This document shows positions 1 through 64,000 of a DNA stretch of 64,000 nucleotides, one piece after another (positions within the stretch are counted from its first letter, which is position 1; the number at the start of each line of letters is the position of its first letter). The translations under genes and the position numbers were made by a program. Origin of the DNA: Bispira polyomma (Eukaryota); NCBI GenBank assembly GCA_965649765.1, contig OZ287748.1, positions 76,260,001 through 76,324,000 on the forward strand. The letters are read 5' to 3'. The notes beneath the pieces are model-generated. The model had not been told where the DNA came from and did no database searches. It saw nothing but the letters and a program-made list of their open reading frames with translations.

Positions 1-1353
1 TTTTTTTGCTCCTGGCCAAAATAATTTAAAACTTCTGCAGACATCTGATCGTATCTGCTGTACATCTGATACATTGAAGTGTGTCCATTTTAAGTATTGC
101 CCAACGTTAGCCTGATATATATCTGACACATGGAGACGTAGCTAAACCTCTATTATAGATATCCGGAGTGTGGCATAAACAAAAATCCAGACAACACACA
201 AGTTCTGACCGTACTTTATTGAAGATGTTTAAAAAATGCCAAGATGGCGGAAACTAAAAGAAGTATTTATTTATTGACAATATTATCAAATTAAAATTAA
301 GTTATATAATAAGGCTTTTGACCTTAATAGAAAGCTATCGCTGGGAATTGATGAAAATTTTTCAGTAATAGGTTACAATTACGCACACACACCACAGCTA
401 CTTCCAGCATTCAATAATGGTCTTGTGTATAATTTTATAGACATGGAAGACTGTTGTTCCAACAATTTCCTATTGCAAGGAACTAAAGGAAAATAAAATT
501 ATATTTTTGAGGTGTCAACGGATTGCTAACAGACACATAGGTTGTGGGATTAATGAATGCCGTCGACTGCTAGTGGACAACTTTGAGATCAAAATGTTAA
601 TACCTTAATAGAGGGTCTCTCTAACAAAAATAAAGTTTCTGGTAATAGTTGGTGATTAAATAACAACTCTCCCGTATAACAGAACACCAGTGCTTCTTCC
701 ATTATTCCACATAAAAAAGGGAAAATTAAGTATTCACTCTCAGAAGGACGTTATTTGTACAATTGTGGTTAAAGACTGCTAGATGGCGAATGATTAAGAA
801 TCCCAAATAGGCTTATTTGTCCATTGATATAAAGGCTCTATTGAAATATTATGGTACTACAACATATCCAGACGTCAGTCAGGGAATACCATAAAAACAC
901 AATTTTTAATAGATTATAATTATATCCTTTTCCAAAGTCTTATTGAGTATTAAAATCTTTTTCTTGCGTCTAAAAATTTCTATTTTTTGTCTGATGGCCT
1001 AGTCTGATTTCATCTTTTATATTGTCACAAAAGAATATGTGTATAGAGATACTAATACCCATAAATAAATCAAACTATAATTAAAACAATATGAATGTCT
1101 TAAAATTAGCTTTTCTTCAACACAATAAATTCCATTGAGGGCAGTTCAATCATTTAAATTTGGAAATAAAAAAACTTTGCCAAATCTTTGATTGATGTTC
1201 ACAGTAATAGCTATTTATGCCACACTTATAGAGCAAATCTCTTTTGAATAAATATGACACTAAATATTTACTAAAAACTTTTCAACATTTATAATCACAA
1301 GTTAATCAAATACACAATGAGCAATGACCTTTAGGTGACAATGCAATATTTAA

Positions 1354-1790
1354 ACAGTCCAAGGGAGAGGAAGGAAGACGATGAAAATAAAATAAGGTTT
1401 TTTAGTAAAACATATTTGAAGTTTTTATTTTAAAACACATTACTTGTTACCTTTTCCAATAACTTAACATTCACAGTTTGTTAACTTGTTATACATTTAT
1501 TGTTAAGTTTTGTTTTTGCTAAACATCAATGTTAATCCAACTGCTACACTACTTTAACATTTATTTACATAACATCAATTACATAACAACTATGACATGT
1601 TGTTAATGTTCAAGGTTACAATGGCACATTACGTCATTGTAAACATAGCTTATAATTACATATGTATGACTTACTATAAGACAATTCGTCACTTATGGTG
1701 TTATTTGTTAACCAAAAAAACTAGTAATGACTACTTGGATACCAATAAGTACCATTATGTTGAAATGTAGAGTTAAAGTTTAATAAAAGA
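1354..1790 (-). repeat. E2 terminal repeat B2
   Basis: Aligns with 2219-2548 and continues in 9321-9425 once E1 is removed. Confidence 0.88.
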
Positions 1791-2548
1791 AGGGAACACA
1801 GACGTAAAAGAACTAAAAACCTAAAACAATGGGCATGGAGGGCGGGAAAAACTTATACACCATGTAGTATTTAAAATTTACAACTGCTTTCGTATATCAG
1901 ACAAGCCATTATGTAGATCAAAAGTCACCGCACAGAAAGCCATGTACTTTAACAGCTCAGGACATCAGATATGCCTGTATTTTACTTTTGGCCAATCAGA
2001 AAGTTACACCACCTAGTGAACTTTATAAACCCTAGCTTTTAGTCTACCTTTAAGTTGCTCTTCAACTTTTGGTTGAATTTTTTGTATGTAAATCTTTTTA
2101 ATACTGTCTGGTTACATAAACTGTGGTTTAAGGCCAAATGTCATAAATTTAGAGTTTTACAAACTTCCACCCCAAGACTGACGAGGTGTGCTACTTGTTT
2201 AATTCCGCATCTCCCGAAACAGTTCAAAGGAGAAGAAGGAAGACGAAAATAAAAGTTTTTTAGTAAAACATATTTTGAGCTTTATTATTTTGAAACACAT
2301 AACTTGTTACCCTTTACAATAACTTTGCATTCACAGTTTGTTAACTTCTTATACATTTGTTGTTAAGTTTTGTTTTTGTTAAACATCAACTGCTACACGA
2401 CTTGAACATTTATTTACATAGCATTTAATTACATAATAACTATGACATGTTGTTAGTGTTTAAGGTTACAATAGCACATTATGTCATTGTAAACATAGCT
2501 TATAACTACATACGTATGACTTACTATATAAGTACTAGTATAAGACAA

Positions 2549-2758
2549 TGCTAGGTAAACCCAACGGGGTTAGTAAGTTCAGTGCTGACCATAAATTACA
2601 TTGTTAAAACTATTCTGGTTATGCTGACCTTTACTAGTGATTGGCCAGCAGTTGGCTTACTTTCTCTCACATTTGCCGCCAATTTCTACCCAACCTCACT
2701 TTAATTTAAGAACTTGAAAGGGTAGAACGCCATCTTAAAAACTTTCAAATATTTTTAC
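2549..2758 (+). repeat. E1 repeat A1 (contains CCAAT box and CGCCATCTT YY1-like motif)
   Basis: 210 bp, ~3 mismatches to 7926-8135. Confidence 0.95.
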
Positions 2759-3053
2759 ATTTGTTTTTATATTTTACATAACTCTTTATTTGTGTGTCTT
2801 TTTATGCATCTTTACATAACCGAGTCTTAATATATGTTGTAGTAAGAGGATGAGAGCTTACTGGACTGGAAATTAAAGATTGCTGGCACCTGAAATTGCT
2901 TTGACATATGCGAATTTTGCTCTTTCTTTAGGGCTATAGTTGAGGGATGTGCTTACTTGATTCGAAATTGAATACAATTTATTTACAAATTCAAAACAAC
3001 CTCAACTTAAGATACGCATATACCAAAGCATTTGTGTATATTTTACTTTCAGA

Positions 3054-4118
3054 ATGGCACCTCGGGTGAATCATGATTGTAGGGCGTGCAAAAGTAGTCA
3101 CAAAAAGCCCATTAATGACGATTGTCTATTCATGAAAAAATCTGACACTAATGAACAGAATGACACTACCAGTGCGGCTATTAACTTACGTATTTTAGAA
3201 GAATTAAAAGGTCTAAGTGGCCGCATGTCGGCAATGGAAAAACGTGTTGATCAATCTGAGTGTAGAAACAATCTTGCTAGTGCTCCAGCACATATTGTGG
3301 CCGCTGCTCCTGCAGAATTCTCGACCCCAGCCACGTTTATGCAGCCGACAGTCCAAGGTACGACTCCGGCGGCGACGGCTCAACCAGTACTCCTGCCAGT
3401 TCCAGAGACAGACGATACGCTGGTCCCCACGCTGACTACCCTAAGGACGTCAGACTACTTGCAGCAGGCGGTAGATGCTAGACTGCGCGACCTGGCTGGA
3501 CTCTCTGACAAAGGTAACTGCAAATCTCATCGAGGTTGGGCTGAAACTGTATGGGTAAAACGACAGGTGGCATGGCCACAAAATCATATTCTGGGTGGCA
3601 CAACTAAATCTCGAACAACTTATGACAGCCTTTCGATAGCCCAATGGGTCTCGGGTTTTTGCTCTATCGTTAGAGATGAGAATAATGTAGACACAAAAAA
3701 TGCAATGTTAGATTATGTTCAAGATCTAATGGAAGATTGTCACGACTTTTCGTGGGCAGCTGCAAAAGACAGCCACGCAGTGTTACTCTGTCGTATGGAG
3801 GAAGGTAAAGTTTCGTGGGATGAAACGGCTAAAATTGATCGTATTAGACGTGCTCATGCACAAAAAGTGGTCAACACTTCGGGTCACTCGATTTATCAGA
3901 GTACTAGGCAAAAAGCTAATGAAAAGGGAATTCCCTGTAAATACTTTCAAAAAGGATCCTGTCCCCACAAGACTGAACATGAAACCAAAGGTCAGACGTA
4001 TTTGCACATCTGTGCTACTTGCCTGACCTTTGGGAAAAGCTTCTCACACCCATCTAGAGACTGTCATAGGAACAAAACTAGTAAATTTGGTGAAAGTAGT
4101 GCAAAAAGCGAGTTTTAA
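3054..4118 (+). CDS. E1 Gag-like protein (ORF1)
   Basis: 354 aa. N-terminal CxxCxxxHxxPxxxxC, coiled-coil-like segment, Ala/Pro/Thr linker, C-terminal CKYFQKGSC...H...HICATC...H...C zinc-finger cluster typical of Ngaro-type gag. Confidence 0.88.
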   Translation: MAPRVNHDCRACKSSHKKPINDDCLFMKKSDTNEQNDTTSAAINLRILEELKGLSGRMSAMEKRVDQSECRNNLASAPAHIVAAAPAEFSTPATFMQPTVQGTTPAATAQPVLLPVPETDDTLVPTLTTLRTSDYLQQAVDARLRDLAGLSDKGNCKSHRGWAETVWVKRQVAWPQNHILGGTTKSRTTYDSLSIAQWVSGFCSIVRDENNVDTKNAMLDYVQDLMEDCHDFSWAAAKDSHAVLLCRMEEGKVSWDETAKIDRIRRAHAQKVVNTSGHSIYQSTRQKANEKGIPCKYFQKGSCPHKTEHETKGQTYLHICATCLTFGKSFSHPSRDCHRNKTSKFGESSAKSEF

Positions 4119-4885
4119 AAATTAATAAAAAATATTCTGCTCATATCTCCAGTACACATGTAAATGATCACAAGCAGTATTGTGCTGGTAGAACTGTATA
4201 TAATGTAAATGTTGCCAGATGGTGTAGCGACAATTGGAGAGCTGACTGGGCCAGATTTAGCAAGAAATCATATGCTCAGGTAGTAAAAGGAAATAAAAAC
4301 AATATTCAAAACAAGGTATTAAGCTTAGGTTAAGGTCAGCCCTCGAAAGGTCGCTCAAATGTACAGAAAAAGTTGTTTAAAAATGTAAAAAGAAGAAATG
4401 TAAACAACTGCAAGCAGTGGACAAAGGTTCCACAAACGGAGAACCCAAAGCCAATTGTAAAACGTCAAATACCCCATTCAAATGTAGAGAATAAGGGTCA
4501 AACTGACACCTCTAGTAAAAACAAGGGTGATGTCGACAAGGTAGTCTCTACCAAATAAGTGAGGTGTGAGGTCGTGAACAACAATGGTATTAAGCGTTAG
4601 AATAGATTTACACCCTTGCTAACATGTACTGAGACTGAAGCAATTAGTCACATCAGATTCTCAAGTTCAACAGACGATATCCCAAACAATCAGACTGGGG
4701 ACAAGTATGAACAAGAGTTACAAGTTAAAAGAAAACATAGGGATGTGGTAGCTAAAGCGGAAAACAACCCTTTGTTTCAAAAATGGAACAAGCAAAATAA
4801 ACAGAAATTTGGCTTCATTCCACTGTGAAATTTAAAACTCCCAAATGAGGTTAAGGCAAGTTCACACTCGGGTGATCCTCTTGAG
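4100..4885 (+). pseudogene. E1 pol N-terminal extension, interrupted by four in-frame stops
   Basis: ORFs 4373, 4616 and 4886 share one frame, -1 relative to gag. Motifs KSYAQVVK, NRFTPL and FGFIPL correspond to QSYSDIVK, NKFAVL and YGFTPL in E5. Confidence 0.75.
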
Positions 4886-6508
4886 TTGCACAAGTTAGTG
4901 AGAAAACAAAACTGTCCAAATTTCTTAGGAGCTCAAATAACAGTGGCTTCTCAGCTGCATGTAGAAGAATGGCAAAAACTATTGGGTGACTATTGGGATA
5001 CCCAACTGATCCATTTGCTCAAATTTGGATTTCCCTTAGATTTTAATAGAAATTTTCCCTTAGAAAACAAATGTGACAACCATAGCTCAGCTATTCAGTT
5101 TCAAGAAGACGTTGAAGCTTATCTCAAGGAGGAAAAAAATTTCGGAGCAATAATTGGGCCATTCAAAGAACCCCCTTTATCCGAACTACACGTTTCACCA
5201 TTCATGACTCGGCCTAAACCGGATGCTAAGCATAGAAGAGTTATTATTGACCTAAGTTGCCCACAGGGTCGTGCTGTAAATTCAGCCATAGATAGAGACC
5301 AATATCTTGACACTCCCTTTATACTTACATTACCCACAGTGGATGATATCACACATAATGTAATCAAATTAGGCAGAGGTACACTATTGTACAAGCTAGA
5401 TATCAGTCGCGCCTTTAGGCACGTAAAAATTGATCCAGCCGACTACGACCTGCTAGGCTTGAGATTAAATGAGTACTATATCGATACGTGTCTGCCCTTT
5501 GGCTATCTCCACAGCAGCACCATTTTTCAATGCCTCAGCGACGCTATTCGGTTTATCATGATGTCACAAGGTTATGACGTCATCAATTATATTGACGACG
5601 TCATAGGATATGGAATTTCGGCAAACATTTTCGAAGCTTTTGAGAAATTGAAAGAAATTTTTCATAAATTAGGTTTTGCTCTCAGTAACAAAAAAGTGGT
5701 TGCTCCTAGTACCAAAGTAGTATGCTTAGGCGTCCTCATCAATACTGAAGATTTTACCGTATCTATCCCAGATAGTAAACTAAATGAGATAAAACATATA
5801 TGTCAAAGTTGGACAACTAAGAAAACATGCACCAAACGACAGCTCCAGTCATTACTGGGTTCATTGTTATACATCTCAAAATGTGTCAAAACGTCACGAA
5901 CTTACCTCAATAGAATGTTGGACACCCTCAGAGGTGCTCAAAATGCTCAGAACATTAAGTTAGATATAAATTTTCACCAGGATCTTAACTGGTTTAATAC
6001 CCTTCTTACAACATTCAATGGTATGGCCTTTTTTGACCACAGACCAGTAACAGACCAGGTACATCTGGATGCATGTTTGCAGGGACTGGGTGCATGTTGT
6101 AACAATCAAATTTTTACTAAAGAAATTCCTCTTGGCTATAGAGACTACACTATCGTCCACCTGGAAATGATAAATATTTTAGTATCTATTAGGCTTTGGA
6201 AAAGTAAATGGTTGGGGAAAAAATTACTTATACACTGTGATAACCAAGCAGTTGTGTCTATCTTGAACTCAGGAAAGACTTATGATCTTACTCTCGCAGC
6301 AATGACTAGAAATATTTTCACGGAAGCTGCAAAGGCAGATATAGAAATCAGAACGGTTCATATCCTGGGTAAAAGAAACAATATAGCTGATTTACTTTCT
6401 AGATGGGCCATTACCACTGACAGGGATAGGAAATTACAGGAAATACTTCAGAATCGCACATGGTTACAGGTCCATGATGACCTTTTAGAGATAGATTGGT
6501 CTATATAG
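4886..6508 (+). CDS. E1 reverse transcriptase / RNase H
   Basis: RRVIIDLS, KLDISRAFRH, LPFG and YIDD RT motifs; DAC, HLEMIN, HCDN and NIADLLSR RNase H motifs. Confidence 0.95.
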   Translation: MHKLVRKQNCPNFLGAQITVASQLHVEEWQKLLGDYWDTQLIHLLKFGFPLDFNRNFPLENKCDNHSSAIQFQEDVEAYLKEEKNFGAIIGPFKEPPLSELHVSPFMTRPKPDAKHRRVIIDLSCPQGRAVNSAIDRDQYLDTPFILTLPTVDDITHNVIKLGRGTLLYKLDISRAFRHVKIDPADYDLLGLRLNEYYIDTCLPFGYLHSSTIFQCLSDAIRFIMMSQGYDVINYIDDVIGYGISANIFEAFEKLKEIFHKLGFALSNKKVVAPSTKVVCLGVLINTEDFTVSIPDSKLNEIKHICQSWTTKKTCTKRQLQSLLGSLLYISKCVKTSRTYLNRMLDTLRGAQNAQNIKLDINFHQDLNWFNTLLTTFNGMAFFDHRPVTDQVHLDACLQGLGACCNNQIFTKEIPLGYRDYTIVHLEMINILVSIRLWKSKWLGKKLLIHCDNQAVVSILNSGKTYDLTLAAMTRNIFTEAAKADIEIRTVHILGKRNNIADLLSRWAITTDRDRKLQEILQNRTWLQVHDDLLEIDWSI

Positions 6509-6523
6509 TTCTAACAATTTCAG

Positions 6524-7514
6524 CATCTCCTACCTGGGTCTCAAAATTGGCAGACAGAGCAGTCACTAGAGTGCATCAGGCCTTTCGTCCTTCCACACAA
6601 AAGTCCTACACAGCAATGTTTAGGGTATTTTTAGCATATTGCTGCTTTGCAAATATTTCTATATATAATATCGTTCCTTCAGTAATTCTAGCCTTTCTGG
6701 AGGTCCTAGTAGTTAACAATACCTCTCATACCTCTGTAGCAAACTATCTCTCAGCGATGAAAGCTAATATGTCACTATATGGGCTTCCGGTCACTGCTTT
6801 TGCGGATCAAAGAATTAAGTATTTTCAAAAAGCCCTTGTTTTACACAAACCTTTTAAGGCATAAATAAATGGTATCATTGACGTTGATATGTTGCAGAAA
6901 ATAGCACTGGTTTCTGATTCTATGTATATGGGGCAAGTGTACAAAGCTGCCTATCTATTAGCATTCTTTTCTTTCTTGCGAATCTCGAATCTAGTTCCCC
7001 ATTCTCAAACACATATTCCCCATTGCAGCAACTGGCTAGGGCTGATATCATTTTCGCCCAGCCAGGCGCTCACATCATAATTAAATGGACTAAAACCCTC
7101 CAGTCAAGAAACACCATTAAGGTGATAAAAATACCCACACTGAAAAATAAAATTACTTGTCCAGTGACCGCCTTCAAAGTCCTTCTTGCAATAACACCGG
7201 GTAATAAAAATTCTCCACTATTCCAAGTGAAAAACGACACTCGATGGCTAACATTAACAGACAGCAAAATTCGCAGAAATCTCAAAAATATTTTAGTTAG
7301 ACTAAACAAAGATCAAGCAAATATAACATTTCACACATTCTATCGCTCTGGGGCGACCTTAGCATTTAATGCTCATGTTCCATTACAGGACATACAAAGT
7401 CAAGGCATCTGGTCCTCTGATTGTGTGTGGCGAAATATCACTCAGGACCACTCGGCCTCTGACCAGGTTGCCCTTGCCCTACAATCCCTCCTCAACCCAC
7501 TACCTACTCCCTAG
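6524..7514 (+). pseudogene. E1 tyrosine recombinase, disabled
   Basis: FLRISNL, KWTKT, HTFYRSGA, W..DCVWRN. Stop at 6862-6864, frameshift near 7020, catalytic Tyr replaced by Asn. Confidence 0.9.
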
Positions 7515-7524
7515 TTGGGCCTTG

Positions 7525-7926
7525 GTGGTTATTGTCTCTTTTACTATAATTTAGTGCATATAAAATGTAAATATTTTATCTATTATGGCCTAGGCCAATT
7601 GAAATATGTAATTTTGTTAAGGTTAGCTTAAATTCTGTTAAACTTAAAGTCTCAACAAATATGTAAATTGCTTAAGGTTACCTTAAATTCTGGTAAACTT
7701 AAAGTTAAAATTCAATTTATGGTAACCTTAAATTTAGTCGCTTTGAAGTCACCCTTAAGGTGAACTTAGACTAACCTTAAAGTTCTAACTAAGGTGGCCT
7801 TATATCATATTCTAAATATACATTTTAACCCAGTTAACTATATGTGTAGTGATAGATTAAAAAATATGTATCCCAACTGCTGGTCTCACTCAAGGTCATC
7901 CTCTCAACCTTAGGTCAGGGCACTGT
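7525..7926 (+). repeat. E1 repeat B1
   Basis: Near-identical to 8877-9321; ends GGGCACTGT directly abutting A2. Confidence 0.93.
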
Positions 7927-8135
7927 GCTAGGTAGCCCCAACGGGGTTAGTAAGTTCAGTGCTGACCATAAATTACATTGTTAAAACTATTCTGGTTATG
8001 CTGACCTTTACTAGTGATTGGCCAGCAGTTGGCCTACTTTCTCTCACATTTGCCGCCAATTTCTACCCAACCTCACTTTAATTTAAGAACTTGAAAGGGC
8101 AGAACGCCATCTTAAAAACTTTCAAATATTTTTAC
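7926..8135 (+). repeat. E1 repeat A2
   Basis: Copy of A1. Confidence 0.95.
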
Positions 8136-8876
8136 CCCACCCTCATCCTCAACTACACCTGTAAGGGCTCTTTCTGCGTCGCACCGGGAGCAAGCTTCAA
8201 CAGGAAGGTTTCTGTCTGGTCCACTTTGCACCTCAGGCGCAGGGGCGGTGATGTACCGGGGTCAGGTCTTTGACCAGCAAGCAACATGGCTCTGCTGCAG
8301 GCGTTCATCCCTTGGTTCAGTGTGTTCCTTTCAGGCTCCTTCCTGTTCGTCTCCGCACTTATAATGGAAATTCAATGCTTCCTAGGAAGTTTCTCTTATT
8401 TTAGGAATCAGCCCTTCCAGCCGTGGTTCAACCTTTTCAGCAATTGTATGTCACTATTTTCTTGTCACATGTTGTATTTAAATAAAATTGTTGTCATATA
8501 TATCAGAATTTAGACATGGTGTTAACAGTTGTTTGTGTTAGTTTCAGTGCAAGTCGAAGAGCCTCACAATGTAAAACAAAGTAAATGGTCAAGCAAGCCT
8601 ACCAGCCAAGCAAGCCTCAAGCAATCAAGCAGCATTTACTTGATATTGTAATTGTGAACAATAAATCTTCTGACTACACATATACAAGGTGCAGGACCTA
8701 TACTTGATGTTAAGGGCTGTATTATTCAGCAAAGTAAGGCAGAGTGAGATCATGGGTGCTTTGGACTTTAAAAGACATTCGTTTACATGCATCCTGTTTG
8801 TTATTTTATTAGTTTTTAGTTTTTAGCTAGATAGTGTCTCTGTACCATTTTCTTTTAAATCTTTACTCTTGTTAAT

Positions 8877-9321
8877 GTGGTTATTATCTCTTTTACTATA
8901 ATTTAGTGCATATAAAATATTTTATCTATTATGGCCACCTTTTAGTCAAAACTTTTACTAACCTTAACTAGAGGCATGTAAGGCCTAGGCCAATTGAAAT
9001 ATGTAATTTTGTTAAGGTTAGCTTAAATTCTGTTAAACTTAAAGTCTCAACAAATATGTAAATTGCTTAAGGTTACCTTAAATTCTGGTAAACTTAAAGT
9101 CAAAATTCAATTTATGGTAACCTTTAATTTAGTCGCTTTGAAGTCACCCTTAAGGTGAACTTAGACTAACCTTAAAGTTCTAACTAAGGTGGCCTTATAT
9201 CATATTCTAAATATACATTTTAACCCAGTTAACTATATGTGTAGTGATAGATTAAAAAATATATATCCCAACTGCTGGTCTCACTCAAGGTCATCCTCTC
9301 AACCTTAGGTCAGGGCACTGT
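8877..9321 (+). repeat. E1 terminal repeat B2
   Basis: Copy of B1 with one extra block of ~45-50 bp near 8936-8982. Confidence 0.93.
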
Positions 9322-9449
9322 TACATCACTTATGGTGTTATATGTTAACCAAAAAGCTAGTAAAGACTACTTCGATACTAATAAGTACCATTATGTTGAA
9401 ATGTAGAGTTAAAGTTTAATAAAAAAGAGCAAACCCAAACATGTTATAG

Positions 9450-10411
9450 AGGTAGATCAAACATAGTAATTTTTTAAAAATTGTACGAACCACAGCAGCA
9501 GTCTTAGGGGTAGAACTAAGATACGTCCATACCACCTCACTGCGCCAATCGCCATGTTTTTTAATGTTTTGTAAGTCGATGTTGTTGTCAAAAGCAAAAG
9601 AAGCTCCGCTTCGCCTAAAAGGAAGGAAACCAAAATCTTTGGGTGACAACACAATATTGGTAAGCATTATCTTCAGAAATGACCTAGCTTTAAAGGCAAT
9701 GGAGGGTTAATACTTTGTTTAGTTTTAATCAAAAATAAAGGAGATTCATTTTCAGCTGGAATTGTTTTGATCATATTTCTTAAAGCAGTCACTGGACAAA
9801 GTATATTACCAGGTAAACTTGGCAGCTGTACTATTTGATATCGACTAGACCCAATCATATTCTTGGCACAGGTCATTACCATGTGCACACCTGGGGAACC
9901 CCATATCAAATCCGACCTAGTTGGAAACTGAGTTCTGTCAAATTCTTTAACAGCCGAAGGTACCAGAGAAGTTAGTCGGAAAACCCCCAAAAAGGCACAA
10001 AGAAATAAAGCTCTGAACGTATCAGCAAAAGCAATAATCAGTTTCTTAACCATTGTTACAGAAAGAACTCCTTTCACTTTAGGACACATGGGGCATTTAT
10101 TGTTACAGATTTAGCTACAAGAGTTACTTTTCTTGAGTACAAACAGTCCTTGTGCCACTCGAAGATTCCAAAGAAGTGACCCAGCACAAACAAGTGGTTG
10201 GTGATGGAAGCAACTTTGAGATCATTTTGTATAAGGTACTCTATGAAGCACATAACAGTTCTTGAGCAGTAAGGTATGTAGAATTGTATGAAAACCATGA
10301 AGGAGACAAACAGTCTGAAGGAGGAGTTGTAAGACATCTGTGTACAAGGTCGTAGCACCATAGAAACATGCTAAAGGGCATCACGTTCCAAGATGGCCGC
10401 CATAGTAGATG
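9450..10411 (-). pseudogene. E2 tyrosine recombinase, frameshifted
   Basis: LRPCTQMSY, FLGVFRLTSLVP, LCPVTAL, FRRSGAS and HGDWRSEVVWTY spread over three frames. Confidence 0.88.
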
Positions 10412-10699
10412 CTAAAGTATAAAATTTCACAGCAGTACCATGTTTTTTTCATGGTGCTGACCTATTAGGGTTTGGATATCATTTGTATAAATGTGTTTTT
10501 TAAAAATTTTCAAATTTTTTAAAATTTAATAGTCACGACCCAATTGGGTTACCATAGTATAACATTTTTCAAACTTATAAGTATCTGCTATTTCTAGCCA
10601 TGACCCCTTGGGGTTTCCGTAGAATAGCATTTTATATCAAAAAGTTTGCAATTACCATTTCTTCATTTGTGTTTAACCATTGACAATTTTTAAGTATTT

Positions 10700-11365
10700 C
10701 TACTTCATTTCTTTTCATACCATGGTATATATGCCATCTTGACAGAAAATCGGCTAATTTATTTTCAACACCCCTTACATGTTATACTTTGAGCTCAATG
10801 TTATAAGTGGCCAAAAAATACCAGGCAGTTCTAATACATGCCATTTGCCATGGATCACAAGCTATGCCTGTAGTAAAGGTATTGACTACTGCATAAATAT
10901 CGCACCATACTAACACTGTTGAATTTTTCCATCGGTGACACCATAATTTTAATGCAGTTAGTATATTTGCTGCTTCAGAATGAACGATAGAATGTCCATT
11001 GTGTTTTTTAAATTCTGAAATAAAATCTGTATAAACCCTTTTATCATGATATCATCCCACACTTTCCAAGCAGGCATTAACATACACCTCATAATGCACT
11101 CTTTAAGGTTTATATATTTCTATGACACCATTAAAATCGTTTAAGAAGGTATTAAACCAGTGTACATCTTTGTAGAAATGAGAGGATAAAATCATGGCCC
11201 CTCTCACAGGGACAGAACACAAAACTTGCAATATTCTGTTAATAAACATACATGCAGGACGCACACATGTATGAATATAAAGTAATTTACTAGTGAGTTT
11301 TAGAAGCTGGTTTCTGGTAGAATGTGTTTTACTTTCCCTTGTCATACATAATTTTTCATGGCACC
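10700..11365 (-). pseudogene. E2 RT connection / RNase H remnant
   Basis: KLLYIHTCVRPACMFINRIL, FYKDVHWF, VWCD, ADFLSRW. Confidence 0.82.
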
Positions 11366-11368
11366 TCT

Positions 11369-11526
11369 CAGGTCATTACCATGTGCACACCTGGGGAACC
11401 CCATATCAAATCCCCCCTAGTGGGAAACTGAGTTCTGTCAAATTCTTTAATCACCGAAGGTACCAGAGAAGCTAGTCGGAAAACCCCCAAAAGGCACAAA
11501 GAAATAAAGCTCTAAACGTATCAGCA
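11369..11526 (-). repeat. 158-bp copy of E2 YR segment 9869-10027 lying where the RT core was deleted
   Basis: Direct sequence match with few substitutions. Confidence 0.9.
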
Positions 11527-13889
11527 TTCCAAAATCGGCGGAATGTAATTCACACTGCATTCTTTCAATATTTTTGCCTTTAATATGGTTATTTCTTGAC
11601 ATATGACCAATTTTTGTGTTAGTTAGACTACACTGATTAGTATAATCTATACTAACCGCATGACTAGTATTATTCTCATAAAACACTATATTCACCTTCT
11701 TTTCATGAAAGCATACTAATTGACTGCCATTTTTAGCCCAGGCGACATCGCTTATCTTGGCACTGCTGCACAGCTTTAATTTGTTTGAACTTAACAAATA
11801 ATCAGACACTTTAATTCTGTGATTATTTGGAAACATAAAAATGTATCTTGTAAGTCACCTTTTATTGAAATCTGGTTTTGCAAAATGGAGCAGTACATTT
11901 GCGGATGTTAAATGTTCCCTGTTTAAGGAATATTGTAAACGACCCTTTTGGGAAAGTAGTTACCCTGGAAAATGCTATAAAAATAAATTTTATTTGTTTT
12001 GTCAATCCAAAGAAGCAGTTTAAATGTGTCAGTGTTTATGGAAGAGGAAGTCCACAGACACATTCAACATACACTTTAACAACTGGTAAATAACCTAGTA
12101 CTTAAGTATTGTAAATAGGTAATTCCTAGTAACACAATTTTAAAACAATTCAAACTTTTTGTAGTAACTTAGCAGTGTAATAGTCAGTAAAACTAAACTG
12201 TTATTTGATGTATAGCAATTAAAACTGATTCTAGTAATGTATATGTTGTGACATTGACTGAGGTCGCCTTGCGTGTTAAAGTGTGTTGGCCTTAACATCT
12301 GGACAGTTGGACAATGGTAATCAGTTAGGGTGACCTTACTTTTTACATTTTAGCTTAGATATAGATGTATGTGGTGAGTTTATAACAAGCAAAATTTCAT
12401 TATGGTTGTTTTAATTTGTGTTTTAACAGTATCGTATCATGGTACAATAGGGTACTGATATAAATTTTCTCCTACCCATATTTGTTACTCAAAAGTTTGA
12501 TATTGGATTGACTAACACATAGGATTTATAACTTTTACAAATCATTGCCTGTACAAATTATAAATTGTAGAACCCTTAACATAAGTTATTATATATTTGT
12601 AACATTTACACTTCATTTGAACTTCAGCCTTAATGTTGTGTTTTTTGGTAGTGATAGAGATATAAGACTGCACAAGACTTACTTAGTGTCATTCATGGTC
12701 TTAAGGAGGATTAATATATATATACATATAATTTCTTCAATAAATTAAATTATATTTTAAAAAGCCAACACCTAATGTAAGGTGTCTATAAAGTATGGAT
12801 TACAATAGAATGACAGATTACATTAACTTGTTAAGTGTCAAAGAAAAAATTGGATATGGGAGGTGGTTTAATTATTTTGTGGTCGGATCAATTGTAATAT
12901 TTGGAGATTGTCTTTGGATGTTTTCCCGCTGGGATAACATGGCAAACCATTACAATAGAAAAATAATCCATGTGTATTTTTTGACATTTCAAGCAGGCAT
13001 CAATAGTATTTTTTTTAAAAGAAGAATTTTTCTTTTGTGGAAATTTACATAATGTAAATTTGAACAAGATAACGATTTTACCATTCTTCGAGTTAATCCC
13101 TTAGTAATATTAGAGACTCATCAATATTTACTGTTTCCTTATGTAAGTTTATGTTACTACATGTATTATTCCACTAATATTTGTGTTTGAAAGAGTTTTT
13201 TGTAATATTTGATATATGCTGACAACGCCGCTGAGATACTCTTCAACTCTATTTATGCATCACTGCTTATTCACCAAATATTTATTGGTTGCACTCGGCC
13301 ATAGCACCAAAATTTATTCATACATTGTTTCTGTACAAATGACACCTAATCAAATATGGTAAATGTTTAAGTCTAAGGGTTTCAGTCTAAATGTTATACA
13401 TGTTCAAGTAAATATTGAACATTATCATGCATATCATGTTGTCTGATATGTTGGCTCAACATCAGAACAGGATTATAAAAACGAACTTTTAAAATTAAAA
13501 TTTAATTGTAAATTAAATTTTTTAGTATAAATACTTGCCATGGAAGGCATACTCTTTCCATTGAGTTAGAAAAGATTCAGGAACGTCATAATAAGTAGAG
13601 GCAATATTGCTAAATGAGCTAATGAGGCTGAGCTGGACCTGCCAATATTAGTTTATCTGATGCACCTGGTGGGCCTGCCAATATTCGTTTAGACCTGTTA
13701 GACCAACAACAGAAACACTATATGCACCTGCATGCAATGTTTTATTACAACAAACGGCTGTTGAGCCATATACAGGCTCTAAAAAGGTTAAAAAACCTGG
13801 AGGAAATAATTGCAGCAAAAGTATCCAGGATAATGGAAGCTGCATGAGAGGTGGATTATAAAAAAGTCCAAACAGCATCGGATTTTCAG

Positions 13890-14400
13890 CATCCGTGTTT
13901 TTGTAAAAAAATTTGTAATTTTACATTTTTGTGGAAGGCCAGGGAGACTCCTGACCTTCTTAAACAATGAAAAGAATGTCCTATTGGTGAGATGTTACTT
14001 TGTTGCAATATTTCCTATACAATTGTCCTCAACTTTGTTTATGTTACACAATGTCCTCTGGCTTAAGGGTCTGCTTGTAATGGTGCATGTTTTGGCAAAG
14101 GATATTTGTGAAATAATGCCCTTGCTGCATTTCCTGGACATAACGATAGATTTTTTAATTTGAGTAGTTGTATTATATCGTGTTGGGTCCTTGATTCGTT
14201 GGTTTTGGACCACTTCAAAACTAAATGTATGCCAGGCTGAGCGAAAATTATATCAGACCTTGTGATGTGTCTAGTCATATCAAAAGAAGTAGCTGATTGT
14301 GGTGTAGGTTAGATTTTCTAAGAAATCCAAAATAAGCAAACAAAAATGTTGTATTGTACAATTCTGAAAAAAAAACAATGATTGGTATCGTCTTGAAACT
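13890..14400 (-). pseudogene. E3b: older YR remnant; its frame continues at 28749-28778
   Basis: LFAYFGFLRKSNL, RHITRSDIIFAQPGIHLVLKWSKT, LCPG, GHSFHCLRRSG. Confidence 0.85.
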
Positions 14401-15149
14401 ACAGTCCCTAAACTAAAGTTTTTGACCCTAAGGTCATGTACATGAAAGGTCATGAGGCTTGAAGGTATATAGTTTGTTAGTAAAGCTCTGATGCTGTTTG
14501 GGATATTTATCTATAAATTTTAATTTTTTCATCTATACAATAATTTCAAAAGTAATTTTTTTTTAAATATGCCACTATGGCAAGAGTGTATAAGTATATA
14601 CTCGTCAACATATAAAATATATCACCATGTATGTAAAACATTTGGTGAATAACTAAGAAGATACTACTTTCCTCAACATATAAACACATACACTATTAGT
14701 CTTGATATATTGGTTTTTAGCTAAGTTCTAACTATTAATCCCTTTAATTAATGTACTAGGGAGATGGGTGTGGAAAATAATATGTTGCCTCGTCAGTTTC
14801 GAGGTTAATAATGCCTTAATTCAGAAAAGGCGGCAAATTTGTTTTTTGTAACTTGCCACTGATTGGCTGACCCCAGTAAACAATTTTGTTGACAACAATT
14901 GCTGTAAAGGCTTTAATTTTAGGGACTGATACATCATGCCATTTTGTGTGCAGTGACAGTAACAGTCCCTAAACTTTTGCTAAGTTTCTGACCCTAAGGT
15001 TATGTATATGAAAGGTCATGAGTTGAAGGTATATAGTTGGTTAGTAAAGCTTTGATGCTGTTTGGGATATTTATTTACAGATTTTAATTGTTTAAATTGT
15101 TTAGTTAAATTTAAAAAACAAATTAAATATGCCAAACCCCAAAATTAAA

Positions 15150-15747
15150 AAGAGGGGGGAATAATAGCAGTGTGTCCTGAATTAGCGAAGCTGCATGTGA
15201 CGTCGACTTTAAGTAATCGCAAACTGCATCAGACTTCCAGCAACTGTGCTTTTGTATGTCTTGTAGTTTGATATTGCTTTTGAAGGTCAGGGAATCTCCT
15301 GACCTTCTAAATCAATGAAAAGAATGACCTACGTGTGATATTTTTGCTCTACTTAGTACAGTCTTAAGAACTGTCCTCAACTGTGTTTCAGTTATACATT
15401 TTCCCTTATTATGAGGATTTGCTTATAATGGGAATAGGTTTGAAATTTAAATGAATTGTCAATGAATTTTGATACAATGCTATTCTTGAGTCATATAAGC
15501 CAGTGCCAGAAATATCTAATCTTTTGGTAACATGTCTTATAGCTGCCAAATAGTTCTTTATGTCTCTGTAAGAAAACCCTTTTTGCTGAAGTAATTTCAT
15601 AAATGCAAGAATTGTACAAGTGGTGAAAGTGTTTTGAATGTTGTAATAAATGATGAATGCTATGTATAGTCTTATCTGGCTGTCATATTGCCCAGTTGTT
15701 TGTGGTCGATGACTGTCATCTATCCTGTCAATGGCTTTAGTTACCAA
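15150..15747 (-). pseudogene. E3 YR with central deletion
   Basis: HRPQTTGQY, IKNYLAAI, then a jump to HSFH*FRRSG and HSCWKSDAVCDY. Confidence 0.82.
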
Positions 15748-17270
15748 GCCACCGTGACAAAATGTCAGCTATGACATTCTTTTTTCCCTCTATATGTTCT
15801 ATGTCAATAGTAATTTCTAATTTGGCACACATTAACCATAAATTTCTCAAGCAGGTACCTAAATATGTATGTTTAGTCTTTCCTGACTGCACTAATAACA
15901 GCTGTGTCTGATTTAACCCTTTATGCACTGCTTGATAAACAGTGGTAAAGGTGCTACAAATACATCAGTCTCATGTACTCCTCTTACGCCTTGTAAGCAT
16001 GCATCGACATGTAACAAAGCATCAAATTGTTTTATTGCTATCATGAAATACAAATTAGATGAACCAGTTCAAGTCTTTTTGAAACTCATTATTAAAATAT
16101 ACTACCTTTCTACTCGTATGTTCTCGTAGTAGTTGTAGCATTCTATTCATAAATATTCATTCTCACTGGTTTAATGCAACAATGTATATAAAGCAGTTTT
16201 CCGAATATTGATTGGTATTTACCTTTTGTCACCTCTTGTAACAAGTCTTGTGTATTGTTATGATCTTTTTTTCATTGATACTTAAAGTACTTTGTGTAAT
16301 ATCAATGGTAATACCCATGCACGTCACTCGTTAACTCGGTGGCACTAATGTTTTCTTGTTTATGGGTAAACCAAGGTTGTCAAGAGCTTTTTGCAAAAAC
16401 GTATATGCTAAGGCTGCCTTAGACTCATTTTCACAGATCAAAAAGTCGTCTATGTAATTAAAGACAGTATATCCATTTTTCTCATTGTATGCACCATTGT
16501 GTCAGAGACACGCATACACACGCTTGTACCATGTGTTAAGCCGAACATCCAGCTAAGGTCAACGTAATGTCCATTTTTTCACTGATACTCTAATTTTAAA
16601 CTATCATATGGATCTACCCTTAAATTTCGAAACGCATAGGCTACGTCCACTTTTGTGAGTCTAGCTGTCTGTTCTAATGTATGTATTCTCTGTACTATGC
16701 GATCAATTGTAGGTAACTTTAAATTAAAACGTACATTGTCATAAATGTCTTAGTACGTGCTGTCATTAACTGAAAATCCAGTCAGATGTGATAAGTTAAA
16801 ATTAACCCTCTTTGGTCTATGTCTTTGGGCCTTGTTAATAGCGGAGAACAATGTAGTTCTGCATGTAGGTTACCCTTAATTAGTCCTATTATGGTACCCT
16901 TCTCTGTTTCAGTTTCAAAATATTTGTCAATATAGTCTGGATAAATCACTGCTGAGTGATGATTCTTAATTTGTTTCTTGTCTAGTCTCGTCCTGTCATA
17001 TAGTGGTATAGGAAACCCAAATTCCAGATACTCTAATAATAATCGGTCATGATAGTCATATTAATGTCTCTTCTAATTGTCTACATTAAGTCCTGACTTA
17101 ATTGGAATTCTAGCACCTCTGTAATTCTGTACACCTGTTTCTTTTATGATCTCGCTGACTTTAATTAATGTTGTATAATTGTTATTATATACTTCCTGTA
17201 TTGTAGGACCTATATATATATATATATATATAAAGTCCAACTTATCTAATGGTATACACCTTAGTCCCTT
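15748..17270 (-). pseudogene. E3 RT/RNase H remnant
   Basis: YLEFGFPI, KVDVAYAFRNL, NYIDDFL, HVDAC and NVIADILSRW, with stops and frameshifts. Confidence 0.88.
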
Positions 17271-17849
17271 GTCTGTCTTATCAAGTTTGTATTACACTTA
17301 GTCTAACCTTTATTGTCTATAAAGTCTACAGAACATTTTTTGTTGTCAATTTCCTCCATTAGTGTAGTAATGACAGCTCATGTGATCATTCTCTTGTATG
17401 ACGTTGTTATTATTAAGTTTATTTGTTTTTCTTATATGTGTTTGTGTACTTACATCTGTATTTTTGTTAACAGTGACCTCATTCTTATCTACTTTTTCTA
17501 AATTTGTGAGATTTTTTGTTTGTCCTTGCTCACTCAGAATTTTATTGTCACTTTTTGAACTTCACCCGTCTGTGTTTTTACACATTCTGTCAATAATGTC
17601 AATATAATATTGAGGCTTTTGTATTCGTGTACGTGTTTGTGTCTTTGATCTGTATGACGTGTGTGTATTTCTTGTGTGTTTGATTGTCTTGTGTTGTTGT
17701 ACATTCACAAACAAATCTATATCATTTTCTCTTGCTAATCGATACACCCCGTTAATGCTAGGGTCCACATTACTCACCAGGTAATACCAGGTGTCATAAC
17801 TACTCTGACAGATATATATGTCTGTAAATCTTCATTTTTATCTAGATAA

Positions 17850-20560
17850 AATCTAGATTATACTATACAGAGAATCCAATGTTTAGGACAGCACTTTTTA
17901 CCATTTCCTTATATTATTTAACTTCATTTTTCGTAGTCAATACTGTTTGGTACTATGGATGAGGACCATGTTAGAATATATAAATTATTTAATTTATTTG
18001 TTTGTTTAATGCGTTCAGTACTTTGGTCTTGTAATTACTGCATTTTTCCGTATATCTTTTCATGCTTGGATGGACAAGTAAACAAAGATATACAAGGAAA
18101 AGTATGGGTTTGAAGATAAATATGTTATATATACACCTATACTGACGGGATACCTGTAAATTCGATGTAACTTGCTCCAAGTTGTGAGAACACATGCTTT
18201 TTTACTTGGGTTTCGACCGCCAGATGGCGCCACACTACAGTGTTTTTTATTATTATAAGTATTTTAGATACTCGGTACTAGTACATAAATTTCAACTATG
18301 TGCATAGTAAAAACTGAAAAATGCTTCATTATTAGTAGGAAAGCAAGATGGATGGAAATCTCAATAGATGCACCCTTAAATGTATGTATATATCTAACCC
18401 CATATGCACATATAGTTGCTTTAATCCATCACAATTTGTTTACTTTGCGAGAGTTCCTCCAACAGCTTTCGAAACCAATACATTTGTGGCATTAAATAAT
18501 ATGTAAACAACAACAAAAAATGGCCACCGACCAAGTTAAATCACGCGAGACGGTGATTGGCTGAAAATCTGGGCTGTTTCCAATGCGTGTGAGCATTAAC
18601 TCCAGCATATCCAGTCAAAGGTCAGACCTCTCAGACGGGTTATTTGAAGCGTTAACAAAAGTACCAAGCACCAACTTCTATATAAGGAAATTAAACTGTA
18701 TATACGCCTACAAATGGGCCGTTGCATCAGTCTGCTGTATACGTAGACAGAGTTGAAGATATTTGCAAAGTATATAGATACATGAAAGAATATTTTTTTG
18801 TAGTAAGTACACAGATAGATAAACACCTGTTGATGAATCTCGTAATATACTTGTATGCCAACGTCTATATTAGGAGGAAGCAATTAACAAAACTTCCTGA
18901 ATGAGGCTTTGATCTTTGACTTTGGAACATATATTAGTGTATGATATTTGAAGGATAAGAATAAATGAAGCATAGAAATGGTGTACAACGAGGCAGGGTT
19001 ATTCAGTTAATTATATTTAAAAAAAAATGTTATATAAAACGAGTAATATATATTCTTTCATATATATAAAACTACAAATAAAACAAAAATAGAAGGATAT
19101 ATCACGGGCAATATGCAGACAGCATCGTCATTCAAATATATATTGTTTTCTCGACATACTTCCTGTGAAGTACACAGATGGATATACTTGGGGTGAAGGT
19201 CGTTGCAAAATAGTAAACAACACGTGTTGTTGCATAACATTTCTACGTTTCAACTTTTTCGAAAATTGAAGGAATAAATATACAGGTAAATACTTACTTG
19301 ATATCCCCTTCATTTTATAATACACTGTTTAATATTATTATGCTTCACTGTATATATTTTTAAGCGATTCGCCATTTTTTAAAAACCCCAAGTATATACA
19401 TATCTATTAATAAGAAAAGTACACAGATAGATATACACGTGTTATTTACTGGACAATGCTAATGGCGGAGTAATTCTGGTGACAGTATCCTTGCGTTACC
19501 GGTTTCCGATGGTGTAAGGCAATTGTCCATATTTTATGTATATCCATCCGCCTCATTATGGAAATATAGTACCAGATTAGAGGAAATACTGTTTTATTTA
19601 TTTTAAGGTATAAATTGCCGATTATTTCCATTTATCAACATATTTAAACACATTTTATTAAATACAGCTATTCCTTTCTGAATATCAAAACAGTTACTGG
19701 TTATTGACGGTGATGGTTGAATTCATCAAACGCATGTGTAAATGCATGTGATTCACGTCTATAAAAATATATATGTCAAAATAAAACGAAAGAAAATGGA
19801 TGAAAATCTAAAAAGAAGTAAGAAACAATATTTTGCCTTATATCTTCATGTTATTTCAATAATATTTCCTTATTTTGCAAATGTATAATATAACTCAGTA
19901 ACTCAAATACATACACAGATTTCAACTGGACAGAATATGTGCGTAGTTTAGAAAGTATGGTTTGGCAATTCGATTTTATTAAATACCCTTTAATTTATTT
20001 CTAATTTCGAAGTAAAAAAAGCAGGATTTCGGAACACAAGAAAGGGTAATATAACAACATAATAAACTCTTTATTATCTCAGACAAATATATACAATAAC
20101 ATTTCTAAAATTTACCTTTCATCCATTATTGCCTTCAATTTGCTTTCCAACTATCCATGTGTTCCCAATTGCGCAATATTTATTGTTATAAAGTGTCATG
20201 TGTGTGTGATCAGCGAATCAGAATCGCTGATACAGTAGCCAATGAAATCACTCCATACAAACAGACATTGACCATCAACAACCAACATGGAGTTGTAGGT
20301 AAACACTTCTGTGAGATACCAAGACATAAAAAATATGTTATGTCGCAGTTATTAATCTAAATAATGGCCTCACATTTTGACAGACGATGCAAAAGTATTT
20401 ATTCTTTCTAAAAATATTTACTTTTTTGTTAAAGGGTGAGATTTCCATTGAACTTTTGTCATAATTGTGACCAAAATATTGAAATAAAATGGTATTTGTA
20501 CTGTTTAATTAGGGTGAGCGAAAATATAAGATTTTTTTTACAAACTAGTAAGGCAATACA
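17850..20560. other. Non-coding insert splitting the E3 pol N-terminal region (boundaries approximate)
   Basis: No YR-element similarity recognised. Contains a CTCF-like motif (18217-18230), CCAAT and YY1-like motifs, and GTACACAGATRGATA three times. Confidence 0.5.
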
Positions 20561-21049
20561 ACTCAATCTTCTCTTCCACTATTTTCGTACTTTTTGACGT
20601 CTTCATCTAGATATGTTGTGACAATTGTCACTACTGTTTTCTTGTTTATATATATATATATCTTCTCTACTATCTGTATTCACTCTTGTGCCCCTCTCTT
20701 GCACATTACTGTTCATAACGCATCCTACATTCGGATCATACACACTATACATATTCATATTGTCCTTATACAATATTGATGTTTTTTATCAATTCATCAC
20801 TATTTACACCTTTATTTACACTTGTATCACCTATAGTACTATTTTTATTGTCTTCTAATTCGATAACTATATGCCCTATATCATCATATTTACTATAGTT
20901 TTTATCTAAAATAAATGTACTCTTATCTAGTACAGTTCTCGTCCATTTCTAAACAACTCATTGTCATTATCAATAGAATTTGAATTATTATGCACTCTTA
21001 CATGATGTTTTAACCTCACAGCTGTTGTCATTGTACGCAGTTCTGTCCC

Positions 21050-22006
21050 CTATTGTTGTGTACTAGTCACTGGTCTGCTATCTAGCTTATAGCACTTGGT
21101 TTTTCTCGGCCTGTTCTCATGGTCCCCTTCATCTGTGCACTGTCCTTTCTGATAGTGTCGACATGGTAAACGCGTTTTCCTCAATTACGAACTGTTATTG
21201 TGTTGGTAGTTGTTCTGGTTAGTGTATTCGAACCCATCAATGCTTGGGAGTACGATAGCCTGTTCATTGACCATATTGCCTCTGCTAACCACATCAAAAG
21301 TCCCTCTTCTATATCATGCATATTAATAGCGTATCACCTTTGGCCATTTGCCACAATATATTTGTAGCATTTCGTAGTGCGTCGCCTAGTTGCTTAAGCA
21401 TTGCTCTACTCACTGTAGGATTTAATGTCTCGAAGATGTTGTGAACCTGTCCGGTGGCGAACTGTCCCAGTGTGAGATCGTCATATGGAATGAGCTTCTT
21501 AATGCCCGAGAAGCAGCCTTCATTAGGCCAGAGAAAAATGGCATCCGTGGTATATGTATCTGTCACATTATATCTTCCCGATTTTCTTTTTAACTGTGAC
21601 TTACCATGCATCATAGCTTTAGCTGCCATCATCTCATACCTTTGTAGTCGTGCTGTGACTTCATTCTGGATCCTAGCAGACTGGCATAAAACGTCGGTGA
21701 TCGGTGTAATGACATGAAAACTCTCAGGTAACCCACCTGCCAGTTGCTGTTGTGTATACGTGAACGTGCCCGAAGTATGTTGAGTGTTATGAACGAAGCC
21801 GTTGTGAAAGCCCGTTACTGGCAGCGTTATCTGTGGAACTTGGTGAAACTGGTGAATTCCATCTAAAGCTGATTGTGGTTTCCGAGGAGCGGGTATCTGA
21901 CAGACTAGAAGACTTGCCTGTTGACTGTTGTTTTGTATACTGCTGTCAAAGTGATAAACTGGTTCACTAATTGACGGTACCTCTGCTACTTCTGTAGGAA
22001 TCTGTG
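21050..22006 (-). pseudogene. E3 gag, 3' part
   Basis: HGKSQLKRKSGRYN, WPNEG, YDDLTLGQF and PCRHYQKGQC; ends TAG at 21050-21052. Confidence 0.85.
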
Positions 22007-22690
22007 ACAGTCCAAGTTCTAAGATGTGAGGTTAATTAAGTTATGATAATTTCCAAGGGTTTGCTTAAGATGAAGTTGGATGTGAATTTTATAAGTCAGT
22101 AAAACTCTTGTATGTATATACAAGTACAGATAAGAAAGTGAAGTAGTAAAAATTTTAAAAGTTTGTTTTTTAATTTTTGACACCCATTTAGTATGGTGAC
22201 AAACAAAATACAAGTAATGCATATTATCAATATAAAGAACACTTCTACTAACAGAAGTAGAATTTTCATATAATTACATTGACATAAACAAGACACAATA
22301 ACGTTAGGTGTCCATACAAATAGTTAGGTTATCAATGAACTAAGTTACAGCTATATGTATGAACTAAGACATTTAAAAACCCTTTTTAAAAAAATTTTGG
22401 GGGACTAGCCTGACTATTAACCGATTTGACATAATGTAGAGCATAGGGTGTGTTACATATTCACCAGGCAGCGCCTGATCGAATCTTTCCCCTGACATAC
22501 TAGCATACTAGTTTCTAACACAGTACATGTCCATAAACCTGGCATAAACCTGCTATTAGAATAGACATAATTACCGCTGTACTGAGCAATAATCAAGCCA
22601 TATTGGCCATTTGTATTACATTGCCTTGTTCAGACACATTATACACACATTTTACCACAAATGTGTGATTTACATATTCACGTTACTTCT

Positions 22691-23058
22691 CATTTTAACA
22701 ATTTATAAAAATACTTGAAGAAAGCTTCTAACAATGGCGAAAACCCAAGGGTGCCCAGCTTCTCTTGAAGTCAGTCTATATTACTCTACATTCTGTAGGT
22801 GGGGAATTAACTTATAGGCTGGGAGAAAGATGTAATTAAACCTGAATAATTTAAATCGATTGAATAGTTCCGTGACTCACATGTTCAGGTTATGTTAAGT
22901 ATACTCTATTTGTTAATTCTTATTTTAACAATTTATTAAAACACTTGAAGCAAGCTTCTAACGATGGCGACAGCCCAAGGGTGCTCAGCTTCCCTTGAAG
23001 TCAGTCTATATTACTCTACATCCTGTAGGTGAGGAATTAACTTATGGATGGGGAGAAT
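22691..23058. repeat. Two ~137-bp direct repeats in the E4 A2-B2 spacer
   Basis: 22692-22828 matches 22922-23057. Confidence 0.88.
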
Positions 23059-23773
23059 ATCTATTGATGCGTCCTTACTCTTAACTTATGTGTTTCTCTA
23101 ATTTATTTCAAGGTCAAGTAATGGGTCACATGACCTTGTTGTAACAATTCAATGACTAAGATCTCTTTGGAAACTTTGAATTTATTCAAAGCAGTGTACA
23201 ACCCTGTTCCCAGAAATCACCGGCTAAGCTTATAATCACAAATATTTCTTAATGGTAAGTGTAAGTAATATATTAACCCAGAAGGAATTGAACCCCACAC
23301 CTGCGGCACCGACTCGCCCAGCCCCGGTCAGTCGCTGCGCGCAGAGCTCTGAATTCCCTTGGAAGCCACACCAAGGGCAAGTTTATGGAGGCAGGAATGG
23401 AACTTGACACGGTCAAGGCTCAACTCACCCCCAAGTCAACTATCACCTTTCTGAATTATAACTTGCTGTGATAAGGTGAGGTGGTGGTTTTTTTAAATGT
23501 CTGTGTTGTTCATTCAAATCTCGAGTTAATAATGCTACAAAATAGAGAGGAGCGGTCATGGGTGACTAAACTTGAATTTGATTGGAGGTTGTCAAATAAA
23601 CAGTAAAATAACGTTTAGTTATAACCTAAGGTTTTTAAGGCTGTATAAACTCCTGGAGTAGTCGTGTTGTGCACAGTCCAAATTCTAAGATGTGAGGTTA
23701 ATTAAGTTATGATAATTTCCAAGTGATTGCTTAAGATGAAGTTGGATGTGAATTTAATAAGTCAGTAAGACTT

Positions 23774-24144
23774 TCATTTGAGGTATTCTATTGTGAAGTT
23801 CGGGAATCTGTATTGTGTGTGTGTCAGATCTATTCTGTAAATTCTTTGCCCACTTGGTGTAATGTGTGCCCCAGGTGGTATAAATACAAGGTCTTGCCTA
23901 AGAAAATGCCTGGTAGGGTCAAGTGATGATTTTGAATGTGCTGCTATATTGGAGAGTCTTATTGGAGAGTATTCTAAAAATACCAGTACAGAATGTACAG
24001 TTACTTCATAAATGCCCACAAAATGATTTAATGCCAAGAATGTACTGAATTGTGACTTATAAGCACTGGCTGTCTTTGGTCTGATGGCAGTGTCAATCCT
24101 GCTCCAAGCTGAGGCTACAAACTTGCTGTTGAGGTTGGTGGAGC
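23774..24144 (-). pseudogene. E4 YR, internally and 3' deleted
   Basis: AIRPKTASAY, LVFLEY fused to RLSNIA, RHFLRQDLVF..PGAHI. Confidence 0.82.
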
Positions 24145-24159
24145 CTGCAATTACACAGA

Positions 24160-25740
24160 TACATTAAGATTAAAGTATTCTAGAGGAACTTGTTATTTAG
24201 CTGAATGAACTCTAGACAAAGCGTCTGCTATAATATTTTGCATACCAGGAATGTGTTCTATAGTGAGTGTAATATTAATTGATAATGCTATCAGCCACAA
24301 GTTTCTTAAACAGAGTGCCGAGAAGTTGTCTTTGGTCTTTTGAGATCCGACAACCAATACTACAGCCATATTATCAGTGTATTTTTGGTTTGCTGTGGGC
24401 CCAGTCATTTGTCCAAACTCAAAGAGCTGTTGTAATATTCAACATCTCGAGATGTGCAATATTCTGGTCTCGGTTGTAAATGTTATGTATTGGAGTTGCA
24501 TATACCTGGTCGCCCCAGACACCTCCAAAACCTGTAAGGCAAGCGTCAAGATGTAGTTTGTTTGCGTGTGATATTATGGTGGGATCAATGTATGTCACGC
24601 CATTGTAAGTAGGAAAAAATTTCAAAAACCATTGCAGATCACTTTTCATGTCACCGTTGACCTTAATACGCTTGTCAGTACTACCTCTAAATTCCATTAG
24701 AAGTCTATTTAGGTGCGTGCTAAAAAGGGATTGAAATTTGTTTTTGGAAATGAATTTTTTGTTATAAATTTCCAAGCATAGGTTCCAAATTTGGGTAATT
24801 TTTTCCTTGGTTATAGAAATAGTGCCTTCCTGTATATCAATGTCGATACCCAGACATGTCATACTGTGTGTGGAAGGAGTGAGTTTCTCGCTATTCATAG
24901 GAAGACCTAATTTGTCCAATAATTCTGTCAAAATCTCAAAACCTTGCTGAGCCTTATGTTTAGGTGCAATACATATATAATCGTCGATGTAACAAAGTAG
25001 CTTGAAACCTGAATTATTCATATAGAATGCTACTGCGTCTGAGCATCACTGAAAAGCCCTGCGTACATGGACCCAGCCAAATGGGATCGTCGGATCCAGG
25101 TACAGCTCGTTGTTTCAAGATATGCCCAATTTAATGGCTTCAGCCGGATCGACTCCAAGGTTACGAAACACGCGCGAAATGTCAATTTTGAATAAAGTCG
25201 GTTCCTGAGTACAACGAATTGCCTGTGTTATATCTTCAATGCCTGGGAATTTCAATTTAAATTGTACCCTGTCAAACAGTGCTTTATTGACATTATCATT
25301 TAACAAATCGCCCTGTGGATATGAGAGATTCAAGATTACTTGTCTTTTATCAACGTCTTTAAGACGGGTTAACAATGGAGAGCAGTGTAATTGTGTAGAG
25401 TTAATGGCTGTGACTGGGCCCAGCATTGCTCCATTTTCTTTGTCAAGATATTGACCAACTGCCTTAGTGTATTGTAAAGCAGAGAAATGATTTTTTATTT
25501 TTACATCTCTAAGTTGTCAGGATTAGTAAGACTCAAGGGAAAACCAAATTTCAGGATAATCAGAAATAATGTTTTCCCAAGCACTTGGGTTCAAACCTGA
25601 AATGATTAGAAATCTGGTTTTTTTGTAGTTCGGAAGTTCAGTGTCACTAACCAGCTTGCCAATTTCAATCATTTTTTTAGTTTATTTCTACTATTTTTCG
25701 CAGGCCAAACGTCTACTGAATGTGACTGCACAATTAAGGT
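24160..25740 (-). pseudogene. E4 RT/RNase H
   Basis: KRQVILNLS, KIDISRVFRNL, YIDD, HLDAC, HLEMLN and NIIADALSR across broken frames. Confidence 0.9.
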
Positions 25741-26513
25741 ATCAATAACATTTTCCATATAGGATGTATAGTTACAATTATATTGGACAGAGGACTACAG
25801 ATCCCTTTTGTAATAGTAATAACTGTTTTGAGATTTTTTCATATTACCATGAGAATAGTTACCAACACTGAGTTGAATTTTTCCCACTATACTGTTGTCC
25901 AACCAGATTTCTGCTTCGTACCTATCTATGATCTGCAGTTCGCCTGTGGAAGAATTAACAGTGGGGGAATATATGATGCAATTATATGTATCACAATGGC
26001 AGAGACAGTAAAAGCCCTTACTGAATTGTTCATTCTCACTACAAATATAAGCTACTGGGGCCATGACTCCCCCATAATCAGATACTTCAGAGAAATTTGT
26101 AACAGATATTTGAACTTTGATAGTTTGGTTAGTATAATTATCGTGTCCCTGCCAGAGTGCACTACTATTGTCAGTAGTGTATGCACTTGGTGACACAATC
26201 AAAGACTTTTATACCTGAAATGATTGCAGATCTAGAAACAATATTTTCCATTTTCCCCGTTGAACATTTTTTTTTGTTTTAACATCTACTATATTTCCAT
26301 TAATTATTTTATCAGTATTATAATGACCACCTGATATGTTCTTAACTACCTGAATGTGGACATTGTTGGCAATGTTGGAATTGGTCGTGGCCTTGTAATT
26401 GTTATCACATTCCTTAACAAGAATATATTTTTTTCACTATTCACATGAGTTATATTATTTATCTGTTTAACTTTATACACTTCCGATTTGCTGATTGGCT
26501 GACGGTGTTGTCC

Positions 26514-27925
26514 CTAGCGATTGTTTGACTGTTCTGGGTTTTTATTCAAATTGGACTGAAATTTAAAACACTTGAATTCGGGATGCACTGCATCCTTGCC
26601 AAGTTTCTTCGAACAATGCCAACAAATGAGCCTATGATTAGCATGGTCAGTTTTATGAGGACATTTCCCATTATTGCACAACTTGCAGATCGTCTTAAAT
26701 TCATTTTGTTTCCCTTTATTCAGATCACTATTACCATTATTACTATTATTGCTCACTTGTGCCATTTGAGATGCACTTCTGATGCAAATCAGTTCAAAGC
26801 CCACTGAGTTTGGTTGTCCCATGTAAATCGCCCTTCTTCTATATCCTGCATGCTGTGCCCCCAGGCGGTACGTACGACTGGCCAGGGGAGAGCTGCCGCT
26901 TCTCTGAGTGTATGGACTACCTGCTCAATCATGCCTTTCATCAAAGCAGGATCTGCTACTAGGAGGGCGTTGTTGAGCTGGCCAGCTGCCCATTGCGCCA
27001 TAGACAAGTCGTCAAAAGTGGGTTTCCAATTTGTGTTCGCACCTACCCACCCCTCATTCGACCATCAAAATTTGGGGTCTGCTGTAGAAATGTCAGAACT
27101 GTTATAACGCCCAGACTTTTGTTTTACTGGAGCCTTACCTTGGAGAATATCTCTTTGGATATTGGTCGCATATCCCGCTAGTTGCTTGGCTATGGCAGCC
27201 TGTATGGCTGGTATCGCCGAAGAGTGTCCAGTTGTGGAACCACGCCGTACTTAGAAAATTCCTGTTGAATCATAGGTTGTGCAGTTGGACCTGGATTTAT
27301 CGACCAAGTAGAACCTAGAGAAGCTGGAGCCGCCGACGTGGTGTATTCTCGTGGTGTGTGCTACGGCCTAGGAGGTAACGCTTGCTGGGTCTAAGTCGTT
27401 TCAACCCTGCTAATTCGCTGACTACATTCTGTGTTTGATGTTTCTAGTCTCCTTAGTATAGCCAGCATCTCTGAGGAGCTGTCGGTGCCTGAAGTCATGC
27501 TCGGCAGGGGTTGTTGGCCCACCATGAGTGGTTGAGTCAAGGGCCGACAGGGCTTGGAATTGTGATGGTGTGATCCCGGCACAAGCAGTGTCTCTGTCTG
27601 CAGTTTGGTAACCCAGCGTATGGGAAAGTAGTGACGCGGTGTTAGTGTTGGTAGGCGCACATGGAAGTGTAGCCTGAATATAAGCAGCCCCAGAGTTGGT
27701 AGTGGACGCGGACATGAATTCTGAAGAAAGTTCAATAAGTCTAGACGCTAAAGCAGTTAACTGTGCTTGAACCTCGGATACTATAAAGTCTGATACCTGC
27801 TGACATCCCTTACTGAGGTCTTTTGGGATCCCTGTAGTTTTCTTCATCCTCTCCTTTGTTGACCTAGTAATGGATGTTTTCTTAATAGTTTTGCGCATTT
27901 TTCTCTTATGTATCACACTATACAT
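26514..27925 (-). pseudogene. E4 gag (frameshifted)
   Basis: QGKAPVKQKSGRYN, MSMAQWAAGQL and ICKLCNNGKCPHKTDH...ICWHC...H...C. Confidence 0.85.
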
Positions 27926-28128
27926 AATAAACTGGATGTATAATACTTAATTAAGTTAATAATTCTACAAAATGGAGGAGAACAGTCATGGGTGACTAAA
28001 CTTGAATTTTATTGGAGGTTGTCAAATAAACAGTAAAATAAAGGTTAGGCATAACCTAAGGTTTTTAAGGTTGTATAAATCTTATGTTGGATTGAACTAA
28101 CAGACCCCTAGAGTAGTCGTGTTGTGCA

Positions 28129-28400
28129 TACATTCAGCGTTTCCCTCTGCCTCATTTCAGATACATCCTTCTCTAATCATGAAACCATTTTAAGTATAGT
28201 GTCCATCATTACTTGTTGTCGTTCACACAACAGCTAATATGAATTATCTGTGGCACTCACCGTCTGTGACACGTCCATCTCTGTTGCTGAGTGTTCTGTT
28301 TCTATGTCGCCTTCACTTGTATTTTCTTCTACATTCCTTCTGCATTGATTTCCCACAGGTCTCTCGTGTTTCGTCTGACACTTAGAGCACTCCACTTGAA
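28129..28400 (-). pseudogene. E3 gag, 5' part
   Basis: VECSKCQTKHERPVGNQC matches the N-terminal motif of E1 and E5 gag; in frame with the 3' part after removing E4. Confidence 0.85.
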
Positions 28401-29039
28401 CTGTAGTTACTGTCTTACACCTCCCCGTTTTCCGTGTATAATGTTCTTTTTATTGTTTTATATGTATCCTTTTTTAATAAAACACAGTATATTCAAACTG
28501 AAAGACTAAAACTTGTAAAATAAAATAAAGACCCATAAATTTCCAGTTTGGCCTGGTTTGCTTTTAAAAATCACTTGTTGCCTCGTCAGTTTCGAGGTTA
28601 ATAACGCCTTAATTTAGAAAAGGCAGCAAATTTTTTTTCTGTAACTTGTCACTCATTGGCTGACCCCAGTAAACAATTTTATTGACAACAATTACTGTAA
28701 AGGCTTTTATTTTAGGGACTGATACATCATGCCATTTTATGTGCAGTAATATGCAATTGTTGCAAATCAAAAAAGCCTCAGAATACGACCCAAATAACCA
28801 GCAAATGTATATCCTGGTCGGGGTTCAATAACTGTAATATATTTAATTTTAGTGACTGAGGGGTCATGCCACTATTCTTGGCAGTGACTGACAAACCTGA
28901 TCTGCTTAAGTTGGTATAAAGTATAATCTTATATTTCCTAAGATTATATACATACACAATAAGGTACCTGTACCACATACCTGGCTCTCAGTGATGGCAT
29001 TAAAATTTATATTATGATGTCAGGCTTCCCATGCAACCT

Positions 29040-29720
29040 CATTAGCACAAAAGTACGAAGTGTAGAAACTTATATTCAAGGCATGTTTCAGAATAAATAC
29101 AGACTATCCTAATTTGGTTCCAGTATAAAGTGATCCACAAACTTCTGGGCTCTAATAAATTGAGATACAACATGAAGTTACAAAATACTGATAAGTACTG
29201 CCTGTACAGCATATATAAGGAGTCTTTAATTAAATTGTTTAACCATTGTGAAAACTAAATATTCTTAGATAAAATATCAGGATAGATAAATGATTTTTGT
29301 GTGCCATTTCGGACGTTCTTCAAATCTAACTGAATATAACACTAAGCTAAAGTTTAATTTTTTAATTAGAGTAACTTTTGGCCAAAGGTAATTTTCAAAA
29401 CAAAAATCGGACAAAACCTGCTTTAAATAGAGACCTTTTAAACAAATAACGGACACATTAAAATTTGCTAAGAAATGCTATTTCCTCAAATCTTACATTA
29501 GCTTAAATAACTGGGTTTTGTATATATCTAATGTTTATGTGTCAACACATGTAATACTGATCAATTAGTATTCTAATTATTTACACAAAAAGTGTTATAA
29601 ATGTTTGTCTCAGTATATGGTACAATATTCAAATAGCATTGTGTATTATTTGTGTGCCAATTGAAATGCTTTGTTGTCAAAAATGACACCGTTTGGCAGA
29701 AAAATTAATAAATGAAAAAA
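29040..29720 (+). mobile_element. L1/Tx1-clade LINE 3' remnant
   Basis: Translates as LIWFQYKVIHKLLGSNKLRYNMK...YCLYSIYKESLIKLFNHC, a degenerate zf-RVT-like C-terminal region; ends near AATAAA and an A-rich tract. Confidence 0.65.
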
Positions 29721-30736
29721 ACTTAGTTTGAAATTAGACTAAAATATAACTAACAGAAATTTATTTTGGGATATCCAATTAGCAACTTTAGGTCCATTTT
29801 CCTTTGTATAACAATGATTAAAACATGTATGGTGTCTAACTCATGCAGGTAGCATGCTGTATAATCTTTACATTTTAAAAATATTATGTATTTACATGAC
29901 TTTTCAGGAATGATTCTATGACAAAATAAATGTCTGTAATATCAAGTTATCTGTGTAATTTAAATGGGCAATAAAGCTTTCGCATTGTGTTCAGTTTATG
30001 GCCAATATTATTGTCACTAACAGTCCAGATTCAATTATTGGAATAAGCTATCAGTAGCCAGATTTATAGAAGCATGGTATCAATAAAACTACCGACAGCC
30101 CGTTGTAATGTACATTTACCAGAACTAGAGTCGAACATACGAAATATGAACTTGTAGTATTTATTTCATAAAGTGGACCAAATACGACTTCTTTATTTTT
30201 ACAATACAACCGATGTATAATATAATAATGTACACATATATGGCTCCTGTATTTTACAATACAGGCAAAGACAAAAAGAAAGTACTCAAATATGGGTCCT
30301 GTATTTTACAATACAGCCGATGTACAACACAAATGGGTACGTATACAGTTAATTACAGAATCAACCTATACACATTTACCTTATAAATGTGAGCCAACTA
30401 TATTACTGAACTACTATACAGTCAGGCTATATTGAAACTCTTAATTGTCACTATAAATTATAGATACACACACTCATAATACAGCCTTCACCAAAAGTAC
30501 TACATTGTACTGTTAACTGTCAAATACACCTGTATCTGTTTATCACCAAATGGCAACAACAAAAAAATCTTACAATAATACCCAATATATTTTAAATAAT
30601 GGACTAAATTTCCTGAAAATTTCTGACAATATTCGGAAATAACAACAGTACATTTTAGCAATTCTGAATTCGAATAATATTTAGCCAACTCGAAAATAGA
30701 AGACTAAATGACAGAGTAATTAACAACAATCGATGT

Positions 30737-30870
30737 ACCTTCCGAAATAGTGGCCGCTGTCACACCGAACATATGTTTACCTCCGCGCCTTATATAAGCC
30801 TGAGTCAGATCTAATTTGCATACCGAACAGCGCAGTATATCCCACAATGCGTGACTACACCTGTCGGGAA
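30737..30870 (-). promoter_or_regulatory. Putative Pol II promoter and short first exon (unit 1)
   Basis: ZNF143/SPH-like TCCCACAATGC 30840-30850, octamer ATTTGCAT 30814-30821, TGAGTCA 30801-30807, TATA 30789-30798, donor AG|GTACAT at 30738. Most motifs are retained in the paralog. Confidence 0.55.
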
Positions 30871-33800
30871 TTTAAGTAAAACCAAAGCTACACTGACTCC
30901 CAGATTGAGAACCTTTAAGAGAAATCATGACATTATCAACTCAAGTACACAACTATGGCGACAAGTAAATATTCCTGACATTTGAATAGAAATGGTGCAT
31001 CTATTTGACAAAACAACCTTAAATTCAATGTTTAAACGAAGTACACCTTATATGCAATACAATGAGCCCTTTCGGGATTATATAGTTAATATATATACAC
31101 CCAATCTCGGACTCGAAAATCGGCCACCATAGTACTAAAGTACTACAAGATGACAGGGTCATCTTCCTTTTTGAAAAAAATGTCTAATAGCAACAGTAAT
31201 ATAAATGATACCTGAAATATTTTACCTTTATTGGTCTTTAAAAATCTGTACAGGTTCTTGCATATTATGGGATATCTTGATTTTTATTAGATTTTATTAT
31301 ATTTTATTTCATAATACAGACTTACAGTAATTCTGAGGAATATTTAATAAACACATAAAAAAGATACTTTTTATGTGAAGAGCTTCTTTAGACCTGTACT
31401 ACTTGTGTGGCCATAAACTCAATTTATGAGTAACATATTTGCATTTTGACTAATACAAGTAATATAGAATGACACATATTTTAATTATGTTTAATTTATA
31501 ATTTCAAGTGTTATCTTAATAGATATTTTATAACTTAAAATACATCTAGCAATGTGTAAAATTGTGACAAAATGGTTAATATTTTTCAAAGCACATGCTT
31601 CACAAACCTGACACTGACAGCTCGCATACAAAGAAGGAATCAAAACTAAATTATTGTATATCATTAGAAAGAGGAAGACTTTTGAAGATTATTTTTTCAT
31701 TAAAACTAAAAAAACGGCGATATTTTTAGAAAAGCAGCCAAGAAAGTTTTTTTGGTGAGGAAGTTAATCACTAAAAATAACATACATGGTTTACTAACAT
31801 AGGAGAGTGTTTATAATGTCTTCATATAAGCTGCATCAACACCAGTATTATGTTACAATAGAAAACCCCCTCTCTATAGTTAGTTTACAAATGTGAGGTT
31901 CTTATAAAAATTTTAATATGTGTGCCATCACCATACAAGGATTGTTGGTGATCTGATACTTTTGTAGCAAAGTATTTATATTGTTTAGGCATAAAAATAG
32001 CTGAAAACTAGAAATGAACATTCACAAAAGTGACATGCTTTATCCCTGGTGTGTTTAATTACTTTTAATATTTGTAGAATTTTAGTCATTTTTGGAAAAA
32101 GCATTAAATATTACTGTTTGATAGTAACTTGTAAATATTTTATACACATTAGAACATAATATAATACCTAAATATGATGAAAGTTATAATGTATAAAATG
32201 TTTCTACCAGTTGAAGGTTCGTCATTGTTTGCAAAAAGAGTTAAAAATGTAAAATTTAAAGAGAAAGTTTATATAGCTTACTACAGTTGACCTTTTTAGT
32301 GAGTTTCGTTTCCCACTAATTTTTTCTACTAATTTAATGGTGAATATATCTAAGATGCATTTAATGTTTTAACATGAATATTATTTAAAGATTAATTTCT
32401 AGTCACATACAGGGCAGACCTTAACTGTCTGTGGGTCTTAACTACTGCATTACCATTACCAACTACAGCCCTATTGGCAGAACATCAAGCAGTTCATCAG
32501 AAATACATAATTATCTTACATACTATTTACATAATCATGGTTATATTACTAAGTTTATTTCCCCCATGTATTACAGATTTTTTACTATGTGGCAAATGTC
32601 AAGTATGTGACAAATATATATAATGTTATTTTATTTAAAACTGACATTTTAAAAACTCTATATAGTGGAAACCTGGTTCACCAAAACAAGGCTAACCATT
32701 GCACTAAAACATATACACCATCTAGAAATTCATAATTGGTTCAGATTTGGTTTTAATAATCATGTTTATGTGAAACACGTCATATATTACAGAATTGTTT
32801 TGTGATGTAACATATCAGCTGTCTTGACTCGTCCTGTCTTGAGGTCATTTAACTCCTACATGACAGGTCATTTCATCATGTTGGACAGATGCCTCAATTA
32901 TTATACAGATGAACCACTGTTACGCAAAAATGTTGGAAAGTTTGTATAAATTTTGCAGTCTGAAGATGAGATTGTAAAATTAATCTCCAAATAATAGAAG
33001 TCAGGATAATGGAGATGCTGCTGTACATACCATCTATAATCCTTTTTGGCAGAACTTCAAAACAAAATACATAATTACCTCACATTTCATTTACATATTC
33101 ATGATTATGATGAGGTATGGTTCACAGTTCATTTATACACCAATGGATATGTTAATGATGTAATTTACCCCCATACATTACGGTTTTTTTTTTTTGTTTA
33201 AATTTTTTTATTTATACTTCTTTAGCCGCTACTAATAAGTTAATTGGCACACAGTTCATTTATATATCAATGGATGTGTTAACAAGTTACCCCCATACAC
33301 AATTTTTATTATATTGCAAATTTACAATTATCATTATACTTTTTAATGGGCACTGGCAACTTTTATCCCAATTATAACACTGAGGTCTACTGCAAAGTAT
33401 ATTATGAAGATCACCAGACAGAATCTGTCCAGTACCCTGGCCAGTTTGTTCCAGTCTTCTCTGTTCTGCTCCACTTGGTCATTATCCAGTTGCTTGGTCT
33501 TGAAGTACTCCAGGTATTCCACCAGTTTGGCTATGTCACTGCTGTTAAAGTCCTTACCCAGTGTTTTCTTATTCTTCTCATCCAGGATTCTAATGGGGTA
33601 TGGCTGAACCTTGTATTATATTATAGATACATGTATAAGTCAACATAGAAAACATATTGAAATCATTTTACTGTTAATTTACAGTCTCTCAAAGCCACAG
33701 GCTGCCAGTTAGGTTTAATTACATCTTTTTCTCTATTTAAGGAATATTCCAGAACAAACCAACAACAAACAATATTTCAATGTACAAGGTATATTTCGAT

Positions 33801-33980
33801 TCTAACATGACAGATAGATAATAATGCCTTACTGTATGTAAAATGGATCATGACACTGGAGAGATAATTTAATTGAGCATACAAGATATTATATTTTGGA
33901 AAATGGTATTGGCCATACATGCATATTGGTCCTAGCCTTTGTCATAATTTTAATCAATCAGAAGAGATTACATAATTCAG

Positions 33981-34382
33981 CCTTTAACATAACCTAACAC
34001 ATAGTACTTATATAGTGCTTTTTACATAGTGTCTCTAAGCGCTAATAATTAAAATTTTAAATATACTAAGCACATTTAAAAACGTATGCTTTGAGCTGTT
34101 TTCGAAATTCTAGTAGTAATTTTGAAGATCTGATATGCACAGGCAACTTGTGCCATAAAGTAGGTGCAGGATAGACAAAAGCCCGATCACCACTATTGTT
34201 GTTTGGTACTTTGCGAGGGTATGACAATTTAAGACCATTTGAGGGTCCTGTAAATCTACCCGGCTCTGAATCTGAGAGAAGTTCACTGATGAACTGTGGT
34301 CCTAATCCATATACACCCATGAGGAGGCTGAACGCAATCCTCTCTTGGATTGGGAGCCAGTGAACCTCTTGTCTGACTTATC
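33981..34382 (-). mobile_element. L2/CR1-group LINE 3' fragment in the last intron of copy 1
   Basis: GDRAFVYPAPTLWHKLPVHIR...FRKQLKAYVF; absent from the paralogous intron near 56810. Confidence 0.82.
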
Positions 34383-37300
34383 TGACTTTGATATTTGATT
34401 TGAGATAAACAAATATAAAAATATCAAGACAATATTATGTTGGCTTATTTTTTACTTTGTGAAACACCATGTTGAATCTTTGTAGCATAATGTTTATGTA
34501 AACCCCCACAACATTGAATAAATCATCTTTGATAAATTTTACTGAGTGGAACAACACAACTTTAAATGGAGACACCAAAAAGTAACAAACAAAAATAATA
34601 AAATTTTAATAGTACAGCATTTTTTGAAAACCTACCTGAAATGGTTTGACATCTGGTTCACTATACTTCATGCAACAAAGCACACAAGCAAGTCTGTTGA
34701 AGGCAAAATTCTTCAACCACTGAGGTACCTCGTTATTTGGTCGCTGATAATGTATATTGATGATAAGAATGTTCAAAAATATCCCAATTCCAGAAAAGAT
34801 GATACACATCAGTATGGTTATAGCTGATGAATAAAAACAAAGATTAATTTACATATGAATACTAACAATAAGAAATGTAATATATTTTCTAATGTTTGAA
34901 TATATAAACTTGTAATATGAAATCTAAATATTTAAGATTGATATTAGATAGTCATTTATTTATAGTATAGCTGCTCAATATCTGATATAGGAAGTATAAA
35001 TATTGTAAAGTACAGTTTTTAAATTGTATTCCAGACATACAGGTGGTCATTGGTGGTGGGTTTTTTCTTGACAATCCACAGTACACTCATGTTTGTCCAA
35101 GTGAACCATGGTGCTGTGATGTCTTGTTTGATTCAGTGTTTACTCTTGGTAATTGCGTCATGTATTCATATATTATGAAATTATGAATTTGTGTAACATA
35201 CATATTTGTAATTGAAAATGAGTATGGGTGAGCAAATGCAAACTTACTGAGTTTAGGAGTGGTGCCAGAGCGTGATGTAACATCAGTCATCATCAGTAAG
35301 AAAATAGAGTATGACAACATCAGAGTGATACCTAGATAGAAAAGGGCAAATGTGATTGCAAAAAAGTATGTGTTGAACTATGTACATGCTCCATAGGCAT
35401 ATCCTTGGTCTCAGTTGATCTTTTGATGTTCCCTTTACCTTGTTCATCATTCGTGACATTTAGATTCTGATCAAGTGCCTTTGAATTCGACACAATTGAA
35501 AAATAGTGCCAACAGTTTAATAATAGTTATACAGCGACAGATGCATGTGATATGAGTGTTGAATCAGTTTTGGGAAACTCTAGCTAGTCAATATTGTATA
35601 TGCTAAAACTGTATCTTTGTAGTTCAGATGTGTTTTTTTTTCTACTAATAAAATTACTAAATAGAACAAACCTTAAAAATTGGATATTGTTGAAATATAT
35701 AATCACAGATGTTGTTTTATTTGGTTAAACACACCTAAATTCAATTCAAAAATTTATACATTGCTGATTGATTTGTACTAAAATACCTAAAATAGTACAA
35801 ATTAGAACTTGAGAAATTTACATATGCACTAATATAGCCAATGCTGAGACTACCATGCAGGATTTCTATATCAGCAAACAACAAACTGCATTTTTAGAAT
35901 GCATTGTTAAGGTTAAATTAAGTTGAGCGTAAACTTTCATATTACCTAAAGAAACCTTTTCCCCAGACTCTACAGGTAGAATGAACATAGGGATGAGTAA
36001 GAAGGAGAGTAAGATAGCTGGCAGGAGGACATTGAGCTCAAAGTACAGAGGGTTCCTCTTCATCTTCAGCTTAAGCTTTAACATTGGATAAGTGAATGTT
36101 GCATCAAACAACTGAAATGAGATGCAAAAGTAGATAAGTGTCCAAAATACCATCCAACTTACTTTAAAGTACAACCTACGGAAACGATTAAAGGAAATAG
36201 ATTAAACCTAAAGAATAGGATTTCATTCAGCTGCAGAAAAAGATACATTATCAAATATATTCATATTATATGATGTGTATAAAACATGTTGACTGTCATA
36301 GAAAAAAGTGTTACTTGAAGTATATATATATATATATATACAGGACTGGCTGACAAGTTCCGAAGCTAGTTGGGTGTTTACATATTGGCTAAATATGTTA
36401 TCTCCCCAATGGCCACTGTAGAGCTACCAAGAAATCAACAGAAAGCCTGCAACCACCAGCATAACTTCCTAACCACTAAAGCCACAAGATAAGAAATTAC
36501 AGTATAAAAATTTCTATAATATGTCATAGTCGCTATCACACTCGCTGGGTCTTGGCTTGATCCTAGCCCAAGGTTCACAGGTACAGGCACAAACATAGGG
36601 GCTTGGATAACCACTTATAAGGCAGTTCTCTGTCATTGTGTGTTGTTGTGAGTGATACAATAAAGGACCTTTGGTCACCTCAAAGCCTCTATATTCAGTT
36701 ATATTGATGGCAGTTACTGGTGCTAGTTCACTGTGCGTTGGCATTCAAGTGTTAATTAACACTTTGACTACTAGATACAGGTAGATAGTAGAGTAAAAAT
36801 TTGAATATAAATGAAATACTAATACAAATATGAATAATAATAACCTCTTCCACATAGGCTAGTGAATCCTTAAGTGTCCATTCTGAGTTCACTTCAAATG
36901 TATTCATCAATACATCTGGGATGGCTGTGAAATTCACCAATTCGCCTGTGTACATCCAGTTTGCAAATCTGTGTAGAATATTGTACTATATTGTGCAACT
37001 GCATATAAATTTATATTGTGATTGGTTATACAAAGACTGAAGGAAAAAGACACATTATAGTTTCTATGTAGGAATATGCTATATTCTGTGTCAATCTTTA
37101 AATTTCTGTAATTGTAAAATATATATACATATATATAAACTGAACTATAATAGGAAGCCATCGGGAACTCCATCAAACCAAAGTTATATAGACTAAAACT
37201 TTTTGCATGCAAGACATACCCTACTCCTTCATATTTCTGTCAGTTCACTAATATAGAATACTGAATGAGAACATTAATCTTAATCTTGTGTTAGTTTAAG

Positions 37301-38321
37301 AGAATACCATACTAAATGATGACATTACTCCATAATATTTCTACTAGTATAAAAGAATAGCATACTCAATGCTGACATTAATCTTAAACAGTTGTGTTAG
37401 TTTAAAAGAATAGCATCCTAAATGATGACATTATTCTGTAATATTTATGTTAGTTTAATAGCACAGCCTACTGAATGATGCACTCTTGGTGGTCATATGG
37501 GAAATCTGACACATCCACAGCACAGGATGTTGACCAGCGCATAGATGGACCCCATATAATTGTGCCATCAAAGAAGATCCGCACTCAAGATTTGTCTTCT
37601 TCAAAGGCTAGTTCATCTGCATTAGCCACACTAAAAGCAACAAAACACGACCGTATATTTTACAGGTTATCACACTTTGTAGGGAGTTTATACAGCTATT
37701 TATAACAGCCTGTCTGATATATAATACATATGACCTTCCAAAACTTGTGTTAATGTGTTCACAGTGCTTCAAGTCCCACAAGTTGGTGAGATACATCGAC
37801 AGTAGAGAAAAATGGCATAGCATACTGTGCCAAAATATGATTTATTCCCAGATATCTAATTGTTAAGCAAATTACATCTGTATTACCCAGGGTTATGCCA
37901 TGAATTAAAACATGTCAGGTCAATTGTTATACCAATGAAATCAATTGGAAAGTAAAATAATAACATATTAATACTATGCATCATATGATGGCTATTAAAC
38001 CAAAAAATATAAGTATTCAGCATGACTTCAAATCACGATATAGACTTCACAAAGGTTGTCAAGGTATTTTGTTGTACCAAAAAACATGCAGCAAAATATC
38101 ACAACAAGGCACTATATGGTAGAGGGATGTATCATATGATGACTATAAAACCGGCCCTCAATTATATAACCTCACTTCAGACCACCATATAGAGCTGTTT
38201 GTAACCTCCTACTGCTTCACAGGGTGTCCTGAAAAATGATTTAATAGGGGGAATAATCTATTTCTTTATTTAAAATATAAACAAAATAATGCTAAATAGG
38301 AACAGTAATAGTCCAGGATGA

Positions 38322-38540
38322 GGTATTCACAAAAGGGCCAAGCCAATACCTAGTCATAGCTAGATTTGGTACAATGTCTAGCCCTTTTGTGAATACCTAC
38401 CCTGAGGAGAGAATAAATCCGAATAGCATTTGGGTGGTATTCAAAAAATGCCAAGCAGAGACTTTGTCTTAGATCTAGTATAGTTCTGTGCTAAATTTAG
38501 GACATTGTTTAGACTACACCCTTTTGTGAATACCACCCCT
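38322..38540. mobile_element. Two short MITE-like units with terminal inverted repeats
   Basis: GGTATTCACAAAAGGGC...GCCCTTTTGTGAATACC (38322-38397) and GGTGGTATTCA...TGAATACCACC (~38433-38537); more decayed versions at ~60980-61210. Confidence 0.55.
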
Positions 38541-40804
38541 GGGCTATGCCATTTGCAATCTATGCAACAGGTCATGTCACCCTATTTTTAACAATAAGGT
38601 GTGAGATGCCCTATAGATGTGTAATAATTACAAATTATAAAATGTATATAGAAGAGATTTAACCTGATGCCAGGCCATGTAATATAATAAAGACTATGCA
38701 AACAGAACTGTTCCTTCCTATAATAAGTAGGACAGGGTTACACTCATGTAGTCATACTAGTGACTATAAAGTATCTATGATTACATATAAGTGCAAATAT
38801 ATATGACCCAAAATATGGGATATTACAGATATATCCTATTACTTGCACATCAACCAACTTACAATTATAAAGACACAGCATCAATTGTGAAAGATAGGTC
38901 ATTTACCACATACAGTATCAGTACAAATTGTCAATAGGAAATGAATGCAGCTATTTTATCTGATGACCTTTAATGGTGAAAATTAATTTCCAGTGAAAAA
39001 TTAAATTTGTATTTATTTTTTCTATAAAATGGCCAATGGTGAAAATGTATTTCATCTAAATTATTCACTTGTACAGTATGACTCTGACATCTGTAATCTG
39101 GCAAGCTATGTGTACCTCTTAATGGCTGTATTTTCAGGCAACCACAACCTTTTAGCAGGAAGAATAAGGAAAGGGGCGTCATTATAATCTGCTGGATCCC
39201 ATTGAAGGAGGTCATCTTTCCAACTGAGTGACATATAACCATGGCTGGTCAGACGCTGGTCTTTTTCATTCTATACATAACAGAACATGTTTATTTGCAT
39301 TTAGTTATTAATTTTAATTATTTCAACACATTTTTACTGCTATTCTAGTAATAATTTATATTTTACTAATATTTTATAATTTTACATTTTTTATTACTGG
39401 TAATTTTAATCAATTTTAGTAACTTAACTACAATGTTTACTAATATTTTACAAATATTAAATAAAAAAACCTCAATTTTAGTACTTTTTTTTTATTTGAC
39501 ACAATTTTTGAAAATTCTTGACAATTCGTAAAGGACAACGTTTCAAGTTTAAATAATGTATAAGGAAAGATACAGGAATCATCCATTTTGACTATTGATT
39601 AAGAAGGGTACCCTCAACAAGTTAATGCATGTATACCTGGCAAATGATTTAATGTATACCTAATTTCAAGAGGGTGAGTACTAAATCTCTTACCAGGCCT
39701 TCTATCTGTGACAGACCAAACTGTATAGTCACAATGATCTGTTGGGAGTAATTATTCCCCTTGATTGGCCTCGGGTCACTGCTGTAGTTACTGAACAGGT
39801 CTGCATAGAGCTGTCTTTCCAAGGATTTATCGCCTGAAATTATTATTATTAGGACAATGTAGCCTGAGACGACTAGGAACACGCAGATGCATAGTAGCTC
39901 AAAAGGGCACATGAAATGGCAGTATGTCATTGACTGCTGTCCCCAGTGATAAAAATTCTTGGGTAAATTGATAAATGCTGTCATCTCCAAGCCTCTATCT
40001 TCAATTAGGGGAATTGTAGTTAACTGATGTTGTTTGGTTTTGGGCAATCCAGAAAAGGTAAATTAGTGCTTTGAATGCCAGATAAAGGTACAAAAATGTA
40101 TAAACTTGAATACCTTATGGACCAGGACAACAGCTAATAATATTCTAAAAAGCCTACATATTGAATAAGACTTTCCATCAAACTTTAGCCTGATCAAGGC
40201 TAGCTCATACTCTGTTTAAAGGGTACTATCTAGGCTAGGCTGGCTTGTTTTCAATTTCAATATGATACTCTCAAAAATAACATGGTATATTACTCTTTCT
40301 AAAACAATCTATTACTAGGCTACTTGAATAAATCTTGTAATATGAGTTATAACAGCACATCATGTGATTGCATTATGATTATTCATTATTATATGGGTAT
40401 CTGGAGCCAAAAGCAAGGCTATGTTTTCTCTGACACAAACTATATCAATAGTACTTTTGCACCTCAATTGAGCTTTTATATTTAAACCTGTTAATATGAC
40501 TGTTGATAATGCTGAGCTATTCTTCAAAAGCTAATCTTTGTTTAGTTATTATTTTCATTTATCATTTTTAGTTTTGCGACAGTGCCCACAGAAATAACTT
40601 TTTAAATAATAGGTCCATGTGACACAAAAGTGAAGTGGTCTTCCAAAATATGTGTCTTTCATTGGCTAAAGGCGTGGATAGGTATATTACCAAAACAGTC
40701 TATATGTACATGTGGCTAATCTCTTTGTTGTTTCACAGACGTCGATTGAATGTTAAGTACAGTTATTGCTAAAGTTTATTGCTGATAAAAAAGACATGTA
40801 TAAA

Positions 40805-40838
40805 AGAAGCAGACATTTTAATCAATTTTTTTTTTTTT

Positions 40839-40869
<31 letters not shown>

Positions 40870-40870
40870 G
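40805..40870. repeat. Adjacent poly-T and poly-G homopolymers
   Basis: About 24 T followed by about 22 G. Confidence 0.95.
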
Positions 40871-42211
40871 CAAGTCAATACAAATACTTTTTGTTTACAA
40901 AATTAAGATAACTATTTTTATTATGAAATCAAAAAGTGGGATACAAAACAACAGTCAAATCATTAAATAAATTGTTGTTGATTTAGATCTGTTAGTGATC
41001 ATTGTAATGACATTAGGTGTGGCTTTGCCCTTGTGGCTTTCATGACTGTGCATATATCGTTATTATCATGTTTTTGTTATTCCAATGTCAAATTTAATAC
41101 AGAGCATCAACAATTACTCAGAATAATGTTGTATTTGTACTCGAAGAAATGACTTTGCACATTTTAGATATTGATATCCTATTTTAACTTTAACCAATTA
41201 TTGCCTATATCTGAGGGCTTATGTTCTATCACTGAAAGAAAATAAGGAGGGTATCTACCATTTTTAGCAATTCTGTATAGACGAAAGTTTACTTAATTGT
41301 TACTAATGTATCTTTTTAATCTTTACAGAGTGTAAAATTTTACAAACAAAACCCTAGGAAGTATACACTAACAATGCATTTGTTCTTCGTTTACATAATA
41401 CAAAAAATAGGTAATTTTTGAAAATATTTATTTATGAGAACTTTTCTCCAAAGACTATTATATTCCATAAGCTAATGGTACCACAAACGATCTCCACATA
41501 CATACAAATGTTGGTAACAAAGTATCAAATAACTTTAATCAGTATAAAGGTAGTTTTTTATTTCCTATTTTAATCTTATCTTCATATACATGTGTTATTA
41601 AGTAACTAATCTCTAATCTTAAACCTTAACAATTTTAAACTCAACTTAAGGCCACCTTCAAAATAACCACATAGAACCCAGACTAATCTATAATCAACTA
41701 AAGGGTAATCTAAGTATAGAGACACACTTAAGGTCGTTTAACAAAATTTGAGACAATGAATGTAAACCTGTGTGAAAATGCCAAAGGAAAATCAATAGGT
41801 AATTCCAACAACATTAGAATTGTATTTATTATCAATTATTACTTGCCCAAAAAATCCATTAGTATTAAATGCTTCAACAATGATGTCTCTGTGAAAAAAG
41901 TGACGTAAGAACCATCTCACCCACTAAATTATGTCATTCAGCAGCGACTTCTATTATTTTGTAGAAGGCAACGCCATAGTGTTGGTGGTTTCAATTCGGG
42001 GAACCAGTCTATTGGTCACACTTGATTGCGTTTCGCTATATAAATCAAGGAAATTTGAAATCTCTTTCTTTACACCAACCGTCAGCAGAGGAACAACATT
42101 GAATTAAATGCACTGGAGATTTTGGCAGAGAGTCTTGGTTTTATTTTACTTGTTTACATTTTTATCTACATTCGTTTTAGTATTTTAGTGTAACTGTAAC
42201 TGTCTCTCACA

Positions 42212-42548
42212 ATGCCACGAGTAAAAGTGTATGGTTGTTCTAAATACCTTGAAAGGCATGCCAGACCAGTCGGTACCAAATGTAGTCGTGTGATACATGA
42301 GGAGTCCATTTCCGAGGACGAGTTAGTTGATGGGGCGGATTCCGTTGCTCCCAGCGGTCTGGCTGAGGTTTCCAATAAAATTTTACTGCAATTACAGAGC
42401 ATGGGTGAAATGATGAATCGGGCTTGACAAACGTGTTCTCCTCACTGAAGCGGCTTTGGTGAAGGATACTTTCTTTAAAAATGTATGCGAAACGTGTGCT
42501 GGGGCGCACAGGAGTGCTAATTGTACCAAAAAACAGTCAAAAAACTGA
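42212..42548 (+). pseudogene. E5 gag with large central deletion
   Basis: N-terminus MPRVKVYGCSKYLERHARPVGTKC joined to C-terminal VCETCAGAHRSANC...SKN*. Confidence 0.8.
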
Positions 42549-44826
42549 GAGCCCACTGCAGTAATGCAGTGGGCGATAGTAGAATTTTTTCCAGGCAAGT
42601 TTTTAAAACGGCTTTCCAGGATTTTCAACTGTTAGACAGCAATATTGTCAGACAAATGTGTAAATACTATCGTGGTATGAAGTATAACCAGAGTTATAGT
42701 GACATAGTAAAGCGATCAGAATGTAGACAAGCATCTGAGGCTAGTCCTACTTGTGGTAAAATTGGCAATTTCGTTCAAAACATTAAAAGTCGCACCTTTA
42801 CTAGACAAAAGAGTCATAACCTCCCTAGGGTGGTGTCCGGGCCAGACCCCCGCAGTACCACCCCCCACAAGGGCAAGACTAGTGGGGGGAGGAAAAGCAC
42901 TGGGGAGGGCGAGGCTGGGCTCACACTCACAAAGCCAACAAAGGGGCATGGAGGGGTGTGTCTCAATAAAAACAATCAAATAAAGTTACAGAACAAATTT
43001 GCTGTGTTAATGTCTCCTGGCTCGATGGAAGTACATTTGAATGGTGTTGCACAGCAGGTGTCATGTTCTGGTACTGAAGGTGTTATGCAGTCAGGTGTTA
43101 ATGCGAGAAACACGAGAGAAAGAAAAAAAAATAGTAGCGAACATAGTAGTAGTAGGCAGGCTGACTGTGTCGCTGTGGCTCGTGGTGATACTGACGACCA
43201 TATGGTTAATGACAAATATGCGCTGGCCCTGAAGCAAAAACTTAACAAGAAAGAACTTTTGTGTAAAGCCAAGGGCAATACAACTCACTGCAAATGGCGT
43301 AGCCAGAATAGGGTTGAATACGGTTTTACTCCCCTGTCAGACTTGTGCTGTAGGGTGTGGGATAGTGAGTAAAATATTAGTCAATCAGATGGCAGTAATC
43401 ACAAATCGGCTTTGGAATTCCTAGAGCACGTTGATACGTATTTAAATGAGAAGTGCAAATATGGTGCTATCCTGGGCCCTTTTAAGGATCCACCAATAGA
43501 AAAAATGCATTTTTCCCCCATGATGACCCGTAATAAATCCAGCTCCAGTAATAGACGGGTCATTGTGGACCTTAGCTGGCCAATTGGCGAATCAGTGAAT
43601 GCAAGGGCTTCTCCCACTGAGTATCTTGGCACAAAATTTTTACTGTCTTATCCGTCAGTGGATAGTCTTACTAATGAGGTGCAGAAATTAGGCAAAGGTT
43701 GCAAGATATTTAAGGTCGACATAAGTCGCGCATTCAGGCACGTGCCAATTGATCCGGGGATGTCGATTTGTTGGGTTTAAAATGGAATTCTTATTATCTG
43801 GATAGGTCTCTCCCGTTCGGGTTCCAGAACGGATCCACTATTTTTCAGAGAATTTCCGACGCCGTAAGATATATCATGCTTCAGGAAGGCTGGCATATAC
43901 ACGCGTACATCGATGATTTTTTATGTGTCTCGCTCCCAAGTAAAATTACAGATATATACAACAGGCTTCAGGCCTTGCTCAATGAATTGGGTCTTACTGT
44001 TAGCCCTAAAAAGTTAGTGCCCCCGAGCACTGAAGTAATATGTCTTGGTATTTTAATTAATACTGTGGATTTTACCACGTCTATTCCAAGTGAAAAAATG
44101 ACTGAGATTAAAGACTTATGTAAAATATGGCGCACTAAAGAGAATTGCACTAAAAGAGAGTTGCAGTCATTACTTGGATCCCTTTTATATATTTCAAAAT
44201 GTATTCGATATGCCAGAGTGTATCTCAATAGAATGTTGCAACTGCTCAGAGATAATCATACCAGAAAAAGGTTTCCACTGACAAGTGACTTTAAGAGGGA
44301 TCTTAACTGGTTTTGTACCTTCATGCAGCAATTTAATGGCACAAGCTTCTTTGTTCACAGGCCTATCGATGCTCAGGTAGAGCTAGATGCGTGTTTAACT
44401 GGGATGGGCGGAATCTATGCTGGCCAGATATATAAGTTATCTGTTCCCAAAGAAATGGCAGATCATAATATTGCTTCGTTGGAAATGATTAACATTCTAG
44501 TAGCACTCAAATTGTGGGCTAAACTCTGGCAAGGAAAGAGGGTTCTATTCAAATGTGATAACCAGGCCGTGGTCAGTGTGTTAAACAGTGGTCGTACTCA
44601 GGACCCCATTCTGGCAACTTATACTCGAAATATTTACTTGTGGGCCAGCCGATTTGATATTGACGTGAAGGTCATACACATACTTGGGGTTAAGAATAAG
44701 GTCGCAGACCTCCTGTCCAGATGGGACAGAACAAAATTGAATGCACAATTGCTGCATGAATGGGCGGGCCCAGTGGTGTGGCTTCCCACTAATGAAGCCT
44801 TGTTACATGTACATACGGATATCTAA
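42521..44826 (+). pseudogene. E5 pol (N-terminal extension, RT, RNase H), broken into three ORFs
   Basis: RRVIVDLSWP, KVDISRAFRH, LPFG, YIDD, DAC, CDN, ADLLSRW; deletion near 43370-43400 and frameshift near 43760. Confidence 0.92.
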
Positions 44827-44854
44827 ACTTTTGTTATAAAATATGTAATTTCAG

Positions 44855-45840
44855 GTGTCAGTTCTGTGGAAAGTTTGCTGACCAGCCTTGCTTGTAGAAG
44901 GATGCATACAGCTCTGGCTCCGTCCACGTCTTCTGCTTACAGCAGCATGTTTAAGACCTTCTTAGCTTTCACCATTTTTATGGCTTGGCCTAATGCTCAG
45001 GTGAATGTGTTTCAGTTACTTGCATTTCTTGAATTTTTGAGCTTTAACTGTGTGTCTCCCTCTCAGATTGCAAACTATCTATCAGCTGTGAAGGCGAAGT
45101 GTATACTATTTCATCTAGACGTTGAACCGTTTTCTGATTCAAGGATCTCGTATTATAACAGGGCTTTGTTAGTGAACAGGCCTTTGCAAGTAAAGTTGAA
45201 AAGTGTCTTTGATATTCCACTAATGTTAAATGTAGTAAAAAAATGTCATCTAACTTACATGGGGCTGATATTTAAGGCTATGTGTCTTACTAGATTTTTT
45301 AGCTTTTTACGTTTCTCAAACTTGTGCCCTCATTCCATGGCTGCATTTTCACCCCTTAAGCATCTGGCCAGGGGAGACGTGCTTTTTAAGCCTGGGTATG
45401 TACTGTTAGTGATAAAATGGAGCAAGACAATGCAAACTAAAGATGCTGTTAAACTACTGTCTCTACCTGCTCTTCCTAATTCAGAGTTATGTCCAGTGGC
45501 TGCCCTGAGAGCTGTGTTGGCTGTATGTCCTGCTGGCAAGAATGCTCCTTTATTTCAATATAAAGTGAAAGATTCATGGGTTCCCATGACGGATAATCGA
45601 GTTAGACGGCATTTAAAAAACGTATTACAGATGCTGAATCTTCAGCACTCAAATTTAACTTTTCATTCTCTCCGGCGTTCAGGTGCCACGTTTGCGTTCA
45701 ACAATAATGTTCCTCTACAGGATATTCAGCGACATGGCACCTGGACATCGGACTGCGTTTGGCGTTATATTACTGATTCCGGTTTGGTTGGCACCCAGGT
45801 GGCTGACTCCTTTTCGGCTGCCCTACGAAGTACCTCCTAA
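44855..45840 (+). CDS. E5 tyrosine recombinase, open frame
   Basis: 324-aa ORF with the catalytic set R (FLRFSNL), K (SKT), HSLRR, HGTW and Y (VWRY); preceded by acceptor TTTCAG. Confidence 0.92.
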
Positions 45841-47039
45841 AAATTTTTGGGCTTGGTGGTTTGGATTTTTCCTCTCACCTAAAACTTTATAAATCTACAT
45901 GTTTAAAACATGCAAAATAAATGTCAATAAAATTAAATTATCACACTATATTGGGGCATAAGGTCACCTTCCTATGGGGAGCACATAATGTACTCCTCCA
46001 TCTTACTTTCAAAATCTTTGAATTTAAATTTCACTTAGAATTGCCAAAATTTTCTAAAATTTCATTAAAACTTTAATTTATTCACTTAAACTTAAAAATT
46101 ATAGTATTCTCAAACTTAAACTTATATTCAATTTATGGTCACCTTATTCTGTTCCTAACTTATGGTCACCCTAACTTAAATTTGAAATCTCACTTAGGGT
46201 AACCTCATCTTGACAATTCCTTATTTTATGGTGACCTTAAATTTTTTTGCTTTCTTAAGGTTACCTTATGCCCCTCTTCTTAATGAAAAACTGTACATAG
46301 TAGTTTTAACCCTGTAGTGTACTAATAAAATTATGAACCGCAATCTTTCTCTGTGTTGATAAGTAAATGAATAACTAGCTCATACCTGGTTCCTGGGAAC
46401 TGTGAGTTTCACTGTATTAAGGCAAAAAGTCAAAAATAGCACAAACAAAATACAAATGCCATGGGAAAGTTAGTAATAGTTTCGCTAAGTTCACAAACAC
46501 AATGCCATTGAAGACTTTTGTCTAAACAATAGATCAAAACAATAAATTAACCTGAAACCAACGACATAGAGGGCAAAACTATCACATAGTTTGTCCTTGG
46601 AATCATATCCTAACTGCACAATTAAATTCACTACCTCTGATAGTACCAAAGTATTGCATCATATTATTCATATGTAGAACAAACGAAACCAAACTGAACT
46701 TATGGCTGGGTCAAATCTACAGATGTAGTCGTAGCCATCCATACACCTTAATAGTTGAACGTGACATTTGAAATCATTGTAAAGCATGGTAATTTTGGGT
46801 TGAATTGTTAACAGTAATACCATATCTCCATGATATAAATAAAGGAAATGTATTACCTTATTTGTTTATGAATGGAATTAATTCTCCAAAATAAAACAAA
46901 TAAAAAATTAAAAAATAAAACTATTTTGTCTAGTTGTTGACTTGGGCAAGCATCATTGTTCTACATGTAACACTTCAGCTTCAATAGAAAATAGATAGGT
47001 CAATATGTACTACCCTCCTATCTTGCTACTTGTCTGTCC

Positions 47040-47400
47040 TTTAGTAAACTATAGAGGGGAAAGAGACATCTGTTGGTTCTGTAAATCCTGCCAATAGGGA
47101 TGGATGTCAAACTTTCTCAATTCCAGCCCCCATGTTATAGAATAGACTTCATGCTGAGCTCAGATTACTAGAAAAACTAGGTTTAGAAAAAAAAAGTTAA
47201 AACCTATCTCTTCAAAGTTGTTTTGGAAAAAACTTAACATCTATCTCTTCAAACTCGCCTTAACTCCCTACCTGTGCACCCCCATGTCTTTCTGTATGAT
47301 CTACACTATGTTTTTTTTACTTTTTATTGCTGCGCTTTTGAAGACTATGTGCATCAATAAGACGTGTTTAAAATGCAAAATACAAAACAATTATTATTTA
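47040..47400 (+). mobile_element. Decayed L2/CR1-group LINE 3' end
   Basis: Degenerate G..TFSIPAPML*NRL..ELR...KKLKTYLF tail. Confidence 0.5.
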
Positions 47401-48399
47401 TATACTAAACAGTCTTGTCACATAATAGATGAGAAAATAGCAAATACAATGTTCTACCATTTTTATTATATTATATATTGTGAGTTTGTAACTAAGGTAA
47501 ATCATGCCTATTTACCAAGAAAAAGTTGTTAAAAAAACACAGGCGCCCAGTGTAAAATACATTAGCGTTGATATGGCCATTATTATTCAGGCACCCTGAC
47601 ACCCTTAATTTTAGATGGATCAATTGCTTCCAACCAGGCCTTACATATTATTTCTAAGATAGGCGACGGCCTTTTAAGAAATTGTGACACCCTTATCAGA
47701 GAGAGTGAAAATAATATTAGGTTGTGCCTGATCAATAATGTGGGTGTTGAATATTATCCACAGACATTGATTACGATTAATGGTCCAGATTGACATTTTC
47801 CCTCAGGAAAAAACCACAGCTCGATAATAACTGGTGCCACAGGAATGATTATACACAATGACTCTTCTTTACAGAAACTTACAATAAAAACTAATTGATT
47901 GATAGGGTAAACTTCTTGGTCAGTCACCTTTGTGAATGTATACCCATATATAGAAAGTGTTACGCTCCATTTTTTTCTAATTAACAAGCTATTGCACTAT
48001 AGTATCCCCTGTTTGTAAATGATTCTAAAAAGTATTTGCTTAACCTAATACCTGATACATGATATGTATGTTGACTTTTATTCAGGCCTGAAGTCTGAGC
48101 AATGCTTTAGATATACAGTTTCCTCTGACATCTGTCTTATTTCTCAGGAAGAGAAAACATTGGTGTAGAGTTATTTCAATGTTCTCGAGCAGCTAAATAA
48201 AAATGCAACGTCCATTACAAAACAACTGAAACTGGATGAATCAAGTGTTGTATGCAAATTAATGCTACCTTTAGCTGGTATTCAAGGTACTAATTCCCTT
48301 TGTTTAACTACCCAAGTAGGGCCACCCAGCAACAGTCATTCCCCTCACAGGAGAAAGAGCCTTGAGGGATGACCATTTATCAGGGTCCTCAGGGTATAT

Positions 48400-48560
48400 T
48401 AAACTGCTATTGAGGATACGCCAATAAAAAATGTCCAGTCCGATGTCATTTTAAGAGGTTATCCATATCACTATGTATATCCTTATACCTGGTCGCTCCA
48501 TACTGGGATTGAATCCAGGTCCTCTGTATTCCTAAGCAAGTGTGTTACCCACAATGACAA
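48400..48560 (-). mobile_element. tRNA-derived SINE remnant
   Basis: GGTAACACACTTGCTTAGG...CCTGGATTCAATCCCAG (B-box-like); a related head occurs at ~62818-62880 on +. Confidence 0.5.
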
Positions 48561-49374
48561 ACAAATGCCTGTTCTTCTACACTGAAATGTTTAAGGCTCA
48601 AAATGACCACGTGATTTGGAAATAGTTTCAAAATTTGTACACTTATATTAAAGATAATATACTCTTGCAAGTAGACACATTCACAAAATTAAAAAAATTA
48701 AAATGTAGCTCTTAAGATATTCACTGGCCCAGTCAATTATATTCTTTGTACAATATTGGTAGCCAATCAAAGTGGTTGAGAAAAATTGTTGTAAATAACA
48801 TTTATGATCCCTATGATGAAATACAGTGTCATAAAACACCACTATGTTATGTATTTCTGCATTTGTTTTAGATATTTCCTGAAATTATTATGTTATTTCG
48901 AATTGATTATTATATAGGACAGTAGAACCTTAAACTAGGCTACTGCTGATTTCTCTTGATTAACCTCTTCACCCTAAAGACACACTGGAACTTTGTACAA
49001 TCACCTACTTTGTGTAGGATTGAAAATAGTTCACTCATCCTCAGGCAAACCTATCACTCAGAGATAGCCCTTCGAATTGTGGTAATGAACAATATAGTTA
49101 GAATATGTACTTTTCATAGTGTAATCTGTGTTAGCCATAGTAAATAAGTTAAGATAAATAATAGAATAGTAATATGTACACATTTTGTGTATAACAAATA
49201 TCATTTAATACCAATACTCCTCCTTTGTTGTAAATTGTGAGGATGTACATTAAAACGTAGGCAAAAGGTATTATATAAAAGATACTTAGCTGTATTTTTC
49301 CCGAGAGAATGCATTTTCTTACAACAATGCTGAACAACTATACACTATAAACACTATAAAGCCTGAAAAGGATG

Positions 49375-49470
49375 ATTACTTACACCAAGGAGGCTATATT
49401 TTTGCCTGTGTCTGTTTGTTTGTCACCAGGATTACACAAAAACAATTAAACTAATTTAAATTAGAGGTGT
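49375..49470 (+). mobile_element. Helentron/HINE-like non-autonomous element end
   Basis: ATTACTTACACCAAGGAGGCTATATTTT...TGTCTGTTTGTTTGTC...AGGATTACACAAAAAC resembles the common terminus-plus-microsatellite of these elements. Confidence 0.45.
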
Positions 49471-49575
49471 GGCCGTGGCATGGGTGGAGCAAGAATTCAG
49501 TACTTTTTTTTTCTTCTAGTTTCGTCCACTGCCAAGGTTAATGGATTCTTCATTGGGTCATTCCCTATCGGTCAT

Positions 49576-49729
49576 TGGTGACCTTAAAATTTTTTGCCTT
49601 CTTAAGGTTACCTTATGCCCCTCTTCTTAATGAAAAACTGTACATAGTAGTTTTAACCCTGTAGTGTACTAATAAAATTATGAACCGCAATCTTTCTCTG
49701 TGTTGATAAGTAAATGAATAACTAGCTCA
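49576..49729 (+). repeat. 154-bp copy of the E5 B region 46229-46382
   Basis: Near-identical sequence (about 2 mismatches). Confidence 0.93.
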
Positions 49730-52587
49730 AAGTTCTGTCACATTGTTTACCATCCTATCCAAATTGAGGACACACACACTCACCCACACACATACACTGC
49801 TGTTCTAAAGTTCTAGAACATCAATAATCTCATAACATAATAAATCCCGAGTTGTTTTGTTAGATCAAAGGTGTGTGTTTAGTTGTCACTGGTTTGAAAA
49901 TAACAATAAGTCTATTAGTATACAGTTGACTTGAAAAAGTCAATACAGTTTCTCTGTACAAACAATTGTATTGTAAGCACATGCTTACATATTGCCGATC
50001 CCGACATGGTCGACATGGGCTGATCAGAGAATGTTTTTTGTCAGACATTGTCTGATTTATGCTTCTATGTGGCTGATGAATATATTTTTCTATCCATCAC
50101 ATTTTATTGGCATCACATTTTGAAAATACATATTACACCCAGAAATGCTAATTATTTTTGCTCCTGGCCAAAATAATCTAAAGCTTCTGCTGACATCTGA
50201 TCTTGTCTGTTGTACAACTGATACATTAAAGTGTATACATTTTAAGTATTGCCCAACATTAGCCTGATATATATCTGACACATAGAAGCATAGGTAAACT
50301 TCTATTATAGAGACCCGGAGTGTGAAAATAAAATTCTGACAAGCTCGCAAGTTGTGGCCGTACTTTATCTGAGAGATTAAAAGAAGCCAAGATGGCTGAA
50401 ACTAAACAAGTATTCATTTATGAACAATATTATAAAATTTAAGTTGATACCCGGATAGATGGTCTCTCTAATAAAATGAAGTTGCTTGTACTAGTTGGTG
50501 ATTAAAAAGACAACTTTCTAGTATAACAGAATACCATTACTTCACCAGAAATCCGCTTTTGATCTGTAAATTAAGTATTCACTCTCAGAAGATTGTGGTT
50601 CAAGACTCCTGAATGATGAATGGTTAAAAATGCCAAATGAGGCTTATTTTTCCATTAATATGAAGGCTCTATTGAACTATAGTACTTCAATATATCCAGA
50701 TGTCAGTCGGGGAATACCATGAAAGCACAATGTTTAATAGATTATAATTAGGTATTTTTCCAATCGTTTATTGAGTATTGAAATATATTTCTTTTGTCTA
50801 TTGATTTGTATTTTTGTCTAATGGCCTAGTCTAATTTAATCTTTTATAATGTCACAATGGAATATGTTTTAGAGATACTGCTACTCCATGAATAAATCTA
50901 GCTGTAAATGAAATAATATAAATGTCTTAAAATTAGTTTTTCTTTCATAAAATAAATTCCATCGACAGCAGTTCAATTTTTTAATTTGTATTAAATAAAC
51001 TTGCCAAATGTTTGATTGATTTTATGCTTCATATTCCATAATTCTATTATGTTAATAGCAATGTTTCTATAATAAACATAACATAGTCATTGCTATTTTT
51101 CCTTTAGAAATGATCAAATATTTATCCCACACTATAAAGCAAATCTCCATTGCTTAAATGTGACACCAAACATTAACAAAAAACCCTTTTAATATTTTGT
51201 AATCACAAGTAACACAAATACACATCGAGAAATTACCCTTCGGTGACAATGCAATTGTTAAATATATTACACTTGAGGCACATTTCTAATTTATAAATTT
51301 ATTCGCTCATAAGACAACAATGGTTAATCTACAACTGTATAGAATTACCCTCAATGGAACCCGGTCACGAAATGACAAAGCATTACTGAAACAAGCTCCA
51401 TTAGACAATTTTCCCTATTACTCCATTCAGTCAGAGAGCTTTCTAGTATTTTTTTAATCATTTTAGTGAAGCATTTAACATACATTATGGCCTTTCATTT
51501 CTGTTGTAATTACAACGGATTAAATGTCTGTTCATTTATGTATAGGATCACTCAGAGTGCTATACTATTAATCTGGATTCAACACCTGTCAGTCTGGATT
51601 CTGATGTTTTTGTAAGTCACATTTCATTTGAATCTGGTTTTGAAAAATGAAGTCCTATACAAAGAGGTTTTAATTGTTTTGTCAATCGAATGAAGCCGTT
51701 TAAATGTGTCAGTGTTTATGGAAGAGGAAGTAAAAGGCACACATACACATTTAACATGCACTTTAACAACTGGTAAATCACCTGGTAAATAGGTAAGTAT
51801 TGTGAATAGGTAATTCATTGTAGGACAATCTTATCATAAACCTTTTTAGTAACATATCTTTGTAATATAATTGTAACATATAACGGTTATTTTATGTACA
51901 GCAATTAAAGTGGCTTTAATGTATATGTTGTGACATTGACTGAAGTCATCTTGTGTGTTAAAGCGTGGTGATTTTACCATCTTGACAGATGGACAATGGT
52001 GATTAAATAGGGTGACCTTACTTTGTAAATCTTAACTTGTATGTACATTTGCCCAAGTCATCAATAGTGGGTTTTTTTAAAAGGAGAATTTTTCCTTTTG
52101 TACAAACTGGCATAATGTAAATTTAAAAAAGATTTTAGCCATTCTCTGAGGTGATCCATCTGAGGTAATTCCTCATCAAAATTTCCTTTTTCCTTTCTCA
52201 AATTTCTGTTACTACATGTATTGTTCTACTGATATTAGCGTCATTTAAATTTTTTTATATATGCTGACAAAGCTGCTGAGATACTCTTCAACTCTATATA
52301 TGCATCACGTCTTATTCACTGAACACACAGCCCTGAGGCCATAACACTAACATTTGTTCATGTATTTTTTTCTGTACAAATGACGCCTACTCAAATATGC
52401 TTAAATGCTTAAGTCTGAGGGTTTAAGTCTAAATTTTATACATGTCAAGGTAAATATTGTACTGCATATTATATTGTCGATCATTTTGACACTTTTTTCC
52501 TCCAGTTCAATTTCAAAATAGGATAATCAAGATAAAGTTTAACATGAAAATTGAATAGTTTATAAGCAAATTATTAGAAATACATAC

Positions 52588-52666
52588 CATGGAAGACTTT
52601 TTCCATGCAGTTGGAAAAGATGCAGGAGCTTCATAATGAGTAGAGGCAATATTCCTAAATGCATCT
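52588..52666 (-). other. Candidate signal-peptide exon for channel copy 1 (paralog at ~13538-13618)
   Basis: TTTAG|AG ATG, MHLGILPLLIMKLLHLFQLHGKS, followed by G|GTATGT. The phase does not match the next exon, so the call is tentative. Confidence 0.3.
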
Positions 52667-53494
52667 CTAAATCAAAGGACCAATGAGTGAATGAGGCTGA
52701 TTCGTCAAAATGAATACACTGACCTCTGACCAAAGCATTCCTTGTTAAGGTTTTCCCATTCCCAGGATCATGTGACTTTGGAATACCAGAAGCTTCACAT
52801 GCCTTGTAATCACAAAGTTTCACCATATTTTCAGCTCGAGGCAAAACAAGTGTATATGTTTTAATCTGATATGTGTGGAAGAATATATCCCATATATTAA
52901 TGTTTCTCTGTTTCCATATATGTTACTCTGTACATATTGCTCTTGCCATTGTGGGTTCGAATGCTAATGGTTATGGGTATGCTACCAGTAGATTTGGTCA
53001 AAGTCAGTGGTTGCAGGGAAGAAAAGCTTGATCAACTACCCTGTTATGATGTCTTTACTAAGTGAACTGTCTGTCCTGGTATGACAACATTTAGCCAAAA
53101 CTAATCTAATCGAATCCTGGTAGATAGTCAAAGTATTCTATATTAATTAAAATAAGATAACTTGTTTATATTGTGCATAACGTGAGCCATTTATTTTAAC
53201 AAAAAAAATAATACATCAGTTGCACTTTTTATCATGAAATCATTGCAGGTAATAGAACAGCTACAGCCTTTTCGGTTCTGTTCTCTGTTAAAGTGACAAT
53301 AAAAAAAGGGTTTGATTTTGGCTGATTTCATTTACTGGAAATGATGCCACAAGAAATCTGACTAAATTTCCTAAAAGTTTCTGTCAATAGTCAGAAATAA
53401 TAAAAATACTTTTTAGTAATTTCGACTCTGAATAATATAAAGCCAAATCGAAAATAGAAGACTAAATTTCAGAGTAGTTTACAACAAGCAATGT

Positions 53495-53620
53495 ACCTTC
53501 CTAAATGGCGGCCACTGTCACATTGAAGATATGTTTACCTCCAGGCCTTATATAAGCCGGAGTCAGATGTAATTTGCATTTGGAACACCACAGTATTTCC
53601 CACAATGTCTCACTATACTG
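53495..53620 (-). promoter_or_regulatory. Putative Pol II promoter and first exon (unit 2), candidate promoter of channel copy 1
   Basis: TTCCCACAATG 53597-53607, ATTTGCAT 53572-53579, TATA 53547-53556, YY1-like GCCGCCATTT, donor AG|GTACAT at 53496. Confidence 0.55.
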
Positions 53621-56189
53621 CTGAGGAATGTAAGCAAAACCAAAGCTATGCTGACTCCTAGATTAAGAACCTTCATGAGAAGTGATGACATCATCAACAC
53701 AACTACATAACTATGGCGATAAGTAAATATTGCTGACAATTGAATAGAAATGGTGTGTCTATTTACCAAAACAACCTTAAATTCAAGTTTTAAAGCAAAG
53801 TACACCTTGTATGCAATTAAATGAGCCCTTTCTGGCTTATATAGTTCATATATTAACACCAATCTTGGACTCGAAAATCAGCAATCATAATACACAGGTC
53901 TAAAGTACTACAAGATGACAGAATCATCTCACTTTTAGTAATAAATGTAAATTTATTTTTAAAAGCTATGGTATTATAAATGACAACTGAAATATTTTAA
54001 TTTTATTGGTCTTTGACAAGCTAAATGTACAGGTTCTTGCATGTTATGGGATATTTTTATTTTTATTTTATAGTGAATACCTTTATATTATGACTTTAAT
54101 ACAGACTTACAGTAATTCTGAGGAATATTTATTATGTACATGAAAAAGACACTTTGTATGTGAAGAGCTTTTTTAGATCTGTATTACTTGATTGGCCTTA
54201 AACTCAATTTATGAGTAACATAATCCATTTTGATTAATACAAATAATAAGAATGAGACATATTTTATTTATGTGCTAATTTATCATTTCAAGTGTTATCT
54301 TAATAGATATTTTATAACAGAAAATACATATATGTGTAAAATTGTGACAAAGAGGTTAACATTTTTCAAAGCACATGCTTCACAAACGTGACAAAACTCG
54401 CATACAAAGAAGGAATCAAAACTGTATTGTATATCATTAGAAAGGGGATTAGACTATTTTTCATTAAAACACAAAAAACATATCACTGAAAATATCATAC
54501 ACGTTTTTCTAACGTAGGGCAGTATTTAGAATGTCTTCATATAAGCTTCATAAATACCAGTATTATGTCACAATAGAATGCGTTCTCTCTATAGTTTGTT
54601 TAAAATGTAAGATTCTCATAAAAATTTGAATATCTGTGCTATCACTATTTAAGGATTGTTAGTGTTTTGATACTTTTGTAGCAAAGTATTTTAATTGTTT
54701 AGACATAAAAATAGTTGAAAACTTGAAATTTGCAAAAGTGACATGATTGGTGTGTTTAATTACTTTCAAAATTTGTCATTTTAGTCATTTTTGGAAAAGT
54801 CATTAAACATTACTGTTTGATAGTAACTTAATATTTTATATAAATGAGATGTGATATAATACCTAAATACGATGAAAGTTATAATGTATTTAATGTCTCT
54901 ACCATCTGAGCATTTGTCATTGATCGCAAATAGAGTTAAAATGTAAAATTTAAAGAGAAAGTTTATATAGATTTATATAATTTACTACAGTTGACATTTT
55001 TAATGAGTTTTGTTTCCTGATGAATTTTTCTTGTTTATAATCTATCATTCAATAACTCTTCATTCTATTGAAAAAACAAATATCTAAATACCACTCATTG
55101 AAAAAAAATGTATCTTGATATATTTAAATTTGAAGCAGTTAAGGCCCACCTAGAATTTAATGGTGAATATATCTAAAATGCATTTAAAGTTTTAACATGA
55201 ATATTATTTAAAGATTGATATCTAGTCACATACAGGGCAGACCTTAACTGTCTTTGGGTCTTAACTACTGCATTACCACTACCAACTACACCCTATTGGA
55301 AGAACATCAAGCAGTTTATCAGAAAAAACATAATTAGCTCAAATACTATTTACATAATCATGGTTATGTATTCTCTGTTGATTATAGATGGTATATACAG
55401 CAGAAACTCAATTATTCTGACTTCTGTTATTTGAATATTCAATTTTACAATCTCATCTTCATACTCAGAAATTTATCCGAACTTTCCAACATGTTTGGAT
55501 AACATAGGTTCCCTGTATAATGGTCTGTATAATGGTTAAGGCATCTGCCCCACATGATGAAATAACCTGTAATGTAGGAGGTTTAATGACCTTATTAAGA
55601 TTTTCATGGTTATTTAAAGTAGACAATTATATTACTAGTACTAACTAAAGTATGATAAGAGTCAAGACACTTAAAGGTGTTACATGACAAAAAAACTTTG
55701 TAATAAATGACCTGTTGAACATAAACATGAATATTTAAACTAAATATTAACAGTTATGTATTTCTAGATGGTGTATATGTATTAGTGCAATGTTGAGCTT
55801 TGTTTTGTGAACAAGGTTTCCACTATATATAGAGTTTTTGAAATGTCAGTTTTAAATATAATAACATTATATAAATTTGTCACATACTTGACATTTGGTA
55901 TATGGTAAAAACCCTGTAATGCATGGGGGAAAATGAACTCAGTATTATAACTATCTCACATTTCATTTACATATTCATGATTATGATGACGTATGGTTTA
56001 CAGTTCATTTACACACCAATGGATATGCTTATGATGTAATTTACCCCTATACAATACATTACATGGGTTTTATCATCTATTCTTCAGTCGCTAATAATAA
56101 CATAATTGGGACAGACTTCATTTAAATATCAATGGATAGGTCAGTTACCACATATCGCATTATAAATTTACAATTATTATTATACTTGT

Positions 56190-59100
56190 TTACTGGGTAC
56201 TGCCAACTTTTATCCCAATTATAACACTGAGGTCCACAACAAAGAATATTATGAAGATCACCAGACAGAATCTGTCCAGTACCCTGGCCAGTTTGTTCCA
56301 GTCTTCTCTGTTCTGCTCCACTTGGTCATTATCCAATTGCTTGGTCTTGAAGTACTCCAGGTATTCCACCAGTTTGGCTATGTCGCTGCTGTTAAAGTCC
56401 TTACCCAATGTTTTGTTACTCTTCTCATCCAGGATTCTAATGGGGTATGGCTGAACCTTGTATTACATTATAGATACATGTAGAAAACATATTGAAATCT
56501 TTTTACTGTTAATTTACAGTCTCTTTGACTGCCAGGTAAATATTATTAAATCTTTATCTCTATTTAAGGAATATTCCAGAACAAACCTCCAATAAACAGT
56601 AATTTTTAATGTACAAGGTCTATATCGATTCTAGCATGACAGATTAATAATTGTGCCTTTACTGTATGTAAAATAAATTATGTTACAGGAGGGATGATTT
56701 TAATTAGGCATAAATGATATTATATTTTGGAAAATGGTATTGGCCATACTGACACATTGGTTCTAGCCTTTACCATAATTTTAACCAATCAGAAGAGATT
56801 ACATGATTCAGACTGGGATGTTTAATTTGAGAGAAACAAATACCAAGACAATATTATGATGGCTTATTATGTACTTTTAAAAACACTGAGTTGACTCTTT
56901 GTAACATAATGTTTATATCAACCTCACAACATTGAATAAATCATCTCTGATCAATTTTACTGAGTGGAACAACACATCTTTAAATGGAGATACCAAAAAG
57001 TAACAAACAGAAATAATACAATTGAAACAGTACAGCATTTGTTGAAGTCCTACCTGAAATAGTTTGACATCTGATTCACTGTACTTCATGCAACAAAGCA
57101 CACAAGCCAGTTTGTTGAAAGCCAAGTTCTTCAGCCAATGAGGTACCTCCTTATTTGGTCGGTGGTAATGTATATTGATGATAAGGATGTTCAAAAACAT
57201 CCCAATTCCAGAGAAGATGATACACACCAGTATAGTTATAGCTGGTGAATAAAAACAAAAATTAATTTACATAACCTAGCAATAAAAAATTTAATATATT
57301 TTCGGATGTTTGAATATTTAAAGTTGTAATGTGAATATTTAGGATTAACTTGAGCTAGGCAATTGTTTATAGTATATATGTGAAATATCTGAAAAGGTAA
57401 TTACAAACACTATAAGTAAAAAAATTATGAAAACTGTTTAAAGAACTGGGGAGAAACCTAACTATCAAGACTTTTCATTGTGAGACCACAACATTTGCAG
57501 TGGTCTGTATCTTTAGGTAACCTATAATAAATTTATGACATGGTATTGTAAAGGGAGGAGTTGTTATAGACAGGTGTTCGTGAGATACATGTCGTCTGTC
57601 TTGCAGGATTTTTTTCTTGACAATCCAGAGTATAGTCATGTTTGTCCAAGCAAACCATGATAGAATGTGATGTATTGTTATATTTGTCCTGTTATGCAGT
57701 GTTTACTCTTGTTAATTATGTCATTTATCCATACATTATGAAGTTATGTAACATGCATATTTGTATTTGTTATTGAAAAAGTGTATGGGTGATCAAATAA
57801 TAAACTTACTGAGTTTAGGAGTGGTACCAGACCGGGGTGTAACATCTGTCATCATCAGTAAGAAAATGGAGTATGACAACATCAGAGTGATACCTGGATA
57901 GAGAAAAACAATTGTGATTGCAAAAAAGTATGTATTAAACGATGTATCCTCTCCATAGGCATATCCTTAGTCTTAGATGATATTTTTAATGTTGACTTTA
58001 CCTTGTTCATTATTCATGATTTTTAGGTTTTGATTTAGAAGTCCCTTTGAATTCAACATTATTGTAAAAAGGGGACACAAAGTTTAATATTAGTTACACA
58101 GCGGCAGATGCATGTGATATGAGTGTTGAATCAGTTTTAGGAAACTCTAGCTTATCAATGTTTTACATGCTAAAACTTTCTGATGAACTTTTTTTTACTA
58201 ATAAAATTACTAAATAGCACAGGCTAAAGAAAAATGGATACAGTTGAAATTTACAATCATAGATGTTGTTTGATTTGGTTAAACATAGCTTAAATTCAAT
58301 TCCCAAATTTATACATTGCTAATTGATTAATAGTAAAGTACCTCTTCCATTTTAAAGACTCGTTATTATACAAACAAATAATTACTTTGCAGCTTGCATA
58401 TGCACAAATATTGCACAAATATTGGCAATGCAGATTCTACAGTGCAGTATCTTCTATATCGGTAGTGAATGGTTATAGCTACAACAAACTGAATTTTTAG
58501 AATGCATAGTTGAGTTAATCAAGTAAACTTTCATATTACCTAAAGAAACCTTTTCACCAGACTCTACAGGTAGAATGAACATAGGGATGAGTAAGAAGGA
58601 GAGTAAGATAGCTGGCAGGAGGACATTGAGCTCAAAGTACAGAGGGTTCCTCTTCATTTTCAGCTTAAGCTTTAACATTGGATAAATGAATGTTCCATCA
58701 AACAACTGAAATGAGATGCAAAAGTAGGTGAGTGTCCAAAATAAAGTCCATCGTGTTTTAACATACAACCCACATAAATGATTAAAGGAAATAGATTAAC
58801 CTTAAAGAACGGTATTTCATCTACACAGAAAGGTACATTTTGAAATAGAAAAATCATGTTATATAATGTCCATCAAATATGTTGACTGGTATTAATAACC
58901 CCATGTAGTGGATATAATGCTGAATGTATATATAATGAAGTATTGCTTGAATCATATATATATAGCACACATTGAACATTTAAGGCACTTGTTTCACATG
59001 AAGGGGCTGGCCTACAACACAATACTGGTCAAGTTGATAAATGGTGTGTTTACATCTTGGCCTAATCTCTCCTCAATGACTACTGTATAGTGTACAGATA

Positions 59101-62100
59101 ACACTTTAGGACAAATAATTACAATATAAAAATCCCTCACAATTACTTAGGAACCCAGGGGTCTGGGCTTGATTCCAGCTTAGGGCTCACAGGTACAAGC
59201 ACAAAGTGTCTTGGATGACCTCTTAACCTTGACCTTGGGTCATCCCCAAGCCTCTATATATAATTATGCCAATGGTAGTCACTGGTGCTGGTTTACTGTT
59301 TCTTGTCATTCATGAACATGTTAATTAACACTTTGACTACCAGATAAAGGTAGATATTAGAGTATAAATTTGAATATAAATGAAATACTAATACAAATAT
59401 AAATAATATTAATACTAACCTCTTCCACATAGGCTTGTGAATCCTCGAGTGCCCATTCTGAGCTCACTTCAAATATATCCATCATAACATCTGGGATGGC
59501 TGTGAAATTCACTAGTTCGCCTGTGTACATCCAGTTTGCAAATCTGTGTATAATATTGTACCATATTACGCAACTACATATGAATTTATATTGTGATTGG
59601 TTACACAACCACTGGAGGAAAAAGGCACATTTCAGTTAAATGCCAAATATTTATCATAATAGTTTCCATGTAGGAATATACTATATTTTCTGTCAATCTT
59701 TAAATATCTGAAATTTTGCAATATATAAATATCTATATAAAGTAAACTATAATAGGAAGCCATAGTGAATTCCATCAAATCAAATTATATAGACTAAAAC
59801 TTTCTGTTTTGCAAAACATACACTACTTCTTAACATTTCGGTCAGCTCACTAGTAAAGAATACTGAATGATGACATTAATCCTGAACAGTTGCGTTAGTT
59901 TAAAAGAATAGCCTGTGCACCGATAACATTACTTTGTAATATTTATGTTTGTTTAATAGGATAGCCTACTGAATGATGCACTCTTGGTCATCATATGGAA
60001 AATCTGACACATCCACAGCACAGGATGTTGACCAGCGCATGGATGGAATCCAGATTATGGTACCATCAAAGAGGATCCGTACTCGAGATTCATCTTCTTC
60101 AAAAGCCAGTTCATCTGCATCTGCAACACTGAAACATAACTATGATGATGAAATATAACTATGATATATAACGGGGGCCACGGTGGCCTAGTGGTTAGCA
60201 AGCACTGCGCTTCACAATCACTGGTCTCTTACCTCTAGGCGGCGTGAGTTTGAATGCCGTCGATGCCTATGTGGGAAAGGTGGTAGTTCGTTACTGTGGG
60301 TCGCTGGTTTCTCTGCAGAACCTTGACCGACTGTATGCAGAGTTTCCTCCAGCGTTTCCAACAACCCATCCCAATATAACCTACTAAAAGGTACTAGAGT
60401 GGACGTTAAATATCCAAATTCAAATGATATATAACACATATGGCCATCTAAAACTTGTGTTACTGTATTCACAGTGCTTCCAGTCACACATTTCGAGGGA
60501 GATACAGTGACAGTAGAGAAAAATAGCATAGCATACTGTACCAAATTTTGATTTATTCCAACAAATCTAATTATCAAGCAAAAGATATACCATGATTTTA
60601 AACATGTCAGGTCAATTGAAACTCCTGGGGATATAAAATAATAACATGTTAATACTATCTATCATATGATGGCTATAAAACCAAAAATGATGGTGAAAAT
60701 ATAAGTATTCAGCACCACTTGAAATCACTATATAGGCCTCAAAAAGGTGTTAATGTGCTTGTTATACCAAAAATCATGTTGCAAAACCTTACCACCAGGC
60801 CCTATATGGTAGAGTGATGTCTCATATGACTATAAGACCGGGCCTCAATTATTTTACCTCAATTCAGACTACTATATAACCTTTAAAAAAGGATGTTAAT
60901 GTATTTATTACAATAAATACCTCATTTTTAAATAACTAGTTGTCAATTGCTAATAACGAACAGTGATAGTCTATGATATTAACAAGGTGCTAAGCCAATA
61001 TCTTGTCATAGCTCCAATATACTTTGGTACTAGATTTAGGACAATGTCTAGACTAAGCTCCTGAATACCGCCGCTGAAGATAAACTAAATAAGAATAGCC
61101 CTGGGGTGGCATTTATGGAAGGCTAAGCAGAGTCTTTGTCTTAGATCTAGTATAATTATGAACTAGATTTAGAATATTGTCTAAACTTAGCCCTTCTCAA
61201 TACTGCCCCTGGAATATACCACTTGCACTGTATGCAACAATACATGTAGTTTAATGAAGACTTCATATTTAGCTGTAAAAGAACTGTTCCTTCCTTTAAT
61301 TGGTGAGACAGGGTACATTCACTAGTCATATATAGTGTGATTATTTACAAGTGCAAATATATATGAGCCAAAATATGGGATATTACAGTTATATCCTATT
61401 ACTTGCACATCTAATTTTAAAGACACATCATCAATTGTGATAGATGAGCCATTTACCACATATAGTATAAGTACAAATTGTTACTAGGAAATGATTGCAG
61501 CTATTTGATCTGATGACCTTCAATAGTTAATATTACTTTCCAGTGAAAAAGTAAATTTGTATTATTTTTTTCCCTATAAAATGGCCAATAGTAATAATAT
61601 TTTATCCAAATTATTCACTTGTACAGTATGACCCTGACATATGTGACCTAGCAAGCTTTGTGTACCTGTTAATGGCTGTTATTTCAGGCAACCACACCCT
61701 TTTAGCGGGAAGAATAAGGAAAGGGGCATCATTATAATCTGCTGGATCCCATTGAAGGAGGTCATCTTTCCAACTGAGTGTCATGTAACCATGGCTGGTC
61801 AGACGCTGGTTTTTTTCATTCTATACAGAACAAAAAATGTTTATTTGCATTTAGGCCACAGACCTTTTACAAATACATATAAAGAAAATAACTAAAAACA
61901 TATTTAATATTTGGCTGGCATATCATTTAATGTCATTTTAATAATAAGAGTAATTGCTTCAAAACGGTCAATTATCTATTATTCTATATTAATATTGCAA
62001 ATACATATAAATAAAATAACAAACAATATATTTAACATTTGGTTGGCATATCATTTAATGTCATTTTGATAATAAAAGTAAATTCTTTGAAACCATCAAT

Positions 62101-62795
62101 TATTTATTGTTCTATTTTATTCTTGCAAATACATATGAAGAAAATAACAAGCAACAAATTTAATGGTTGGCTTATCATTTAATGTTATTTTAATAATAAA
62201 ACTAATTGCTTCGAAACCATCAATTATTTATTATTATATAAAGGTGGTATTAGTTGTAACCTGAGAAAATTTATCTTCAATAATACTATTTTGTAGCAAT
62301 AATTCAAAGTTATTAGTTTTAATAATTTTAACACATTTTTTATTGATATTTTAGTGACAATTTTTATTACTGGCAATTTTTATAAATTTTAGTAACTTAA
62401 CTACAATGTTTACTAATATTTTGCAAATATTTACTATTTTACTAAAAACATTTACTTCAGTACATTTTTTTACACAATTCTTGAAAATTTGTGAAGGATA
62501 ACATTTCAAGTTTAAGTAACGTATAAGGAAAGATATAGAAAATAAACAGTTTTGACTTGATTTAGAAGGGTAACCTTAACAGGTAGATGCATGTATACCT
62601 GGCAATTGATTTAGTGTATACCTAATTTCAAGAAGGTGACTACTAAATCTCTTACCAGGCTTTCTATCTGTGACAGTCCAAACACGATAGTCACAATGAT
62701 CTGTTGGGAGTAATTACTCCCCTTAATTGGCCTCAGGTCACTGCTGTAGTTACTGAACAGGTCTGTGTAGAGCTGCCTTTCCAAAGATTCATCGC
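56190..62795 (-). CDS. Non-alpha nAChR-like Cys-loop cation channel subunit, copy 2 (5' exon(s) not in window)
   Basis: Exons 62656-62795, 61666-61820, 59970-60128, 59420-59543, 58540-58705, 57810-57893, 57054-57241, 56190-56456 splice into an open frame. Cys loop CAVDVSDFPYDDQEC, four TM helices, GEK motif, no vicinal Cys in loop C. Confidence 0.92.
60173..60423 (+). mobile_element. tRNA-derived SINE in an intron of copy 2
   Basis: A box TGGCCTAGTGG, B-box-like GAGTTTGAATGC, 12-bp TSD ATGATATATAAC (60161-60172 / 60424-60435); absent from copy 1. Confidence 0.88.
61868..62238. repeat. 128-bp tandem repeat, about 3 copies, intronic
   Basis: CAAATACATAT recurs at 61870, 61998 and 62126; absent from copy 1. 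Confidence 0.88.
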
Positions 62796-64000
62796 CTGAA
62801 ATTTTTACTATTATTATGCCAATGTGGTCTAATGAGTAACACACTCGCTTGGGACCTGGGGATCGATCCCAGTCTGAGACAAACAGGTACAGACACAGGC
62901 ATAGTAGCTCGAAAGACCATTTGAAATGGTGGTATGTCATTCGTCCCCAGAGGTAGGCTGAAGATTCTTGGGTAAATTGATAAATAGTGTAATCCACAAG
63001 TCTCCCTCTTCAATCAGGGAAATCGTAGTTAACTGATGTTGGTTGGCTGTTGGCAGTCAATAAAAGGGTAAATAAGTGCTTTTAATACCAGATAAAGGTA
63101 CAAAAAGGTATACATTTGAATACAATACATCCTCTCAAGCACTTCTGCTATTGTGGTTGGTAGGCCAGTCTAAAGAGATATAGTTTTATTTTTTTCCTAA
63201 AATAAGTAATTTTCTATCTGGCATCTGACAACTAATGGCAATTATTAGCTTATACAACAAATCTTGTTCTTTAGATAGAATATAACATTATACCTCAATG
63301 ATTTTTTTAAACTGATCGGAAATGAGGATTATTAGAGTGGGGCTGGGTACTCGAAAAACTATGTAGATCTTATGGACCAGGACAACAGCTAATAATATTC
63401 TAACAAGTCTACATATTGGAAAAGACTTTCTGTCAAACCTAAGCTTAATCAAGGCCAGCTCATACTCTGTTTAAAGGGTATTATCTAGGCTTGTTTGCCT
63501 TTAATTTTGATTAGATACTCTCATAAAAAACAAGGTATATGTCCCTGTTTAAAGGATTCTATTACTAGGCTACTTAGAATAAATCCCCATCTTGTAATAA
63601 GAGTAATAACAGCACATCTTGTGATCGAATTACACATTCTATATTGTTATATGGGTATCTAGAGGAGCTAATGGTAAGGCTTTGTTTTTTCTGACACAAA
63701 CTATACAACTAGTACTTTTGCAACCTTGATTGAGCTTTCATATTTAAACCTATTCAAATCACTGAAAATGCTGAGCTATTCTCAAAAATCTAATCTTTAG
63801 TTATTATTTTTATTTGTTATTTTTAGTTTTCAATAAATATAGCTAAATAACACTTTTTAAATTCAAACATAATCAAGTGATATCAAATTATTTATCTACA
63901 GATTATAATACTTTACTAGGGTAATTAGTGTTAGTCTACTTGGATGACATATAATTATAATATAGTATATTTCTGGACAAAATGGTACCAATCAACCAGT

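Follow-up and report, generated by a model that had tools for sequence, protein, structure and literature searches.

The tyrosine recombinase (YR) retrotransposons described here insert with base precision at the junction between their B and A repeats, with no duplication and no base lost, and their targets need no identity with that junction. Since no shared base is required and a fold of the junction is predicted, a single folded strand is likely to be swapped. Our preferred reading of these sequences, to which we assign a probability of about 0.55, is an integron-like exchange of one strand between a folded B/A junction and a duplex target only loosely marked by A or T.

The window, a stretch of 64,000 nucleotides from Bispira polyomma, carries five elements, E1 to E5, which on their sequence are Ngaro retrotransposons with split repeats (A1-body-B1-A2-B2); within the window, the order A1-ORFs-B1-A2-B2 is seen in E1, E3 and E4. 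E1 (2549-9320, plus strand) is a full element situated within the B1 repeat of E2. Its A1 (2549-2758) is followed by gag (approximately 2961-4118), RT/RNase H (4829-6508), a broken YR gene (approximately 6481-7514), B1 (7584-7925) and A2 (7926-8135), with the internal B1/A2 joint at 7925/7926, and then by a spacer and B2 (8979-9320). E2 (1355-11526, minus strand) is decayed and has lost its 5' end; it retains pieces of RT/RNase H (11357-10653) and YR (10092-9509), a B1 interrupted by E1, a decayed junction at 2220/2219 and a B2 that ends at 1355. In the case of E2, labels of the 'A-body-B' type are uncertain, only the outer parts of the copies having been covered. E3 (14402-28749, minus strand) is also decayed, with A1 starting at 28749, a junction at 14963/14962 (hairpin, z -4.8) and B2 ending at 14402. 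Its gag contains E4 (22008-28128, minus strand), a further decayed element whose junction copy (23674/23673) does not fold because the inverted arm of its A2 is deleted. E3 itself struck an older YR gene, the 3' part of which, E3b, lies at 13799-14401 on the minus strand, with about 11 codons from its 5' side just above 28749. Finally, E5 (41962-46402, plus strand) is an A-body-B monomer without A2 or B2, in which RT/RNase H occupies two frames (43373-44826) and the YR frame (44827-45840) carries the motifs R-K-HxxR-H-Y. Contigs from three public run sets cross the left junction of E5 and include no empty allele; they are uninformative on polymorphism or circles. The five B-end motifs, the internal B1/A2 joints (E1, E3, E4 and, decayed, E2) and the flank sequences are as an earlier note on this stretch had given them.

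Pfam matches were obtained to RVT_1 (E 2e-12), RVT_3 (E 1e-7) and Phage_integrase (E 2e-5; 24.7 bits, below the 27.1 cut-off), while gag, which has no Pfam match, is named by its position and Cys/His end. The YR catalytic motifs are present and the predicted YR fold (pLDDT 71) is Cre/Xer-like, the top structure matches of the model being Cre/Tre, XerA/D/H, lambda Int and Tn1549 Int. Integron integrase (IntI) is absent among the structure matches listed, and PDB sequence searches using the YR and its profile gave no match. The RT/RNase H frame stops right after RNase H, overlapping or abutting the YR frame, and no match to DNA adenine methyltransferase (Dam) was found in the two RT/RNase H frames scanned. 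A PAT-like identity is disfavoured solely through this missing methyltransferase. The repeats are direct, which differs from the inverted terminal repeats and internal complementary region of the DIRS1-like layout, and the ends (T... and ...ACTG, with variable flanks) lack the identical trinucleotide found at both ends of DIRS1-like elements. A first look at YR genes yielded 11,140 candidates.

Element ends were drawn from the best 40-150 matches per search of the assembly. From the first set we left out 16 duplicates as well as 11 ends whose termini were decayed, and the A1 end of E3 was placed by hand; in the second, 11 and a further 3 ends were left out and one false junction was re-filed as an end. 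Internal junctions are present in 23/62 paired copies of the first set and 15/51 of the second. The crossover lies at ACTG/T, where the slash marks the cut, in 79 of 82 junctions (52/54 and 27/28), as well as in 17/17 junctions located without use of the motif. Alignment is gap-free at 26 of the 32 sites that have an uninterrupted relative, and at 10/10 where identity is at least 85%, so that the base-precise insertion without target site duplication (TSD) proposed in the earlier note is borne out. At the E1 target, a B repeat of the E2 family, 18 of 19 uninterrupted copies are gap-free within 6 bases of the cut. Flank repeats among the 113 two-ended insertions are at shuffle level, those of 4-5 nt occurring at 2/113 sites where shuffles give about 0.8; TSD is rejected, with these two cases (4 and 5 nt) unexplained. 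Removal of elements had also been said to restore reading frames exactly. For E4 this holds, the flanks being in one phase of the E3 gag and colinear with the protein of a relative (residue 107 then 108, from HSP ends). For E3 the flanks are codon-colinear with recombinase relatives of E3b, but only about 11 codons are available on the 5' side and these were judged by eye. The proposed E2 target fits by way of a paralog, but the reconstruction is indirect, the 5' end of E2 being lost and the paralog only about 80% alike.

The target profile was counted over 146 left and 157 right flanks. The same note had proposed recombination between an ACTGT junction and AT targets by way of one shared T, and had suggested a profile over many insertions as a check; this profile places an A before and a T after the cut in 14/113 two-ended insertions, against 12.4 by chance. 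After a terminal B end the next base is T in only 81 of 157 cases (A 56, C 10, G 10); B itself stops short of the last T in ACTGT. Nor is a shared T, or a 1-nt overlap, obligatory: T is favoured at +1 (65/113 against 37 expected), but the base is another in 48/113, and at 35/113 sites contiguous identity to the junction is zero both left and right of the cut. At one site that shares no base (G000:C3:10327317), the uninterrupted tandem copies are 98-100% identical (4/4). E5, flanked by TTTTG on the left and TGAG on the right, breaks the AT rule inside the window itself, with G before and T after the cut; the four AT cases first seen were a small-sample run.

What the targets have in common is A or T at -2 (142/146 left flanks) and at +1 (137/157 right flanks), with weaker signals of A at -4, G at -1 and, as a weak echo, A or T at +8/+9. 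The base preceding the element is A in 30/146 (background 33%), and identity over +2 to +7 is at chance level (164/678, 170 expected). Left flanks ending in ACTG number 8/146 where 3.1 are expected, which hints at some benefit from identity on that side of the cut. A fixed TG core was rejected as a requirement, at least two bases left of the cut being shared in only 19/62 first-set pairs; a depletion of A at +11 in the first set (9/90) was not repeated in the second (17/67). The earlier description of this demand as unusually little for a tyrosine recombinase is correct in that very little identity is needed, but the integrases of Tn1549/Tn916 and of integrons are precedents, one-base homology having that of Tn1549.

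In E1 the predicted junction hairpin spans 7913-7967 on the plus strand, the B end pairing with an inverted arm at 7957-7967. It contains a 2-nt bulge, the crossover where the outer stem ends, a T.T mismatch and an inner stem, and at -13.8 kcal/mol (z -3.1) is the most stable among 89 windows of the element. In the general layout predicted, the outer stem ends at the cut and is followed by the T.T mismatch, by a 7-nt spacer that is mostly open and, from +8, by the inner stem; z ranges from -2.9 to -5.3 in four families. ACTG is paired and +1 free in 20/30 junction clusters, 10/30 being without the exact layout and 12/30 having z above -2, and several of the clusters that do not conform are visibly decayed copies. 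Among 17 related sequences, from which the tested structure was itself drawn, 92.7% of cells are paired, with two-sided changes in 11/17 pairs; pairing that high occurs in 0/500 shuffles, slid controls reach at most 41.5%, and RNAalifold recovers the same fold unprompted. T.T is present at +1 in 17/17 of these sequences and the ACTG/CAGT pairs are near-invariant. G.T pairs exceed A.C pairs (33 vs 4), which indicates a fold on the sense strand, and the sense-strand fold is the more stable in 24/30 clusters. The hairpin did not figure in the earlier note.

The 40 metagenome loci examined yielded one usable family, with 10 loci and 7 junctions. Its YR is about 40% identical, its junction is AATT/T and the same hairpin layout is found in 6/7 junctions, with folds that fall short of significance (z -1.1 to +0.8). 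AATT/T keeps the A of position -4 and the T of position -2, both positions echoed by targets. A repeat in the metagenome set with a putative junction only, L329, did not fold likewise.

Under one-strand exchange, the substrate would be a folded, sense-strand copy of the B/A junction, with the outer and inner stems as the two recombinase half-sites. Cleavage would leave the recombinase tyrosine on the G of ACTG and the freed T would join the target, with no exchange of the second strand and with resolution of the product by replication or repair. By acting as a splint for the two ends of a linear cDNA, the inverted arm in A could also account for the use of the terminal junction only. A point against a sense-strand DNA substrate is that the single-stranded cDNA of DIRS-1 is said to be mainly antisense. 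That such DIRS-1 cDNA exists is reported in PMC7192593. Single cleavage of the integron attG was shown by sequence homogeneity at the insertion point (bioRxiv 2022.09.11.507474), and by the same logic the uniform insertion point here may be read as single cleavage. In its widest form, to which we give slightly less than an even chance, the proposal is that Ngaro is a eukaryotic, self-encoded counterpart of the integron cassette: the inverted arm of A would fold both ends into an attC-like site, the YR would swap one strand with almost any duplex marked by A or T, needing neither a duplex circle nor homology, and completion would fall to the replication or repair of the host.

An exchange through a double-stranded circle, as in Tn916/Tn1549, appears unlikely. 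Here the YR would melt a 6-7 bp spacer and swap both strands without homology, repair would keep one outcome, and the inverted arm would be an accessory binding site or cruciform. The model published for DIRS-type elements (PMC3266345, PMC7192593) invokes such a circle, which agrees with the Cre/Xer-like fold of the YR model and could account for both the weak dyad in targets (A or T at -2 and +8/+9) and the preference for T at +1, which recalls the single T:A pair of Tn1549 (PMC5871717). All 113 pairs have one crossover position, an outcome that could also arise if a two-strand product were repaired with a bias, but among the matches listed these pairs include no clean second-exchange product 6-7 nt away. 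Over the 7 bases with which A begins, 2/113 right flanks match at 5-6 positions, in a distribution centred on 2. Two 5' ends lack about 7 bases and form no matching pair of scars; as second-strand products both were rejected, the right flank of one fitting neither prediction and the other being readable as a mismatched short repeat or small deletion. Moreover, permuted copies are expected of a duplex circle, in which the junction is present twice in identical form, yet among the matches listed 0/28 and 0/59 of the A ends that lead into a body come after a B end, compared with 38 standard full-length copies (23 and 15). One permuted candidate (L318) is a nested insertion and another (C14) an internal junction whose spacer is enlarged. 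Duplex sites would also have no need of complementarity that extends over about 55 nt and is bulged, rich in G.T and covarying.

As the sense strand is also the RNA strand, the hairpin may instead act in RNA or reverse transcription (end definition, template switch, packaging), with integration through linear cDNA ends or an unfolded site. This too we consider improbable. The sense-strand bias and the many G.U-type pairs would suit it, and under the standard model B1/A2 falls within the transcribed part; however, the stem end coincides with the crossover in two unrelated sequence groups, the inner stem begins at +8, where targets have their second A-or-T signal, and near-invariant ACTG/CAGT pairs are expected of a protein site. 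The AT rule, finally, fits E1, E3, E4 and, by paralog, E2, and T is the commonest +1 base, but the flank counts refute it as a requirement and we give it next to no credence.

The working model for YR retrotransposon integration demands identity between junction and target, and the profile counted here indicates that none is needed. According to the cited part of a 2020 paper (PMC7192593), the specificity of the DIRS-1 YR was without experimental examination; a concrete substrate can now be named, a 55-nt predicted fold with a known cut point. Even if the one-strand model fails, the corrected rule defines where the elements of a large family begin and end (T...ACTG), for use in annotation. If that model is true, a bacterial integron mechanism operates in animal genomes, and if Ngaro is the counterpart of the integron cassette, the textbook model for the group would be replaced, and a near sequence-independent, scar-free integrase gained.

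Known Ngaro retrotransposons belong to the order DIRS, have the arrangement A1-ORFs-B1-A2-B2, and include Cafeteria Ngaro1-4 and Xenopus DIRS-53_XT (PMC8547959, PMC9210276, PMC3783388). With the E1-E5 families they have in common split direct repeats, gag, RT/RNase H and YR, no methyltransferase match, no TSD, and solo A-B units; the cited passages give neither a target rule nor a junction fold, whereas here the target is identity-free and a fold is predicted. DIRS1-like elements are likewise described as inserting by YR at an end-to-start junction without TSD, a 3-bp junction recombining with an identical 3-bp target to leave the same trinucleotide at both ends (PMC3266345, PMC7192593); in contrast, the 35/113 sites noted above share no base at the cut, and the repeats are direct, not ITR/ICR. 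The Int of Tn916/Tn1549, as described in PMC5871717, resembles the present case in bypassing spacer homology and in using A/T-rich targets with T at the ligation site. However, it needs one T:A pair and acts on a duplex circle, exchanging both strands and leaving heteroduplex ends, whereas the ends here are uniform and 76/157 have A, C or G in place of the +1 T. The integron is bacterial and its integrase acts in trans on cassettes, using a GWT motif in which G and T are fixed (bioRxiv 2022.09.11.507474); among the structure matches listed for the Ngaro YR model are Cre and Xer but not IntI, and the position of the bulge, in the outer stem of the Ngaro junction, is a further difference. The likeness we propose is one of how the systems work and not of an IntI-type integrase. 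In attC x attG recombination as there described (bioRxiv 2022.09.11.507474, PMC11641012), a tiny target motif is used, one strand is cleaved and replication resolves the product, to which single-strand use by Ngaro would correspond; and the two stems, unpaired spacer and extrahelical bases of the folded single-strand site are found again in the predicted, covarying fold of the Ngaro junction.

Self-comparison and translation of the window, part of contig C1 of the 1.04 Gb Bispira polyomma genome (GCA_965649765.1, here G000), revealed five retrotransposons (E1-E5) that carry split direct repeats (A1-body-B1-A2-B2) and encode RT, RNase H and a tyrosine recombinase (YR). E1 (2549-9320, plus strand) has the complete layout and is inserted in the B1 repeat of E2 (minus strand), which has lost its 5' end; E3 (28749-14402, minus strand) lies in an older YR gene and hosts E4 (28128-22008, minus strand) in its gag; and E5 (41962-46402, plus strand) is an A-body-B monomer. 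The two RT/RNase H frames scanned gave no methyltransferase match. The layout is that of Ngaro elements in the relevant passages of PMC3783388, PMC9210276 and PMC8547959, and by layout, rather than by a tree on named references, E1-E5 are assigned as ordinary Ngaro.

Three of the five (1354-28749) sit in other Ngaro copies, and the genome holds thousands of YR matches. Some 3.3 kb downstream of E5 lies a 154-base piece of its B repeat (49576-49729) that is 98.7% identical but stops 20 bases short of the repeat's end, and the E4 body contains an extra stretch (25738-27946) with open frames (~25738-26208) unlike gag, RT or YR. The surroundings of E2 (3-1354 and 11848-13616) have a paralog 50 kb away (50155-52661), relative to which ~350 bases adjoining the lost 5' end are missing on the E2 side, so one deletion removed element start and flank together. 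A host gene is present in two tandem copies (30602-40575 and 53360-63830, ~82% alike), its exons presumably resembling a Cys-loop ligand-gated channel.

An earlier note on this DNA had proposed that an ACTGT junction - the joint of B and A - recombines base-precisely with AT targets, sharing one T and leaving no target site duplication (TSD). The five motifs lie where it placed them, and precision is borne out by E1, both flanks of which match uninterrupted E2-family repeats gap-free in 18 of 19 copies. Reading frames agree with it: the E4 flanks share one phase of the E3 gag, colinear with a relative, and on either side of E3 the codons run colinear with those of older-YR relatives. The target it gave for E2 has a single paralog, ~80% alike, as its basis, and at E5, where it had not settled the target, the flanks (TTTTG on the left, TGAG on the right) do not provide AT.

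Target choice was then read from two genome-wide sets of flanks. For the first, the genome was searched with five junctions or ends and 60 longer stretches were fetched; removal of 11 decayed ends and 16 duplicates left 90 left flanks, 90 right flanks and 54 junctions. The second, 80 of 150 YR hits drawn from more distant matches, contributed a further 28 junctions, with 56 left flanks and 67 right; its junctions were located first by self-alignment, without use of the motif, and ACTGT stood at the joint in all 17 so located. Both ends were read for 113 insertions (62 and 51 from the two sets). Since searches score best candidates only, the sample is biased to well-kept copies.

The junction reads ACTG/T (the slash marking the cut) in 52/54 cases in the first set and 27/28 in the second. 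The base following a terminal B varies (T 81, A 56, C 10, G 10; n=157), so the final T belongs to A, not B. On the left, the base next to the cut (-1) is A in 30, C in 20, G in 46 and T in 50 of 146 flanks, and position -2 is T in 104, A in 38, C in 1 and G in 3 (T 72/90 in the first set; T 32/56 and A 23/56 in the second). Weaker signals are A at -4 (70/146) and A or T at +8 (123/157) and +9 (129/157). A depletion of A at +11 was seen in the first set, failed to recur in the second and was rejected. Among the 113 paired insertions, A before and T after the cut occurred 14 times (12.4 expected), T at +1 occurred in 65, and A or T at both -2 and +1 in 96 (49.7 expected). No base either side of the cut is shared with the insertion's own junction in 35 of these pairs, and target-junction identity across +2 to +7 is 164/678 against 170 expected. 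A TG core common to target and junction suits some sites without being a requirement.

Flank repeats in the same pairs are at shuffled expectation with two exceptions, a 5-base repeat at L013/L017 (G000:C2:18411400-18417861) and a 4-base repeat at L081 (G000:C1:10984676), which is slightly more than in shuffles. Within the DNA retrieved, 32 sites had an uninterrupted relative, the best one being gap-free within 6 bases in 26, and at identity of at least 85% the alignment was gap-free in 10/10; at the clearest site (G000:C3:10327317), a tandem repeat, empty copies are 98-100% identical and no base is shared at the cut. The flanks uphold the absence of TSD and of longer homology, but not the AT dinucleotide: the earlier observation is partly confirmed and its interpretation partly supported. 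As read from sequence, the corrected rule is T...ACTG ends and a W-N/W target, with homology and footprint both absent.

Each of the five families has, ~30-37 bases inside A, an arm complementary to the end of B. Sense-strand folds have z-scores of -3.1, -5.3, -2.9 and -3.3 in four families; the decayed E2 junction of the window gives no fold. Across 30 junction clusters, a z of -2 is reached in 18, ACTG is paired and position +1 free in 20, and the sense strand gives the more stable fold in 24. When the windows of an element are ordered by z, the one at the junction comes top in three of the four elements scanned and fifth of 90 in the other. An alignment of 17 junctions has 92.7% of its cells paired, with two-sided changes in 11/17 pairs; slid partners reach at most 41.5%, and 0/500 shuffles are as high, a figure that is not a probability since these junctions are related to one another and were also the source of the structure. 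RNAalifold gives the identical fold. The predicted layout comprises a basal stem, a 2-nt bulge and a 6-bp stem ending at the cut, then T.T at +1 (17/17), a mostly open 7-nt spacer and an inner stem from +8. In a metagenome-contig family (YR ~40% identical) the junction is AATT/T and the stem ends at the cut in 6/7 junctions, with z-scores that are not significant.

We favour, with a probability of about 0.55, a model in which the junction would fold on the sense strand, be cut once at the end of the outer stem, and have the cut strand transferred to a duplex target. Such a one-strand exchange would explain why the ends are uniform, why spacers lack homology and why a second A/T signal lies at +8/+9. 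G.T pairs outnumber A.C pairs in the fold (33 vs 4), indicating that selection acts on the sense strand, as either DNA or RNA; that the fold acts in RNA seems to us unlikely. We are equally doubtful of a duplex route like that of Tn1549 with biased repair, for which one T:A pair can suffice (in the part of PMC5871717 concerned). Were a duplex circle to undergo two exchanges with unmatched spacers, some copies should begin 6-7 bases into A, with those bases behind B. No clean product of this kind was found: in 111/113 pairs, comparison of the right flank with the first 7 bases of the same element's A gives 0-4 matching positions, and two shortened 5' ends have no matching scars. A duplex circle also carries two identical junctions, so permuted copies would be expected, yet a body-leading A end follows a B end in 0/28 and 0/59 cases, against 38 standard full-length copies.

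Other forms occur. In the E5 clade (loci L241-L320 and E5-family loci), A-body-B monomers number 36 and full elements 15 (51 pairs), while in E2 the A-spacer-B unit is frequent (7/10 pairs); recombination between repeats would leave the same form as a smaller circle inserting directly. A-spacer-B units stand in tandem, with two successive junctions, at L264 and L066/L071 (G000:C7:13375291-13376485). An E4-family copy (L203, G000:C10:23332725) lacks 6-7 bases at the start of A, and what stands there instead is similar to its right flank, apart from one mismatch; it may be a small deletion or a rare product of two-strand exchange.

The lack of TSD in such elements is already in print (PMC4157794, in part), and the published DIRS1-like model, as given in portions of PMC3266345 and PMC7192593, requires an identical 3-bp target. 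A full-text literature search, with the founding Ngaro paper, the 2015 review and supplements outside its scope, found no Ngaro target profile or junction fold, and an earlier mention is possible; the accessible parts of PMC6681497 and PMC13465315 contain neither. With the corrected rule and a folded junction, an open question of integration becomes testable. Integrons offer a comparison: attC sites have two boxes, an unpaired spacer and extrahelical bases and are resolved by replication (sections of PMC11641012), and integron insertion at GWT proceeds through one cleavage (likewise, bioRxiv 2022.09.11.507474). The Ngaro YR model (pLDDT 71) matches Cre and Xer and leaves an IntI-like protein unsupported; the route proposed for the Ngaro junction would be the way in which attC sites work.
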